Source of the DNA: Mytilus trossulus
Taxonomy: Eukaryota
DNA: 64,000 bases
NCBI RefSeq assembly: GCF_036588685.1
Contig: NC_086382.1
Span: 39,060,001 to 39,124,000, forward strand
Direction: 5' to 3'
Part shown: in pieces, positions 1-64,000 of the stretch
Layout of the letters: each line of letters opens with the position of its first letter
How positions within the stretch are numbered: the stretch's first letter is position 1
Position numbers and translations under genes: made by a program
Notes under the pieces: generated by a model
What the model was told of the DNA's origin: nothing
Databases searched by the model: none
Seen by the model: the letters and a program-made list of their open reading frames with translations, nothing else

Positions 1-307
1 TTTGCGATTTAGACTACTGCTTGGCAAATTATATAGCATTTGAATTGTGGTTATTCTTTTTGTTTAAATTAAGTCCGCATGCTGACCTCTATTACATTAT
101 TCTTTCATAGGGTTGATGTCTGATTATCATTCCTATATTGACTAACGAGAATGTGTCGCCAGGCGGTTAATGTTTGTGTTTTCAGCCATATTCTACCCAA
201 AAGATCTTGACTAAAGGCATATATAAAGCCCGTTTATTGTCTACGAGCATTTGAATAAAAGTGTGTCCATTGACTAATAGTGGATGCATACGTATTTAAT
301 GGACGTG

Positions 308-502
308 AACGAGTCTGCTTACCCTTCTGGAGAACCTGAGATCACTCCAAGTTTTTGGTGGAGTTCGTGTTGATTTAGTTTTCTATGTTATGTACTATTA
401 TTTGGATGCTTGTCTTTTTATTTTTAGTCATGGCGTTGCCAGTTATTTTTTTTTATATCTATGAGTTTAACTCTCCCTTTGGTATCTTTCGTCCCTCTTT
501 TT
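308..502 (+). repeat. Interspersed repeat (short retroelement-tail family)
   Basis: Block ...catggcgttg.cagttta...tatgagtt...ggtatctttcgtccctctttt recurs at ~17460-17571, 19845-20210 (-), 48230-48410, 57670-57815, 58770-58832 and 63455-63625 (-). Confidence 0.75.
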
Positions 503-1756
503 TAACCAGCTATATATTTGACTTTTAGTCAAACCCCTATGCTTCTACCCCTATAACTTTACTGATCATAAAGCATAATTAGGTAAATGACTAAAATGCT
601 TTTTGTAAAATATCATATGCAATATAAAATTAATTTTACAGTGTTTCTTAAACTGCTTTTCTAGACAGTTAAGGGGCAACTTTCATCTAAGAAGTTGTTA
701 ATGCACTGTCTGGCTCCTTCACCTTTAGGGTTGTAATTGATAAAAGATTTTTAAAAATGAAATAGAAATTACTTTACATTTTCCTAGTTGTTGCTTGAAT
801 ACCTGTTTTGTCTCGTGTCGTAACTAATAATTTTCTAAAGAAATATATGGCATTTAATTGAAGTTTGATAATTTTCTTTATTTCAAAAAGGTCTATTTCC
901 GTTTATTATGCTTCAAAGTTTAAACATTTGAAAATTGTTCCTGGATCTTACACGCACTTAACAATCAACCATTTAAATAGGTTAAGCAATCTTTTCCCAG
1001 TTCTTGGCGTTGAAAGAATTGTCCTTGGAAACTACATGTCTTTTTTTAGGATTGAGGGGCAAATATACATCGAATAATTTTTGGCATCTGGAAATCAAAA
1101 ATAGTATCACGCCACTATTTGATTGACGTTTTCAAAAGTGCAGTTAATTTTTTAATTGGTCAGGATTGAACCTTTGACATTTTGCATAGTCCATTAATGT
1201 TACAAATCGTATATAGCCACGTCTTACTCTTTAAGATATTCAATCCACTCAAAGCTACGATTGATAGAATGTTTTCTTAATTCTAAATAATCGTTACGGT
1301 AAACATTAAGGGGACACATGAAGTCATCGTTGCATCGCTTTCAATCACATGGGTGCAGCCAATAACCAAAGTCAAATTAAACAGTCAACACGATATAAAA
1401 ATTAATTCAGAAGATAAGTTACCAACAGCTCACTATACAACAAAGAAATACCTGGTTGGCAACAAAGGACTCAACAAAACCCGTTAGCATTCTTTAGCTC
1501 TATGATAGGATAATCGGTTTCTGCTCCACTAATAGCCTCGTTGTTTTTATTTCTAGTTCCAAATAAGATAGCAGATTATGCTTGACATAACCAAGGAAAC
1601 AACATTACCACTTCAACTGAAACATCAACTAGTTTTTACATCAATTATTATTAAAATGGCTTGACTCGTCAATTTATATAATACACCTCACGTGCACTAG
1701 GATTTAAATGATTGATCTGTGTATTTTGGGTTCATGTAATGTATATACATTTTAAT

Positions 1757-1925
1757 ATACAACTCGTCTAAACATCAACCCAACAATGTTAGATCTGTAA
1801 ATTTGCTTTCACAAATTTTATGTTCTTCCCTCGCCGGGATTCGAACCCAGACTACTAAGATAATCTAACACCAAATCGCCTGCACTGTAACCGTCCCGCT
1901 AGACCACACGACCACCTGGGCTTCA
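1757..1925 (-). mobile_element. tRNA-derived SINE-like element
   Basis: Minus strand has Pol III A box TGGTCTAGCGG (1896-1906) and B box GGTTCGAATCC (1837-1847); near-identical copies at 24218 and 24399. Confidence 0.75.
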
Positions 1926-4056
1926 CCTTTTAATATATATGTACTCAAGATACAATTGGCACCAATAAATTTTTTTTTATTTTGTATGATGTGGGTTCAC
2001 TTTCAGAAAGTATTGATATTTACCGTTTCAAGTGGCTTAACATTTAGTGGAAACCCTTCTTATTTTTTTAAACGATCAGTTTAGCTGTCGAGCATTTAGA
2101 TGGGGAAAATAAGAACTTATTTTGAGTATTCAACTCCCCCTTTGGTTTTCTATTACGTATCCTTGACTGTTTACAAAACGATCACACACATGATGAATTT
2201 GTGCACCTAAAAAAATTGAATCAAAACATGGATTCAAGCTATAAAACATCTTTGGTAACCCCTATAAAACAAATTCATGACTCGGGAATAAGGTTACGGT
2301 CAATGTGAAAGTCGAATCGCTAGGACAAAATTTAACGTCAATCTTAAATAACGTCCAACAGGCAATTAGCAAAATCGAGTGTAATTTGATAGAAAAAAAC
2401 ATTAAAACGAACAAATTTATGAAATTTAAAGGTATAGCAAATCATTTGTTTCACAAAATGATGATGTTTTTTCTTGGTTTTGAGCGATTTAACTTTCCAT
2501 ATTAAGGTAGAACTACAATCAGAATTTTCTGACTCCAATCAACAGTCTATAAAGATCAATTTCTCCAAAACTACTCAATGGATTTTTAAAATCTTTACTC
2601 ATTTTAAAGCTGAAATATAACTCTTTCTTGATTTATATATGAATTCATTTTTAGTTTGATTAATCTCAAAATATAGCTTATTAATTGCCCAAAAAGTGGT
2701 CTTCCAACTTGGATGAAAATGGCACATTCATGTCAAATGAAAGTAAAATTTTGTTTTCATCCCTGTAATTCACCATATACAATCTCCAAAACCGTGTCTC
2801 AGATTTTTGATATATGCCTACAGTAAGAAGATATATTGATTTAACTGCTGGGTGCCAAACCTCATTTCACCTTTCATCTTTGGAAACCTATAAATTCATA
2901 TAGAAACAAATTATCCAAAAACCGGGACACGATATTGTAGAAAATATACCCTTCAATCATATATATCAAAGTCAAGCCAAAGGGGGTACCCATAAAGTTT
3001 CTACTTTCATTTTTTCCTTGTAATTTTCATGAAAAATTGTTCTGAGAAATGACCTAAAAACTGAATTTTCCTCTGAGAACCCCCATAAAGTCTATAAAAA
3101 TACAGACGTTCCACTGGGAACACCACAGGAGTGTTCTGATACCATTACTATATCAATAGAACCACACACTTTGTGTCTTTAATGCTCTAATACTGTAAAT
3201 TTTGCATTATATTTGAACTGTCCAACATCAACTTGGCATTTGGCGGGAGTTTGACGTCACAGATCTGACCAACATCTGTGATGAAGTAATTAAAAACAGA
3301 CAAAGCTCCGCCTCTTTCCAGACAGTCTCAGATAAGAGAAAAAACATGATTGACCAGCTGCATTTATCAATGTTTAACATCATTATTCTCTATATATAAA
3401 GAATAGTTTTCATTTGAATTTTAAAAAAGAATTAAAGTAAAACTATGTCTGAAATTAGCTAATACATTGAAAGTGTGCATCAAAAAACATGTTGATAAAA
3501 AGATCAACCCATCCTTTTCTTGAAAATACATTTAATTTAATATGGGACTGAAAAAATACAAATTAACTAAAAATTAGTTAAAATTCATAAAACTGTATTT
3601 AATAAATGAAGAAGACCAAAGAGAAGAAATTGATACAGGCAGTCAGAGGCTTTCAAAACTACTTCCCCACTCTTTTCCATAGTACTATTTTTCCTTTTTG
3701 GTAGATTTTTTCCCTATAGTTTTTTTTTCTTTTTCTTTGTTCACTTCCATGTTATATAAATAATTTTTGTTTCAAAACAATGAGATAGTACTACAATTTT
3801 TATCTTGTGGTCATCAATTAACAGCTGGACACTGCTATCAACAAATGATTGACATATTAGCCCTCCCAAATGCCTATATATTTAGATTAATTACCATGTG
3901 CTTTTATTTACATAAATTCATTATCAATTTACTCCCTGTTGTGATATGATAATGATTTTGGGATTTTTACAAACTGTGCAGAATAATACTTACTCTAGAA
4001 ATATGTGATAAAAAAAAAAAACCAAAAAATCATTGTTAGACTGTAGTGCTACCTTA

Positions 4057-4310
4057 GTTTAAACATATTTATTTATAGTGGATTGGGAAACAAGTTTTAC
4101 AACTTATATTAATCCCTTTCCACTTTGCGGGTGCGAGTGCTGCCTTGTAGCGGCGTTAGCCTACTCTTTTTCGAAATCTACAAGGGTGTCTTTAACGTGC
4201 AAGAGATATGGCTCTCTCTTAACACGGGCCAGCCATTTATCGTCCCCGTCCGACGGACTATCATCGTTTCCTCAAGACCATACTCGCAAATGGTGTCAAG
4301 GGAGAGCCGG
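4057..4310 (-). mobile_element. Deu/Nin-domain-like SINE, 5' truncated
   Basis: Minus strand reads GGACGATAAATGG..CCCGTGT...GCACGTTAAAGACACCC...TTCGAAAAAGAGTAGG, resembling the recalled Deu/Nin core; GC-richer than flanks. Confidence 0.55.
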
Positions 4311-4831
4311 GGAATTCAGAAATATTGCAATGTATAAAAAAGTGATGACCCAATTGTTTTCTTTTTGTATTATGGACGCATATTGTAAGAGGTATTTTCT
4401 CAAACTTTTTAGTTTAAAATTCTAACATTAAGTTATTTTTGTTTTCGTCGCGTTTCGATGCTTTTTCTCTGTATAAGTTTTGCAAAATGTGCAGTTTTTT
4501 GTGTCACATACCATTTCATATTATATAAGAATATACCAATGATTTCTGGTTTTAACTAGTGTCATCGGATATGTAAGTGATCAGTACAATGTTATAAAAA
4601 GTATGGAAAACGGAGATAATGTCATGATCTCTAGTACATTTCGTTATAACTATAAAACTATAAAACTTAAAAATCATTTTTCCTTGAGACAATATTGGAA
4701 GAATAATTATCCATTACATTATATTCGTTATATCGTTTTGAATATAATACTGTTCACATCAAATAATTATTATTGATATATACATAGTGCATTAAACAAT
4801 GCCAAAAATTAAGAAAAGGAGACAGGGTTTC

Positions 4832-4872
4832 AATAAATATTTCGGAAAACAGATGTCCTTCATCAGAATGAT
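4832..4872 (-). ncRNA. Candidate degenerate minimal hammerhead (Penelope-type)
   Basis: Minus strand CTGATGA-a-GGA catctgttt TCC-GAAA-tatt-TA; same family as 23683-23720; stem I weak. Confidence 0.4.
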
Positions 4873-6209
4873 ATTAAATGAATCTTATCAAAGTTTAAAC
4901 TTTCCTGATTCGCCTAAAAATATATGGAACGTAATGAAATTAGAACCACGCTTTATAATGAAAAAGTTCGGATTGATTTAGTATTTACAACAGAGGCTAT
5001 GAATTTGCGTAAACAAATTAAAGCTGCATAAGTTGTAGCACTTTCAAAATATTTAGATATAAAGAATTGGGTACTTCAAAACTATCTCGATGTCTTGATG
5101 ATTAAAGATGTTCCATGCGTAGCTGTTGATCAAATGTCTTTGATTATCCGGTCATTTTGATTTTTGCTTAAAACTTTTTGAAATTACTACTAACTCGAAT
5201 ATTTTATTTTCTATTAGCTCGACACAATTATATTACAACTGAAATTAATGATTCATGAAAAAATCATGATATGGAATGCAAGCTGTTGAACGAATCAATT
5301 GGAAGATATTTGTCCTATATAAAGGAGCTGTTGAAATGTTGGTACACACAAATGGAAAGTAAATACGTTCGCGAAGATACAAGGCAGACTTAATTGTATC
5401 GATCTGTCGTATGATTTATTTCAATAACGATTAGATAGTTCTTCATAGTCATCAAACTTTGAATTATATAGTGAGAGGAGATCATGTCTATAAAGGAAAG
5501 TGATGTTAAATGATGATGCCATCTTACTTGATCCCCTTTTCATGTTTAAGGAAGCATGGATAATACTGTGCATTCTTTTATAAATGTCATCATTGACACG
5601 TTAGCCGAAAAACTTGTAGATTACTTAACTTCACAGGATCACTTAATGTAATGTTAAATATTATGTGAACTCATAGTCGGTTCACATTGACAACAAGAAT
5701 TCACCGTCCATTTGCTTAATCGTTTTGATCATTGAACTAACTGAATCTTATGTAATGAATTGAGAGAAAAAAATAACAGTTTATGTCCTCCGTTATGGAA
5801 AAACTTGATCATTTTACCATTTTACGTCAAATATGACCTTTCTACATATTGTATATGAGTTATATATATGATGTTACCTGTAAAATAAATATGCGGAAGT
5901 TTTATGAATATTTGCGCGCAATTGTAAAACAATATTGTATTCCATAATGCACGCTAATTCAATGGCATAATTCTCTTTTTAATACTGGGGTACAGCTAAG
6001 TTGTAATTTGACCTACTGTTGAACTTAAATTTTTTTATTATGATTGTTACTGCTCTTTTTTGTTTATTTTCAGTAATACAGAACTCGAAAAGATTATTTG
6101 TTGGATAATACTGTATTCTGATGACTGTAAAAGTAATCAAGATTTGATTTCAATTCATTTTAGAAAGTAATTAGTTCATACTTCTATATCTATTTTTTAT
6201 TTGTTACAG

Positions 6210-6607
6210 TGGCAATGACAGCCTGTGTATCGTTAACAAGTACGAAACCTAGTGGTTCTATTGTAAAGTTTGATGAAATAAGAACTGTTGTCGGTGTAAA
6301 GAACATATCCTCATTTCTTTCAAGTGGACTGTTCACCAATGAAGTTGAAGGGCTCTACCTCGTATCTGTGAGGATCCATACAACTACTAATTATGGCTAT
6401 TTTCGTGTCTACAAAAATCAAATGGTTATGGGCAACACCATTTTTAATTATATCAATCCTTCTAGTATAGGTATAATTGAAAACACAGGCACTGTCGTTG
6501 TAGCTGTAGAACTTCAAATTGGGGATACAGTGAGAATTCAAACTGAAAGATCAATGTACATGAGATCTGGTATAGATTCTTGTTTAACCATAGCTAAATT
6601 AAACTAG
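6210..6607 (+). CDS. C1q-domain-containing protein, terminal globular gC1q exon
   Basis: Acceptor ttgttacAG at 6208-6209; motifs IVKFD, GLFT..VEGLYLVS, FRVYKN, VELQIGDTVRI, SCLTIAKL; stop 6605-6607; AATAAA at 6738. Upstream exon(s) not identified. Confidence 0.85.
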
Positions 6608-6886
6608 GCGTTGAATATTCAGGTATGAGATTAAGTTAAAGTTATATAAATTCTTTACCAAACAAATGACATCTCAGACTAAAACAGTTGTTAGTAACAA
6701 ATCACAGTCATTCTGCAACCATATTCTAGCTACTACAAATAAAACATTAAAGTGTAGGAAGAATTGATATCATCGAATAAAGTTATGTCCCGTTAATGTG
6801 CTTGCACTAACTACCAATAGTGAGTACTTTCTTTAGTAATTATATCTAATAACTTTGTTTGTCATTTGGAATTTATAATAATGTCG

Positions 6887-7008
6887 AAAAAAGTAAAATC
6901 ACAAAAATACTGAACTCCAAGTAAATTCAAATCTGAAAGTCCATTATCAAATGGAAATATCAAATGATAAAACACATCACCCGAATGGACAACAACTGTC
7001 ATATTATA
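6887..7008 (+). repeat. Interspersed repeat
   Basis: aaaaagtaaaatcacaaaaatactgaactcc...aaagtcc.t.atcaaatgg...aaacacatca...acaactgtcatatt; related copies ~33130-33255 (-), 39005-39090, 56840-56925, 62270-62345. Confidence 0.65.
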
Positions 7009-8405
7009 CTTTTTATAGTTTCTGCTAAATAATTGTTTCACTTTTAATGCTCTGAGTGATTTAGTACTTGTATAAAAAAATATATATAATGCTTGAAGTA
7101 TTTTTATTTCATAAAGGGCATTTACTGTCAAATTTCTGTTCACCGATTTGACTGACATTTTCACATCTTATCTATAATATACTGAAACGTATATCCAGAT
7201 AACAAAAATCTGAAATATATATTTCACAAATACATAGCCTCAATAGTATGTATTAGCATTCCGTGTGTTTTTTTGTCTAGATGTCATATAATAAACCATC
7301 GAGATGGCATCAGAAACTGCTGACAGTCCTATAATCTGACAAATACATATAAATAGGTAACAACCATGTGTAATTGGAAATTCTATCACTTTGATTTTTA
7401 ATTGAAGGTTGCATTTTGTAAAGGCATACTTCCAGTGGAAGATATATATAATATTCATAGATAATTTGTTTTGTTAACCTATTGGTTCCCAGCTATGATC
7501 TCTATGTTTCATTTCAACTAGCCATAATCTGCGAATGTTAATCGTTTAGAAACAAATGGTAGCGGCGAAAATTGAATTCTGAGCAGAACAAAAGTGCAGG
7601 TATGAGTAGTACATTTTTTTGTATAAGTTTTAACTTTAGAAGCTTTAAATGTGAAAAGATACCGCACTTCCCTATATTTTGACCTTTGAATAAAATAGAT
7701 AGCATATCAACTATCCATTCTAGAATGTTATTTTAAACGAGCCCTCGTAGCAAAATTAAAGTGATCCAGTTTCAGCTGAAAGGGGGTAAAAGTGCAACTT
7801 GTAGGTTAACGAGTATGTTTAATATCGTTTTTATCTGTATAAGAATGATTTTTTTTATCAAACAGTCAACCAAATGTTTCATCCTTGTTTCACTTTCAAT
7901 GTTTACATGCTTTTCCTTTATATAGTTGAATACATGCGTTGCCCATCTCCAGCTCAAGGGTTAAATTAAAGGTCACATACATACGATTTCAATGAGGTCG
8001 AAGTGTTCACTTGCAAGGGAATAATTCATCAGCGTTGTTTCTTATCTTATTTTGACAAAATCAAGACTTAAACTGGCTTCTAAAAGCTAACTGTTATTTC
8101 ACTCTATCACTTTCATAAATGATTACTAAAAAGGCTGATGTTTTACTATCGCATACAATGCAGCAATTATAAAACAATAAGCACTGCACTTTAAAACTGA
8201 TTGTTGACCTCTAGTATTTTTTCGGTCATTTGTGTTGGTACCTCATCATCGTATCTGTATTTGATACATGCAATTAATTAACAGTTAATGTTTTAGTTTT
8301 TAGCTATGTTCTACCACCATGACTGACCATACAATATAGAACAAAAATGCTAAATGGCTTTTCTGTAAATATTTAAGGTACTTTCATTAAAGAATTGAAT
8401 GTTTT

Positions 8406-8530
8406 TTTTTGTAACTTCATTGGGGTGTAAAAGCGTTGACCAAAGTACATTTTGTATGAAGCGCGGTAGCGCTTCATTCTATAATGAGTGCAGGGTCAAC
8501 GCTTTTACAACCCTTTTAAAGTTACAAAAA
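8406..8530. repeat. Long foldback palindrome (probable palindromic MITE core)
   Basis: ttttgtaactt...tgtaaaagcgttgacc...atgaagcgc ggta gcgcttcat...ggtcaacgcttttaca...aagttacaaaa is self-complementary about the ggta loop. Confidence 0.75.
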
Positions 8531-10046
8531 GACATTTTCAATACTTATGATTACATTTTTTAGGTATGATCATGAAAACACGATTTTTATCAAGTTTTTA
8601 TTTAGTTTACCTCTGCATTTTATTGTGAGACCTCGTGTTATTATGAATTTTGAATGATAATTTTATTGTGTAATGAAGTAGATTTAGGAATAACGCGAGA
8701 TTGCAAAATTGTAGCCAATTACAACAACGTATTATAATGACACTTACAACTTATGTAATTATTTGTTTGAACAATTGAAGACAGTAGAAGTAGATTTTTT
8801 AAAACAGTCAATTTTCTTTATCTTCTTCTTTTGGCAGTACTATAGTAACCTTACTTTCATACAATAAGCATTGTCCTGCCATTCTGAAACTTGTGCCAAA
8901 TACAATGGCTGACTTGGCAGAATACTACAATCAATACAGTTTAACAGTACTGTTGACACCACCACTATTTAGTTCATAGCTATGAAGAAATATTATGTTA
9001 TGCGAGGCAAATTACATTAATTGTAAATAATAGGCGATGTGTGTTTATCATCAAGGAGACACTTCACCTTACCGTTGGCCTTAATTACATGTAATCACTA
9101 AAAGGGCAATAAAAAACTGAAGTCGATTTAAACAGTCAAAACCATATAAAAATAACACCGACGATAAGACAGAAACAGTTCTTATACTACACAAACACCT
9201 TATGGTTTGGAAACATGGAACTGAACAAACACTGATGTTAACATTGTACTCTCGGGTACGGTATACAGTTCCTGCTCACTGCTGATATCCACAGTATTAA
9301 TATGTATAGTATAATAACTTAGTCTATGTTAAAATACATTTGGTAATGTCATACACGTAATCTTTGATTGTTTTGCATAGATGACATATGTTACAGGATT
9401 GCTAATTCAATTAAGTATTTGCGCTATAATCTAATAAAACTAATATAAAGGCGAAACACCTCATCTAGTCCACATCAAAAACAGTAATCGATATTATTGT
9501 AGAGCAATATAATATTTCATTACGTCGTCGGATCTCTTTATTACAGAACTTGAATTATTTTCGATTGGGGCTGTTTTGCTGAGTGAATTCACATTGCTAT
9601 AAGAAGTAGCACGGTACTTTTCCATCCTAAATTCATGTATTTAACTTTGATGTTCTATTTGTTATACTCATCAGATTTTGTCAAATGTCTTAACGTTTTT
9701 AGTTGCAAATCTCTTTTTTTCTGTTGTACTCGTGTGTTATGTAATATAAATAATCATCCAGTCCTTTAATTAGATTTAAATTTTGGTCAACGCAATTTAT
9801 AATATATATTATGTTTACAGTTTGATTCAGAAGAAACACCGACATAGCTAGATAATACAATTAGTTATCTAATTACTAGCACATTTTGTTTTTAATTAGT
9901 ATTGTAATTTTCATTGTTATTAATAAACGTATATAAGTCTTACAAATCTAATCTTTAATTCTTTCCATATTCTTTCTTATTTATTTGAAATCGTTATAGA
10001 AATTCATATGTGACGTCACCTTGTGCGTGGACCTTGCTTTTGCTAA

Positions 10047-10220
10047 CTCGGATGTTCTTATCCCAGGCAGATAACCCTAGCCGTATTGGTCACAATTTTT
10101 TGGAACTTTTGGTCCTCAGTGCTCTTCAACTTTATGCTTTGTTTAAGCTTTCATACTTTTTTTTTATCTAAGCGTCACTGGTTAGTCTTGTGTGGACGAA
10201 ACGTACATCTCACGAATACA
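10047..10220 (+). mobile_element. Degenerate retrozyme-family copy
   Basis: Aligns to 47230-47455; hammerhead core mutated (gcgtca CTGGTTA gtcttgtgtggac GAAA). Confidence 0.65.
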
Positions 10221-10863
10221 TTTTTTAACCTGATACCTTTTGTTCGCTTTAATTCGTGTGTTGCGATGTCCTATATTTCTCCCATTTATTTGCATTGTAG
10301 CCCTATCATGTAATAGTATCATTTTTATGCTATATTCAATATTGCCACTTAAGCGGGGGGTTTGTCATGCCACAAAACCAGGTTCAACCAACCATTTTTT
10401 CATTAAAATGTCCTGTACCAAGTCAGGAAAATGGCCAATGTTATATTATAGTTCGTTTCTCTGTGTGTTACATTCTAATGTTGTGTTTCTGTTGTGTAGT
10501 AGTTTTCTTATACTTGATGCGTTTCCTCATCTTTAGTGTAACCCGGATTTGTTTTTTTTTTCTATCAATTTATAAATTTCGAATAGCAGTATAATGCTGT
10601 TGCCTTTATTTACAACAACAACAACGAAAACATTACATTAATTAAATAACATAATACCTCACAATATTTGGTGTGTGTGAATCTATAATTCATTAAGTTA
10701 TCATGCAATGTTAAGTCTTTGTTAGTATTAAAAACATTGAGATCACAATAGACGGACGCGTATTATCTGTCTTTTCTTTGTCCCTCCTTGTGTAATCTTG
10801 TATGGTGTTTCAATAGTTGTTTTATAATTGGTGAAAATAGAACACATATTTTGAAATTTGTTA

Positions 10864-11593
10864 TTATTCTAATGGTTTAAGGCTTCTTGGTAAGATTCCA
10901 GAGACGGCTTTACGTCTAGTATGGGAACTTCGCTTTTTGTAGCCAGACCTACTTGTCATTAACCGAGCAACAGCACTTTTAGTTAATTGACTTAATTGAG
11001 TTTCTTGTCGCCTTAATGACATTGCGAACTCTTCCGGATAGTCGAGATCATCCATGTTTTTCTTTCGAACTTGAAACATATGTCCATTTTTCATAACTTT
11101 AGAAAGCTTTGGTTTTATTAATTTGTCTCTGTTCATGTCTATCGTTGGGTGCATGATTCTTTGAAGTTCGTCAGATATATATCTGTTTGTAGTCTCAATA
11201 CACGTTGAACAGGATGCCGGACCAAGAACTTCACAAAAGTCATGGCCCTTTTGACATTTTTGGGGGTTTGAAAGAGACGGGTATGAGTTAACTTTGATTA
11301 AACTTGGGCCTTCTTGTGTATCGCTCATTTCAACTATGTCTTCCCTGGTGTCTGGGCGTGGCATCCCATATCCTGGATGCGTTTTCGGTGTCGGAGCTTT
11401 ATAAAAATGCCTCATAATAACGTTTTCAAATTTGGTCTGATTATTTTCACGGAGGTGCGTCTTTAAAATATATTCTCTTTCCAACTTTTGCTCGATATTG
11501 TTGGTTGAAATAAACCTGTCGCCGATAGTCGGCTTGTCACGGAATTGCATATCTTTCCCGGCAATATTTTCTTGAGTAATAGAATAAAGAGAT
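10864..11593 (-). CDS. Orphan basic protein (364 aa spliced), last coding exon
   Basis: Minus-strand acceptor ctaatttcAG (11594-11595); phase 2 matches the donor at 12881; 730-nt open exon containing CQKGHDFC...CSTC. Confidence 0.75.
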
Positions 11594-11810
11594 CTGAAAT
11601 TAGACAAGGGCACTGTATTACAAATATAATTACACAAAATTGCAAAAAATATTCTCACTCATGACAAAAATGATATTTTTTTAATCTTGTAGTCTATAAG
11701 TGTTTTATTGGTATATTTTATTTAGTTTCTCTTTACCTTTGTGATTAATAAATCATATGAGAGATCGCCTAAACTATATAAGATATCTTATAAACTATAT
11801 ATGATATCTG

Positions 11811-12462
11811 AAGTCCGGTCACACCTTACCGGAAAGCACGAACGGACGACTAACGGATGAAAATAAAAGTTGTCCGTGGACAAAATTGTTATCCGTTGGG
11901 AGTCTGTTGATGTGCTGACCAAATAAAACGGACGTGTAACGAATGCATAACAGACACATGCCTATTATTGGTATGTCAGATTTCTTAAGGTTCATGAATA
12001 GTTCTTTTTATTCACAATCGATCTTAGAGTAAGGGCACGTCTTCACAATTAAGCAGCTCTTATTCAGGCCAGACACTGTCCTTTGGCGCCATTTTGAAGA
12101 ACAAACTAAAACAAGATACACAGAAACATTTTGAATATTTATGCGATTTACATGTATTATTATTGTCGCCTTTAATTTTTCCGTATATCTTGTTCATCCG
12201 TTCTATCCGGTACGCTTCCGTTAGGTGTGCGTTTTATGCTGTAGTCGTCCGTTGGATGTACGTTCGACATTCGTTCTGTCCGGTACGTTTCCGTTTCTTG
12301 TACGTTGAATATCCAGTGTGTGTCCATTATGCATTCGTTACACGTCCCTTTTATTCGGTCAGTACATCAACGGATGAGATAACATTTTTTTCAACGGGCA
12401 ACTTTTATTTGCATCCGTCAGGCGTCCGTTCGTGCTATCTGATAAGGTGTGACTGAGGCTTA
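11811..12462. mobile_element. MITE with ~80-bp terminal inverted repeats (PIF/Harbinger-like)
   Basis: 5' ggtcacaccttaccggaaagcacgaacggacg...ggatgaaaataaaagttg mirrors 3' caacttttatttgcatcc...cgtccgttcgtgctatctgataaggtgtgac; second end-like motif to ~12505; intronic. Confidence 0.75.
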
Positions 12463-12504
12463 AGGCATTCGTTCGAGCTATCCGTTCAGGTGTGACCGAG
12501 GCTT

Positions 12505-12630
12505 TATAAACTTTATAAGATATCTTATGATATAAACTATATAAGATAGCTTATTATATAAACTATATAAGTTATCCTCTAATACAAACTATATAAGATA
12601 TCTTATAAACTATACGACATATCTTATAAT
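12505..12630 (+). repeat. ~21-24 bp minisatellite (taaactatataagatatctta)
   Basis: About five units here and two at 11770-11810, separated by the MITE. Confidence 0.75.
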
Positions 12631-12881
12631 TTTTGTACCAATGTGAAAAATATCACAGATCTAGAGAGAACCAATACCCACCAAAAATCCGTTAATATCT
12701 CAGAGATAATGACACGGGCCTTTATTTCCCTTTTTTTTGTTGTTCTATTTCTATTTATTATTTATACGCGATTAATACGTACGCGGTTTTGAAACAGAGC
12801 AGTTAACATCGTTTACTCTATATATGTAAGCTAAAAAGAAACCACACCTATTTCTTATATTAGATTGACCACAATAATTAC

Positions 12882-13246
12882 TTTTTGTCTAAAAGGTTGT
12901 GTCTAGCTTTAGTCTTTTTCTTAGGCGTATATTCTTCTTGTACCTTCTGTCCATCTGTCTGTTCCCAGAAAGACCCAGATGACTGTCGTCGTCCTAAACT
13001 TTTACTAGAACTTTCACGAAAAATGTTTTCCTTTTCTCCAAGCTGAAGAAGTCCAACTGATGAACGACGCCTCTTGTTGACGTACTGTTCTAAGTTATTT
13101 AAGTCGCTAGGTGCAAATATTTGGTTCGTTGATCCCCGTCTCCGTAGGTAAGCTTCCACTCCAGGAAGTTTGTCCACTTGTTTTTTTCTATTTGTTACTC
13201 GTGTGCGTGCAGAAGACACACTTGCATTGCTGTTGGTATCAGACAT
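12882..13246 (-). CDS. Orphan basic protein, first coding exon
   Basis: ATG at 13246; donor AA|GTAATT at 12881; 365+730 nt = 364 aa plus stop; acceptor at 13313-13314 and upstream donor G|GTAAG (13619) imply a 5' UTR exon. Confidence 0.75.
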
Positions 13247-15177
13247 CTACAAACACATTTCTATCTAGAATTTTTAAAATGTTAAAAATAGCTTTTGTTT
13301 TAGATAAAGAATCTGAAAGTTAAAAAAAAAGTGTTGGTATACGCGTAAGATTTTTTTTATTTTGCTAAGTGAGACATTGAGATATGACTAAGAGCTACCC
13401 ATTACATGAAAATTGAGACTGGAGCGTCTAGTTTTTATCTTATATCAATTTTCTATCGTTCAAACTGTGCTCATGTTAAGAAGGGTTGTTGTTCTTTCTC
13501 GTATACCGTAACACCTTCGGCTGTTATCTGCTCTATGGTCGGGTGGTTGTCGCTTTGACATATTCACCATTTCCTTTCTCAATTTTAAACAATATTTGAT
13601 CAATACAACAGTAACTTACCATACGTAAGAAACAGTTTTTTTCAAAGGATCTCCTGTCTTATCCCTAAAATGTTGTCAATTATCAATTATTCCAAACGTT
13701 CAATATTGTTTTATTCTCAGGATCTTGCATTCATTAAATGACAACACTTACAATTTTAGATGTCGTTCACATCTTTAAGATTTCCTTGTGGATTTTGTAA
13801 ATCAAACAAGATTAAAACAAACCAATTACAAAAGAATATATAACATATTTATATATTACAATGTGAACCGATTAAGATAATCCGAATTAAGTATTTGTTT
13901 ATAAAATACTTTATTATGAAGGACACCTTCAATGATACATTTACATTTCAATTGTTATAATATGTTTAAAAGAAAGAAAACAATCGTAAATAATCACATG
14001 TTCTTCTAATGCGTTTACTTTAAAATTTACTACTCATCAGAGAAGAGAAATAACACATCATAATATACCAAGTCGATGAAAATTATTACAAAAAGAATTT
14101 GTTCGGCATCCTCACAATAATCACCATCTATTAATATATGATACGAATAGTGTATTTTAAATTAATTATGTGGACTTTTGTTTATCTCAATTAAGTCCTA
14201 ACAAAAAATAACATGTTCTTCCACAAAAAGAAAAAAACCCTGAGGAAATAAAAAAAAACTCAAATAAGATCAAGGCCAGATTCATTGACAAGTTACCAAG
14301 CGGTAGAGCTTTGATTTGCATTCGGTGACTGTTTGTTTCCTTATGTCGATAATAAATTCGTTGCTTTGTGTTTTAATTTTGAGGGAAGGACTATTTTCAG
14401 CTGTACTGTTCTTGCTGTAACAACGCTGTCTCACAAAGGAAATGGTTTGACGGTTGCAGGCATTTTGATGGTTATCGTTGTATGCTGTATGTTTTAATTT
14501 CTTTTGTGTTTTTGTCACAAATGAGTTAATTTGGGGTTTTCGTTTGCATGGTTTCAGACGTTGTCTTGTCGTTGTTTGTAGTATTCAACTATACAGGAGT
14601 AGTTTTTTTCTATATCACTATCTTATCAACACTTAGGTTGTCAGTTTTCAAAACATATAGCGTTAAACAACCATTCATCATTCAATCAAAACGGCCTATA
14701 AACGTTTTCGAATTACGTAATTTGTACCTTATAGCGCCCTTAAAGCTTTAAATGAAGTTGAAAATCAAAAGACTTCGAAACAGTTCAATAATACTTGTTC
14801 CGTGTATTCTATTATTTATTTTTCACTGATTAATTATTCGTTAGTTGTTCTTCAGTTTAATTTTTCATGAACACAAAACCTCATAGACATTTCTGTGTTT
14901 TTGGCTGTGATTGTTTTAGACCACATAAGACATCTTTTAAACATGCTTCTTTTGAATAACCTTGTTTTGGTTGGTTATTTTCTTTTTGGCATTTTATCTA
15001 CAAACTTTTTAATTATAGAAAGACTCAAAAAAGGAATTTTATAAGGCTATGCATAATATGTAATAGATACTACGTGACCATATTCATAATGTAATATATC
15101 TGATTTCTTATCTTTAGATTGTGAATATTATTCAAAGTACTAAATTACAGTTAAGACATTTGTTTACGTTGTCAAAA

Positions 15178-18100
15178 ATGATAGATTTAACCGTATGGTT
15201 TTCGCTGTATACAGTCCTTACTGGAATGGTAAGTACAGAAGACCAGAACCGTCACAAGCGTATTCTACTCAATGATCTAGATGTTATAAATTCGAGGCTT
15301 ATTAACCTAGAGAAAGCAATGCAGGACGTGGTTCGCCTAACCCAACAACAACAGTCAACCATAGCATAACTTCAAACAGAGGTAGCACAGGAAAAAGAAA
15401 ATGTTTCCCAAGCTTTGTTAAATGGTAAGAAAATTATCACTTATTTTTTTGTCAGACACAAAAATTATGCATTAAGCAAATTTAACCTTTGCTGGTAACC
15501 TAATTGTCAAGATTAAAAGGTATGATGTATTCGAAAACTAGTTTAACACCGATATATTTATTCATTTGTTTTGCCGTTTTGACGGACCTCATACGCGTAA
15601 GTGGATGTCTAACGAATTATATTCTCATTTTGGAATATGTTGTTGATCTTTATCAAATCTGTTACAGTAGTAAGGTTATTCACTACTTTTTATCATTTGC
15701 AATTTTAAAGTAAAATGTCTTCTGCCGAATACCGTATTTTGAGCTTTATTGGTATCTTTGGATTTTGTGTTGTTGAGTTACTATTTCTTTGGTTCAGACC
15801 CATATACTTTTATTTTGTATATAGCAACTTATTGAGTATTCACAATCAGAGAGGTAAAAAAGTTAAAACTATATAGAAAGTAAGAAGTGCCTTCTACTTG
15901 ACTGGTATCAGATCACGTTTTGAGTATATTAAGTTCAAAACAGATGTGATAACAGCTCAGTGTTTATTGGCTCATTATTTTATTTGAATGTTAACACGTT
16001 ATGTTCTTGGTGAGATCTATTTTTGAATGTTCAAATTTGAATAACCGATGTTTATTGAACTCGATTTAATGTTGATTGTTTCACCTTTCTACATAATATG
16101 CCTCAAAGCTCCTGGTGATGAGATCGTTTAAATTTGCCTCATGCAAATGTTGGGCTAAATATGGGTGTGCATAAAAAAGCACTAACAATTAAAGGAACTG
16201 AATAATTGCATCGAAAGCATTTTATAATTTTTGAAACCCTCCGAAACCTCCCGTAGTACTGATTGACAGAAGTTGTTTTAAAGACATTCATGGAGCAACT
16301 ATCTACACACATCGGTAGACAATGACACGCAACATTCGGCATATGCCTGTCTCGCTCAAAAACGTGCTCTAGTGGCTGTTGTTGATCGGTGTCTACCTTA
16401 GATATAGTTCTCTATTGTAAAACCTACTTTTTGGAACTGTATGATATTTGATCATGCCAAGACATTTTACAGATTAAATAAATTGATATTCGCAGGGATC
16501 TCCATGGATGAAAATTTCACCATGCAGAAAAGCTTAACTTGAAAACAAAATCATGATTGCCATCGAAATCAATTTTACGTGCCTAAGAAAAAAAAGGCTA
16601 GTTAAGAAAGAGTGATATGAGCAATGATACCCATTTTAGTATACGTCAATAGAATAATTCGATATTTTAAATTTTTTGTTCATCGTTGTACGCCGCACGT
16701 GACTTTTTGTTGATAAATTATCCTTGTATTTTGGTCTTTGGTAGAAACTTTCTCATAAACAATTAATCATACATTATCATTAATATTGAAGATCCAATGT
16801 CATTTTATATTTTTAAGTACATTTTGCAAAAAAATGCTGAATGAATTATATATTTTGACCAGTGTAAAAATTATTTGGAATATTCTTATCGAAATATATT
16901 TTATTAATACTTCCAGATCTTATGATGCCGTCATATTCATTTTTTATTTAAGACAGGGGGTCTACGTATATTCGCTGGGGACGCAAACAATGTAGCGGAG
17001 TCAATACAGAGATGCTATACACAGGTACTTAGATATTTTCTAGAAGAATTAAATATCAAAAAAGTTATAAAGAGTGATTATGTTAAAAAGAATTTTATTT
17101 TTTTATTTTGTTTATACATCTGATTTTACAAAATAGAAAATGTTACGTGTCCAATAAATGTATTTCTGAATCAGCTTCACGGAACTCTCCAATTAATTTT
17201 ATATCTTTAAAGGTTTGCATAGTATTCACGCGAACACTAGATGAGCGCTTTTTAGAAAATATGTTGTAAAAATCAGATTTTCTTTAACCAAAAAAACAAG
17301 AAGAATTACACGAAAAGCGTAAAGAAACAATGCATGGTTGTTTCTCATGGGAACAACGTTATTGAGCCCTTTATATATGGTGTAACGAAATCTTTAAATA
17401 AGACTTAACAAGGCTTATTAAAAAATTGTCACATTTTTGCTGTTGTTAAAATGCATAACATTTACGTGTTGCTTAGTCTTTAGTTTTCTATTTTGTGTCT
17501 TTTTAGCCATTGCGTTGACAGTTTATTTCTATGAATTTGAGTCTCCCTATGGTATCTTTCGTCCCTCTTTTAGTCCACTTTTGTGTTTTCTGGATGAATT
17601 TCAAAATTCCAATGAACAACTACATCTAGTCATCATAGTCCAAATGACTATGATGTTATTAAGGGACTATGTAAAATAAGGTTTTGTATTTTTGCCAATG
17701 AAAGTTTGAAACAACTATCCAGCAAAGTCCAAAATAAATATTTAAGAAACGTTAGGTCTTTTAAAACAATCAGCAAAACATTTACCCATGGATACTTTTA
17801 ATATAGAGTCATATATGAAATGCCACCACATAACAAAGCAATAAACGAAAAACAAATATGGCATCAACAAACGACAACCATAGAATAACATGTTATCAAT
17901 TATCACTGTACTAGTATACATATCTTTAAGGGACCAGCTGAAGGACGCCTACGGGTGCTGAAATTTTTCGCTACATTGAAGACTCATTGTTTGCCTTCGT
18001 CTGTTGTCTGCTCTACGGTCGGGTTGTTGTCGGTTTAATACATTCACCATTTCCTTTCTCAATTTTGTTTCTGACTTGGCACGTGGACAGAACAATAAGG

Positions 18101-19151
18101 AGGGATTTATTCGCGAGCGTTTAATTCTCTTTTTAATTGGAACAGTGGTGCGACAAAACCAACTTCAAACTGATTGACTCATCAGATCCAAAGCAAGAAA
18201 AATATATAACATTAAAACAAATGTCGCAACGCACCGATCTATGAACTTTTATAGTTCAAAGCCAATGACAGAAAAAATATCAGCATGTGCAAAGGCCGTG
18301 TTTTGTTAATGTCAACTTGAAGAAGCCTTCTTCTGGTTATTGCCTAAAAAAATATATTCTCACATTTTCACCACACTTATGTTTTTGTTATCATTATTTT
18401 AAGAATTACTAAATTTCTGTAGCTTTTTATTTTGAAAAAGATTTAAAATTAAAAAACATCTGCGAATTTGCAATTAATGTATGTTAGAAGGATTTTATCG
18501 CAAAATTGGTAGGTTTTTTTTTTAACTTAATGCAACATTTGAAAAAAAAGGAAAGAACAATCGCAAACCCATTTAATCGACAAAGTATAAATTGATGTAT
18601 AGATATGCAATTTGTTTCGAAAATTGTTTAACTTAATATGTCTTGTATAACAATTTAAAATGTATAATATGTGTTTTTAAGGGTTTGCAGCAGGCCAAGA
18701 ATATCAACATACTCATAATTATGGCGATCCAGCTAATATGTTATGCCTACCAATCAATCCTGAACTAAGCAATAGAACAACACCAGGTAGCAGCTTATTG
18801 GTGGGAACAGAATATGAAGATGGAAACTTCTTTGCTAATGGTGCTCAAGATGAAGATGTTCCGTGTGCACTATGCAGAAGCGCAAATACATCATCATCCA
18901 TAATGATACCTGGCAGGCAATCATGTGATCATGGTTGGAAAATGGAATTTCATGGTATATTGGCATCGGGTAGCTATACCCAAAAACCATCAACGTACAT
19001 CTGCCTTGACAGTCATCCCGAATTTTTACAAGCTGGACAAGATAACAAAGATGGTCGTTTACTGTATGCTACCCGGACTAAGTGTGGATATTTGGCCTGT
19101 CCTCCTTATGTTGACAACATGGCTATAAACTGTGTGGTTTGTTCTAAATAA
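15178..19151 (+). pseudogene. Short-chain collagen C4-like gene copy A with nonsense codon (exons 15178-15424, 16953-17024, 18682-19151)
   Basis: Signal peptide, HKRILLND.D, coiled coil; 72-nt STYIRWGRKQC exon; GFAAG..MLCLP..DVPCALC..CPPY..CVVCSK exon; all phase-1 GT-AG introns. TAA at 15367-15369 where copy B has CAA. Confidence 0.8.
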
Positions 19152-19379
19152 AGCATCAACATATTGATAAATTTTTTCTGCAATGGTTGAGTGCAATTTT
19201 CCGAGATTAGATTTTAATCGATCTTTTCATCAAGAACTAATAACCCTACAATAGGTAAGGGAATAAAACAACATTGGAAAATTACATGGAATATTCAAAA
19301 TCTATTGTAACAAACACAGAACAGACAATATATCAACCCCAATAAAATCAACGAATTAAAAATTTTAGAAGTTGTAAAG

Positions 19380-19625
19380 AAAAAATGCGAAAAAAATAAC
19401 AACAACCCTAGTCCTAACGATCATTTGAACCTATAGCTATCGCTCGAAATTAAAAAGACACCGCATGATTGGAAACATGCTTATATTGCACCAGTTTACA
19501 AAATATTACAACAATCTTAAAACTACAAGCCATTTTTCTGATTTTTATGTGCTACAAGTTATTCAAAACACATCATTAATCATCTTGAGTGTATAGTTTC
19601 TGGTACTATCTCCAGCATGCTTGGT
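19380..19625 (+). mobile_element. Degenerate LINE (CR1/L2-like) RT fragment
   Basis: Translates TPHDWKHAYIAPVYK...NYKP...IINHLE, matching the non-LTR RT N-terminal P.DWK.A...P.YK...NYRPI motif. Confidence 0.6.
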
Positions 19626-22201
19626 TTAGTCATTCACAGCCATCAAAAAGTAATTAAAACACCTGACATCAATATATAGTTAACTTTACTAAGTATTTGT
19701 TATGTACCACATAGCACAGTTTTATTTTCGATCCCGTAAAGAACTAAGTAATTCAAGCGATTTAAAGAATATGTTATATCCGCCACCAATGATCGACTCT
19801 TATCAAGTAGATGATTAAGTTGAGTCTTTAAAATTATTAACGAAGAGAAGCGAAAGACACCAGAGGAACATTCAAATTCATAAGTCGAAAATAAACTGAC
19901 AACGCCATTGGTAAAAGGTAAATGAATAGACAAACAGACACATAATAGTTCACAAGAATCAACATAAATAACTATAGACTGAGCAACACAAACTTCAACA
20001 AAAACTTCGGGTGATATCAGGTGCTCCGAAAGGATAAGCAGACCCTACTTCACATGTGGCACCCGTTTCTCAGGTTTTAACAGACCAGGTAAATAGCATA
20101 ATTCGGAATGTCCCGTTCGTGAAAAGTGAACTGAATTATAGTAACGGCATAAGCAGCATATCCGATATCATCTGTGAAACGAATATTCCATAACGGTCGA
20201 CCAACTCGTTAAGGTATTCGTATCTAGATGTCAGAAAAAAAGTTTCAGATACTATTTATCTTGAAAAACATACGAGTAATTGATTGTTTCGTAAAACTTT
20301 GAATAGATTAGGGTCAAGGTGGCAGGTAGAAAATTTCAAAAGGCAGATCGAATTATTAATTTTCATTTTTGATCGTAGTATTCAGCGCTTTTTACTACTA
20401 CTATCAAATAAAAAATGGTTTATTCGACCTTCCTTTCTATCAACTTTTTGTTTAACCATCGTGAGTCACGGTATTTTGATCTCGACTGACGCTTTCTATA
20501 TGAAATTGTTTTATGAAATAAATAAAGCCTGTAAAAACGTTTACATGACATAATTGCTTAGCCTTGTTCAAACTACACGACACGATTAGTCAAGACAATC
20601 ATAACACATGAAAGTCGCTTGAAACTTGAACAGATTATTGAAATCTTTAAAACAAAACAATATACGAGAAAAAACAGTATACTAAAATATGCAACAACAA
20701 AAAAATGTAAAGTAGGATTGGAATAAGTAAATAAAATTTATTTAAAAAAAAAGCCTGAATTGACAGAATCTCATGACTTGGTTTGAAGCTCATTGTTTTG
20801 GGGTTTTTTTTGTTTTTTTTTCCAGTTTCCAACAGTTGATAGTTAGCATTAACATTCATGTTAAAGGTTGGATAATATTTTTTTTACAAAAACTATTGAT
20901 AACAACTTGACTTGTGTATTGTTTGTTGACTTATATTCATTCAAAACACACACACCACATAGAGGGGTAAGACACTCATCGCGACATCGTAAGCATATTT
21001 AAGTTAAAGAGGTAAAACCAATTTTTTGAATTAATGATGAGAAATAATTACAGCCCGGTAGATAGCATATGTGCATTTGGCTTGCGTAAATTTCTACATA
21101 AGATGGTACAATCAATTATTCTGATTGAGAAGATTGAAAGAGAAATTTCATGTTAATTGATGGATTTGACAGAAAAACATTGACTTAAATAAAGGTGTAT
21201 ACTAATGATAAACAACTCGCAAAGGACAGATTTCAAAAGAATAACACTACAAATTTTGAGCGAATGAAGAGTTTTTTCCCTCTTCAGGTAAGGACAAACT
21301 TAAACATTAAAAAGCCAGTAATGTTTAGATACAAAGAAACTAAAGGAGCAGAATGACCAAAATGACCATGTTCCTTTACTTATAATGGTCTACTATAATT
21401 ATTGTGACTAAGATAGAGAGTTGTTACATACTCATATCGCATGTTACTATATCTATTAAATGAAAGCCAATTCATCACCTTGAGCACAAGGTGTTAGAAC
21501 ATTAGTATCTCAATGTTTTCGTCATTTATCAAGACGTAGTTTTAAAATATATATGTTAAATCAGGTCAGTACGAAAGCAATAACTACTAGGTGAATGACG
21601 ACCTCTAAGATTTATGGTCCATCATTTTCAGAAACGGTCTTTTGATAAGGTTTGCGAATAAAGGCAACCAATACATATATATTGACATTAAAAACATATG
21701 ATTCATCAAAGGCGAAAAAAATGTTTTGTTTTTTGCTATACGGGAACAACCAACAATTTATAATTAATCAAAATTAACGATAACCAAACATGCGAAGTGT
21801 ATTTTAGGCGTAAGGGTTCTGCAGGTTTTAAATAAGAGAACCTTCCTTTTACGATTAGTTGTCTATCAGATTTATATTATCTCACTATAAAGCATTTGAA
21901 TACGAAAAATAAAGTACGAAGTTGAAGCTCTTTGAGGACCAAAATTCCTAAAAGTTTTGCCAAATACAGCTAAAGTAGTCTATGCCTGAGGTAGAAAATC
22001 CGTAATTTTTCAAACAATTCAAAAATTTGTTAACAGTAAATTTATAAATATAACCATATCAATGAAAATTCATGTCAGCACAAAAAGTGCTGACTACTGG
22101 GCTTGTGATACCCTCGGGGGAATATATCTCCAACAGTAGTGGCATCGACCCAGTGGTTGTAAATAACCTCATCATAGATTCCAGTACCAAATTTAGTAAA
22201 T

Positions 22202-22245
22202 ACGCCAGACGCGCGTTTCGTCTACAAATGACTCATCAGTGACGC
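22202..22245 (-). ncRNA. Type I hammerhead ribozyme
   Basis: gcgtca CTGATGA gtc-atttgta-gac GAAA c-gcgc-GTC tggcgt; stems I-III pair; predicted cut between 22208 and 22207. Confidence 0.85.
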
Positions 22246-22566
22246 TCGAATCCAAAACAGTTAAAAAGATCAAATACGGTACGAAAAAGTATAGCATTGA
22301 GGACCAAAATTCCTTAAAATTTGCCAAATACAGCTAAGGTAATCCATGTCTGAGGTAGAAAAGCCTTAGTTTTTCAAAAAATTCAAAAAAATTGTAAACA
22401 GGAAATTTATAAATGTAATCAAATCACTGACAATTCATGTCAGCACAAAAAGTGCTGACTACTGGGCTTGTGAAACTCTCGGGGAAATAAATCTCCATCA
22501 GCAGTGGCATCGACCCAGTGGTTGTAAATAAACTCATCATAGATACCAGGACTAAATTTGGTATAT

Positions 22567-22610
22567 ACGCCAGACGCGCGTTTCGTCTACAAAAGACTCA
22601 TCAGTGACGC
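22567..22610 (-). ncRNA. Type I hammerhead ribozyme
   Basis: gcgtca CTGATGA gtct-tttgt-agac GAAA c-gcgc-GTC tggcgt; intact core; predicted cut between 22573 and 22572. Confidence 0.9.
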
Positions 22611-22889
22611 TCGAATCCCAAAAAGTTTAAAAGGCCCAAATAAAGTAAGAAGTTGAAGTGCATTGAGGACCAAAATTCCTAAAAACTTTGTCAAATACAG
22701 CTAAGGTAATCTATGCTTGAGGTAGAAATCCTTAATTTTTCTAAAAAATATCATAAACAGTAAATTATAAATATAACTATATCATTACACAATACGTGAC
22801 TCCATTCAAGATTTGATTTCTTATCTTGACAATGCCTATACTTCTACACCTACAATCGACGTTGATAAAGTCATTTGCATATATTCCAA

Positions 22890-23223
22890 ATGGCAATTGT
22901 TACCGTATTATTTTCGTTGTGGATTGTTCAATTGCAACTGGTGAATACTGCAGACGAATTCCAACACAAACGTCTCCTACTCAATGATCCAGATGTTATA
23001 AATTCGAGGCTGGTAAACCTAGAGAAATCAATGCAGGACATGGTTCGCCTAACCCAACAACAACAGATAATGCAGTCAACCATAGCACAACTACAAACAC
23101 AAAATACCAATACGCAGTCAGCGATGGCTCAACTTGAAACTAAAAATACCAATATGCAGTCAACCATTACACAGCTACAAACAGAGCTAACACAGGAAAA
23201 AGAAAAAGTGTCTTTGTTAAGTG
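22890..23223 (+). CDS. Short-chain collagen C4-like gene copy B (intact, 291 aa), exon 1: signal peptide plus coiled coil
   Basis: MAIVTVLFSLWIVQLQLVNT hydrophobic leader, HKRLLLNDPD, Gln/Thr heptads; donor G|GTAAG at 23224 (phase 1). Confidence 0.85.
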
Positions 23224-23682
23224 GTAAGATAATCGTCTTGTTTTCGATAAAAGTATTTTGTTAGAAAAAACTTAGGGCAAAGCTGGCACTGAACTTGGGT
23301 TGCAGGCCAGTTTACAAGACGCGCTTGGATTTGACGATTTTATATTACTCATGAAAAGGTTTACCAAAAAAACCTTGTTTGAAAGGTCTATAATTTGTTT
23401 TTCTTCACTGAAGATTGAAATCTGAATCACTTGCTGCAACATATATAAAGCATAATTTTTTTAATGACACAAACATATATATATAGCCGTCCCGCTAGAC
23501 CAAACGACCACCTGAGCAATCGCCAATGGTAGTCAGCAGGGTCAAACAACATCAGTTGTTCGACCTGTTAGTCAAATGCGTTTTGTTTAAATATACTTTT
23601 TCACTTTTTTGTTCTTCTGGAAAATCAAAAGTGTACATAACAACACCAATAACACAAAAAGGAACTATAAATGTAATAATTT

Positions 23683-23720
23683 ATAAATATTTCGGATAAC
23701 AGATATCCTTCGTCAGTCAG
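23683..23720 (-). ncRNA. Candidate minimal hammerhead (Penelope-type)
   Basis: Minus strand CTGACGA-a-GGAT atctgtt ATCC-GAAA-tatt-TA with palindromic AAATATTT stem III; stem I not evident. Confidence 0.45.
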
Positions 23721-24217
23721 ATTCTGTGGCCGGGTGTTACCTTTCCACGTCAGTTTCAATCTAGCGTCGTACTACAGTACATGATAAATAAGGCATGGAG
23801 ATGTTATCTTTACAGATCAGCTAAATTATCTATAATAAAGGGTTCTACAAATTAAGGTAAGATACAGTCACAGAAAATAATTACCGTTCCTCGTCAGTAT
23901 ATATATATATATACAATTTTCAGATCTAACAATGTTGGGTTGATGTTAAGACGAGTTGTATATACATAATGTCCACAGCCATGTGTCACAATCACTGCTG
24001 GTGTTTTAGAGTTGTCACTGGCTCAGACGTATTTATGAATATAATTATTTTCTGTGACTGCATCTTTCATTAATTTTTATGATGTTTAACTATAGGTAAT
24101 TAAGCCTATGTGTAAAAATAACATATCCATGCCTTATATATCACTTACTGTAGTACGAAGCTAGATTAAAACTGTCTTGGAAAGGTAACACCCGGCCACC
24201 GAAAGCTGAATTTTTTA

Positions 24218-24572
24218 TGAAGCCCAGGTAGTCGTGTGGTTTAGCGGGACGGTTATAGTGCAGGCGATTTGGTGTCACGATATCTCGGTAACATGGGTTC
24301 GAATCCTGGCGAGAGAAGAACAAAAAATTTGCGAAAGCAAATTTATAGATCTAACATTGTTGGGTTGATGTTTAGATCACACGACCACCTGGACTTCATG
24401 AAGCCCATGTGCTTGTGGTCTAGCGGTACGGCTACGCTACAGTGCAGGCGATTTGGTGTCACGATATCTTAGTAGCATGGGTTCGAATCCCGGCGAGGGA
24501 AGACAAAAAAAGTTGTCGAAAGCAAATTTACAAATCTAACATTGTTGGGTTGATGTTTAGACGACTTGTATA
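24218..24572 (+). mobile_element. Two tandem tRNA-derived SINE-like copies
   Basis: A box TGGT(T/C)TAGCGG and B box GGTTCGAATCC in each copy (24218-24376, 24399-24572); ends in (TA)n; partial copies at 23487-23516 (-) and 23921-23962. Confidence 0.75.
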
Positions 24573-25116
24573 TAAATATATATATATATATAGTGAAATA
24601 CTGTTACTGTCACAGGTTATAGGAATCAAGTTTTTCTTTTTTTAGTCCAAAAGTGAGGAATTCACTGTCCAGTGATATTAAAAAATCAAAAATTATATCT
24701 GTATTCAAATACTCTTAAAAGTCATTATTTTTTTTAAACGTGTGAAATTTATAAGTTAAGCCACAATGCATACTATAAATGTTTTTGTTGTTGTTATATC
24801 TTTTTATATACATTTTACTTCTATTGTTTACATGTGTGTGATAGTAGATTATTTATGTTTTATTCATACAGTTCACATTGTCTGTAGAAGTTATATTTTT
24901 AAATATAACCTACTTTTTAACGTAGATGTCCAACATATGAAGGGAGACATCAGTTATAAATTCGTTCATATCATTTTTGTTTTGATGTGTAAACATGTAT
25001 AAAGTTGTATTCGTATACTTGAATGTTATTTATCAAGTAATATTGCATTGTAATTTCCATATACATGATAACAGTGTTAAGATAAATATTCTTTTTTCAA
25101 TTTCTTTTTTCATAAG

Positions 25117-25188
25117 ATAGGGGATCAACGTATATTCGCTGGGGACGTAAACAATGTAGTGGATTGCACACAGAGATAATGTACACAG
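25117..25188 (+). CDS. Short-chain collagen C4-like copy B, exon 2
   Basis: Polypyrimidine tract plus AG; 72 nt (D)RGSTYIRWGRKQCSGLHTEIMYT(G); donor CAG|GTATAC; same length in all three copies. Confidence 0.9.
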
Positions 25189-26532
25189 GTATACTTGAAA
25201 TTCTTGTTTATAGAAATTAATATGGATATTTGGGTTCCAAGAATTATATAATATGAATACAACCATCCTAAAAAATTTTAAACATTACCTGATTACAAAA
25301 ATCTCATTGAAGAAATGATTTCGTTCACATTGTTATGAAAACGATTTTAATTCCACAAAAATTTACAAAAGACCAATACCACAAATTATGTTCTATAGTA
25401 GATTACTCTGTAAATACTTTTGAGTTGCAATCTGTTGAATCATAAATGAATTTAACTACATTAATCTACTAGTAATCAAAAGTATTTTTCCGTGCTTTCT
25501 TCTCATTTCGTTTGATGGCTTATATGACCTAGAAGTGGTCCTCAGCTTTAACAAATTATGTATTAATTCAGTTGAAGTCACACTAAACTCCAAAACATTT
25601 AATGAACTAAAATGAAAAACATACAAAACTCACAAAACTCACAAAGGCAAGAGGCTCCTGACTTGGGACATGCGCAAAACCGCGGCGAGGTTGAACATGT
25701 TTTGTGAATTCTATACCCTTTCCCTTTACCTCTAGCCATTTAAGAATAAGGAAACACACATCAATATACGCACAGTAAATCTCAGTTTAAAAGAAGTCTG
25801 GGTCCGATGTCAGAACAGGTAAATGTAACAAAAGAAACTAAGCAAAATGACAATGTTACATAACTCAACAAAGGACTACTAGCAGTTATTGACATGCCAG
25901 CTCCAGACATCAATTTAACTGATTGAAAGGTTATGTTTTCATCATATGAAAATCAAGTATAATCCCTTCCGTTAGGGATTTAGAACAATATACCATCATA
26001 AAATATATTATCCATTTACTTAGCATGGGTTTTCTCCTGGTCTTGTCTTTGCTTAAAATTAGTAGTAAGTTCTACGAGAAATGAAAGGACTCCGTCGATG
26101 ATCTCATCAAACATACCATGGCAAGTCCGGTCAGTTTTTTGTTCTATCTGATGAATTAAGCCCTTACTGATTTTCTATAGTTTGTTCTTATGTACTGTTG
26201 TACCACTGTCTCATGTAAGGGGTTGTCACCTTTATACATGTTTAACCCCACCATATTCCTAAATGGCCGGTCCCAAGTCAGGATCATATGATTGTTTTCC
26301 ATATTTGTTTTTTCGTTTATTGTTTTGTTTCACCATGTTAACTGAACACGTTCTATATCATATATTTCATTTGATCTGTAGTGGATACATGAAGTTAGCT
26401 CATTGTCAATCATACATGTACCACATCTCGTTATTTCTATATTATGACGTCAGTATAATTGTCTTCAATGACTGGTTTGCTACATATGTTCTCGGTTACA
26501 TGATCAAGTTGTACGATAAACTATTATTGTAG

Positions 26533-27002
26533 GTTTTGCATCAGGACAAGACTATCATCGGTCTAATTATTATGGTGGTCCAGCTAATATGCTTTGTCTT
26601 CCAAACAATCCTGAACTAAATAATAGAACAGGAACCAGTGATAGCTTCTTGTCAGGAACCGAATACGAAAATGGAAATTTTTTTGTTGATGGTGCAGCAA
26701 ATGAAGATGTCCCATGTGCACTATGCAGAAGCGTAAACAGTTCAACATCAATAATGATACCTGGCAGGCAATCATGTGACAGTGGTTGGAAATTGGAATA
26801 TCACGGTATATTGGCATCAGGTCACTACGGTCATAAACCATCATCATATATTTGCATTGATAGTCACCCAGAATTTCTACAAGCTGGACAAGATGACAAA
26901 AATGGTCATTTACTGTATGCCACTCAAACTAATTGTGGATCTTTGGCCTGTCCTCCTTATGTCAACAACAAGGCTATCAATTGTGTCGTTTGCTCTAGAT
27001 AA
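26533..27002 (+). CDS. Short-chain collagen C4-like copy B, exon 3 (Cys-rich C-terminal domain)
   Basis: Acceptor ttgtAG at 26531-26532; GFASGQDY..GGPANMLCLP..EYE..DVPCALC..IPGRQSC..YICID..CGSLACPPY..CVVCSR*. Confidence 0.9.
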
Positions 27003-27319
27003 AGCATCGAAATTCTTGATTGAATTAATCAAATTTTTTCATCTGCAATTATGACTGGAGAAATTTCCAATTCAGTTTGATACCAATTGAAATATTAAAA
27101 AATAAGTCTTCATTTCTTTTCTTAATCTACTTTTGTCAGGAATCAGAATAGAAAGACCTCCAGTAACATTGAATAACCGCAAATTCTTCACACAAAAAGA
27201 CAAATGGTTTCCCTTTTTCTCGAAAGACTTCATATTTGTAAAACTTGTGCATATTACATGTCAATTTTTCTGACTTGCATATGCTGCAAGTTAATGAAAC
27301 ATACTGTTTAATAAAAAAT

Positions 27320-27680
27320 AAAAAGGCAACAGTTGTATACCGCTTTTCAAAACTCATAAATCCATGGACAAAAACAAATCGTGGTAACAAACTAAAAACA
27401 TTAAATATAAGAGGAGAAAAACGACACAACACTAAAATGTAACACACACCGGAACGGACCAAGCATCAGACAAAATCCCACAAGAATAACGAATATAATA
27501 TCAAAACCAAATACAAGAATTTGTGATAGACAAGTACCGTGACACGTCTTATCGCAATGTAAATTTACACTCAAAAATAAAAAAAAACAAACGACTCAAC
27601 GTTAAAATGTAACACACACAGAAACGAACTATAATATAACAATAGCCATATTTCTGACTTGGTACAGGACATTTTTAAAG
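27320..27680 (-). repeat. Non-autonomous interspersed repeat sharing a segment with the PLE 3' region
   Basis: gatagacaagtaccgt.acacgtcttat.g.aatg shared with 28387-28435 and 9580-9660; terminal part shared with 10430-10610 and 37990-38150. Confidence 0.6.
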
Positions 27681-27699
27681 GCAACAAGTTAAAAATTTC

Positions 27700-27930
27700 A
27701 ATACGCCAAAAGTGCATTTTGTCCACACAAGACCTACCAGTGACGCCCAGATACAAAAGTTTGAAAGCCGAAACATGTACAAGGTTGAACAGCATCAAGG
27801 ACCAAATGATAAAAAAAAGTTGTGCCAAAAACGGCCAGGGTTTTCTGTTAGTTACCAGAACATCCCTATTATTTAGAATAATTTATACTTTTGCAAACAG
27901 TAAATTTGATAAAATGACTATACAAAAGAT
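27700..27930 (-). mobile_element. Degenerate retrozyme-family copy
   Basis: Aligns to the array unit (acgcca...gtccacacaagac..ccagtgacgc...aggaccaaa...aaacagtaaatt); core mutated. Confidence 0.55.
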
Positions 27931-28289
27931 GTTCATGATAAAACTGAAGTATTAACTAATTAATTTTGTAAAAAATGAAGAAGAAAAAATGACGTCATTT
28001 GAATTTGTAAAACAGATCATCAAAAAATGAAAAATGACGTCACACTTGAGTGAATAAGATAGTGTTAGGATTGATTTAAGATTGTATTTGAAATAAATAC
28101 TGATATTGCATTTAATAACAATGCACATTTCAATACTTATTAATACCATACTAAGGTAGCAATTAACTATATTATAAAGCTATTTCCGGTTTGTTTTGAA
28201 TCTAACTTCAAACTTAAAATATCGTACTGATTACGTTGAACAAAATCATATCTAATAAATGAAGGCGGTGATTAATTTTCTTTACCATA

Positions 28290-29272
28290 ACACATAAATA
28301 TAATAAAAAAGACTCAACACATTTGACAAAATCCGATGTGAATTACAAATATAACATTAAACATTTAAACTAAATACATGAATTTGGGATAGACAAGTAC
28401 CGTAACACGTCTTATAGTAATGCGAATTCACACTCAGCCAAACAGTCAAATTCGGGAATAAGTCACGTTTGGTAATTAAAAGATTAGACGACATAGTGAC
28501 AAACCACAATCTACCATGTGGTAAACATGTCCTTAGCTAGTTTTGTCAAACACATCGTATGGATCCCCCAATTCGTGATGGTGTACATAAAATTTACGGA
28601 GCAGTTACTGTGTTAGGAGCACACTCCTGTATATGAAGTCCGTATAGTGTGAACAAGCACGAAAATAGCGTATCAATTGTGATATGTAAACACCATACGA
28701 AGGGGCAGAGGGTATATTACTGCTGAGAAATGGAAAATTGATAATGTGGAAGTTGAAATCGTCCCGTTTATCATAGATTTGCGTGTGAAGTCGTCCATCT
28801 ACGTCAATATTGAGGAAAAGATCAAGGTATGTAGCAGTCCTTCTAGTATCAGTAGTACCCTTAATTTCAAGTTCACTGGGTTATATGAGATGTAAGAAGT
28901 ATTGGCTGAAATATGGGTTATTCAATGATAGAATATCATCAATATATCGGAAAGTAAAATTAAAGAATTCCGCAAGGTGCTTTTTCTTTTTGTCTTTTAG
29001 AAGGTTCTGAATGAATTCTGCTTCATACGAGTACAAAAACAAATCAGCCAGCAGGGGTGCACAAAAAGTACCCACTGGAATACCGACTGTCTGTTGAAAT
29101 ATAAATCCTCCAAACTCAACAAATATATTGTCGATCAAAAAGTCCAGCATTTTAATAATATCATCTTCAGTATATTTCTGGAAGATTCAGTGTGATTCTT
29201 CACAAAATATGAGTTATTGTAACCCAAAACAAGAAATTTGTATCTACGATTTCCATTTTTATAGAATAAGCT
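28290..29272 (-). mobile_element. Penelope-like retroelement, 5'-truncated and frameshifted RT
   Basis: FQQTVGIPVGT.CAPLLADLFLY, FRYIDD, YLDL, IYDKRDDFNF, NFPFLSSNIP..PSYGVYISQLIRY; frameshifts near 29180 and 28885. Confidence 0.8.
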
Positions 29273-30840
29273 CAGATAGTTTATCCTCATGAGTATAATA
29301 GCATCCTGTACGACCTCCAACATGCATGTCTTCAGTCGCTCTTCGATTGTCACATACAACACCATTTATTCTTGTAGCATAATGCCAATAAGATAGATAC
29401 CAAGCATCTTTTTGATATTATCCAGTTATAGGTAATTAGAAGAATCAAAAACAATACAAGATGATTTCTAAATAAACCTTTAGAACAACTTCAAACTGAT
29501 ATAAAATGATATTTAATAATACTAGTCAACAACTAAAATACGATACAAGGTAATGTATTTTCCATATGTAATGCAATTTGGATACACTGTTCCAAAGTAA
29601 ATAATTGCCTAATTAGTCTTATATTTACAGATTATCAAAATCCTTGATAAAAGGCAAATACTGGATTTTTTTTTGATTTTTTAAATCATATGCATTTGCT
29701 TTAAAAAAAATGTGTTTAATTGGATAATCTAACAGGTTTTTAATGAACAATAAAAATATAAAAAGAATGGCCAATTCATCAACTTGGGAGTTTGAACCTT
29801 AGTTTCCCTATATTTTCTTAATTCGTCATGACTTAATTTTAGATATATATTTTTAAAATCAAGTCAGTACCAAAGCACTCACTAATGTACTAATGATTTC
29901 CATAGAAATTTAAAATCATCCAGCAAATAAATCGACCAAGTGGTATGGAAAAAAAATAACACTTTATTAATTACGTCTGGATTGACTTTCATCAGGAAAG
30001 CTTACATTGTGAAGCCATAAATGTTATAAAACCATGAAAATGTTAGGAACAATATACCACAGGAAGCCTTAAAAGAATAGCCATGGTTATCATAATATTA
30101 GCATTGCCGAAGGAAGATGGACAATTCACAATAGTTTATATGTATCAACAAGAATCTTAGAATATCTATCTCCCAATTGATACGATATTCCCGGGCTTGT
30201 AATTCCTATCATGATTTCCTTGAAACATGTTTCCTATTAAGGTCCCATGTAAAGGTAATTTTATTCCATATAGTAATACAATTGCCTATTTTATTGTTTG
30301 CATAAAATCATACAATAGTCCTTGAATGTAAATATTTCAAATACAACAAGTTGGATATTTTACAGATCACGCGATTACGCATTGAAAATGTCTTTTTTCA
30401 CACTAGTAAACAAGAATGACACCGTAGTATACTATGTTACAACACTTTCTGATAATCATCAAGGCGATTGAAAACCATATTTGAGGATTGAAACAAAACA
30501 CTTCCGCAATCTGATATATATATTATTCTATTTCAATACACAATTTGTTTTATAGCCAACATTCTTGATTTGGTTGGAAGCATGTCTTTTGTGTTATATT
30601 GAAAAATAAATACGAAAAAGTCAATAGCTTAAACTGACAAACACCAATCAAAACACATATAACTTTTGATTTCCTTAGTTGATCAAGTAAATGTAACGAT
30701 AACTCTTGAGGTTTGTATTTAACTACATGTCCGAAACAACGTAGAGATTAGCCAAATTACTTATGTGCACCCTCTTCCAAAAACATTGTAAAGCGGAAAG
30801 AAAGGATTCAGAACTAATATAAATTTACCAGCTTACAGCA

Positions 30841-32040
30841 ATGTACAAAATCAAAAGGACAAACGAATACTCAACATATACGGTAGATTCTGATACTAGT
30901 AGTGATGATGATTACATTGAAGATGAACAAAGCTTGAAAAGCTATCCTCAACCAAGACGCGCAATGTCGGTAGTGACAACTAGGTCAGCTCCTCAACAGC
31001 GTCATAACAGAATTATTAAAAGGTATGTTGCTCCTCGAAAGAAAGAACCAGCAGGAGACCGCATTATGTATCCATCAAATCGATGCGTCAGAAGTCTTAA
31101 TTTGAAAACGGAAAATGAAGCTGTTCTTTCCTCTGTTTATTTCAGAAATAACGAACACAGTAAAGTCAAGGTTATTCGATCAGAACCTATAAATAAACGG
31201 ATTAATGCAGCATGTTATTCGTCTCGAAAAAAGAAACCCGAAAAACTTACATATTTGTCACCGCCATTGCGATGTATTGCCAGGGTAAATTCGGGAAGTA
31301 AAAGTGTAACTGGATCTTCAACTGCTTACAGTGACAGCACTCATACCAAAGTGAGAACCAAACGGTGTGAAAGAGGTATTTATAGTTTTTCAAATGTATC
31401 GCAAAGACCCATCGTACCTTATAACATGATTGGACAATCGGCTGACAGCTTCGCAAAACGGATGAGGGTGAGTGAAGTTGTATCATCTTTAAAAGACCAA
31501 ACGGTTGCCAAGGTGGTCGGTAGACGCGATCATATTCTTCAAGATAAGATAGAATGCGTTTCTCGGAAGCATGTTTCTGGCTGTAAAAAACAGGGAAGCG
31601 ATTTAAACCATCAAACTCAAGAGGTAATCAAGAACAATTCTGGTGTAAATTTTATCCGACCCTATAGTGAACTTTATGAACTAAATGATCAAGTTGAGAA
31701 CGAAGGTGATTCAGCCGAAAAACCGAAATCTTTGAACAGAATAAATCAGAAAAAGTCTTTCGAAAATTACTCGTTTTCAAGTTCGAGTGAGAGTTCCAAA
31801 TCAATTAAAAATGATGGAAATACGACAGACAGCTCTTCAAATCTACATAGCGTTTTGTATAAAACCACGTCTACGAGGTCAAATCAGACCAAATGTCTTC
31901 ACGTGGACTACTCGAAAGTGTTAAAATCCAGGGAGAAAAAAGAAGAAGGACCTGATAACATTGAAGTTAAGATATATTACGATGATGATTTTGAATCTAT
32001 ATATCCTAAGCTACGTAAAACAAAGTCCAAAGTTAGTTGA
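30841..32040 (+). CDS. Ser/Arg/Lys-rich low-complexity protein, family S copy 1 (truncated before the half-GAR exon)
   Basis: 399-aa ORF; shares RIMYPS, F.RPY.E, S.QT.C..VDYSK and PDNI.VKIYYD with 50071; homology continues out of frame to ~32128 and the donor is lost. Confidence 0.7.
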   Translation: MYKIKRTNEYSTYTVDSDTSSDDDYIEDEQSLKSYPQPRRAMSVVTTRSAPQQRHNRIIKRYVAPRKKEPAGDRIMYPSNRCVRSLNLKTENEAVLSSVYFRNNEHSKVKVIRSEPINKRINAACYSSRKKKPEKLTYLSPPLRCIARVNSGSKSVTGSSTAYSDSTHTKVRTKRCERGIYSFSNVSQRPIVPYNMIGQSADSFAKRMRVSEVVSSLKDQTVAKVVGRRDHILQDKIECVSRKHVSGCKKQGSDLNHQTQEVIKNNSGVNFIRPYSELYELNDQVENEGDSAEKPKSLNRINQKKSFENYSFSSSSESSKSIKNDGNTTDSSSNLHSVLYKTTSTRSNQTKCLHVDYSKVLKSREKKEEGPDNIEVKIYYDDDFESIYPKLRKTKSKVS

Positions 32041-32249
32041 TGATAGAGATTCCATACAACCCACAGTAATACAAGAACTGAAACATTTGACTTATTTGAT
32101 CGTCATATTGTACCACAACTAAAGTTAAGTAGTCAAAAAAGATGTGATACACATCCCAATGTTGTAAATTAAAATACAAAACTTTTACTATGTTTGGATT
32201 GACTTCTATATAAGTACCATCATTATCCCTTAGCTTCACGTTTGATTTT

Positions 32250-32345
32250 AAACTACTTTGATCTTAGCGTCACTGATGGGTCTTATGTAGACGAAACGGG
32301 CGTTTGGGTTTTTTTAATTATTAAGTTATAATATTGGTACATTTG
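32250..32345 (+). mobile_element. Degenerate retrozyme fragment
   Basis: gcgtca CTGATGG gtcttatgtagac GAAA cgggcgtt; core and cleavage site mutated. Confidence 0.6.
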
Positions 32346-33949
32346 ATAACTATTTGATATATTAACGATGCATAGTTAAATCTTTGTATGTTGCTTTTAA
32401 TCTATAATTTAACCATGATAATCGGTGGAGCACTTCACCTAACAATGACAGATGACAGTTTTCTGTCTGGGACCTTTAAATTTAAATGCAGTAAAAGTTT
32501 AGATGCCCCAGAAATAGAACACATATCAGAGCTTACATGTCATGGCATGGTTTAATAATGTTATGCTATGGAACAGAGAGTTTATAACGAAAGTTTAAAT
32601 GTTTAACGAAGGCTTTGATAATTTGGTTGATCACCGACATGAAATGTGTGTGTCAGAAATGACAACGTTCAGGTATATATTCAAATTGTTGTACCGGTAG
32701 TGACAAAATAATCCGTTTTTTCTCGACTCTGGTCATCTTTAAATGTAACCTATTACTTTCATTGTAGTTGCATGAGCACCATCGTTTGATCACAGTCTGC
32801 CTACAAGTCCGGGGCTCATGAGTTCAATTATTGTTTTTTATGGGTTTTGTGTTCCTCAGTCTAAAGTTTAACTGTGTAGTGTACAGTACTTTAGTATGCC
32901 AATCATTTTGTTTTTTGCAATTTTATGGTTATTTTTTGTACCCTTGTTGTATACTCTCGACTTTTCTGAATGTTTTTATGTTATCAATTTCCTAGTATCT
33001 TGGTTTGTGTGTTTCTGCTTGAGTAAGAATGTTACACAATGTGGAGTTCTGTACCACTAATAATTACATCATATGGATTATGTCTGTTTGTTTTGCTTAC
33101 ACATTGTTATAAATATAGTGCAAATGTCAACATTAGAAAATGTATGTACCAAGTCAGGAATATAACAGTTGGTAACCATTCGTTTGATATTTACAATCTG
33201 ATAGGGACTTTCCAATTTGAATTCCCTCGGATTTTGGGTTGGTTGTTTATGTTACTTTTCCCATACTTCTCTTGTTCACTAACACAGCAGTTAAATAGTC
33301 TATCTAACTTGGCATGATCAGCTATCATACCATATTCAAAGTTAAAAAAAACAACCGATTACCAGTTTTCAGTTCACATTATTATACACGTATATCTATA
33401 ATGTGAATACAAATACGGAGCTGTGGTAAGACTGCTAATCAGACAAATATATACTAGAAACTGAGCGACGTCGTTATAAGAAATATTTTGTCATCGTACG
33501 GCCACCAACGTCCAATAAGCAAAACAGTATAGTTAGCTATACCCTTTACAATATATTTGAAGGAGTACCAAAAATTTAAAGAAAGTTATGGTCACCCTTA
33601 TTTACGACTTTGATACACAATCCAAATTGAAAAAGCCAAAAAAAAAAAAATCTATGAATTGACTCTGTCTCCGGAAATAACTTTTGCGACTTTCTGTATA
33701 GTAGAAAGAAGAAAAAACTGGTCACAAATCTTAATTTTTTTTTCAAAAGAAATATTCTTTTTGAAATCTTCACTTTGGCAAAAATCTACATGTGTGTTCA
33801 ATATTACAATTTTGAAATTAGGGATAAGCCTTAAGGCTGAGTTGCATTATCAATTTATTTCCAGTAACTTAATTACACATAACATTAACCGTTGCAGATA
33901 TGTAGCAAGGAAAATAATCAAAATATTTAGTTTTAAAATTCTAAATACA

Positions 33950-34135
33950 CTGATCATAGATACCAGGATTAAACTTTGTATTTACGCCAGACTCGCATTC
34001 CGTCTACAATAGACTCGTCAGTGACGCTCGAATCCAAAAAAGTTGAAATGACCGAAAAAAGTACGAAGTTGAAGAGCATTAAGGACCAAAAATCCTAAAA
34101 GTTTTTCCAAATACAGCTAAGGTAATCTATTCCTG
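33950..34135 (-). mobile_element. Retrozyme-family partial copy with a mutated hammerhead
   Basis: Minus strand gcgtca CTGACGA gtctattgtagac GGAA tgcgaGTC tggcgt; flanks match the array unit. Confidence 0.75.
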
Positions 34136-34275
34136 TTCAAATAGTCAGCTGTCAATATTTCACGATTGCTTTTCTTTGCATTTTACTTATCTCATGCTCT
34201 GAATATAACTGGTTCAGTCGGGAAACTAGAGAATACATATCTTATCAGTATTTTTCAAATCGTTCATTCTTAATC

Positions 34276-36588
34276 ATGAACATATTATGTAGTATAGTGC
34301 TGGCATTACACATCATTCACTTTTACGTTGTTCATGCAAACAACGTATCTAGTTTAGAAAAAAAGACTTTTATTAAATGACCCTGATGTTACGGCTTCGA
34401 GGCTTTCAAATGTTGAGACATCATTGCAAGATATGATTGGACTAACACAACAGCTGCAGAAACAAAATTAAAACATGCAGACAACCATAGCACACCTTGA
34501 GGCAACCGTGGTGAAGGAGACATCTAAACGTGTGGATTTACAGAAGAACCTGTCTCAACTACAAACCAGACTTGATCAGAAGACAGGTAAAGTTTCTCAA
34601 TTATTGTTGCAAGGTAGGTAACTGCATCCATCCGTATTTTATTTGTAAGTTGTTCTTGGTTTTTTTAGCTGAATTTCAAAACGTTTGGATACATTTGTTA
34701 GATTGGTTGTAAACTTTATAAAGATAAACTGATCTTTGGTCGGGGTGTTGGCTCTTTGATACATTCCCCACGTTCATTCTCAATTCCATTAAAATCAATC
34801 TGGATTAAAGTAATAAAATACTGTTTTAGCACAAAAGACAAAGGGTTGACCAATAAACCAATTCCTGACAATCCAGTTTAGAAGTAATTTTCGTAAGACG
34901 AAGCTGTAACCCGTCCAATGACACTTTCTTCAGACGTTGACAAAAAGTCCTTGATTCTTAGAATAAACAAAATTCTTACACGTTGTAGATAAAACAAATT
35001 GTTTCACCAATAACACATTATACTCTTAAACATATTTTTGTTTATTAAATCTTGTTTCCCATTCGTCCAGCTACACAATTAAGTTGATATGGTCAATGTT
35101 TGATTTTGTTTTATGGATTTCCCTTTATGAACTTGCCTTGGAGTAATTCTCTTTTTTTTTGTAACTATCAAACATATTTTCCTTAAAATAACGTATTCTT
35201 TTGAGAATTTAATTAAATGCCTAAGATTTCATAATCATATCACAAACACCAACAGATAGCTTTGAGGATAACATAAAATTTCGGACTAAAACGATAAATA
35301 AATGGACAACGAGCCTCTGAAGTATTGGGTACATGATATGTTTCGGAGGAAATCGAAAAGACATTTTGTTTCAAATGTTTCAATTCGACTTTGTATTTAA
35401 TCAGCTGAAACAAAAGTAACTGGTATGAAAACTAAATATCTTTAATTCTTAATTACATGATAAGTGTTTCAATTGGATGACCCTGTCCTGTATCTTGTAC
35501 ACTTTTGATCTATTTTTTTCTTTTGTGATTATATCAATAACAGATCCAGGATCGACGTATGTTCGTTGGGGACGTAAACAATGTGCTGGAGTACACACAG
35601 ACTTAGTTTACACAGGTATTGTATAATGTATAACGATTTGACCAAAGGATGTGTCCTTACTTTCATTCTGCTTCCATTGACGTACAGTGTAACGCTGTTA
35701 GGAAAATGATCTTACAGTTATTTATAAACAGATATAGAATGTATTGTATAAAGGTTCATGAGACGGCATTTTAACAACACAATGAAAAATGATCGTAGAT
35801 GGGTTTTGTGACATGTGATACTACTGTATTGCTTTTATATATTAAATGACGCGTTTGATATGAATATAATACGAACCGCTTTCTGCTTTCTGTAATAAGA
35901 ACGTTCAAATTTATAAACTTTTTAACAAAAAAAATAGTTGTAAATACATATATCAGTGCAGCATACATGCATTTAACTTATAAGATTTAAATACGATACG
36001 GTTGAAACAGACTAGACAGTCGAACATCTAAAATCAAATTTATCTTATATTAAGACTTTTTTACTATTACAAAATTCACGATGAAGATGTGTGATATATT
36101 TGAATCGTAATTTTAGGTTTTACAGCTGGCCAGGAACACTTCAAAGCTTCAAAATATTACGGAGGTCCTACTAATATATTGTGTCTTCCAAATAATCCTG
36201 AACTAAGCAACAGAACAGCTCCTGGGGTAGTGTTCTGGCGGGATCAGAGTATGAAGATGGAAACTTTTTTATTAAGGGTGCTCAGGATGAAGATGTTCCA
36301 TGTGCTCTGTGCAGAAGCAGAAACACTTCATCCTCTGTGATGATTCCTGGTAGGAGAACCTGTTATGATGGATGGCAAATGGAATACCGTGGAATTTTAG
36401 CATCGGGAAACTTCCTCCATAGACCTTCATCATATATATGCATCGATAGTCTGCCAGAATTTATACAAGGCGGACAAGATAATAAAAATGGCTTTGTTCT
36501 TTATGCAACAGCGACTAAATGTGGATCATTGGCATGTCCGCCATATGGCGACAACTTAGCAGTTAACTGTGTTGTTTGCTCGAAATAA
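34276..36588 (+). pseudogene. Short-chain collagen C4-like copy C (exons 34276-34613, 35544-35615, 36117-36588)
   Basis: +1 A in the A7 run (~34358-34364), TAA at 34469-34471, and a 1-nt deletion near 36227; otherwise collinear with copy B, including STYVRWGRKQC and CPPY..CVVCSK. Confidence 0.85.
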
Positions 36589-37258
36589 AAATGATAACTA
36601 GTCTTGTCTCCATTCTGTTCAAACCAAATACATTAAAAAATGAAATATTAGTATACTGAAGACCACAAAAATCAACGTGCATTAAAACAACGCTAGAATC
36701 TTTTTGTTCAACTGGATTTAATACAAACATTTGAGAGGCAGAATATTGATAGTGAGGCTTTGTTAGCGAGTTTAAATTAGCTTAAGACCTCAGGGAACAA
36801 TTTAAATGTCTAATACGTATATCACGTATATAGATTAAATATTTGTCGTACATGACAAATGTGGTGCCAAGGACGTTAAAAACTACCGAAACTAACACTT
36901 CCCAACTGGCTTCGAAAACATGTTGTATTTACTACACATACTTTCAAAAAGTATACGATTTGAGCTTTTAAATGATCTATTATAATGCCACGAGGTATGT
37001 ACGATACAAAAAAAACTTGTTTTGCTCAGCCATCTTATAGATAGATATTCAATAGCTCTTAATCAAACCTTAAAAATTGCTGAAGAAAATATTCCAACTT
37101 TACCGCTGAGAACTATTGTTTCAATAGTCCCTTTTAAATCTTCACCCTATAAGGACATCTTAATAAGAAGCATAAGCCACATCATATCGTATAAGTTGAT
37201 GAAATATGCTCCATATGAACGAGGATACAACATATACACAATGTGCGTATTGTTATGC

Positions 37259-37600
37259 AGTTACTTTTCTACATTGGTTAGAGGTATAGGGGAAGGGTTG
37301 AGATCTCACAAAAATGTTTAACCCCGCCGAATTTTTGCGCCTGTCCCAAGTCAGGAGCCTCTGGCCTTTGTTAGTCTTGTATTATTTTAATTCTAGTTTC
37401 TTGTATACAATTTGGAAATTAGTATGGCGTTCATTATCACTGAACTAGTATATATTTGTTTAGGGGCCAGCTGAAGGACGCCTCCGGTTGCGGGAATTTC
37501 TCGCTAAATTCAAGACCTGTTGGTTACCTTCTGCTGTTTTTTTTTTATTTGGTCGGGTTGTTGTCTCTTTGACACATTCCTAAATTCCATTCTCAATTTT
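37259..37600 (+). repeat. Abundant SINE-like interspersed repeat
   Basis: gcctgtcccaagtcaggagcctctggcc...ggtcgggttgttgtctctttgacacattc...ctcaatttt; copies at 13515-13587, 17930-18066, 25570-25990 (-), 34737-34790 and 57965-58266. Confidence 0.75.
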
Positions 37601-39334
37601 ACATAAAAGTAGAAATTTAGGTTACAGACGTTTCATGTCTGATCAAAGAAAAAAATCAAAAAAAGATCTAGACATACAAGTGAAATATGTACCGCTGATT
37701 TGAGCATCTTACTTTATTTACTGATTTTCACACTAGTCTATAAATTGAGATATTATTGCAAAATTTTATTATTTTGAAAAAAAGATAGAATTAATAAGTT
37801 TCGCAAAAACATAAACCTCAACGTTTTTAAACATAGCATTTTTTCCTATGTAGCATTTTCTGAAATCGCAATGACTTATCTTGCATTTTGTTCTCTATTT
37901 AATAATTCCAACAAAAACATCCACCCAACAATTTCAGAATTTACAGACCTTGGAATTTGTGCTTTAAGAAAGGAATTTATATTGTCAATTTGTTTTCCTT
38001 TTGCAATGTGCGTGTTGTTGTTTGTTGCACCTCTGTGTTCTGGTATTTTCTTATGATTGATGTGTTTCCCTCGGCGTTAGTCTGTAACCCGGATTTGTTT
38101 TCTTTCAATCGATTTTTGAATTTTGTATATCGACTTCTGTTGCCTTTATTTGTAGGTGGTTTTTGATATCACTTCAAATACATAATTGCTTCACAAATTT
38201 CAAAACAATTCAAAAGACAAAAGATTCGGCCTGTAATCTAATATGATCATAAAACAAGCACAAACTTGCCGATGAGTATTTTCCATCACAACAGATGTAA
38301 TTGATTCATCACAATTTCAGTCTTTTTTCATGGTTAATAAAATGTGTTATCGATCTTCCTTGTCGCCATGTCACTCATGACTAAATTTCGAATTCAAAGA
38401 ATTGTTTCCGCTATGCTATAAGGGAAAGAAATGAATTCGGAGTAACCGATCAGATATATTCATGTTTATGTTTGCTCTAAAAAAAGTTACTAGTATGTGT
38501 GTATTTCAACTACTGCTTTTTAACTATGTTTTTTTCTAGTAATAATGACTTCCGATATGGGAGTATAAATTAAATATGATAAAATGTGTCCATACTTTGC
38601 CAACACGTAGTATAGATTGTGATTTGTTCAAAATTATGATAAAATGATAGGTCAACGAGCTTTTCCTCAAGCTTCAGATTACGAAAAATTTCTATTTCAT
38701 TAGATCACACAGACAACAATTTATTGTGAATAGAAGATAAACTAAATGAACGAATTATTGAATAAACACGATAAGATAGTTTTTAGAAAATGCTTTCAGA
38801 ATATTAAAAGAAAAGATCGAGTCACCGTGTTTGTTTTCCTGCTAAAACACATAGGTTGCACTTTGTAAATACGACTATTTCCTCTTGAGGAGATATGTTT
38901 TAGTCATAGATATTTTGTTTTGTAAACCAAATGGTTCCCAGATATAATCTCTATGTTTTGTCTCATAGAGACTTAACATGGGAATGTTACTAGTGAACAA
39001 AAGTAAAAAAAACAAAAACACTGATCTCCTAGGAAAATTTAAAACGAAAGTCCCTTATCAAATTGCAAACTCAAAAGCTCAAACACATGGTTATGCCGAA
39101 GTTTACTTCTAATGAAAACATTACGGTCAAGAATTTGTTGTACAGAATTTAAGTATATGTATAAGCTCTTAGAAGTACAATGCACATTAATGTTGTCAAT
39201 ATGCACTACAGCCCTTTTTTACCTTTGAATAAAATTATTTTCACGGAGCTTCATATTCAAATTTGCACAGTTTTAGTCTTAAATGGCGTTCCTATTGGAA
39301 CATTGGAACTTGCATTGTCTATATCTACAAAACA

Positions 39335-39480
39335 TAACCTCATCATAGATACCAGAATTCGTCTACAAAAGAACTCATCAGTCACACTCGAATAAAACAT
39401 GTTAAAATGGCCAAATAAAGTACGGAGTTGAAGAGGATTGAGGACTAAAAATTCCTAAAGGTTTTGCCAAATACAGCTTT
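39335..39480 (-). mobile_element. Retrozyme-family fragment (hammerhead partly deleted)
   Basis: ctcatcatagatacca...ttcgtctacaaaagaactcatcag...gaggactaaaaattcct matches the array unit. Confidence 0.7.
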
Positions 39481-40199
39481 GCAACTTAAAATGGTTAAAG
39501 TATACTGGAGATTCCTTCCGAAGATTTACTTTTTATGAGTAACCTTGCCCCTTTTCCCCCTTAAGACGTTTTTTTCAAAACATTGAAAATCAAATAAAAT
39601 CGACCAGCGATTGTAGAAATAATAGTAGTAATATGTTTAAATCTCATAACTTGTTTCCTGCATCAAATTTTGAGGCCTTGATTTTAAAACATGATCTATT
39701 GTGCTGTGCTATTTAACAAACAAAAACGGAACAAGACACCCATACTACATTGAACATGACAAAATAAATTTTCAAACGTTTTACTTTAAGCATGATTATA
39801 AATATCGCTGAACATTAACAGCCTTTCAAGTATATGGATTTACTTCCCTTTCTCTGATAAACAAACGTATGTACATAATTAGTACTGTGACTTGCAGTTT
39901 AGTAGTACAAACACACTGTATAATTGTCTTGGGACTTTCTAAGTGTAAGTAATATTGATATTTTCAAAAATAACAGCAAAAGCTTTTAAACCATTAAAAT
40001 GTTACAAATATTTGATGAAAACATGACGCGGCTGGAAACATCTACATATAAAAGTATTTCTTAAAGTTAACTTTTCCAAACACTTCAATGATAGTCGTTC
40101 ATTACAGCATAGGAATGAGCAGTGATAGGGAATATTCACATTGTAACCTTATAATCTAGACAAATAATGTAAATTTACAAAGTTTGGTTACTTTCGACA

Positions 40200-40329
40200 G
40201 GTTTAAGACCCATTTAATTAATGCACAGACCAGACTGGTCTTTAAATAAAGAATTAATGTAATTATTTACAAAATTTAAGTGATGGATATTATCTGAATT
40301 GTTCTCCGCGAATCAATTTTTAAGAAAAG
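40200..40329 (+). pseudogene. Decayed paralog of mini-GAR exon 1
   Basis: Reads CNYLQNLSDGYYL...*EK followed by the same AAAG|GTATGT donor as 44484; upstream 39830-39930 aligns to 43950-44050. Confidence 0.45.
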
Positions 40330-41328
40330 GTATGTTGAGAGATGCACGTATCTTTATGTACTCTTCTGTGTTATTTTTTCAAGAGTGGAGGATCCAAAAT
40401 GCTGAAGGGTTATGTCCCAGTTACAGGTAATAAAGTCTACTATTTCCTTTTGCTAGTCTTTATATGTAACCTTTTTTCGCTAGTCGGTAAACATTCATCC
40501 ATGATCATCAACAGATATCACAACAATGATATTCACTCAACGCTATAAAACAACTACTTGCCTTCGAATAACTACACCATTTTCATAGATTCTGATATGA
40601 GGCAGTGTCATCCAAAACAGCGATAAGCGGAAATGACCAAGAAACTGCAGACATAAAAAGAGCAATATAATTTTAGAATGCAACATCTATAAGATAATAT
40701 GAATTTTTGTTTTTTAGACCAATGTATTTTTATAAGTTGGTATATAAACGCAATATGTGTATTTATTTTGACCAAGAGATTAATTAGATTTAAACTTATT
40801 GTTTGAAAACTAGTTATAATGACCTGAATACATATTAAGTTAACAACACGTATTTATTTACATCATTAAGCTCTTAAAAACCATCATTCAGTTTTGAAAC
40901 AAAACACTGTGTAATCTGATATCTATACTGTTTTAGACGAATTAAGAATTTGATGTATTGCCAAAAGTCTTGAATACAAAAGATGACTGTCTAATTAACC
41001 AATATAATTAGTTATAAGTGTGTCTATTGTGTGATATTGTGTGATGAAAATCATTTCAATGGGACAAATTAAACATACAATATAAAAACATATTTCCTTT
41101 TTAATTCCAGTAGTTATTGAAAGAGAACAAACTATCAGTCTAGAAATGTGCTTGTACATCTTGGTAGACGATTGACAGTGTTTGGCCTAGAACTGTTCTA
41201 AACAACAAAGGAATACCGAGAAGACCTACATCAAGACATCCTTTTCACTTTCTTCCAGATACAAATGTGGAACGAAAAGGATTGATAAGGAACCAATATA
41301 CATCTACAAGCTACCAGTCGCAAGCAAT

Positions 41329-42546
41329 ATGATCAAAGTCATAAGGACAACTAACTTTCCAACATATGCGGGTAATTCTCTTAGTGACGATTATAACAAT
41401 GAATATGAACGAGTTTTGTACAGCTACCCTCCACAGAGGCGCATTATAAGGATGGTGCCAATAAGGAAATTCCCCGACCGTGATGATATAATTCACAAAG
41501 GATATAATGCTTCTGCAAGGAAAGAACCCAAAAGAGAACGTATTATGTATCCTTCAAGAAGATTAGTCAGAAGGATTAATTGTGAAGCCGACAGTGAAAC
41601 TGGATCTTCTTCTTCTGATTTTGACAGAGATTATAAAGTCCAGGCCATTCGATCAAAGCCAAGAAATGAACGGGTTAAAATCCTTAATTTGCAGAGGAAA
41701 AATGAGTTTGAAAAAAAATCATATGTGTCTCCATCCTTGATCACCAAGGTAAAATCGAGAAGTGGGAGTGAAACTAAATCATCACGTGATGACAGTGATA
41801 GTATGCACACCAAAGTTCAGGAAAAACGGTTCAAACAAATAAGTGAAAGGTTTCGAAATTCATCTCCAAGAGACAGCACGCGTAAAGTCATTGGGAAACC
41901 TTCTGATAGCATAGCAAAATGGATTGAAGTGAGTGAAAAGTTGATTTCTTCAAAAGAACATAATGTTGTTAAGGTCAGCAATAGACACAATCATCATAAT
42001 AAAAAAAGGAAAGAGAGGTTTTCACGAATGGGAGTTCACAGGGGCCATCAACAAAGAAACAACGTGACCCATCAAACCAAACTGACAATCGGTAAAAATA
42101 CTGGTTTAACTTTCATCCGACCCTATAATGAAGTTTGTGGAAACAACGGAGTAATCGAGACAGAGGAAACTTCATCAGAAAATCATCAATCTTACTCGAA
42201 CTCAATTAAAAGGAACGAGACTTTAGAAAGTTATTCGTATACAAGCTTTAGTGAAAGTTCCGAATCAGAAATAAGCGAGGATAATACAACTAACAGCTCT
42301 AAAAGTCAGCAGCATGACAAAAATAAAATCAAGTTTTCAAGGTCAAATCAGACAAATTGTGTTCTTGTTGACTATTCGAAGCTTCTCAAGTATAGGGATG
42401 GCATAGTAAAACCACTTCCTAGAGATACAAAGATGAAAAACACGTTAGAGGAAACATACAACATCAAAGAAAACTTAAGAATTGATTCGGAAATGAGGAA
42501 AATAGCTGAAAGACGTAGTCAGTTAGAAGTATGGACAGAATACTAG
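41329..42546 (+). CDS. Family S copy 2 (405 aa; C-terminus frameshift-truncated relative to 50071)
   Basis: Collinear with 50071 up to RR.QLEVWT; degenerate homology continues to ~42705 (tattacgatgataatttt). Confidence 0.7.
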   Translation: MIKVIRTTNFPTYAGNSLSDDYNNEYERVLYSYPPQRRIIRMVPIRKFPDRDDIIHKGYNASARKEPKRERIMYPSRRLVRRINCEADSETGSSSSDFDRDYKVQAIRSKPRNERVKILNLQRKNEFEKKSYVSPSLITKVKSRSGSETKSSRDDSDSMHTKVQEKRFKQISERFRNSSPRDSTRKVIGKPSDSIAKWIEVSEKLISSKEHNVVKVSNRHNHHNKKRKERFSRMGVHRGHQQRNNVTHQTKLTIGKNTGLTFIRPYNEVCGNNGVIETEETSSENHQSYSNSIKRNETLESYSYTSFSESSESEISEDNTTNSSKSQQHDKNKIKFSRSNQTNCVLVDYSKLLKYRDGIVKPLPRDTKMKNTLEETYNIKENLRIDSEMRKIAERRSQLEVWTEY

Positions 42547-43479
42547 AATAGGGTTGACTATGACGAAACATTTTTTAGAATAATATAAAACAAACCATCA
42601 GTTGTGACTGCTTTGTAAACAAAGAAACGAAAGCATTTCAATAAATCACAAGCGAGACAGAGACCCCTATTATATTGTATTTTTATTACGATGATAATTT
42701 TAACTAATAAACAAATAAATGTCTGAAACAGTCATTTACATTTGATTAGCTTTTAAACAAAAGTAGTATGTTCCAATTGTCGAACAAGAAGACAAGATCC
42801 AATCGTGTTATCCTCAATTATGGCATCTTCAAATGCAACTTATCACGTGCACGTTAAGTGAACTTTCAACCCAGATTGCAAACTAACGTTTGGACATCGT
42901 TGGTCGAATACACCCAACTTTAATTGCCCATCGGTATCTGTGCAAAAATTACTTCATGTTGGCCAATGCCAAAGCCTGATGATACTCTGTTGGGGAATTG
43001 TATGCATTTATTTTCAAAACCTTTTGCCAAACATTGAACCAACGTTAAATATGTTGGTTAGATAAGATTAGTTCTCAACGGTGTGTGTTCGATAAAAAAT
43101 ATTTTAAATATTATATCTAACCATATCAAAATCATCTTATTCAAACAAAATTGAATGACACTTCTATGAAAACGTTAGTAGCATTTGAGACAAATTTGAT
43201 GTTATACTTTGCAAGTCATTCTACTGAATACTTCATAAAACTTATTTTGTAGCGTAACCAGATATACATGTCGTACTTCTATTTGTCTCTTTATTAGAAA
43301 GGCTACGTGCTACATAGATAGTTATTATAGAACAATTCACATCCAACATGAAAATAGTGTTAGTAAATAAAATAAACACCAACAAAGAAAATTGAAGGAA
43401 CCGAGAATGATAATCAAACAAACCAAGTAATGATAATAGTCATCAAATGTACAAAGCTTATAAATCATTTGATTCGCTA

Positions 43480-43605
43480 TTTTGGCGTTTCGTCTACATA
43501 AGACTCATCAGATCAAACTAATTAGAAAGCCAAACAAGTACAAAGCTGTGCCAAATACGGTTAAGGTAATATATGCCTGGGATAAGAAAATCCTTAGTAT
43601 TTCGA
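43480..43605 (-). mobile_element. Retrozyme-family fragment
   Basis: gcgtttcgtctacataagactcatcag...gccaaatacggttaaggtaat...tgcctgggataagaaaatccttag. Confidence 0.65.
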
Positions 43606-44355
43606 AAACATGAGGAACACGCCTATAGTTTTATTTGTTTATGCTTTGAGAGATACGGATTTCAAACATACTCCAAACTTAATAGGCATCTATTGTGGTA
43701 AACAGTTAATATATAAAACTGTCTCTAGCTCAACGTAACTTTGTACATTTCATTGTCTTGAATAAATTGAAATATTTGCATCAGGACTTTCATAACCAAA
43801 CAATCAAGCAAACAAGTGTAATTGCAGTAGTTAAATTATGTTTATACACACACATGTATTATACATACATAATATAGTGATATAACACAAGCACCAATAT
43901 AAATATACAAACTAATTGTAAACACCAGACATAAACAAAATAGCTTTTCAAGTGTATTGATTTACTTCCCTTACTTTTTATCAGAAACGTATACATTATT
44001 TATGTTGTAACTGGCAGTTTTATAGTACTACAGTTTTCCACATTACAATTTATGGCAGTGGTAAGTACAGGAGACTTTATATACATTTTGCAAATGGTAA
44101 AGACTTGACAGTTAAATGTAAAATTTTGAATATTACTTTACTTGAAAGCGAAAGCAATGTTTTTGACTTGAAACATATAATCGATAATTAGCAGTTTACA
44201 TGCACAAAATTATTAAAGCGAACAGTAGAAACAAAGTAATTATCCACGTTTAAATAATAATAGTCTTATAAGTGTGAATTATATGGGTATTATGTTGGGA
44301 GAATATTATTAATATTTCATTTCATGTAAGGAATATACAATACTGTAAAGTCACG

Positions 44356-44484
44356 ATGGCTGCATCGAGACACAGCTTTTCTACAGTTAAAGATAACGCA
44401 TTTCCTCCATGCAAATGTTACCAGTATTTGAGCAAGAAAAGAAGCGGCCAGTATTTTCTAATGGGAAAATTATTACATATAAAG
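44356..44484 (+). CDS. Stand-alone GAR (GAS2) domain protein, exon 1
   Basis: MAASRHSFSTVKDNAFPPCKCYQYLSKKRSGQYFLMGKLLHIK matches the GAS2 PPCKC...G.Y..G.K.L.IR half; donor AAG|GTATGT, phase 0. Confidence 0.75.
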
Positions 44485-46067
44485 GTATGTCTGTTACATA
44501 TCAAAATGAATATAAATAGTATATCGAGTATCGGCGGAATATGATCACTATAGGATACATGTCATAAGATGCAATTGGTGATCGAAATATTTGTCCTGCA
44601 TTATATAGATAACGTTTAAAATATATGTAAAGTTTATTTTAGTTTTAGTCATGATTTATTAGTTTTACATTGTACAACGTGCAATAGTCTTGACAACTCA
44701 CTATAGCATTGTAAACTCTTCCAAGGATTTGTATGTCGTAGTGTGATTATATGTTCTTGATATTGATGTCGACCTCAATAAGTTGCATACTAGATAAAGA
44801 AAACACGCGTTTTATAATCGCTACAATTATATGTATCTATTATAATATAAGAATAGATAATGAGAAAGTATGTATTATCTACCTGGTTACATAACTAGCT
44901 AACCATAATTGTAAAGTTTCAAACTTTGTTTGATTCATTTCTTTACATTTGATGTAGCAGCATATCTTAAAGTTGTATTATCAGTTGTTAATTGACCCTA
45001 GGAAATACATCTATTATATGTTTCACACTTTGTTATTCTTCCTAGTGTAGAGGGAGTGCACGTTGAGAACCCTTACAACAACTATTTGAAGGGTCCTTGG
45101 TAGCCTATTGTAAGGTCCAATGTATATCCCTATCCAATACAATTTATTTTTCCAGTGGCAGTCGTAATTCTCACGACCTTAATTCTAGACGGTCCCCATT
45201 ACAAGACTTAACTATTCTGTTACTAGTATTTGTCCTTGTAATGCACATGCAAGAAATGTTTGCCACTGGATGTTAAGCCACCAACACTAAATCAATAAAT
45301 TTTCTTTAACATCCGTATTTACATTCAAATTACAGTTTGTGTTGGTTTATCGATTTTTGCTACTAAATCTCTTGTTTTACTGTTATTGTAAATTTTAAGG
45401 TTTCACTGAAAAAAATCTTTAAACTTCAACTCACCGGGAAAGTAATTGATTTAAGTGTTTTTGTAAGGTCGCGTGATCTTCTGTAAGGACGTCTCGATTT
45501 CGATTGGAAGTAACAAAAAGTAGAATGTATACACGTATTTCTGATTTGTTTCACTTACAGTAACGTACCCCCATGTTACATTTAAAAAATATTTGCAAAT
45601 AATGTTCTCATATTCTTATTATCTTTTTATTCGAGAATATGACTATCAATGGATATTAATTCATAATTACACCTTATGCAAGACAGATAGATTTTGATTG
45701 GTTGATAGCCAGTTTATTTTTCGCACATTCTAATATTTTTTCCTCATTACAAACGAATTTGCCTGTTTTGCACAATTGCTGGTGAATTTGCCTCAAATAC
45801 CATGCTATTTGGCATTTTGGAAAGTCCTTTTTACACTTTTCGAGCATCTGTCCCCCATTTTTTTCAAATAATATGACATTACGTAAAATAGCGAGCTAGT
45901 GCGTATTCGTATGCATGTATAATTCCAGCGGTTCTATGATAGTATCATCTTACCCTCAAAAATAAACATAAACATATTAATGAATTACAGCTTTCAAGTA
46001 AGAAAAAAGATATCACCACATATACAGAGAGTTTCAATCAAAATATATCGCAGTAATTTAAAAAAAA

Positions 46068-46238
46068 ATATCTCATGTTATGAAGGGGTACTTGCGAAAA
46101 TACTAGTCTTGGGACCGAAATTTGCGAAAAATACTAGTCTTGGGATCGAAATTTGCAAAAAAAACTAGCCTTGGGACCGAAATTTTACAGTCTATTGACG
46201 GGTATTTTTCGCAAATACCCATCCATAACATGATATAT
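46068..46238. mobile_element. Small MITE with an internal 3 x ~31-bp tandem repeat
   Basis: catgttatgaaggggtacttgcgaaaata mirrored by tatttttcgcaaatacccatccataacatg; internal tgcgaaaatactagtcttgggaccgaaatt x3. Confidence 0.65.
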
Positions 46239-46540
46239 CTGTTCAAAATCGTACCCCTTCTAGTATTTGGTTTGAAACTTTTTGCTTGGCTAAGAACGTC
46301 CAACCAATAAAAACTCAGCCAATTAAATGATAATATTTGTATTGTGTGAGTATACGCAATACTGTAATAATTGTCCCATAGATTTTAAAAGTGGCGAATT
46401 ATCATTATAGAAAAACAAAGGAAATGGTATTTCTATCCATGACATCTGTTTTTAACCTCACAGTCACAGTGAGGCCTTAAACACGGAACAAAGAACTATA
46501 TATTATGAATATGCGCATGCACAATTCATTTATTTTGCAG

Positions 46541-46765
46541 GTGAATGAAAAGTCAGAAAAACATCACGTGATGGTTAAAGTTGGTGGTGGTTGGGAGACA
46601 CTGGAGGACTATATGGACCGTCATGTGCCATACAAATTCAAGATAGCAGAGTATAAACGGCCATTATATAGTAACACGTGTGAAGTTAAAGACATATATC
46701 TTGGAATTAAATCACATTATAAGTCCTGGAACCAATCAAAACAGTTTTATTATTCACTATTTTGA
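46541..46765 (+). CDS. Stand-alone GAR domain protein, exon 2 (117 aa total)
   Basis: Acceptor ttttgcAG at 46539-46540, phase 0; HVMVKVGGGWETLEDYMDRH is the GAR signature; tail DIYLGIKSHYKS. Confidence 0.85.
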   Translation: MNEKSEKHHVMVKVGGGWETLEDYMDRHVPYKFKIAEYKRPLYSNTCEVKDIYLGIKSHYKSWNQSKQFYYSLF

Positions 46766-47229
46766 AATAAATATTTTTTAGAAAATCAACAGAAAATATA
46801 TAAAAGTGTTTTTTTACCGATATGAACTAATATTTTAGTTATGAACGACGGTGAACAAGAATACCTTTTTTTTTTAAGTCTGAATAACTCAGAAGACACG
46901 ATTGAATAAAATGAGAAATGAATAAATGAACACTGCAATCAGAGTTTCGTTGCTTCACAAATGTGCTAAATAAATATTACGTAAGTGACCGAAGAAACAG
47001 TCTTAAAAATGTTATGTTGCTATTTAAATGATGTGTTGGCGGAGTAGTTTGGCCATAATTCTTGTGACAAATGTTTATCTTGCACCTCCTTACGTTTCAA
47101 TACTTTATGCATAATGGAACTGGACATAAAACTATAAATAGTATAAATGTTATTTTGATATAGATAAAGTGCAGCTGTTCTTAACTTTTTATAAAGATTT
47201 GTTTTAATAAAGAAGTACCTTAATAAATT

Positions 47230-47455
47230 TCCTGTTTACAAAACTTTGAATTTTTCGAAAAACTAAGGTTCTTATCCCAGGCATAGATTACCTTAGCCGT
47301 ATTAGGCACAACTTTTTGGAATTTTGGATCCTCAATGCTCTTCAACTTTGTATTTGTTTGGCTTTATAAATATTTTGATTTGAGCGTCACTGATGAGTCT
47401 TATGTAGACGAAACGCGCGTCTGGCGTACTAAATTATAATCCTGGTACCTTTGAT
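47230..47455 (+). mobile_element. Retrozyme-family monomer
   Basis: Reverse-complement homolog of the array unit; contains an intact hammerhead. Confidence 0.8.
47384..47427 (+). ncRNA. Type I hammerhead ribozyme
   Basis: gcgtca CTGATGA (47390-47396) gtct-tatgt-agac GAAA (47410-47413) c-gcgc-GTC tggcgt; predicted cut after C47421. Confidence 0.9.
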
Positions 47456-47579
47456 GAACTATTTTACTCAATATTGTTTATGCTAACACAAGTTTGAAAC
47501 GAATTAACCTCTTAATTTTGCAATGTGTAGGCCATCAAGCAGTTTACAAATAATTAAAAATCTTACACAGTTATTATCA

Positions 47580-48200
47580 AGATTGATTTCTTGATCGACA
47601 ACCTTTTTGTCAATTTTGGAGGCATTTATGTCAACAGGCATTCGATACCCTTGCAACGAACTGTGCTACTCTTCTTTTTTTAATTCATGAGCGGCTGACT
47701 TCGTGCAGAAAATTATTTGGATTTTAGGAAGACGATACAGACGTATCCTTTAACTTTGCTGTCCGCTGTATTGATGATGTTATCTCATAATTTGTGAACT
47801 GTGTTCAACACATTCATTCCATCGAACTTTCAATAAAGGATAAATAACCATCCGTTTCAAACAAATCTTTGATGATTCCAGCATCCCTATTGTGAACTTT
47901 CCATTTCTATTTAAAATAAGTCCAGCAGCGCCTGAATACCTCCTTTGTCGAGGAATACGATATGTGAGCATGTATTTTCATTGATAGAGGATTACTGCAC
48001 AAAAGGAAGCTACTAAATCAATTATATTTAGTTTTGAAGTCTAAATCATCCTTTCGTTTATTTTAAGGACACCATTACGTATTGTTTGACTGTTACGCAA
48101 TATCTGTTTCCACGGATAACGACGGATATGATCAAGTTATTGCAGCTACATTCCTGCCCCCTTTTGCTAAATGTGTCCTACCGAATTAGAATTAACATCC
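47580..48200 (+). mobile_element. Highly decayed Penelope-like RT
   Basis: Fragments IDFLIDNLFVNFGG, TNCA, SFNFAVRCIDDVIS and PIVNFPFL, homologous to 28290-29272. Confidence 0.7.
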
Positions 48201-50070
48201 TTGTTTGTACTCACAATCACACGCCACACATGGCTCAGCTCTTGGTAATCCTTCCAAAGCACATTTTTGCTGGGTTCATTCATGTTGCTCAGTCTTGTCT
48301 ATAGTACTATTGTATATCTGTTGGTTTATTTCTTTTGTAAGCCATAGCATTGATAGTCGATTTTTTCGACTTTAAATTTAATGTCACTCTGGTGTCTTTT
48401 GCTATTCTTCTACAAATACAGTGTAATTCATCTGATTGTTAGAAAAATATAAACGTTTTAAGCCGGTGACTGTATGTTGAAAATGTGAACATCATTTCCT
48501 GCAAACTAAAATTTCACGTGCTCATAACACGTATAGAGAATTCTGTTAACAGTTCACTAGAACATTTGATTTGTGAAACACCTAATGTACACAGACTAGT
48601 GTGTACATTTTTACGCTATTAGATATATGGCGTAGGGAAAATGCGGTTAAAATAAAAGAGCTAATTAGCCTGTGTTTTCTTGGAAGTAAGGAGCGAAGTA
48701 ATAAACTAGACATCCTGCTCAGTGTGTAGGTCTTGTACAAAATAGTGATCATACTCATATCAAATAAGCTTTATTCTCGTCCTTATATGTATATAATGTT
48801 CGTCAAACGTCAATTCATTATCTTCAAAAGATAACACAAGTATGAGATTCTACAAACTTTCTTTTTAATGTATTTGCCATCATTCAGGTAATCACAGTTT
48901 CATACATATGTTCGTCTCCATGAATTACCACGCAAAAGATCATAAATATATTGAGTTTAATATGATATGTCTGTACTCGATACAGTTACATTTTTATATG
49001 TTTAATGCAAGGGTGACCAAACTTTTCAAATATTAACAATTGAACTTCTGAGAGTGGGGAAATATTGTATTGCACGAAATTTGGTGGTTGAATCTGTTTC
49101 TCTCCTAATTTTAGACGATATTTAGACACTTTTTATCTTTCTTTTTCTATTCTCTGCAGAAGGTGTGTCCTTATTATGTGACGCCATTGGCATAGAAGCA
49201 TTTGTCGTGAAGTCACACAGAAAAAGTTAGAGGCAAGCAAGGACATTTGATGTGAACATTGAACATTGAAAAATGACGAATAAAAAATTTTGAAAAAAAA
49301 AACATGCTGATAATAAAAACATAATCCACCAGTTTTTTAAAATTAGGTGAAAATTTGACCAACGGTAATAACCGATTAACTTAATTTATATAAACATATA
49401 TATAATTAAAAATAATTCAACGATCAAACATTAGTTTATTAAAGGTAAATAATATAAAAGCTTGCAGTTTAATACTCGGTTCATTTAAATAAAATATTAT
49501 ATTTCTTCCAACAAAGAGACTAGGCAAATTTTAATCTATATTAAATATATATTATATCCTTTATTTGACATAAAAGATAATGACCTAAAGACATATAAAG
49601 TTTACTACACATCCATTTATTACAAAGCCGATTTAAAACTATAGTTGATGTTTGAAACAAACCACTGCATAATCTGATATATATATAGTGTTTCAGTTTG
49701 ATCATAATTTGGTATCATGCCAACATTCTTCAATACACTCGGGGACGGTATATTTACCAGTACAATTAGTTGTAAGCATGTCTTTTATGTAATGTTGAAA
49801 GACAAATAAAACGTCAATATTACAATTTAAATTGACAATAGACAAAACAAATATTGAATATTGGATTTTCGAAATAACGATCAGTTTTGAGGTCTGTCTG
49901 TACATCTTCGTAGACGAGTGCCATTATTGAGTCTAAATTGTTCGAAAACAGCAGAGACCTACCGATAATTCGTACTTTCAGAAGCTATGGCCACCTTCTT
50001 CCAGGTAGAATGGCTAGCTAAAAAAGATATCGAACCAATGTAAAGCTATAAACTATCACCATTCAGTAAT

Positions 50071-51720
50071 ATGTACAAAGCAAAAAGGATACATAAATAT
50101 TCACCAGATACCGGTGATCCATATAGTGATGATAACTATTATTCAGAAGAAGAGGAAAGAGTTTACTACAAGTATCCTCAAAGAAAACGCTTGATAAGAT
50201 TTGTACCGTCGAGGATAGTTTCCGAACAGCATGATGGCAGAATTATGAAAAGGTATAGTGTGCGCCAAAACGAACCAGAAAGAGACCGCATAATGTATCC
50301 GTCATCTCATATCGTCAGGGAAACAAATTCTGAAACCGAAAGTGAAACTCGATCTTCTTCTGATTATTACAGAGATAATACAGTTTATAAAGTACATGTC
50401 ATTCAATCGAAGCAAACTGAAAAACGGAATAATAAAACACCAAATTTGAATAAAAAAGAAGAACTTGAAACATATTCGTATTCTTCTCCATCTTTCCGAT
50501 TTGTTCGCAGAGAAAATTCGGAAAGTGAAAGTGAAACCGAATCTTCTACAGATTACAGCAATCAAACTAAACAACAGATGCAAAGGTCGAAAATGGAAAC
50601 TGCGAGGTTTTCAAATTCATCCCCAAGACGTGTCGTAACTTATCACATCATTGATGATCCGTCTGACCGAAAAATAGAGCGAAATAAATCGAGTAAACTT
50701 GGTTCTTTCAATAAATCCGATAATATTGTTCGACGTAGGATAGAAACTCTACCTCGAACTCGACATCATGAAGGTGAAAAACGAAGACATAACTTGCCCT
50801 ATCAAACTAAACCTGCATTGAATAACAATGATGGTGTTACCTTTCTCCGACCCTATAGAGAAATTCGTAGACAGAATGAGATAAGTGAGAACAAGAGGAT
50901 TGTCAAAAATATACAACAACCTTTCCCTAACAGAAGAAAATCGAAAGGGTCTTTTGAAAGTTACTCGTATACAAGTTCAGATGAAAGTTCTGAATCAGAT
51001 AGTAGCGATGGATATACAACTGACAGTTCTGCAATTGAACAAAATGACAGATATAATGCTCAGTCTACGAGATCAACACAGACAGAATGTCTTCTCGTTG
51101 ATTATTCGAAAGTGGTAAAATCAAGAGAAGAGCAAAGAAAATACGAACAAGAACGACGACGACATGCACAGGAAAGGCATATTGTAAGTTTAGTTCAAAA
51201 TGAAGTTAACAAACCACGTTTAAACTCGAACATTACCGGCGATTCACGTATAACCGCTACTATCGAAAACCCAGCAAAACCACTTCCTAGCAATACAAAG
51301 GGGACAAGCACATTGGATGAGCAAGAGAAACTAAACGACATTAAGGAGAACGTTAGGATTGATTTGGAAAAGAAGGAAAAAGATGAGAGACGCAATCAAT
51401 TAGAAGTATGGACAAATCCTAAGCTCAATTCTGACAATCGGCAAACAATTTTAAATAATTATAAACAGGACCATAATGTGTATAATTTTGATGATCGTAG
51501 AAACAACTCCAAAACATTAACTGACAAGCGAGACGAAGCACCTGACAATATTGACGTAAAAATATATTACGATGAAAATTTTGAATCGATGTACCCGCAG
51601 CCACGTAAAAAAGGTTGCCAGTTAGTTTATTATATAGATTTGAGACCACCTACAGAAATAGTAGATCCGAAACCATTTGACGTATTTGAACGACGCATCG
51701 TGCCTCAACCGAAACGTAAG
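50071..51720 (+). CDS. Family S copy 3, exon 1 (618 aa with the half-GAR exon)
   Basis: 550 open codons ending at the strong donor AAG|GTAAGA (51721), phase 0; Ser/Arg/Glu-rich. Confidence 0.85.
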
Positions 51721-52116
51721 GTAAGAAATTGAAAAGAAATAATACAGATAAGATTAAAATTTAAATAGAATTTTTTTTTAATTGAATCATGAAATAACGA
51801 CTAAACCAATTTCTACAAAAAATAGTAAAAAATATATCTCATGATTTGTGCTTGTAATGTACAATACTGATGCATTGCGAGCTGCCTGCCCTTTCGGAGT
51901 ACCTGAGATGCCCCAAGTTTCCGAGTGGGTTCGTATTGCTCAGTCACTGTCTGCAATGTACCATTTTGTAGATAAAGACCAGACAATTATCAATTGAAAA
52001 TCAATTTGATCAAAAAATATTCTTAAGGCTACACACAATATGTAAGTGAGACGTTTTTGGTCCTTCGATACATTTTTAGACTTATCTGCTGTGGTAAATT
52101 CCGTACTGTTCGAATA

Positions 52117-52324
52117 CTGTGGATTCATTATTATTCGTTGGATACCAATTTTCTTGGGTTTCGAGGTTATGGGTTGTCCACGAAACAAATGTTCAACGAA
52201 ATACATATGTGTAATAGGCTTAATATACAGAGATTGTCAAAACCACGAAATCAAATATCCACGAATATGCAAGTTTTCACCAATCCACGAAAATTGATAC
52301 CAACGAACATAAATGAATCCACAG
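52117..52324. mobile_element. MITE with ~36-bp TIRs and TA target-site duplication (Tc1/mariner-like)
   Basis: TA|CTGTGGATTCATT...AATGAATCCACAG|TA; intronic. Confidence 0.85.
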
Positions 52325-53200
52325 TATTTCGCTTGCATAGTGATGCAGTCATCAATATATGTTTATTCTATGTTCAGACCATTCAGTAAAATGTATTTTC
52401 CTGTACACATTTAAAAAATATACTGAATTGTGTGAAAACCTACTGAACAACATGAACGATACGTATTGATTGTTTTCCCTAGCAAATGTTCTGAACAAGT
52501 GTGAATAAACCAAAGTTATTAGTCTTAACAGTTGTCTTATACACTGATCATGAAAAAATAATATTCAGTTGATTTTTAGCCAAAAGGCTGCATTTGATAC
52601 TCTATAATCTTGTTTGTCTTTTCGTACATTTTCTCTTTGGGTGTGTAATCGTTGTGGTTTTTTTCAACCATCCCGTCGTAGTCTTGCCTATGTCATCTTT
52701 TATATCACCAAAAATAAACAACAAATACTGAATTACAGGCTCATGACACGACAGGCACATACTTATTTACAGGGTTGTTCTTTTGGATACAAATAGAAAC
52801 ACGTCTGACAAAAAAACTGAGTCAAAGTAGACCGGTACGTATATCTCCAAATAACAAAATGACACAGAAAAAAGTACAGATTTAAGAGTATACGCAGTTA
52901 CTGATAGCTATTTCAAAGCAAATAAAAACTAATTAAAAAGCATGCACCTGAGACAACAGTATTAATCAGTACACATCCAACATTCTTCTGATTTAGAAAA
53001 GATGTCACGAATAGTCAGAAAAAAATATACACTTGAGCAACGCCAATATACGTATATTTTACATAAACGAATTTTAAATTAACCCTAAAACGCAATGCAA
53101 AGTGTCAAAAAGTAAAATTCAACCAGTATAGGAAAAACAACTTCTACTGTTATCATTGACTATAGTACGATTAATTATATTTCCACTGTAATTATTTCAG

Positions 53201-53407
53201 AAAAAACATCCCGATTATGCAGTCAAGGTTGGTGGCGGATGGAATACAATGAACGACTACATGGAAAGACATGAACCGGTGAAGAGATTCGTTTACGAAA
53301 GAGAGCATTTAAAAAACTCTGATTTACCGGAATCAAAGAAAAAGTACTATGGATTCAGATCAAATTATAAGTCACCACGACATAATCAAACTTATTGTAC
53401 TACATAA
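53201..53407 (+). CDS. Family S copy 3, exon 2: C-terminal half of GAR plus GAS2-like tail
   Basis: Not in the ORF track. Acceptor tatttcAG; KKHPDYAVKVGGGWNTMNDYMERHEP...YYGFRSNYKS...TT*; AATAAA at 53407. Confidence 0.85.
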   Translation, partial: KKHPDYAVKVGGGWNTMNDYMERHEPVKRFVYEREHLKNSDLPESKKKYYGFRSNYKSPRHNQTYCTT

Positions 53408-53919
53408 ATAAATACTACTTTTCAAGACTTAAAGTAGTACATGTTATGAAGCTTTGAGGTCCGGACCGATGTTGTTAGTCTACCACGGTACCATTTGCAA
53501 TGTATCAACTGTTTTATCGTACATGCTATTTTTTTATTAAAAATTTTTATTTTGTAACTGTGTATTTGTATTTGAGCGAAGGTTTCAACTAAGGTTTCAA
53601 CTCTTTAATTATAAGTTTGTCATATACATTTTGTAGTTAGTTGTTCTAGTGTAAATTAGTTTGGTTTTCGTGCTCCATGATATTTAATGTTTTTTACATT
53701 CATCAACGTTCTTAATTAAAGGCTAGTTTAAGTTAATACTATTTACCAAATAAAGAGTATAGCACTGATCACACGAGACAACTGATAACTATAAAAACAA
53801 AACAAACAAAAAACAAGTTGTGGTATGATTGACATTTCAACAACTCTAAACCAGAGATCAAATGACGTAGAAGTTAATAACTAAAGGTCACATAGCGATT
53901 CCGCTATTAATAGAATATC

Positions 53920-54170
53920 AGTCCTCCAGGGTTTCATCCCATCAATAGTCAGTAATTCGGTACAATTGATTATAACAAACGTTTTTTTGTAAATCATTTG
54001 AAAATATCAAGAAACTTTGCTTTTAACTTCATCAAGCAAAGTTTAACTTAGATGAATTATGCTATTCTTTTTAGTTTCTTTTTGGTCGATGGCTCTGTCG
54101 CGGTTTGGTCTTATTATTGACTTCTAAGCGTTTGGGTTTGAGGGATCCTGATGAAATCCAGAAATCCATG
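53920..54170 (+). mobile_element. Divergent, decayed retrozyme-like unit
   Basis: Patchy similarity to the array unit (cagggtttc...tagtcag; tcaagcaaag...ttagatgaatt) ending in CTGATGA..GAAA at 54148-54164 without stem II. Confidence 0.4.
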
Positions 54171-55384
54171 AAACGTGTTCAGTGTTTTTTTCAATTTTTC
54201 CTTATTTTTGTGAAAGGTTGATAATGATCTTACGCTAATAATCATTATCGCGTAAGTATGAGTGAAAATAAGTCACGCATTTTTTATATTTAATTTTCTT
54301 GAAGAGCGGAGGTCCGATAAGTCTTCAGTCTCAATTATTATGATCTAGTTGTGATATGGTTGAAATTGGTTTTAACATTTAATTATTTCAAGGTTCAAAA
54401 ATAAAATATTTCACCCCTGAGATATCTAAATATGGTAGCTACCAATGATTCTGTAAAAGAAAAGTTAATATTTAGCAAGAGAAGACAACTCTTAATAGAT
54501 TCAGTTTCGAATAACTGTATTTTTCCAATCCCCTTTATTCAAAATATATTGTCATACGCGTGTGGTTTCAGGAGATCATATTTTTGATTGTCTCATCTAG
54601 TCTTGCTTGTATTAGTTCTATCAACATGGCCGAATTTCGGATATAATTGAACAACTAGACACGAAAGAATAGTTGAGAGAAAATTATGAAAGTATGTTGT
54701 CCATAGGGTTCCACATCAATTCCTCAAATTAAGTTTGACTTGTATTTCCATGGTTGTATTATAAAAGTTGTGGAAATAAATACTAGATGCTCCAGAATGA
54801 TAGAAAAATATATGAGCACATGTTACAAGATTTTCATTCCAGAAAAACATGAAATAACCAGAATTTGAAATAAAACAGATTAATAAGAATCATTAGGAAG
54901 AAGACTTACATGTGCATGAGAAAACAATACCAGTCAAATTTTCAGAAACGATAGCTTGTAGATCTAGATTTACGTATACACACATTAAAAAGCATGTTTT
55001 ATTCAATTTTTATATTGATTCATTTGAAATTTTAAATGGAAATTTTATCTGAATAGCAACTGTATACGGATGGCTAAGTTTAAATGCATAATATCCTTGT
55101 CTATCTTTAATTTGGTACATACGTTTTGTTTGTTGTGCATAACAATGCAATGTGCCAAAACAAATTATACACTTATCGTGAAGCGGTTAATAAATGTTTA
55201 AAAAACAGGTTAAAAATTAAGGACATACTTGCTGTTAGTCTGTGTGTTAATCACAAACAAGGAAGTGATAAATTTTGGGATTAATTAAAAACAAGAATAA
55301 ACAGACAACGGTGAAGTGAAAGAGAAAAGTGGAAAGTATGAACAATCGAAAAACCAGGGATATCTTGGTGTTATTTGTTGTACC

Positions 55385-56365
55385 ATGGGGAATGTGCAGG
55401 AACCATCTTCATTAAGAACTGCTGAACACTCAGATCTAAAGGAAGTAGGTCAAAACAACAACAACAATTCAGATCACAAGAATGAAGAATGTAGAGAGTC
55501 AGTGTCAAGCTCAAAAGACGAATGTCATCAAAGTAGTGTAAGTTTAAAAAAGCGTGAACAACCTACAAAAGATATTTTTCAAACATCAGAAACTATTGAA
55601 GAGCACCCTGAAAATTTAGAAAATGTATTACATGATACAGATAATGTATCAAGAAACATAAAGAAAAAGAAAAAGAAAAAAACTAAAATACGTAGCAAAG
55701 AGGAAAATAATAAAGAACATGCTAAATTTGCAGAAACACTTATCAAGCGGCTTGAAGATGTATTAGCTAAACAAAATACCAATCAAGACCGTGATTCTAA
55801 AGAGAAACAAACAGCTGATATTGATAGGACTGTAATTAAAGAAAGTACGAAAGGCTTAATATCAAAACACAACGATTCGATGAAAGAAGTTAGAAACGCT
55901 TCCAGTACAAGCACACGAAATACACATGTACATTTTAATAACGGAAAGACAACATATTCAAGAGGAAAAGATACTTACAAAGAATCGAATGCCAGAAAAG
56001 CTGATGAAAAAAGGAGAATGCTGAAATCGCCTTATATATTACATGTTAAAGACCAATCATTTCAAAATAAAGTTCAAATACATCGGCAAGTTAAACCTAT
56101 TATCACATACGAAGAATGTATTGTTTTTGGTGGACATGAAGAATTACAAAAACCAACTCATACTCAATCGAACAAATATTTTATTATAAAATACGATTCT
56201 GATCATGAAGAATATGAAGCTAGGCCACACAATGTTTCCCGATATAATCCGTTTCTTGACAACGTAAATGAAATGAAAAATGGAAAATTTTATCGAGCAA
56301 ATTCTACTAAACAATGTCATGCTATACCAAAACGAACTGGAAGGATGTTAAGGACTGCGAATTAG
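55385..56365 (+). CDS. Lys-rich low-complexity protein, family K copy 1 (truncated paralog of 59397)
   Basis: First ATG is in ACCATGG context (frame open from 55316); shares KFAE.L.KRLE, SNKYF...YDSDH, YNPF and NGKFYRANSTK with 59397, then stops. Confidence 0.7.
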   Translation: MGNVQEPSSLRTAEHSDLKEVGQNNNNNSDHKNEECRESVSSSKDECHQSSVSLKKREQPTKDIFQTSETIEEHPENLENVLHDTDNVSRNIKKKKKKKTKIRSKEENNKEHAKFAETLIKRLEDVLAKQNTNQDRDSKEKQTADIDRTVIKESTKGLISKHNDSMKEVRNASSTSTRNTHVHFNNGKTTYSRGKDTYKESNARKADEKRRMLKSPYILHVKDQSFQNKVQIHRQVKPIITYEECIVFGGHEELQKPTHTQSNKYFIIKYDSDHEEYEARPHNVSRYNPFLDNVNEMKNGKFYRANSTKQCHAIPKRTGRMLRTAN

Positions 56366-57035
56366 AATATTTCATAAAGTAAATGTGTTGGTTGTCACAT
56401 ATGTTTAAATAATGACAAGGAGTTAGTCTGTCGGTATCTATTATATCATATGTAAGGCACAAATAACTTGATAACCGTTGTGATAGATGTATAAAAATGA
56501 TGTAGAGGACAATACGCAATTGACACACATCAAAAACAAAATGTCTTTACAATATTCTTTTTCATTTTTCCATTATAGAACAGTTTCAACAGTCTAAGTC
56601 TATTAGTTTTCATGTATAATACTGCTATTGTAATTATTCACCCCTTATTTCATTGCTTTTGTATGTACATGGTAGCATAGATCCAAATAACGCGTTCCGT
56701 GTATGTTCACTAGTGTTAATATGTCATCTGATCGAGTTAATTTATTTCATTTGATATTAATAGTGTGTCTTTCTATGTTGTAATGTTACACTATTGTTTC
56801 AGATAATGATGAAGGTTGGTAACTATTAGAACTTTCAAAAAGTAAAATCTGAACTCTAAGGAAAATTCAAAACGGAACTGTCATAAAAATCAAATGGCAA
56901 AATAAAAATCTCAAACACAGAAATCTGATGTTCATTAGTTGTCGTTTTGTTGCTGTGGTCCATAAGTTTTTCTCGCTTTTCGAATTTTATATAGATTATA
57001 CCGTTAGTTTTCCCTTTTAAATGATTTTACACTAT

Positions 57036-57440
57036 AAAAAAGAAGATGTGGAATGATTGCCAATGAGACAACTATTTACAAAAGACCAAAATGACATAGA
57101 CATTAACAACTATAGGTCACCGTACGGCCTTTAACAATGAGCAAAGCCCATACCGCATAGTCAGCTATAAAAGGCCCCGATAAGACAATGTAAATCAAAT
57201 CATGAGAAATTTAACGGCCTTATTTATGTAAAATATTGAACGAAAAACAAATATTTAACACATAAACAAACGACAACCACTGAATTTACAGGCTCCTGAC
57301 TTGGGACAGGCACATACATAAATAATGAGGCGGGGTTAAACATGCTAGCGGGATTCCGACCCTCCCCTAACCTGGGACAGTGGTATAACAGTACAACATA
57401 AGAACAAACTAGAAAAATCAGTTGAAAAGGCTTAACTCTC
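57036..57440. repeat. Abundant interspersed repeat
   Basis: aagaagatgtgg.atgattgccaatgagacaac...ggtcaccgtacggcc...ggctcctgacttgggacagg; partial copies at 33415-33545 and 53815-53895. Confidence 0.7.
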
Positions 57441-59396
57441 TTTTTATAACCCTTTATAGCTTGCTGTTCGGTGTTAGCAAATGCTCCGTTTTGAAGACCT
57501 TACTTGTACCTATACTGGTTTACTTTTTATTAATTGTGACTTGGATGGAGAGTTGTCTCATTGGTTCTCATACCACATTTACTTATATCTAATGAGAGCA
57601 ATATAAGTAGAAGTTTAAGGTAAGGACCTTAATACAAATTTAATACCGGATTTATAGCATGAATAAAGTGTTGTTTATTCTTTAGTTTTCTATGTTATAT
57701 CATGTGTATTATTGTTTGTCTGTTTGTCTTTTTCATTTTAAGCCATGGCGTTGTCAGTTTATTTTCGATTTATGAGTTTGACTGTCCCTCTGGTATCTTT
57801 CTTCCCTCTTTTTTAAGCTGTAATCTTAGTTTATAGTTTTAACTTTTCCTTATACATATGATATTTTAAATAACAAAACATATGTTTGTCATTTGGAATT
57901 ACAAATAAAACATGAATCTCTTACTGGCTAAGTCAATTGACGAGAAAATAACCTGGAATGAACAAAGGGAGGGTTGAGATCTCACAAAACCTATTAAACA
58001 TTTTCCCGCCTGTTCCAAGACAGGACCTCTGGCCTTTGTTCGTCTGGTTTTTTTTTTACTTTAGTTCATTTATACTTTGATGTTAAGTATGACTTCAATT
58101 TTCACGGAACTAGTACACAGATTTATTTAGGCATCATCTGAGGCCCACCCCCGGATGAGGAGTTTTTTTCCTTGCATTGAAGATGCATTGGTAGCCTTCG
58201 GCTGTTATATGCTATTTGGTCGGGTTGTTGTCTTTTTAACATATTCCTGATTTCCATTCTCAATTTTAAAGGATACGCGGTAAAATCAACATAACAACGA
58301 CTGTTTATGTAATAGCTGTGACAAAGATGGTCTCTGCGTATTGTGCAAGTTCATAATTTCCAAAAACTACTAAACATTATAGTATCACGTGATATGGTGT
58401 GTTTTTCAGTTACTTCAAACACAACCAGATTTTTTATAAACCTAGTCGTAAGAATTGTCATCTAATTGTAACTTGGTCTCCTAGAGGTCCGTATAATACA
58501 TGTTTTGGTTTGGGTTTTTTACTGAAGAAGAAAAAGATTTTCTTTTACAAATTTATCTTCGAATTGTTGTATTTTCACTAGTCACCTGCATTCAAAACAT
58601 TTTGTTCTGCAATGTCGGAGGAGATTTTTTAAATTGCTGAATCAAAAATAAGATATTTCTCTTCCAGTGATTTTGTAAATCCAATATAGAACCAAGTGTA
58701 TCTTAGTTGTAGAAGACCTTTCGTATATTAGTCTACCGCTATAACCCGAGTGTGGTTATATCAAGCAAAATCGTTGTCAGTTTATTTTTGACTTATATTT
58801 TTGAATGTCTCTCTGGTTTATTTCGCCTCTTTTCTGCAAATGTGGATGACAAAATTGTTTGTCACATTATTTTTCATATTTTTCATATTCTTTTTATAAA
58901 CTGTATCAATGGCAATTTGTTGACAATTTCAATATAAAGATGACATTTTCATTAAATTGCTGTAATATCAATTTTTCTTAAGATGTTTATGAAATAAGTA
59001 AAGAATTCATTATTTGTAGAAATAAGAACTCTCACCAGGATTGATATCCGATATTCAAGAATGATATCCATAATCACATGTTTCAACCTTTGTATTCTTC
59101 AAGTCAGCACTAATGCGTAAAATCAATAAGTGTTAAAAAGGTTGTGGACCAAGACGTGTTTTAGAAAAATATACAAGTTAAATATCCGTATCTATTGGCA
59201 TGTCTAAAACTTTATGTATAAATGCATTTAAAGGTATGCATTCTTTTGTTCTTACATTGATTATTTTCAAATATCAAATGAAAATGTTATCTGAAAGAAA
59301 ACGTATTAAGATTATTAAGTTGTTTAAATGCATTTAATAACACAAGATTATTTCAATATTTGATTATACATTTGATAAATTGTGCATTGAAATTCA

Positions 59397-61970
59397 ATGT
59401 ACCATAGAAATTCTGCACTTGACGTCAAAGGATTACAAGTAATGCCAGTAGAAAAGGGAACAAATCGACATTCAAATCATAAAGCTACTATTGATTCAAT
59501 TTGGTGTGAAAATTGTAAAGATAGGGAAATCACTAATATTGGAACATATGTAATACCAAAATCAACAAACCAAAATATGACGAATAGTGAAAAGTCGGGA
59601 AATGAGGGAATATTTCTGGATAGTATTCGTTGCAGCAGTGGCAAAGTTCATGAACTATCATGCGTTGGAACTGCTGATCACTCAGGTTCAAAAGGAGAAC
59701 AAAACAAGAAAGACCAAATGGATAATTCAGAAAACAAGAGTGAAAAAAGAAGAAAACCCGTGACTACTTCAAAAGATAAACCTCGCCAACTTACTAAAAA
59801 TATTTTATCAGAAACTACAAAAAAACAATTGCAAAATTTGCAAAATATATCAAACGATACAGAAGATATGTCAGCTGAGAAAAAGAAAAAGAAAACTAAA
59901 AAACATAAAAAGGAAAGGAAAGAGTTAATTAGTGCGGAACAAAATGTGAAATTTGCTGAAATACTGAGAAAGCGACTTGAAAGCGAATTGGCTAGACGAA
60001 ATGACAATCATGTTGTTGATAATTACACAACTGTTTGTAAGGATGAAAACATCGAGGTTAAAGGCAAATTGGTAATAGATATGAAAAACGATTTATCTAA
60101 ACACAAAACATCAAAAGATGTAAAGACTGATAAAGTAACGATAACGAACACAATGAAGACATACCATAGCAGCGAACGTTATACAAATAAGGATAATGAG
60201 AGTAAGCAGATGCCTAAATCGGCAAATCAAATGCATCTTAAAGATAGAATCACACCTCGTAGTGAAACTGAGCCGAAATCCGCAAACAAAATGCATCTTA
60301 AAGATAGAAACACACCTCGTAGTGAAACTGAGCCGAAATCCGCAAACAAAATGCATCTTAAAGATAGAAACACACCTTGTAGTGAAACTGAGCCGAAAGT
60401 CGCAAACAAAATGCATGTTAAAGATAGAAACACACATCGTAGTGAAAATGAGCCTGAATCCGCAAACAAAATGCATGTTAAAGATAGAAACACACATCGT
60501 AATGAAACTGAGCCGAAATCCGCAAACAAAATGCGTGTTAAAGATAGAAACACACATCGTAGTGAAACTGAGCCGAAATCCGCAAATAAAATGCATGTTA
60601 AAGATAGAAACACACATCGTAGTGAAAATGAGCCTGAATCCGCAAACAAAATGCATGTTAAAGATAGTAACACACATCGTAGTGAAAATGAAAAGCAGTC
60701 AAAAAGTAAAGCCAAATACACTTCCGAAGAGACACTGGTCAAAGATATTTATAAACAACCAAGGAAACCAACACGTATAAAATCGAACAAATATTTTAAA
60801 TTAAGATACGATTCTGATCATGACGAAAATGAGGGTAGGCCAAGAAAATCCTCTCAATACAATCCTTTTCCTGTTAATGAAATGATAAACGGAAAATTTT
60901 ATCGAGCAAATTCTACAAAAACGTCCCATTCTACCTTAGAACAAAGACACGTGTATAGGTCAGTGTCTAATGCATCTGTTTTCTCAAGCTCAATAGAGGT
61001 AACTGAAGAGTCTCCAGCAAATTTGTATTCTTCATATCAGAATATTCTCTTTCACTCAAACACAAAAGATGAATTGTATCGGCAAATGGGAAAGAAACAC
61101 CAGTTTTCTCATGTTCATGATCGAGGCGACAAAATCGAAGGGGTTCAAAATGAACCAAAAGTAAATGCTAACAAAACTCGCTTGAGTCATACCACTAGTA
61201 AAGACAATATGACAAAAACGAACGCGAATATTAGAAACCCCACTGACAAAAATAGCAGAGATAATAATTCACGAGCGCCTAAGCCAAGATACAACGCCTG
61301 GACTATAGAATCAACAAACGAACAAGTAGCAAATGTAGATGCAAGGAACAATACATTCAGAGAAAAAGTTATCAAAGCAGCACGTCGTCCTCAAAATCGT
61401 TGCTTTTATTCAGAGGATGACGATAAAGACTTAATTTTAATAATGGTACAAGATGAAATTCAAAAACAGTACCAAAGAATAAAAGAAGTTCGTATCAAGA
61501 ATGAATTAAACCAAAACGACAGACAACAAGAACAAAACGAATCAGACAATAGAAATAAAAAGAACATGAAAAGGGATTCCAAGGACCCATTTTGGGACCG
61601 TAGTAAAAATTGTAGTGCCTATAAAGATGATACAGATGTTTATTCATTCAGCAGAGAAAGTGACGAATTGCAAAGGTTAAAAGTTGATACTGCGAAAACG
61701 GACAAAAAGGCAAAGAAGAGCAAGTTCATTAACGAGACATTAAATAGAGTTTCCAGTAAAAAGACCGAAGATTCAACAGAGGATTTGAATGATGAAAACA
61801 AAGACGTGTCTACTCCTATGGTGCATGAGTCCAAGAAAGAAGAAGACAAACTTGAGGAAAAGAAAGATATGTTACAGTCCATTGTTGATATACACGATAT
61901 TGGTGTTAATGTTGCGCCTCCACATCACGCACAACAAAAGGTGGAAAAACATTTCAGAGTACCGTCAAAG
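59397..61970 (+). CDS. Family K copy 2, exon 1 (up to 930 aa with the half-GAR exon)
   Basis: 858 open codons ending at donor AAG|GTAATT (61971), phase 0; true start codon uncertain. Confidence 0.85.
60213..60692 (+). repeat. Coding minisatellite, 8 x 60 bp (PKSANKMHVKDRNTHRSETE)
   Basis: Units start at 60213, 60273, ... 60633; near-identical. Confidence 0.95.
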
Positions 61971-62493
61971 GTAATTAAGATATAAGTACCATTTACTTCA
62001 GATGGGATATATTTTCCTTGATTTAAAAAACGAAGTTTAACATTCTTATTGAAAAATCTAAACTTATAATTCGAGTAAACGAGGTTTAACACATTCCAAT
62101 GAAGATAAACAAAAAGATAAACAATGACAGTAATCTAATTACATTTCGGTGAAAATGGCAATTCATCAAATAATAATTCCGTTGAATTTCACTTTCCTTA
62201 TCTTTTTCGTTTATTCAAATATCGTTGTGAAATAGTTGTATTAAGTATTCATGTGACATTTAAAGAATTGAAAGTCAAAATGAAAAGTCCCTAAAATCAA
62301 AATCTCACACACATCAAACGATCGGATAACAATTGTCATATTAATGACATAACACAGGCAGTTCCTTAACATGTAGAATAGTATAGTAAACCTGCTTTTA
62401 TAACTAGTCCAGGGTTTCCGCTGGCGGTCAAACATATTGACAACTTTTACATTAATAATAACCTTATACATTGTTTACATTTTCTACTTGCAG

Positions 62494-62712
62494 AAAGATT
62501 GCAACAAAGTGGTAAGGGTGGGTGGTGGATGGAGTAATATTAATGACTACTACAAAAGACATGTGCCAGTTACAAGGAGAGAATATAACAGGTCAAGCAA
62601 CTATAAAGGACGATCATACCTAAGTTTCCAGTCACATTACAAATGTCCTCCAAAACTCAAGCATCATTCAAAAGTTACTAATTCTACCAGTAGAAAAGTT
62701 ACATTAAATTAA
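62494..62712 (+). CDS. Family K copy 2, exon 2: half-GAR plus GAS2-like tail
   Basis: Acceptor ctacttgcAG; KDCNKVVRVGGGWSNINDYYKRHVP...YLSFQSHYKC; AATAAA near 62770. Confidence 0.85.
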   Translation, partial: KDCNKVVRVGGGWSNINDYYKRHVPVTRREYNRSSNYKGRSYLSFQSHYKCPPKLKHHSKVTNSTSRKVTLN

Positions 62713-64000
62713 AATTCCATGATCGTGTTGACAGAAGACAAATAGAAAAAACAGTGCTAGTATTTAAAATAATAAATGTATTTGATTTTTTTTAATTTTT
62801 AAATAATTATGTCTTCAAGCTAAGCAGACCAATAAGACGTGTTTCCTAGTGACAGGCGAAATTCAGGTTTAGTTGTTTTTTTCTCTCATTTTCAATTTGA
62901 GTATTATTAAATACTCTTTTTAGTAATGTTCAACGCAAAACATGAAGACAGTAGAAACGGAAGAATATCTAAAATTGGGTAGATTTTTATTAATAGACAG
63001 ACGTGTGCAAGTCTGTATCTTATTGGGTATTCAAAGGCACAAGATCTATCTCCCCTCACACACTAAAGAAGTGCTAGTTAAATTGAAGGATATTTGGTTA
63101 ACCACGTATATAGCTCACGTCCTTTGGCAAATACTTCATTCATATTCAGGAAAAGAACAATTTTACACTGAATGTACGAGTAATAAAATATGTAGGCTGT
63201 GCAGTCAAAAATATATGGCAAGAAAAGTAAGAATGCAACTTGAAAATACGTGCACTTATTATTGTGATCTTGTCATTTTAGACTTAAAAGTGATTTTTAT
63301 TATAACGATTCTGAGACAAATCCTGTTTAATTCACCACATAAATCCGGAGGTTGGAGCCTGCATTTTTTGTTTGATACTGTATCTCATCATATTGGCTTG
63401 GCGTTTATTGTTTTGTACATAAATCATGCCGTTAGTTTTCTTCAATTGGTTTAAAAGAGGGACAAAAGATACCAGAGAGACAGTCAAACTCATAAGTCGA
63501 AAATAAACTGAAAACACCATGGCTAAATATAAAAAAGACAAACAGACAAACAATAGTACACATGACACAACATAGAAAACTAAGGAATAAACAAAACGGA
63601 CACCACCAAAAACTAGGGGTAATCATTCATCATTTCGGGCCATTTTTCAGCTTGAAATGCGGTATGAGATTTGCCTAATTTCGAAAGTCGTAAACCTTAA
63701 TCTGTTCGTCATTTGATATATGATGAAGACCGAAGATGGACAGTTGTCTGATTGGCAAAATGACAGAAAAATTGAAATTCCATGGTCGTCCCATCATTCA
63801 TATTTACACTAAAACTGTGTAGTGTTGAGAACACAAGTGACCTAGTAGCAGTGCTTCATGTTAAATGTGATCTCTTGAATATGACAAAATCAGGGCAGCA
63901 TAAAACGTATTACGAGGACAGAAGAATAGTGCAAATAATTTGTAAAATAAGCATTTATTTCGATTACAATATTTCAGTATATAACTCTAAAGGAAAATGT

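Follow-up and report, generated by a model that had tools for sequence, protein, structure and literature searches.

A worn retrozyme array of Mytilus trossulus and a stem-loop that its family shares with Naiad elements, a likely start point for copying by the Naiad reverse transcriptase

Non-LTR retrozymes of metazoans are delimited by head-to-tail repetition of units of 150-450 bases with G+C content below 50%, by a conserved type I hammerhead core in consecutive units, by the lack of a coding frame, by dispersed copies, by self-cleavage of the transcript and by its expression as monomeric circular RNA, target-site duplication being optional. The closest described system is the retrozyme of Mytilus galloprovincialis, in which type I hammerheads are embedded in tandem repeats of 350-390 bases with low G+C (Cervera and de la Pena, 2020; PMC7229834). 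According to the same source, a cloned mussel repeat cleaves itself at about 0.1 per minute, circles of the family are abundant and constitute the main RNA form in mussel tissue, and a helix III of two pairs plus tetraloop is called more stable and set apart from the dimer-dependent amphibian kind. As for the copying machinery, Penelope-like elements in general were proposed as the partner (PMC7229834), the accessible part of that paper describing neither a fixed 3′ end nor a shared stem-loop nor a specific partner, and the enzyme spreading animal retrozymes is stated as an open matter in the accessible literature. Two other systems are relevant in this respect. The protein of Poseidon_Ac, a Penelope-like element, was found in vitro to begin reverse transcription from within the RNA, at a stem-loop, and genomic copies end at these start sites (Frangieh et al., 2024; PMC11167929). 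Retrozymes of Xenopus share terminal sequence, termed pseudo-LTRs, with autonomous Penelope-like elements (Li, Clavereau and Pollet, 2026; bioRxiv 10.64898/2026.07.22.740005); as far as the accessible text of that study goes, no mollusc was sampled, the sequence link is drawn for Xenopus only, no cis-element is named, and Naiads are detected only in a coral and are unlinked to a retrozyme. Naiads themselves are regarded as a hammerhead-free Penelope-like clade, the available description reporting them without canonical hammerheads (Craig et al., 2021; PMC8557442). Full-text search, with most subscription journals outside its scope, returned no paper linking retrozymes to Naiads via a shared element.

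The window considered here is a stretch of 64,000 nucleotides of the M. trossulus genome. Searching it by core pattern revealed one minus-strand hammerhead core at 22573-22604 and another at 22208-22239, their GUC sites being separated by 365 bases, while 0.01 matches per window are expected by chance and none of 100 shuffles reached three. The Rfam model Hammerhead_1 (RF00163) matched both, the first at 22567-22610 (32.5 bits, E 6.8e-06) and the second at 22202-22245 (32.1 bits, E 9.4e-06). Since both scores are slightly under the gathering score of 34, a strict Rfam scan of the whole window missed them and gave zero matches at that level. Thus the two minus-strand type I hammerheads with GUC sites exactly 365 nt apart, asserted in a preliminary description of the locus, are confirmed, and the check with Hammerhead_1 in Infernal, proposed there, placed them just below the gathering level. 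Tandem repeat detection delimited 21907-22757 (period 365, 2.3 copies, 85% matches) and homology extends to 22784, so that the array comprises about 2.4 units of 365 bases at 21907-22784 on the minus strand. The features of the window that matter below are as follows.

21907-21913, minus strand: TTTATTT at the 3′ end of the array, second copy of the family end motif and possibly a deletion scar
21907-22207, minus strand: unit C, covering the monomer from base 1 to about base 300 and stopping about 25 bases before the would-be start of a third hammerhead
22096-22154, minus strand: second copy of the bulged stem-loop, likewise damaged (-20.9 kcal/mol)
22202-22245, minus strand: hammerhead 2 (type I), whose stem II has an A-A mismatch and forms 3 of 4 pairs
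Between 22208 and 22207, minus strand: predicted cut of hammerhead 2
22208-22572, minus strand: unit B, full 365-base monomer between the two predicted cuts; the best other copy is 91% identical
22461-22519, minus strand: bulged stem-loop of unit B, common to the Naiad 5′ start, damaged (-18.9 versus -26.6 kcal/mol in a young copy)
22526-22532, minus strand: TTTATTT, monomer bases 41-47, where most family insertions end
22567-22610, minus strand: hammerhead 1, type I, with 6-pair stem I, CUGAUGA, 4-pair stem II, GAAA and palindromic stem III
Between 22573 and 22572, minus strand: predicted cut of hammerhead 1
22573-22784, minus strand: unit A, truncated on its 5′ side to about monomer bases 147-365, with hammerhead 1 at its end
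22890-23264, plus strand: start of a host coding exon, with hydrophobic N-terminus and coiled coil, 105 bases from the array
27701-29272, minus strand: broken Naiad copy, in which the remnant of a reverse transcriptase (28551-29272) precedes a retrozyme-like stretch (27701-27958) whose hammerhead is dead
47220-47464, plus strand: separate 354-type fragment whose hammerhead is intact and which ends at the usual 3′ place (+42)

The monomer between the predicted cut sites (22208-22572) has 365 bases and 36.7% G+C, in the range given for metazoan non-LTR retrozymes; the conserved type I core is present in consecutive units, no stop-to-stop frame of at least 100 codons overlaps 21907-22784, and full monomers are found on many contigs. 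Judged by its sequence, the focal element belongs to the published mussel family of non-LTR retrozymes, class and family being already known, and the class had been correctly named in the preliminary description. By-eye comparison with the 375-base retrozyme of M. galloprovincialis (PMC4918200, Additional file 11) shows the monomer to match in 5′ tail, stem-loop and hammerhead; the focal copy differs in being decayed and is known here from sequence. Across 1.30 Gb of genome (14 large contigs among 541) the exact hammerhead core occurs 18,401 times, against zero for the reversed control and about 5,000 reported for an older draft genome (PMC7229834). In a published family with more than 18,000 hammerheads, a single decayed copy such as the focal locus therefore matters little in itself. 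The same hammerhead is common to units of 354-355 and 365 bases, and families of 350 and 364 bases carry compensated versions, the compensatory changes falling in stems I, II and III. One array (L079) contains 15 near-identical units.

Insertion ends were mapped for 86 arrays from the window and 57 loci chosen by likeness to the monomer or the core, 43 of 100 loci having been excluded because they overlapped and showed the same arrays; removal of four duplicates and of three arrays cut by the locus edge left 79. In 64 of the 79, the array ends at +38 to +57 after the last cut site, and the 5′ starts are scattered over the unit. Measured from the foot of the stem-loop (monomer base 54 in the 365 type and 48 in the 354 type), 62 arrays end 1-10 bases before it with a mode of 6, about two being expected at random. 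The family with units of 350 bases has a shorter tail of about 34 bases, and nevertheless 9 of its 11 distinct arrays, in the 16 of 29 loci covered, end at the same stem-loop, implying that the end tracks the stem-loop and not the distance from the hammerhead. At 22525-22526 RNA reads also depart from the family, running into flanks of mixed sequence (agreement 0.46-0.57). Fixed 3′ and variable 5′ ends, at the same place as in Naiads, are thus a property of the family to which the focal locus is an exception, being among the 15 arrays that end away from the usual site. Some off-site ends are alignment breaks or old fragments. Target-site duplications are not consistent across the mapped arrays, and no repeat longer than 6 bases was found across the two flanks of the focal array, the 3′ end of which is atypical and may be deleted.

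The structure at which the arrays end is a 59-base bulged stem-loop beginning about 54 bases after the cut site in the 365-type retrozyme. Three Naiad families of this genome open with it, the 3′ end of one copy being followed at once by the stem-loop of the next, so that retrozymes share a terminal cis-element with an autonomous element, the identity reaching 86% for Naiad family 2 over retrozyme bases 45-115 (its own tandem copies being 100% identical). Published sequences of Naiad_Mgal and Naiad_Mcor likewise begin with the stem-loop (PMC8557442). Its core motif occurs 13,880 times in the genome versus zero for the control. The same bulged hairpin is predicted for all five intact examples without insert (z -2.0 to -3.5), a sixth adding one arm, and both focal copies fold more weakly than the intact ones. 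For nine related sequences, from which the structure itself was derived and which thereby favour the count, pairing occurs in 94% of cells, and both partners have changed in 8 of 23 pairs; the covariation count is 20 cells versus 7.9 in shuffled alignments, a value reached by none of 500 shuffles, and slid controls give 0-7. By-eye fits of this stem-loop to the folds of twister, pistol, hatchet and HDV-like ribozymes failed.

Naiad family 1 was reached from the reverse transcriptase remnant at 28551-29272, and two further families were found via the endonuclease. A locus of this first family, L131, has a frame of 927 codons with N-terminal GIY-YIG (PF01541, 23.0 bits at a cut-off of 22.6), CxC and DKA motifs and C-terminal reverse transcriptase, and forms tandem copies; this is the domain order by which Naiads are defined in the available description (Craig et al., 2021; PMC8557442). 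Retrozymes and Naiads have the same 5′ stem-loop and polar ends, whereas only the former lack a reading frame and carry a live-type hammerhead. Family 1 deviates from the account in the accessible part of PMC8557442 by a dead hammerhead in the 3′ untranslated region, situated in a stretch 70-75% like the retrozyme in 28 of 30 loci. In families 2 and 3 no hammerhead was detected by core pattern, nor in family 2 (L167) by Rfam, and both form tandems with the same end. Among the retrozyme loci no Naiad frame was seen to run on in cis into an intact array. Reverse transcriptase matches at retrozyme loci looked like unrelated neighbours. The partner was sought among Naiad families, so that a partner from another Penelope-like clade of this genome is possible.

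Polar ends positioned at a shared, covarying stem-loop suggest that the family is copied by Naiad reverse transcriptase via internal start. We consider it likely, on the whole, that the focal array is a worn copy of 2.4 units of the known mussel retrozyme, probably silent, and that its family is copied by the Naiad enzyme starting just before the stem-loop common to both. The route would begin with transcription of intact arrays, cutting at each hammerhead and ligation into circles, as reported for the family (PMC7229834). Naiad protein would then bind the 59-base stem-loop about 54 bases after the cut site, a step suggested by the common sequence and fold. It would nick AT-rich DNA and prime copying about 6 bases before the stem-loop, where the fixed 3′ end is observed; internal start is taken by analogy from Poseidon_Ac (PMC11167929), which, as far as described there, resembles the mussel family in having a stem-loop downstream of the hammerhead, ends at the start sites and AT-rich targets. 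With this analogy, loading of the Naiad protein on the shared stem-loop and start about 6 bases upstream appear likely. Copying would proceed back through the hammerhead junction over a variable length, giving rise to the head-to-tail arrays and variable 5′ ends seen in the anatomy of insertions. Since no more than about 48 bases separate this start from the cut site, longer insertions need a template continuing through the hammerhead, that is, a ligated circle or uncut tandem RNA. The wider proposal, in which mussel retrozymes are hammerhead-bearing parasites of hammerhead-free Naiads, the stem-loop is their loading signal and circles of at least four families are copied round and round into arrays, seems to us somewhat favoured. 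If true, it would provide a natural example of small RNA circles being turned into DNA by a reverse transcriptase. Given the short covarying RNA element, the nearby predicted start and young Naiads with long frames, the proposal can be tested with one protein and one RNA.

The alternative template deserves attention. There is a real but minor probability that the template of the Naiad enzyme is read-through RNA or tandem RNA left uncut, and that cutting by the hammerheads and circles are by-products rather than the transposition intermediate. Hammerhead mutants of Poseidon_Ac were reported to insert normally in vitro, unprocessed RNA serving as the main template (PMC11167929); Naiad families 2 and 3 produce tandems with the same end, as described above, and many RNA reads of the mussel family span the cut site. 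Nevertheless, the compensatory changes in all three hammerhead stems point to selection for cutting, the 15 near-identical units of L079 are simply explained by a circle, and circles were found to be the main RNA form in mussel tissue (PMC7229834). The data presented here are compatible with either template.

Whether the focal copy itself contributes to the pool of circles is a separate question, and it involves the way in which its hammerheads fold. Plain folding of either hammerhead does not yield the active fold and does not surpass shuffles (z 0.08 to -1.05 and 0.91), the single active folds having -5.7 and -3.9 kcal/mol versus -13.1 and -11.6 kcal/mol for the misfolded single minima. The predicted double hammerhead reaches -27.7 kcal/mol, which makes it 3 kcal/mol more stable than the two misfolded minima taken together, and the circular monomer folds weakly better than shuffles (z -1.6, 40 shuffles). 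In the preliminary description, minimal stem III with its palindrome was held to be suited to dimeric folding between adjacent units. The palindrome is real, comprising 8 bases, ACGCGCGU, and two other families retain it in compensated form, as AUGCGCAU and AAGCGCUU. In newt and axolotl Amex1, the dimer-dependent hammerheads have a helix III of a single pair with palindromic tetraloop, and their monomers cleave poorly, whereas helix III of the focal hammerheads has two pairs plus a GCGC tetraloop. Given this two-pair helix and the cleaving mussel clone, dependence on dimers is not established, although the palindrome still permits them, and on the folding energies dimer folding between adjacent hammerheads is plausible.

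It is unlikely that the focal locus is transcribed on the minus strand, that both hammerheads cut as a dimer and that the 365-base monomer is circularised, which is what the preliminary description had expected of 22208-22572. Both catalytic cores and stems I are intact, so that the copy could still cut if transcribed, the double fold lies below the misfolded minima, and circles of the family are reported to be abundant in mussel tissue (PMC7229834). In three of four RNA runs, too, family reads come preferentially from the hammerhead-sense strand if the libraries are stranded as usual. Activity is, however, to be read from sequence with caution, since 8 of 9 predicted Xenopus retrozyme dimers failed to cleave in vitro (bioRxiv 10.64898/2026.07.22.740005), and the locus has several marks of decay. 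The identity of unit B amounts to 88% with C and 81% with A, in comparison with 91-98% within five other arrays, three more having yielded fewer than two monomers and dropped out. The form of hammerhead 1, with intact stem II, is found at 1,390 exact places in the genome and the mismatched stem II variant of hammerhead 2 at only 12 scattered ones, which makes the latter a sporadic change. A tie of this variant to a downstream change was considered and dropped on the ground of its sporadic occurrence. The array ends at another TTTATTT (21913-21907), without the usual 3′ end of the family; a deletion of about 112 bases between two TTTATTT motifs probably removed it, and would explain the absence of the third hammerhead and tail.

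The neighbourhood and the RNA reads also disfavour circle release here. The array lies 105 bases ahead of the start codon of the plus-strand gene and antisense to it, hence the transcript of that gene would carry no active hammerheads. Reads were taken from four runs made on other individuals (6-18% of each run covered) and placed on the region 21000-27200. Of those placed, 89-95% continue unlike the locus, and at two positions where unit B departs from the family the family base is present in 56 of 58 and 50 of 58 reads. In the four runs neither cut site has a pile of read ends, and no reads fall on the neighbouring host exons. An apparent second hammerhead of the opposite strand, suggested by read ends, proved to be the reverse complement of the top hairpin of the stem-loop. 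Family reads are present and locus alleles are rare among them, short reads looking alike for a circle and for a tandem transcript; because the runs come from other individuals, they demonstrate expression of the family and not silence of the locus. Drifted units, the hammerhead 2 mismatch, the missing usual 3′ end and the letters of other copies in the overlying reads together leave release of the monomer by this locus unsupported. The focal copy is probably silent, and its history would be that of an insertion that subsequently decayed by divergence of its units, mutation of hammerhead 2 and of both stem-loops and, probably, loss of the usual 3′ end between TTTATTT motifs.

For the family, a distinctly unlikely explanation of the common stem-loop is descent alone, with a promoter or translation element of Naiads persisting in a deletion derivative and other retroelements making the copies. 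Its position in Naiads, 10-20 bases before an ATG, agrees with such a role, and the downstream part of the retrozyme, present as well in family 1 Naiads, testifies to common ancestry or capture. On the other hand, retrozymes, having no reading frame, keep the fold in four families, and both kinds of elements end at its foot. It is very improbable that the stem-loop is instead an unrecognised self-cleaving RNA that cuts on its 5′ side and sets the ends of hammerhead-free Naiads: the letters of its internal loop are invariant and the ends of both elements lie just 5′ of it, but a single bulged hairpin with no pseudoknot is predicted, the Naiad locus gave no Rfam match at E up to 1, the ends are spread over about 8 bases rather than fixed at one bond, and internal priming accounts for the same pattern. 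We give almost no credence to a plain satellite that multiplied through duplication of DNA and carried the hammerheads along, since dispersed copies with one fixed and one variable end, unpredicted by unequal crossing over, largely refute it in spite of long arrays near the start of contig C1 and of some loci being segmental duplicates.

Polymerase III transcription of the monomer was also considered and dropped, the monomer containing nine runs of at least four T; no tRNA genes were found in the window. Beyond the two of the focal array, core search of the window revealed one more intact hammerhead of the family, which lies on the plus strand at 47390-47421.

Besides the focal array, six additional fragments of the retrozyme family are dispersed over the 64-kb window, and three of the six end at the usual 3′ site, that is, just before the stem-loop common to Naiad 5′ starts.

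Additional retrozyme fragments in the window
10050-10203, forward strand, fragment
32240-32355, forward strand, fragment
33939-34135, reverse strand, fragment
39358-39478, reverse strand, fragment
43485-43608, reverse strand, fragment
47220-47464, forward strand, fragment with an intact hammerhead

The intact hammerhead lies approximately 455 bases downstream of the end of an exon (46541-46765, forward strand) encoding a GAS2 domain (PF02187, E 4.3e-09) and has the same orientation, so that the mRNA containing this exon could be cut by the ribozyme if its 3′ untranslated region extends that far.

Retrozyme-like sequences are also embedded in Penelope-like elements: in 28 of 30 loci of Naiad family 1, the 3′ untranslated region carries a duplicated 241-base retrozyme-like stretch together with a dead hammerhead, which represents either an ancestral ribozyme lost by Naiad or a captured retrozyme.

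Examples of Naiad family 1
27701-29272 of the window, reverse strand
7636-9300 of locus L131

The Naiad 5′ stem-loop alone forms about ten 77-base tandem copies in locus L152 (G000:C7:84508040-84508810), placed ahead of a full-length Naiad copy.

Two other retrozyme families share their stem-loop with the 365-base one. The 350-base family (L182-L210), constituting the majority among the first 100 of 3,011 matches in the genome search, possesses a compensated hammerhead with an AUC cut site and the palindrome AUGCGCAU, while the 364-base family has a more divergent hammerhead-like motif with the palindrome AAGCGCUU and a weak stem II.

Examples of the 364-base family
2570-3273 of locus L126
960-1150 of locus L111

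In a further variant (L017, L025, and L084), forming arrays of up to nine units, stem III is reduced to ACGCGU, and since only one pair and a tetraloop are left, greater reliance on dimer folding would be expected. Long arrays of 354-355-base units were observed near the start of contig C1 (G000:C1:113000-288000), and in L078, TTAGGG-like repeats adjoin the 5′ ends of short arrays.

Several other features of the window are worth recording. The repeat at 23482-24601 has 162-base inverted arms and flanking copies with a GGTTCGAATCC motif resembling a tRNA B box; RNA reads that stem from other copies align to this repeat in both orientations. Three paralogous genes have an exon encoding a coiled coil and end in an exon rich in cysteine codons, for which Pfam returned no family above the cut-off.

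Paralogous coiled-coil genes in the window
15157-19151, forward strand
22890-27002, forward strand
34361-36588, forward strand

Finally, eight 60-base tandem repeats (60212-60691) are situated within an open frame of 864 codons.

What the first reader, a model, noticed from the sequence alone, without database searches (positions are those of the whole stretch)
30841..62712. GAS2-derived cluster: one mini-GAR gene and long disordered proteins capped by half a GAR domain
Seen: three paralogous terminal exons (46541, 53201, 62494), all phase 0, encode V.VGGGW....Y..RH.P plus Y.(G/S)..S.YK. One follows a 43-codon exon with the GAR N-half; two follow large single exons from two families (S, K) that look unrelated to each other and contain no CH domain or GAR N-half. 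Known: GAR is the microtubule-binding domain of GAS2 and spectraplakins and normally occurs whole, with a CH domain. Inference: the GAS2 last exon was duplicated and grafted onto lineage-specific basic proteins, giving a possibly undescribed cytoskeletal (perhaps germline/sperm) protein system.
Basis: partly seen in the sequence, partly recalled or inferred. Interest (0 to 1): 0.85.

Follow-up and report, generated by a model that had tools for sequence, protein, structure and literature searches.

The report
Mussel GAS2 offshoots with half GAR
Next to the mussel's ordinary GAS2 gene lies a cluster of expressed, conserved genes that keep only GAS2's last exon, which encodes the tubulin-contacting hairpin, one helix and the C-terminal tail. 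In two of them this exon is joined to long, basic, disordered proteins, an architecture not described in any paper we could find.

Summary
The window is Mytilus trossulus chromosome-scale contig C10.

- **The exons:** three + strand terminal exons (46541, 53201, 62494) each match only the C-terminal third of the Pfam GAS2/GAR profile. They also carry the GAS2-specific tail motif.
- **The gene models:** These are the 117-aa 'GAS2-like' protein, LOC134687321 (618 aa) and LOC134687322 (930 aa). Transcript contigs from two studies join 51720 directly to 53201.
- **No N-half:** neither the S nor the K exon holds a detectable GAR N-half or CH domain.
- **Origin:** a bona fide GAS2 gene (CH + GAR + tail) sits 25 kb upstream on the same strand. 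The genome holds exactly seven tail-bearing terminal exons, all on C10.
- **Age:** the same architecture (D-type) occurs in scallops, ark clams and pearl oysters, so it is older than Mytilus.
- **Constraint:** the half-domain is the most conserved part of each protein. It keeps five of the seven residues that cryo-EM and mutagenesis tie to tubulin contact.

The best reading is a portable, zinc-free microtubule-anchoring or self-association cap on MAP-like disordered proteins. That function is inferred, not shown, and the germline or sperm idea is untested. The scan's own notes s1-826907 and s1-827540 cover the same stretch.

The parts
30841..32040 (+). S1: S-family single ORF (399 aa) with no GAR exon. 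It ends just after the 'PDNIEVKIYYDDDFESIYP' module.
   Evidence: ORF; 40% identity to S2 and S3. M. coruscus ortholog P0005 (404 aa) ends at the same place. No GGGW exon lies downstream before S2. Expression not tested.
41329..42546 (+). S2: S-family single ORF (405 aa) with no GAR exon of its own. It lies 1.8 kb upstream of the mini-GAR gene.
   Evidence: M. coruscus ortholog P0006. No M. trossulus protein model was found for it. Whether it is ever spliced to the mini-GAR exons was not tested.
44356..44484 (+). Mini-GAR exon 1: 43 codons holding the GAR N-half (CKC ... GQY ... HIK), with a phase-0 donor.
   Evidence: It is part of RefSeq protein P0164 (XP_063401976.1, 117 aa), whose Pfam GAS2 match spans profile positions 12-67.
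46541..46765 (+). Mini-GAR terminal exon: GAR C-half, tail and stop codon.
   Evidence: 36.4 bits, profile 43-67. P0164 matches at 99% identity (the first codon GTG is read as M); transcript-sized contigs of about 0.92 kb hold the 117-aa ORF, against a genomic span of 2.4 kb.
50071..51720 (+). S3 large exon: 550 codons, basic and disordered. It includes a conserved pre-terminal module (residues 481-550).
   Evidence: P0001 = LOC134687321. AF2 mean pLDDT 37, with helices at 345-379 and 416-448; pI 9.4, net charge +23; covered by transcript contigs.
51721..53200 (+). S3 intron. It contains a very high-copy repeat at about 52000-52400.
   Evidence: contigs X2 record 14 and X20 record 17 skip from 51718 to 53199. 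The intron is uncovered apart from the repeat, where word depth reaches the thousands.
53201..53407 (+). S3 terminal exon: GAR C-half (beta4, G-hairpin, beta5, alpha2), tail and stop codon.
   Evidence: 25.7 bits, profile 47-68. AF2 of this exon alone gives pLDDT 79.8; the GAR-half is 96-100% identical within Mytilus.
55316..56365 (+). K1: truncated K-family ORF (349 aa) with no GAR exon; transcribed.
   Evidence: 34-49% identity to K2; contigs of 1.4-1.7 kb from X1, X2 and X20 (shorter pieces in X3) cover 55206-55999 and run beyond.
59397..61970 (+). K2 large exon: 858 codons, basic and disordered. It holds eight copies of a 60-nt (20-aa) tandem repeat at 60212-60691.
   Evidence: P0007 = LOC134687322. 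(tandem repeat); pI 9.6, net charge +56. Atlas model pLDDT 0.43.
62494..62712 (+). K2 terminal exon: GAR C-half, tail and stop codon.
   Evidence: 21.9 bits, profile 47-67; the same junction appears in the M. edulis (P0008) and M. californianus (P0009) models; 89-94% identity against 50-69% for the body of the protein.

Best explanation
**Shown.** This is part of a two-cluster family of GAS2-derived genes on Mytilus trossulus C10.
- The parental GAS2 gene (CH domain, full GAR and tail) lies 25 kb upstream of the window.
- The mini-GAR gene has lost the CH exons but keeps both GAR exons.
- The S, K, D and E genes keep only GAS2's last coding exon. It is spliced at the ancestral phase-0 intron to one or a few huge exons.
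- Those huge exons encode basic (pI 9.4-9.9 in the Mytilus proteins), disordered, fast-evolving sequence from at least three families with no or only short similarity to each other (S, K, M).
- S3 is transcribed and spliced as modelled, and the K1 region is transcribed. The mini-GAR rests on transcript-sized contigs and K2 on annotation models only.
- The retained exon is the best-conserved part of each protein.

**Inferred.** The retained exon encodes beta4, the GGG 'G-hairpin', the tryptophan of beta5 and helix alpha2. This is the part of GAR that enters the tubulin intradimer groove in the GAS2-microtubule cryo-EM structure.
- It also encodes the GAS2 C-terminal tail, which in mouse GAS2 is needed for dimerisation, bundling and nucleation.
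- I propose it acts as a small, zinc-independent module that anchors the protein to the microtubule lattice, makes it self-associate, or both. That would turn the long basic tails into MAP-like microtubule-associated proteins.
- AF2 suggests the two tail strands pair with the G-hairpin strands, which could replace the missing N-terminal strands.
For: **The genes are real.**
- Spliced contigs in two runs from two studies join 51720 to 53201 with no intervening exon.
- Contigs of about 0.92 kb hold the mini-GAR ORF, and contigs of 1.8-2.0 kb hold a distant S-type ORF.

**They derive from GAS2.**
- Littorina GAS2 maps exon by exon (CH, GAR N-half, terminal) onto L018 and L019.
- The best PDB matches are GAS2 entries 1v5r and 9kbw at E 2e-7, against 1e-4 for MACF1.
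- The tail motif is shared with vertebrate and gastropod GAS2.
- The genome holds exactly seven tail-bearing exons, all on the + strand of C10.

**Only half a domain is present.**
- Pfam and my own 26-sequence GAR HMM align only from about position 41-48 onward.
- An HMM of the N-half alone scores the 60 upstream residues no better than shuffled versions of them.

**The exon is under constraint.**
- The GAR-half is 96-100% identical within Mytilus. Against a distant S-type it is 84% identical while the rest of the protein is 11-26%.
- dN/dS is 0.36-0.43 among S-type paralogs. Synonymous sites are saturated between types, yet V.VGGGW, H and P stay invariant.

**Link to mechanism (PMC12084551).**
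- R252, G254-256, W257, K266 and H267 lie in the retained half. Mutating R252, G255, W257 or K266 cut microtubule affinity 4- to 70-fold.
- The equivalent positions here are K/R/T, GGG, W, R/H and H.
- Residues 277-314 are needed for dimerisation.

**Structure and age.**
- AF2 of the exon alone gives pLDDT 79.8, with hairpin, helix and two tail strands.
- The same architecture is kept in scallops, an ark clam and a pearl oyster.
Against: - No binding data exist for any of these proteins.
- The missing N-half holds beta3 residues K237 and R242, which also contact tubulin. It also holds the CxC zinc ligands, and zinc is reported to be essential for the integrity of the GAR fold. The DPC ligands are gone too.
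- AF2 of full-length S3 gave no confident fold at the C-terminus, with pLDDT about 40.
- The confident model of the isolated exon leans on an alignment rich in full GAR domains. It found no structural match in the PDB.
- One S-type paralog group has T in place of the key arginine.
Confidence: 0.55

Rival explanations
1. The half-GAR no longer touches microtubules. The exon is kept for the GAS2 tail and the strands around it, which serve as an oligomerisation or partner-binding motif. An example would be clustering the disordered proteins or docking them onto full-length GAS2.
For: - Residues 277-314 of GAS2 drive dimerisation independently of lattice contact.
- The tail serine is invariant and its flanking aromatic positions are largely conserved across all seven exons.
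- AF2 predicts the tail as two long strands.
- The zinc site and beta3 are missing.
Against: - The most strictly conserved residues are V.VGGGW and H.P, which are the tubulin-contact elements, not the tail. Within S-type the tail is 32-39% identical against 84% for the GAR-half.
- The homodimer prediction gave no verdict, so it adds nothing for or against this reading.
Confidence: 0.25
2. The GAR domain is actually whole. The last 40-60 residues of the big exons are an N-half that has diverged beyond recognition, so nothing was split or grafted. On this view the N-half exon simply fused with upstream sequence.
For: - The 35-70 residues before the junction are well conserved in both S (86-97% within Mytilus, 61% to a distant S-type) and K (81-92%).
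- By eye there are faint echoes of the N-half (PP.., V-E-K/R, F/Y-R-V).
- In the Pinctada D-type the HMM alignment reaches back to position 35, a beta3-like 'YIFVK'.
Against: - N-half HMM scores are indistinguishable from shuffles for every S, K, D and E protein.
- There is no CxC motif.
- AF2 predicts no strands there.
- The pre-junction segments of S and K do not resemble each other.
Confidence: 0.1
3. These are decaying duplicates or annotation artefacts: transcribed but functionless remnants of GAS2 duplications.
For: - S1, S2 and K1 lack a GAR exon and look truncated.
- S1 and S2 have no M. trossulus protein model.
- The large exons are low-complexity and evolve fast.
Against: - Open frames of 550 and 858 codons are intact in three or four Mytilus species.
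- S3 is spliced in transcript contigs.
- The terminal exons are under constraint.
- The D-type is retained across bivalve orders.
Confidence: 0.05

Closest known systems
GAS2 (growth arrest-specific 2; vertebrate GAS2, and the molluscan orthologs such as Littorina XP_070190906.1 and the Mytilus gene 25 kb upstream)
   Same: - The terminal exon is homologous. It has the same phase-0 intron after beta3 and the same beta4, GGGW hairpin and alpha2.
- It carries the same C-terminal tail motif ([YF]L...S.Y[KR]).
- It gives the best PDB match (1v5r, 9kbw).
   Different: - S, K and D proteins have no CH3 actin-binding domain, no GAR N-half (CxC, beta1-3) and no DPC zinc ligands.
- In their place are 300-860 residues of basic disordered sequence.
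- The mini-GAR keeps the N-half but has no CH domain.
GAS2-like proteins (GAS2L1-3, Drosophila Pigs) and spectraplakins (MACF1/ACF7, Shot)
   Same: They hold a GAR-type G-hairpin and helix. In GAS2L proteins a long disordered region also accompanies the GAR.
   Different: - Those proteins have a complete zinc-binding GAR with DPCRC, and CH domains. Their disordered region lies C-terminal to the GAR.
- The mussel has its own copies on C8, C1 and C13. These lack the GAS2 tail, and in the spectraplakin-type genes the intron sits elsewhere.
Classical structural MAPs (tau, MAP2, MAP4)
   Same: The overall logic is the same: a long, basic, intrinsically disordered protein with a short C-terminal microtubule-lattice-binding element. 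This is an analogy of mechanism only.
   Different: There is no sequence relationship. Tau-type repeats bind along protofilaments, whereas the GAR hairpin inserts into the intradimer groove.

Membership tests
GAR / GAS2 domain (Pfam PF02187) | Match to the whole profile of about 69 positions (beta1-beta5 plus helices) | tested here: not met
   - S3, K2, D and E match profile positions 43/47-68 only.
- My own full-GAR HMM aligns from about position 41-48.
- An N-half HMM scores no better than shuffles.
- The mini-GAR P0164 does meet this feature, covering positions 12-67.
GAR / GAS2 domain (Pfam PF02187) | Score above the curated gathering cut-off (21.3 bits) | tested here: met
   - The exons alone score 36.4, 25.7 and 21.9 bits.
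- As whole proteins, P0001 scores 22.8 bits. P0007 scores 18.6 bits, just below the cut-off.
GAR / GAS2 domain (Pfam PF02187) | Zinc site formed by the N-terminal CxC and the C-terminal D-P-C (Lane 2017, as cited in PMC12084551) | tested here: not met
   - S and K have no CxC.
- All seven terminal exons read H.P followed by a non-Cys residue.
- The mini-GAR and the Mytilus GAS2 gene keep CKC but lack the C-terminal Cys (the mussel copies lack the Asp too), as do other molluscan GAS2 proteins.
GAR / GAS2 domain (Pfam PF02187) | Tubulin-contact elements: the basic residue on beta4, the GGG hairpin, the Trp of beta5 and the K/H pair on alpha2 | tested here: met
   - V.VGGGW, H and P are invariant in all seven exons.
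- The beta4 position is K or R in five exons and T in the two E-type exons.
- The position before H is R or H.
GAR / GAS2 domain (Pfam PF02187) | Binds microtubules | not testable with these tools
   This needs co-sedimentation, TIRF or cell localisation experiments.
GAS2 family proper (CH3 + GAR + C-terminal tail) | N-terminal calponin-homology domain | tested here: not met
   - There is no CH hit in the S, K or mini proteins.
- No CH hit lies within 500 kb on C10 by Pfam.
- CH exons belong only to the upstream GAS2 gene.
GAS2 family proper (CH3 + GAR + C-terminal tail) | GAS2-type C-terminal tail after the GAR (the dimerisation region, residues 277-314 in mouse) | tested here: met
   - The tail motif aligns across the seven exons, vertebrate GAS2 (P0087, P0097, P0106) and gastropod GAS2 (P0027).
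- Its dimerising function here is untested; the job gave no verdict.

The most novel reading that the evidence does not exclude
GAS2's last exon has become an autonomous, zinc-free mini-domain: the G-hairpin and helix, braced by the two tail strands. On this reading it still binds the tubulin intradimer groove and dimerises. Pteriomorph bivalves would then have reused it repeatedly, by exon shuffling at a phase-0 intron, as a portable microtubule anchor for de novo or fast-evolving disordered proteins. It would be a natural minimal GAR module and a rare documented case of a functional half-domain being shuffled.
Probability: 0.35. Interest if true: 0.7.

Novelty: new variant of a known kind. 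Interest (0 to 1): 0.5.

Why it matters
- **A minimal binding unit.** If the half-GAR cap still binds microtubules, it would define the smallest natural unit of GAR-tubulin recognition. It would also show that the zinc-stabilised N-half is dispensable when the GAS2 tail is present. That idea follows directly from the 2025 cryo-EM work and can be tested with short peptides.
- **An evolutionary example.** This is a clean, datable case of one exon, half a domain, being spread to at least three families of large exons with no or only short mutual similarity, next to its parent gene. The intermediates (GAS2, then mini-GAR, then S and K) are still present in one 114-kb stretch.
- **Bivalve biology.** It points to a set of uncharacterised, highly basic candidate microtubule-associated proteins.
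- **If the cap proves inert.** The finding then reduces to an annotated but unstudied gene family of modest interest.

Tried and rejected
- **Degenerate N-half.** By eye, the ends of the S and K exons looked like a decayed GAR N-half (PP.., VEK/R, F/Y-R-V). I rejected this: N-half HMM scores equal those of shuffles and the full HMM does not extend into that region.
- **AF2 of full-length S3.** With a 10-sequence alignment the mean pLDDT was 37, which says nothing about the C-terminus.
- **Fold searches of the exon model.** Foldseek against the PDB gave nothing below E = 5.9. VIA-align wide gave no Z of 2 or more. The model is too small for these searches to be informative.
- **Homodimer prediction of the S3 terminal exon.** It returned 'no answer' with score 0.00, which is neither support nor evidence against.
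- **ESM Atlas on the S and K bodies.** No usable hits.
- **Pfam CH search.** It missed the CH exons of the upstream GAS2 gene because they are small. tblastn with Littorina GAS2 found them.
- **Literature.** Searches by domain plus taxon and by twelve accession or locus names found nothing on this family.
- **Joining exons.** I used the database proteins P0001, P0007 and P0164, which equal the spliced models.
- **Limits of the read data.** Reads were laid on S3 and K1. The K2 and mini-GAR junctions therefore rest on annotation models and transcript-sized contigs, not on laid reads. Run metadata were coded, so tissue could not be read.


Full report
**What is there**

The window is AT-rich animal DNA (GC 0.30-0.36). 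It comes from Mytilus trossulus contig C10:39060001-39124000.

Three + strand exons begin at 46541, 53201 and 62494. They encode V.VGGGW, five residues, Y..RH.P, and 25-30 residues later Y.(G/S)..S.YK, each followed by a stop codon. GGGW occurs nowhere else in the six frames of the window. Each exon alone passes the Pfam GAS2/GAR gathering score but matches only profile positions 43/47-68 of 69.

All acceptors are clean. The three proposed donors (44484, 51720, 61970) are AAG|GTA-type and phase 0.

**Are the gene models real?**

Yes. All three spliced models are identical to RefSeq proteins:
- S3 is P0001, LOC134687321, 618 aa = 550 + 68.
- K2 is P0007, LOC134687322, 930 aa = 858 + 72.
- The mini-GAR is P0164, XP_063401976.1, 'growth arrest-specific protein 2-like', 117 aa = 43 + 74.

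Orthologs with the same junctions exist in M. edulis, M. californianus and M. galloprovincialis.

I laid Logan contigs of four runs on 50000-55999. A 604-nt contig (X2) and a 1640-nt contig (X20), from different studies, run from the S3 exon straight into the terminal exon. They map 51718 to 53199, and the two-base ambiguity is the shared AG. The intron is otherwise uncovered apart from a very high-copy repeat at about 52000-52400. No hidden exon could therefore supply an N-half.

The same runs cover the K1 ORF region, with contigs of 1.4-1.7 kb in X1, X2 and X20. The mini-GAR ORF is held by contigs of about 0.92 kb although its gene spans 2.4 kb.

The database proteins served as the spliced models. 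The K2 and mini-GAR junctions were not checked by laid reads, because only one call was available.

**Is the N-half really missing?**

The mini-GAR has it: CKC ... GQY ... HIK, with Pfam coverage 12-67. S3, K2 and their relatives do not.
- Pfam on the full proteins still aligns only positions 47-68.
- An HMM I built from 26 complete GAR domains starts aligning at position 41-48.
- An HMM of the N-half alone scores the 60 residues upstream of the hairpin no better than 300 shuffles of each segment.

This rejects my own by-eye impression of a decayed N-half.

No CH domain is detectable in these proteins. S and K exons show no similarity to each other.

**Where did the exon come from?**

Littorina GAS2 (P0027; CH, GAR and tail) maps exon by exon onto the 10-kb stretches just upstream of the window. 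The CH exons map to L018:7425-7523 and to L019:3-89, 1548-1667 and 3264-3425. The GAR N-half exon maps to L019:4626-4721, and the terminal exon to L019:5340-5525. The mussel's own GAS2 gene therefore lies 25 kb upstream on the same strand.

Its N-half exon ends in phase 0 after '...HIR'. This is the same position as in the mini-GAR ('...HIK') and at the S, K and D junctions.

Further evidence points the same way:
- The seven-exon profile matches solved GAS2 GAR structures (1v5r, 9kbw; E 2e-7) better than MACF1 (1e-4).
- The tail motif recurs in vertebrate GAS2 ('SYLVVAAHYRSKK') and in gastropod GAS2.
- A genome-wide search with the exon profile finds exactly seven tail-bearing copies, all on the + strand of C10. 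Five lie within 114 kb: GAS2, mini, S3, K2 and D. Two lie 5.2 Mb away: E1 and E2.
- The other GAR genes of the mussel (C8/C17, C1, C13) are the GAS2L or spectraplakin kind, with DPCRC and no tail.

- Downstream of the window, a gene with an M-family exon ('MAERSRS...'), small exons, an optional 314-codon cassette and a D-type terminal exon matches M. californianus 'titin-like' isoforms of 544 and 809 aa.
- D-type proteins with only the C-half occur in Ylistrum, Mizuhopecten, Pecten, Tegillarca and Pinctada.
- The second cluster joins M-family exons to S-type terminal exons.
- A tree of the 70 alignable columns is weak. It puts S and K as sisters (95/97) together with the mini-GAR. It puts the D-type clade (100/98) beside bivalve GAS2.
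- A plausible order of events is GAS2, then mini-GAR, then S and K within mytilids, with D arising earlier in Pteriomorphia. This order is inference.

**Constraint**

The GAR-half is the best-conserved part of the proteins.
- For S3 it is 100% and 96% identical to M. edulis and M. californianus, against 75-85% for the body.
- Against a distant S-type protein it is 84% identical, against 11-26% for the body.
- The K2 terminal exon is 94% and 89% identical, against 69% and 50% for the middle of the protein (residues 301-800).
- dN/dS among S-type paralogous exons is 0.36-0.43. Between types the synonymous sites are saturated, yet V.VGGGW, H and P are invariant.
- The 35-70 residues before the junction are also conserved, and this remains unexplained.

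**How it may work**

An et al. 2025 (PMC12084551) show that GAS2-GAR binds the tubulin intradimer groove through beta3, beta4, beta5 and alpha2.
- Mutating R252, G255, W257 or K266 lowers microtubule affinity 4- to 70-fold.
- Residues 277-314 are required for dimerisation, bundling and nucleation.
- R252, G254-256, W257, K266 and H267, and the whole C-terminal region, are encoded by the retained exon. Only K237 and R242 (beta3) and the CxC zinc ligands are lost.
- The mussel exons keep K/R (T in the E-type), GGG, W, R/H and H at the five retained positions.

AF2 of the S3 exon alone, with a 62-sequence alignment, gives pLDDT 79.8. It predicts the hairpin strands, the helix and two long tail strands. 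The full-length proteins are predicted to be disordered. They are strongly basic: pI 9.4 and 9.6, with net charge +23 and +56.

I therefore propose a zinc-free hairpin-helix-tail module that anchors MAP-like basic disordered proteins to microtubules, pairs them, or both. No step of this has been shown. The missing zinc site and beta3 argue against full affinity. The AF2 model leans on full GAR homologs and has no PDB match. The dimer prediction gave no verdict.

**Novelty**

I found no paper on these proteins. Databases list them as uncharacterised, 'GAS2-like', 'GAR domain-containing', or under misleading automatic names. They are a new variant of the GAS2 family rather than a new kind of system.

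The germline or sperm idea could not be tested.

Noticed in passing
L018:7425-7523 and L019:3-5525 (G000:C10:39027425-39035525): The mussel's bona fide GAS2 gene (CH exons, GAR N-half exon, terminal exon with tail) lies 25 kb upstream of the window. Like other molluscan GAS2 proteins it lacks the Cys of the DPC zinc motif; it reads HHIPK.
   Followed up: partly
L022:2506-4143 (+), just downstream of the window: A 546-codon open frame encodes another basic, repeat-containing protein ('DDDNLSVKASYAP' repeated four times). It ends in '...IPQPKYYKRKLKPK', reminiscent of the S3 junction. No GAR exon was found after it and it has no Pfam hit.
   Followed up: partly
L023:2869-4158 and L024:2763-5681; L026:8728-9690; L027:1547-1774, 4967-5473 and 9074-9277: A third big-exon family (M: 'MAERSRS...', with 'VGCQMTTNYVIQ' repeats and proline runs) is joined to D-type or S-type half-GAR exons. 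The D gene has an optional cassette exon of about 314 codons, seen in M. californianus isoforms of 544 and 809 aa.
   Followed up: partly
window 52000-52400 (inside the S3 intron): A very high-copy repeat. Contig word depth reaches the thousands in all four runs, with many different joints and loose ends. It is probably a SINE or MITE-like element.
   Followed up: no
window 60212-60691: Eight copies of a 60-nt tandem repeat (93% matches) encode a 20-aa unit ('PKSANKMHVKDRNTHRSE.E') inside K2. The copy number differs between Mytilus species (P0007 compared with P0008 and P0009).
   Followed up: partly
window 6164-6604 (+) and L021:9558-9968 (+): C1q-domain exons (Pfam C1q, E 2e-6 and 3e-7) lie between GAS2 and the derived cluster.
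   Followed up: partly
window 18681-19148 and 26520-26999 (+): Two paralogous Cys-rich open frames of about 156-160 codons ('...NMLCLP.NPEL.NRT ... DVPCALCR ... CPPYV.N.AINCVVCS') with no Pfam match.
   Followed up: no
window 481-550 of P0001 = window 51511-51720: The pre-junction module of S3 ('PDNIDVKIYYDENFESMYP...GCQLVYYIDL..PTEI..PKPFDVFERRIVPQPK') is 86-97% conserved within Mytilus. It is shared in part with S1 and the M/E family. It is not GAR-like and AF2 does not fold it. Its role is unexplained.
   Followed up: partly
P0023 and P0067 (Batillaria attramentaria, a gastropod): These are neighbouring gastropod proteins with divergent, complete GAR-like units (CKC/CRC...GGGW...) and GAS2-type tails but no CH domain; P0023 holds two such units and P0067 one. 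This looks like a separate GAS2-derived expansion.
   Followed up: no

What the first reader, a model, noticed from the sequence alone, without database searches (positions are those of the whole stretch)
44356..46765. Hidden 117-aa stand-alone GAR-domain microprotein
Seen: joining 44356-44484 to 46541-46765 by canonical splice sites gives an uninterrupted PPCKC...GQY..GKLLHIK|V...HVMVKVGGGWETL...RH domain with almost nothing else. Inference: a GAR-only protein could bind microtubules without actin cross-linking, or compete with GAS2/Shot. A ttttctacAG acceptor-like site at 44385-44386 suggests the ATG was recruited from former intron, or that an upstream exon exists.
Basis: partly seen in the sequence, partly recalled or inferred. 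Interest (0 to 1): 0.78.

Follow-up and report, generated by a model that had tools for sequence, protein, structure and literature searches.

The report
Mussel mini-GAS2 gene without actin-binding part
This is a real, expressed two-exon mussel gene for a 117-residue protein that keeps only the microtubule-binding end of the cytoskeletal linker GAS2, but public databases already list it, so it is an interesting shortened gene copy rather than a hidden discovery.

Summary
Exons 44356-44484 and 46541-46765 give 43 + 74 codons. Spliced contigs from 3 of 4 public runs (3 studies) join them at exactly the proposed GT..AG sites.

The product is identical to database protein P0001, XP_063401976.1/XP_063401977.1, "growth arrest-specific protein 2-like [Mytilus trossulus]". 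Mytilus galloprovincialis has a 117-aa orthologue. It is therefore annotated, not hidden.

"Stand-alone" also holds. A non-coding 5' exon (43998-44060) splices to 44331 and carries an in-frame TAG. The AG at 44385-6 is not used, but it lies where the parent gene's exon begins.

The parent is a full CH+GAR GAS2 orthologue about 69 kb upstream on the same strand. The mini gene copies only its last two exons: the GAR domain minus half of helix 1, plus the conserved GAS2 C-terminal tail.

By alignment, all published microtubule-contact positions are kept, while two of the four zinc ligands are lost. The likely function is actin-blind microtubule binding or bundling as a dimer; this is inferred, not shown. 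The fold prediction was inconclusive.

Earlier first-reader notes of this scan on the same window (s1-827540, s1-826746) describe the same cluster.

The parts
43998..44060 (+). Non-coding 5' exon (minimum extent; the contig starts at 43998). Donor GT at 44061-2. In the frame of the main ATG it contains TAG at 44023-25. It also holds two small upstream ATGs, at 44002 and 44053.
   Evidence: X2 record 12 joins 43998-44059/60 to 44330/1 (GT..AG, cut +1; 1 of 4 runs, depth 4.48, 62 nt on the short side). for sequence and frame.
44331..44355 (+). 5' UTR part of the first coding exon. The acceptor is AG at 44329-30. The ATG context is cacgATGg (A at -3, G at +4).
44356..44484 (+). Coding exon 1, 43 codons. 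Residues 1-10 are new N-terminus from former intron. Residues 11-43 cover the second half of GAR helix 1, the CxC zinc ligands (C19, C21) and strands 1-3.
44377..44386 (+). Relic polypyrimidine tract and AG (ttttctacAG) of the ancestral acceptor, now inside the coding sequence. Its G is the first base of the V11 codon.
   Evidence: Homologous exon starts are cag|IQRIAFNCKC in the parent and cag|VKWLAGRCTC in the C8 gene. No contig uses it.
44485..46540 (.). Intron of 2056 nt, GT..AG, phase 0. It sits after the residue equivalent to GAS2 R242. The parent GAS2 gene and the C8/C17 gene have an intron at the same position; the C1 and C13 GAR genes do not.
   Evidence: 3 of 4 runs.
46541..46765 (+). 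Coding exon 2, 74 codons plus TGA. It covers GAR strands 4-5 with the GGGW hairpin, helix 2, the degenerate zinc loop (HVPY in place of HDPC), and a 43-residue tail with the GAS2 C-terminal motif (IYLGIKSHYKS).
46766..46874 (+). 3' UTR, minimum extent. Three contigs stop aligning inside a T10 run at 46866-75 and carry up to about 300 further nt (X1, X3) that lie beyond the stretch I laid. The 3' end is not determined.
   Evidence: records 7, 13 and 18.
39961..40053 (+). Decayed copy of coding exon 1, with an in-frame stop, a 5-codon gap and the first Cys lost. It is a relic of another duplication round and not part of the gene.
   Evidence: tblastn E 8e-5, 47% over 36 aa.
53201..53407 (+). Paralogous last exon (second half of GAR plus tail). 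It is the C-terminus of a 618-aa protein whose large exon is 50071-51729. Given as context.
   Evidence: P0024 = XP_063403594.1 joins ...PQPKRK to KKHPDYAVKVGGGW.
62494..62712 (+). Second paralogous half-GAR last exon (VVRVGGGW...SFQSHYK). The acceptor is predicted only. Given as context.
   Evidence: (PF02187 E 1.2e-4).

Best explanation
The locus is a small, expressed, protein-coding gene of the mussel Mytilus trossulus. It has three exons, the first non-coding.

Origin: it arose by partial tandem duplication of the last two exons of the neighbouring full-length GAS2 orthologue (CH domain + GAR domain + C-terminal tail). The copy lost all CH exons and the exon that encodes the first half of GAR helix 1. 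It gained its own 5' exon. It now starts translation at an ATG in what used to be the 3' end of the intron.

Product: a basic 13.9-kDa protein (pI 9.5). It consists of an N-terminally shortened GAR domain plus the tail that, in human GAS2, is needed for dimerisation.

Most likely mechanism (inferred):
1. It docks on the microtubule lattice at the tubulin intradimer groove through the GGGW hairpin and conserved basic residues.
2. It pairs through the tail.
3. As a dimer it stabilises or bundles microtubules without touching actin.
This would make it a natural counterpart of the experimental GAS2-GAR construct (residues 198-314).

Shown here: gene structure, splicing, the ORF limits, conservation, and the parent gene. 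Inferred: microtubule binding, dimerisation, and any cellular role.
For: Splicing and ORF:
- The exon 1|exon 2 junction is seen in 3 of 4 runs.
- The 5' exon junction is seen in 1 of 4 runs, and the TAG at 44023-25 lies in frame with no Met after it.
- Depth is decoupled from the upstream 405-aa ORF. X5 has depth 19 on 41101-42577 and 0 on the GAR exons; X1 has 17 on the GAR exons and 0 on the ORF.

Annotation and conservation:
- An identical 117-aa RefSeq protein has two accession numbers, XP_063401976.1 and XP_063401977.1.
- There are 117-aa orthologues in M. galloprovincialis and in Logan assemblies.
- A relative at 59-66% identity (P0007 cluster, 7 members) keeps the same C-terminus with no break.

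Parent gene:
- tblastn with five GAS2-like proteins finds CH exons only at C10:39027416-39033425.
- These are followed by GAR exons e and f at 39034626-39035513. No other CH exon occurs in 124 kb.
- Intron positions are shared.

Domain:
- Pfam PF02187, E 1.6e-10.
- GAS2 GAR chains 9kbw_A and 1v5r_A, E 1.3e-8 and 1.7e-8.

Published microtubule contacts of GAS2 are K237, R242, R252, G254-256, W257, K266 and H267 (PMC12084551, section 10). They align to K38, K43, K56, G58-60, W61, R70 and H71.

The tail motif Y-L-x-x-x-S-x-Y-K-S is shared with vertebrate and invertebrate GAS2. The C-terminal region R271-K314 is required for dimerisation, bundling and nucleation in GAS2 (PMC12084551 passages).
Against: - Two of the four zinc ligands (Cys-Cys-Asp-Cys; PMC10656233 passage) are lost: D268 aligns to V72 and C270 to Y74. 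Zinc is said to hold the fold together (PMC12084551 passage).
- The first half of helix 1 is missing.
- AlphaFold2 gave low confidence twice, pLDDT 47.9 and 53.1.
- Foldseek ranked GAR structures first, but at E 0.13-1.2, with none of 46 matches at E <= 0.001.
- No protein-level evidence exists. The runs are only guessed to be RNA, though spliced contigs argue for it.
- The 5' exon rests on a single contig of depth 4.5.
- Tissue, expression level and translation are unknown.
- The parent GAS2 itself has HHIPKQ in place of HDPC, and a sea-urchin GAS2-like has HIVTS. Zinc-site loss is therefore not special to this gene and may be tolerated. Equally, it could mean that these invertebrate GARs work differently.
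Confidence: 0.6

Rival explanations
1. It is a regulator rather than an autonomous bundler. The mini protein pairs through its tail with full-length GAS2, or occupies the same tubulin groove. It would then lower actin-microtubule cross-linking as a natural dominant negative; this is the first reader's 'compete with GAS2/Shot'.
For: The tail motif is shared with the parent GAS2 (YLYFKSQYRS against YLGIKSHYKS). In human GAS2 the C-terminal region mediates dimerisation. The contact residues for the same tubulin site are conserved. The gene sits in the same cluster as its parent.
Against: The tails are only loosely alike (39% identity over 57 residues of the last exon), so heterodimerisation is not assured. 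Co-expression with the parent was not tested. A homodimer of two GAR domains would bundle microtubules rather than merely block the site (GAS2-GAR does so).
Confidence: 0.2
2. It is a transcribed but functionless leftover of a partial duplication. The ORF survives by chance or youth, and the damaged GAR domain (half a helix and two zinc ligands missing) does not fold.
For: Decayed sister copies exist (pseudo-exon 39961-40053). The AlphaFold2 models are low in confidence. Two zinc ligands are lost. The N-terminal 13 residues vary among Mytilus orthologues.
Against: The ORF is intact at the same length in 5 of the 6 cluster members. The sixth, P0002, has a different C-terminus. A relative at 59-66% identity keeps the frame and the C-terminal FYYSL over 64 codons in 7 sequences. 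Residues 14-78 are almost invariant among orthologues, and every microtubule-contact position is kept. In X1, coding differences are 3 in 222 nt against 6 in about 110 nt of 3' UTR (small numbers).
Confidence: 0.13
3. The two exons are really the C-terminal exons of a longer protein. The partner would be either the upstream 405-aa ORF (41329-42546), as in the neighbouring 618-aa paralogue, or the CH exons of the GAS2 gene.
For: The neighbouring unit does fuse a large exon to a half-GAR exon (P0024). An acceptor-like AG lies at 44385-6. This was my own first reading.
Against: The 405-aa ORF has its own stop. A low-depth contig lies over downstream AATAAA sites, and expression is decoupled. The 5' exon carries an in-frame stop. 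The relic AG is in a different phase from the parent's exon e, by my reading. RefSeq gives 117 aa under two accession numbers. No contig uses the AG at 44386.
Confidence: 0.04

Closest known systems
[quoted passage not shown]
   Same: The GAR domain is the best match in Pfam and PDB. The intron position inside the GAR is the same as in the mussel GAS2 orthologue. The C-terminal tail motif is shared. All published microtubule-contact positions are conserved.
   Different: There is no CH domain and no linker. The first half of GAR helix 1 is missing. Asp and the last Cys of the zinc site are replaced by Val and Tyr. The strand 3-4 loop is three residues longer than in vertebrate GAS2. The protein is 117 aa against 314.
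Experimental construct GAS2-GAR (human GAS2 residues 198-314; PMC12084551)
   Same: The make-up is the same: GAR plus C-terminal region, and by coincidence also 117 residues. In vitro the construct is a dimer that binds, bundles, nucleates and stabilises microtubules (passages).
   Different: This one is a natural gene product with a degenerate zinc site and a shortened helix 1. Its activity is untested.
Other CH-less GAR proteins: gastropod predicted proteins (Batillaria KAK7479170.1, 168 aa, GAR only) and Trypanosoma brucei SNAP1
   Same: A GAR-like domain without a CH domain (PMC10656233 passages). SNAP1 also lacks zinc ligands (three of four).
   Different: SNAP1 is a long coiled-coil protein that lacks four of five basic contact residues and does not bind microtubules. 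The mussel protein keeps the contact residues. The Batillaria protein is only a gene prediction and lacks the YKS tail motif.
Spectraplakin (MACF1/ACF7, Shot) GAR domains
   Same: The same domain family. MACF1 chains 5ve9_C and 5x57_A are found at E 0.026-0.03.
   Different: They are much more distant than GAS2. In this genome the C1 and C13 GAR genes, which carry an intact ...DPCR zinc loop, have their intron at a different place, after GKYR.

Membership tests
GAR / GAS2-related domain (Pfam PF02187) | Sequence match to the family profile above the curated cut-off | tested here: met
   Exon 2 alone: 36.4 bits, E 4.7e-9. Identical database protein P0001: 41.1 bits against a 21.3 cut-off, residues 19-74 = profile 12-67 of 69.
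GAR / GAS2-related domain (Pfam PF02187) | Gly-Gly-Gly-Trp hairpin and basic or His microtubule-contact residues (GAS2 K237, R242, R252, G254-6, W257, K266, H267) | tested here: met
   They align to K38, K43, K56, G58-60, W61, R70 and H71. V55, V57, G58-60, W61 and H71 are invariant in 30 aligned relatives.
GAR / GAS2-related domain (Pfam PF02187) | Tetrahedral zinc site Cys-Cys-Asp-Cys (helix 1-strand 1 loop plus C-terminal loop) | tested here: not met
   C19 and C21 are present. Asp is replaced by V72 and Cys by Y74, so 2 of 4 ligands remain. The ligand set is taken from PMC10656233 passages. Zinc binding itself cannot be tested here.
GAR / GAS2-related domain (Pfam PF02187) | Complete alpha/beta sandwich: five strands flanked by two helices | tested here: inconclusive
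   Profile positions 1-11 (start of helix 1) are unmatched. The parent encodes them on the preceding exon. The AlphaFold2 models have five strands and helix 2, but pLDDT is 47.9 and 53.1. Foldseek's top three are 9kbw_A, 1v5r and 5x57 at E 0.13-1.2.
GAS2 family proper (GAS2, GAS2L1-3, Pigs) | N-terminal calponin-homology (CH) domain that binds F-actin | tested here: not met
   There is no CH match in the 117-aa product. CH exons are found in the 124 kb examined only in the parent gene at C10:39027416-39033425. The transcript leader is closed by an in-frame stop.
GAS2 family proper (GAS2, GAS2L1-3, Pigs) | GAS2-type C-terminal region after the GAR (dimerisation region R271-K314 in human GAS2) with the YL..S.YKS motif | tested here: met
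   A 43-residue tail with IYLGIKSHYKS aligns to YLVVSAHYKTKK and YLVIKSKYKSS. This tests the sequence motif only; dimerisation is not testable with these tools.
GAS2 family proper (GAS2, GAS2L1-3, Pigs) | Descent from a GAS2 gene (shared intron positions, synteny) | tested here: met
   Both GAR-region intron positions match the parent GAS2 orthologue, which lies 69 kb upstream on the same strand. The tree could not place it because of a long branch.

The most novel reading that the evidence does not exclude
The boldest reading still open has three parts. First, mussels have turned the tail end of GAS2 into an independent, actin-blind microtubule dimeriser. Second, its GAR domain folds and grips the tubulin intradimer groove with only half of the canonical zinc site and without the first half of helix 1. 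Third, its start codon was born from intron sequence. With the half-GAR-capped long proteins next door, this would be a lineage-specific tool-kit that re-uses the GGGW hairpin as a portable microtubule anchor.
Probability: 0.3. Interest if true: 0.55.

Novelty: new member of a known kind. Interest (0 to 1): 0.35.

Why it matters
The gene offers a natural test of two questions from recent GAS2 structural work. Is GAR plus tail alone enough to organise microtubules in vivo? Is the zinc site really indispensable for the fold?

It is also a clean, datable example of gene birth by partial duplication, in which a start codon is recruited from a former intron. It is one of at least five GAS2-derived copies spread over about 115 kb of this mussel chromosome.

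It does not open a new class of system, and the gene model is already public.

Tried and rejected
1. My first reading was that the GAR exons end a longer protein that starts with the 405-aa ORF at 41329-42546. I rejected it on the contig junctions and decoupled depth, the in-frame stop and the 117-aa RefSeq model.

2. Exon 1 alone gives no Pfam hit and only a chance PDB row, E 1.7. Its GAR identity rests on the full-length database protein and on paralogues.

3. Structure: there were two AlphaFold2 runs with alignments of 30 and 46 rows. Both were low in confidence. Foldseek on the better one gave no match at E <= 0.001. I did not run the VIA-align libraries on such a model.

4. Dating the duplication by a tree (IQ-TREE, LG+G4, 32 of 46 rows of A4). 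I dropped 13 rows by name as near-duplicates or fragments. One more, window:62494-62709, survived the length filter only just, and rows under 45 residues were excluded. The mini-gene clade and the two half-GAR exons sit on long branches outside all GAS2 sequences. I read this as rate artefact and not as age.

5. DNA of the 59-66% relative (P0007): the metagenome scan gave 303 pattern matches, none confirmed. No dN/dS could therefore be computed. I did not use the second scan.

6. Representative search: 36 proteins at E <= 0.001. I fetched 26 of them and Pfam-scanned 5 of the 36 hits. P0010 (Y_Y_Y/amidase, Clostridium MAG) and P0029 (SBBP repeats) are bacterial repeat proteins without a GAS2 hit, so they are false positives.

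7. Literature: no paper describing a natural GAR-only GAS2 paralogue, or this Mytilus gene, turned up in the listings.

8. Papers:
- PMC12084551: passages and the whole of section 10.
- PMC10656233: passages.
- All others: search listing only.
- Lane 2017 and Dobyns 2018 are cited only through those passages.
Full report
WHAT IS THERE. The window is G000:C10:39060001-39124000 of a 1.30-Gb assembly. Contig C10 is 78,455,819 bases long, the same length as the contig that carries the Mytilus trossulus RefSeq protein below.

At 44356 an ATG opens 43 codons (MAASRHSFSTVKDNAFPPCKCYQYLSKKRSGQYFLMGKLLHIK), followed by gtatgt. After ttttgcag, 46541-46765 gives 74 codons and TGA. Exon 2 alone matches Pfam PF02187 (GAS2/GAR) at E 4.7e-9 and the GAS2 GAR chains 9kbw_A and 1v5r_A at E 2e-4. 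Exon 1 alone matches nothing.

A word search with exon 2 returned one protein, P0001. It is 117 aa and identical to exon 1 plus exon 2, and it is named "growth arrest-specific protein 2-like [Mytilus trossulus]" (XP_063401976.1, XP_063401977.1). Its 90% cluster holds M. galloprovincialis VDI44169.1 (117 aa), VDI44168.1 (110 aa, with a different C-terminus) and three Logan proteins. On P0001 the Pfam match covers residues 19-74 = profile 12-67 of 69, at E 1.6e-10. The PDB match to GAS2 GAR is E 1.3e-8. The gene is therefore real and already annotated.

IS IT SPLICED AND STAND-ALONE? One contig in each of X1, X2 and X3, from three studies, skips exactly 44485-46540 (GT..AG). X5 has no depth on either coding exon.

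In X2 the same contig also joins 43998-44060 to 44331 (GT at 44061-2, AG at 44329-30). That is one contig, depth 4.5, with 62 nt on the short side. Read in the frame of the ATG, this 5' exon contains TAG at 44023-25 and no Met after it. The ATG has A at -3 and G at +4.

The large ORF 1.8 kb upstream (41329-42546, 405 aa) has its own stop and AATAAA motifs downstream. It is expressed inversely to the GAR exons: X5 has depth 19 on it and 0 on the GAR exons, while X1 has 0 on it and 17 on the GAR exons. I therefore dropped my first reading that the GAR exons end a longer protein.

Three caveats apply. The runs are only guessed to be RNA. Contigs cannot show starts or levels. The 3' end is open, because three contigs stop aligning inside a T10 run at 46866-75, close to the end of the stretch I laid.

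WHERE IT CAME FROM. A whole-genome scan with PF02187 gave 17 matches, 16 over the cut-off. They fall into three groups:
- Ordinary GAR genes on C1, C13 and C8/C17.
- Seven diverged matches on C10: five within about 115 kb around this locus and two at 33.81 Mb.
- Two weak rows (C14, C9) that do not look like GAR.

I ran tblastn with five GAS2-like proteins (from snails and other invertebrates) on C10:39000001-39124000. It found a complete GAS2 orthologue at 39027416-39035513 on the same strand: four CH/linker exons, then exon e (cag|IQRIAFNCKCHQYIKKLGDGKYAIFGKVVHIR|gt) and last exon f (FLQNRHIMVRVGGGW...KYLYFKSQYRSTSSVS*). There was no CH exon anywhere else in the 124 kb.

The mini gene corresponds to exons e and f only. 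Its internal intron lies at the same codon as the parent's, after ..HIK against ..HIR. The C8/C17 gene has the same position, after ..VFVR. The C1 and C13 genes are split nine codons earlier, after GKYR.

The parent's exon d ends ...NLDAE|gt, so its intron cuts GAR helix 1 in two. The mini gene has only the second half. Its V11-K12 aligns with the first codons of exon e (I-Q) and of the C8 exon (V-K). The polypyrimidine-AG (ttttctacAG, 44377-86) lies exactly there, with its G now serving as the first base of the V11 codon.

The relic AG is one base out of phase with the parent's phase-0 exon start. By my own reading of the sequence, splicing a phase-0 exon onto it would run into a stop codon.

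Other products of the same duplication series:
- A decayed copy of exon 1 at 39961-40053.
- Two 'half-GAR' last exons at 53201-53407 and 62494-62712. The first is the C-terminus of the 618-aa RefSeq protein XP_063403594.1, whose large exon is the window ORF 50071-51729.

A maximum-likelihood tree of the GAR+tail columns put the mini-gene clade and the half-GAR exons on long branches outside all GAS2 sequences. I take this as rate acceleration. It gives no date.

WHAT THE PROTEIN KEEPS AND LOSES. The cryo-EM paper on GAS2 (PMC12084551, section 10 read in full) names the microtubule contacts. They are K237 and R242 (strand 3), R252 (strand 4), the G254-G256 hairpin, W257, and K266 and H267 (helix 2). 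The mutations R252E, W257E, G255E and K266E weaken binding.

A vertebrate GAS2 fragment, P0019, fixes the numbering. With it and the HMMER alignment to 9kbw_A, these residues align to K38, K43, K56, G58-60, W61, R70 and H71. All are conserved in kind. V55, V57, G58-60, W61 and H71 are invariant in 30 aligned relatives.

The zinc site is described as Cys-Cys-Asp-Cys (PMC10656233 passage citing Lane 2017). The mini protein keeps C19 and C21 but has V72 and Y74 for Asp and Cys. This agrees with the earlier first-reader note s1-827540.

The loss is not peculiar to this gene. The parent GAS2 has HHIPKQ, snail GAS2-like proteins have HHDPIQ, and a sea-urchin GAS2-like has KHIVTS.

After the GAR come 43 residues with IYLGIKSHYKS. 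This aligns with YLVVSAHYKTKK of vertebrate GAS2 and YLVIKSKYKSS of snail GAS2. In human GAS2 the region R271-K314 is required for dimerisation, bundling and nucleation. The construct GAS2-GAR (198-314) is a dimer that binds, bundles, nucleates and stabilises microtubules (passages).

The mussel protein is basic: pI 9.52, with 20 K+R against 10 D+E.

Fold prediction did not settle the matter. AlphaFold2 gave pLDDT 47.9 and 53.1, with five strands and helix 2 in the expected order and a tail hairpin. Foldseek ranked 9kbw_A, 1v5r and 5x57 first, but at E 0.13, 0.32 and 1.2, and none of 46 matches reached E <= 0.001.

IS IT UNDER SELECTION? Among the six cluster members, residues 14-78 are almost invariant, and changes cluster in residues 3-13 and in the tail.

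A second cluster, P0007 with seven members, comes from unnamed ENA/JGI contigs. It is 59-66% identical over residues 53-117. It keeps the frame, the HVP/HIP loop, the YKS motif and the C-terminal FYYSL. One member reads through the intron end and shows the same NEK-EKHH loop.

In X1 there are 3 coding differences in 222 nt (two synonymous, one A79T), plus TGA>TAA at the stop codon. This compares with 6 differences in about 110 nt of 3' UTR. These are small numbers. I could not get orthologous DNA for a dN/dS estimate.

MOST LIKELY FUNCTION. The function is inferred, at about 0.45 for the mechanism itself. The protein would be an actin-blind, tail-dimerised microtubule binder that stabilises or bundles microtubules. 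A close alternative is a competitor or heterodimer partner of full-length GAS2. A functionless relic is less likely, given the conservation.

HOW NEW. GAR without CH is not new in kind. Batillaria has a 168-aa GAR-only prediction next to two other GAR genes, and trypanosome SNAP1 carries a degenerate GAR. The gene model itself is public. Four literature searches found no description of a natural GAR-plus-tail mini-GAS2 or of this Mytilus gene. Supplements were closed.

VERDICT. This is a new member of a known kind, with a well-documented origin, and of moderate interest.

Noticed in passing
window 30841-32040, 41329-42546, 50071-51732: Three paralogous large single-exon ORFs (399, 405 and 553 aa; Ser/Lys/Arg-rich; no Pfam family). 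Each lies upstream of a GAR-derived exon or relic. The third is fused to a half-GAR exon in RefSeq XP_063403594.1 (618 aa). The second is expressed on its own in run X5.
   Followed up: partly
window 55316-56365 and 59397-61985: A second pair of paralogous large ORFs (349 and 862 aa). The longer one has an internal tandem repeat of about 16 aa (KSANKMHLKDRNTPRSETEP...). It ends 0.5 kb before the half-GAR exon at 62494. It is probably one gene, but this was not checked with transcripts.
   Followed up: no
window 43542-43608: A 67-nt stretch is covered at very high summed depth (hundreds to thousands) by many unrelated contigs in all four runs, with many odd joints. It is a dispersed, expressed repeat lying about 400 nt upstream of the mini gene's 5' exon.
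   Followed up: no
L003 and L004 (G000:C8:23.94 Mb and C17:1.57 Mb): The GAR exon of this GAS2-like gene is followed by many copies of a unit that again encodes ...TVLSYKHDPCRC. Copy spacings are 85 and 170 nt, so the end of the exon has been amplified as a tandem array. The C8 and C17 loci are near-identical to each other.
   Followed up: no
window 39961-40053: A decayed copy of the mini gene's coding exon 1 (stop codon, deletion, first Cys lost). No partner exon 2 was found.
   Followed up: partly
protein P0002 (M. galloprovincialis VDI44168.1, 110 aa): It has the same first 91 residues as the 117-aa orthologue and then an unrelated 19-residue C-terminus. It lies on the same contig as VDI44169.1. 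It may be an alternative last exon, a second copy or a model artefact.
   Followed up: no
proteins P0010, P0029: Bacterial repeat proteins (a Y_Y_Y/amidase protein from a Clostridium MAG, and SBBP repeats) score E 2e-9 and 1e-4 against the mini protein through 6-7 stacked weak stretches. They are false positives of the representative search.
   Followed up: yes
window 36202-36585: An open stretch of 128 codons (…GRRTCYDGWQMEYRGILASG…CGSLACPPYGDNLAVNCVVCSK), Cys-rich. The 83-aa ORF within it (36337-36585) has no Pfam family. It looks like an exon of an unrelated secreted protein.
   Followed up: no
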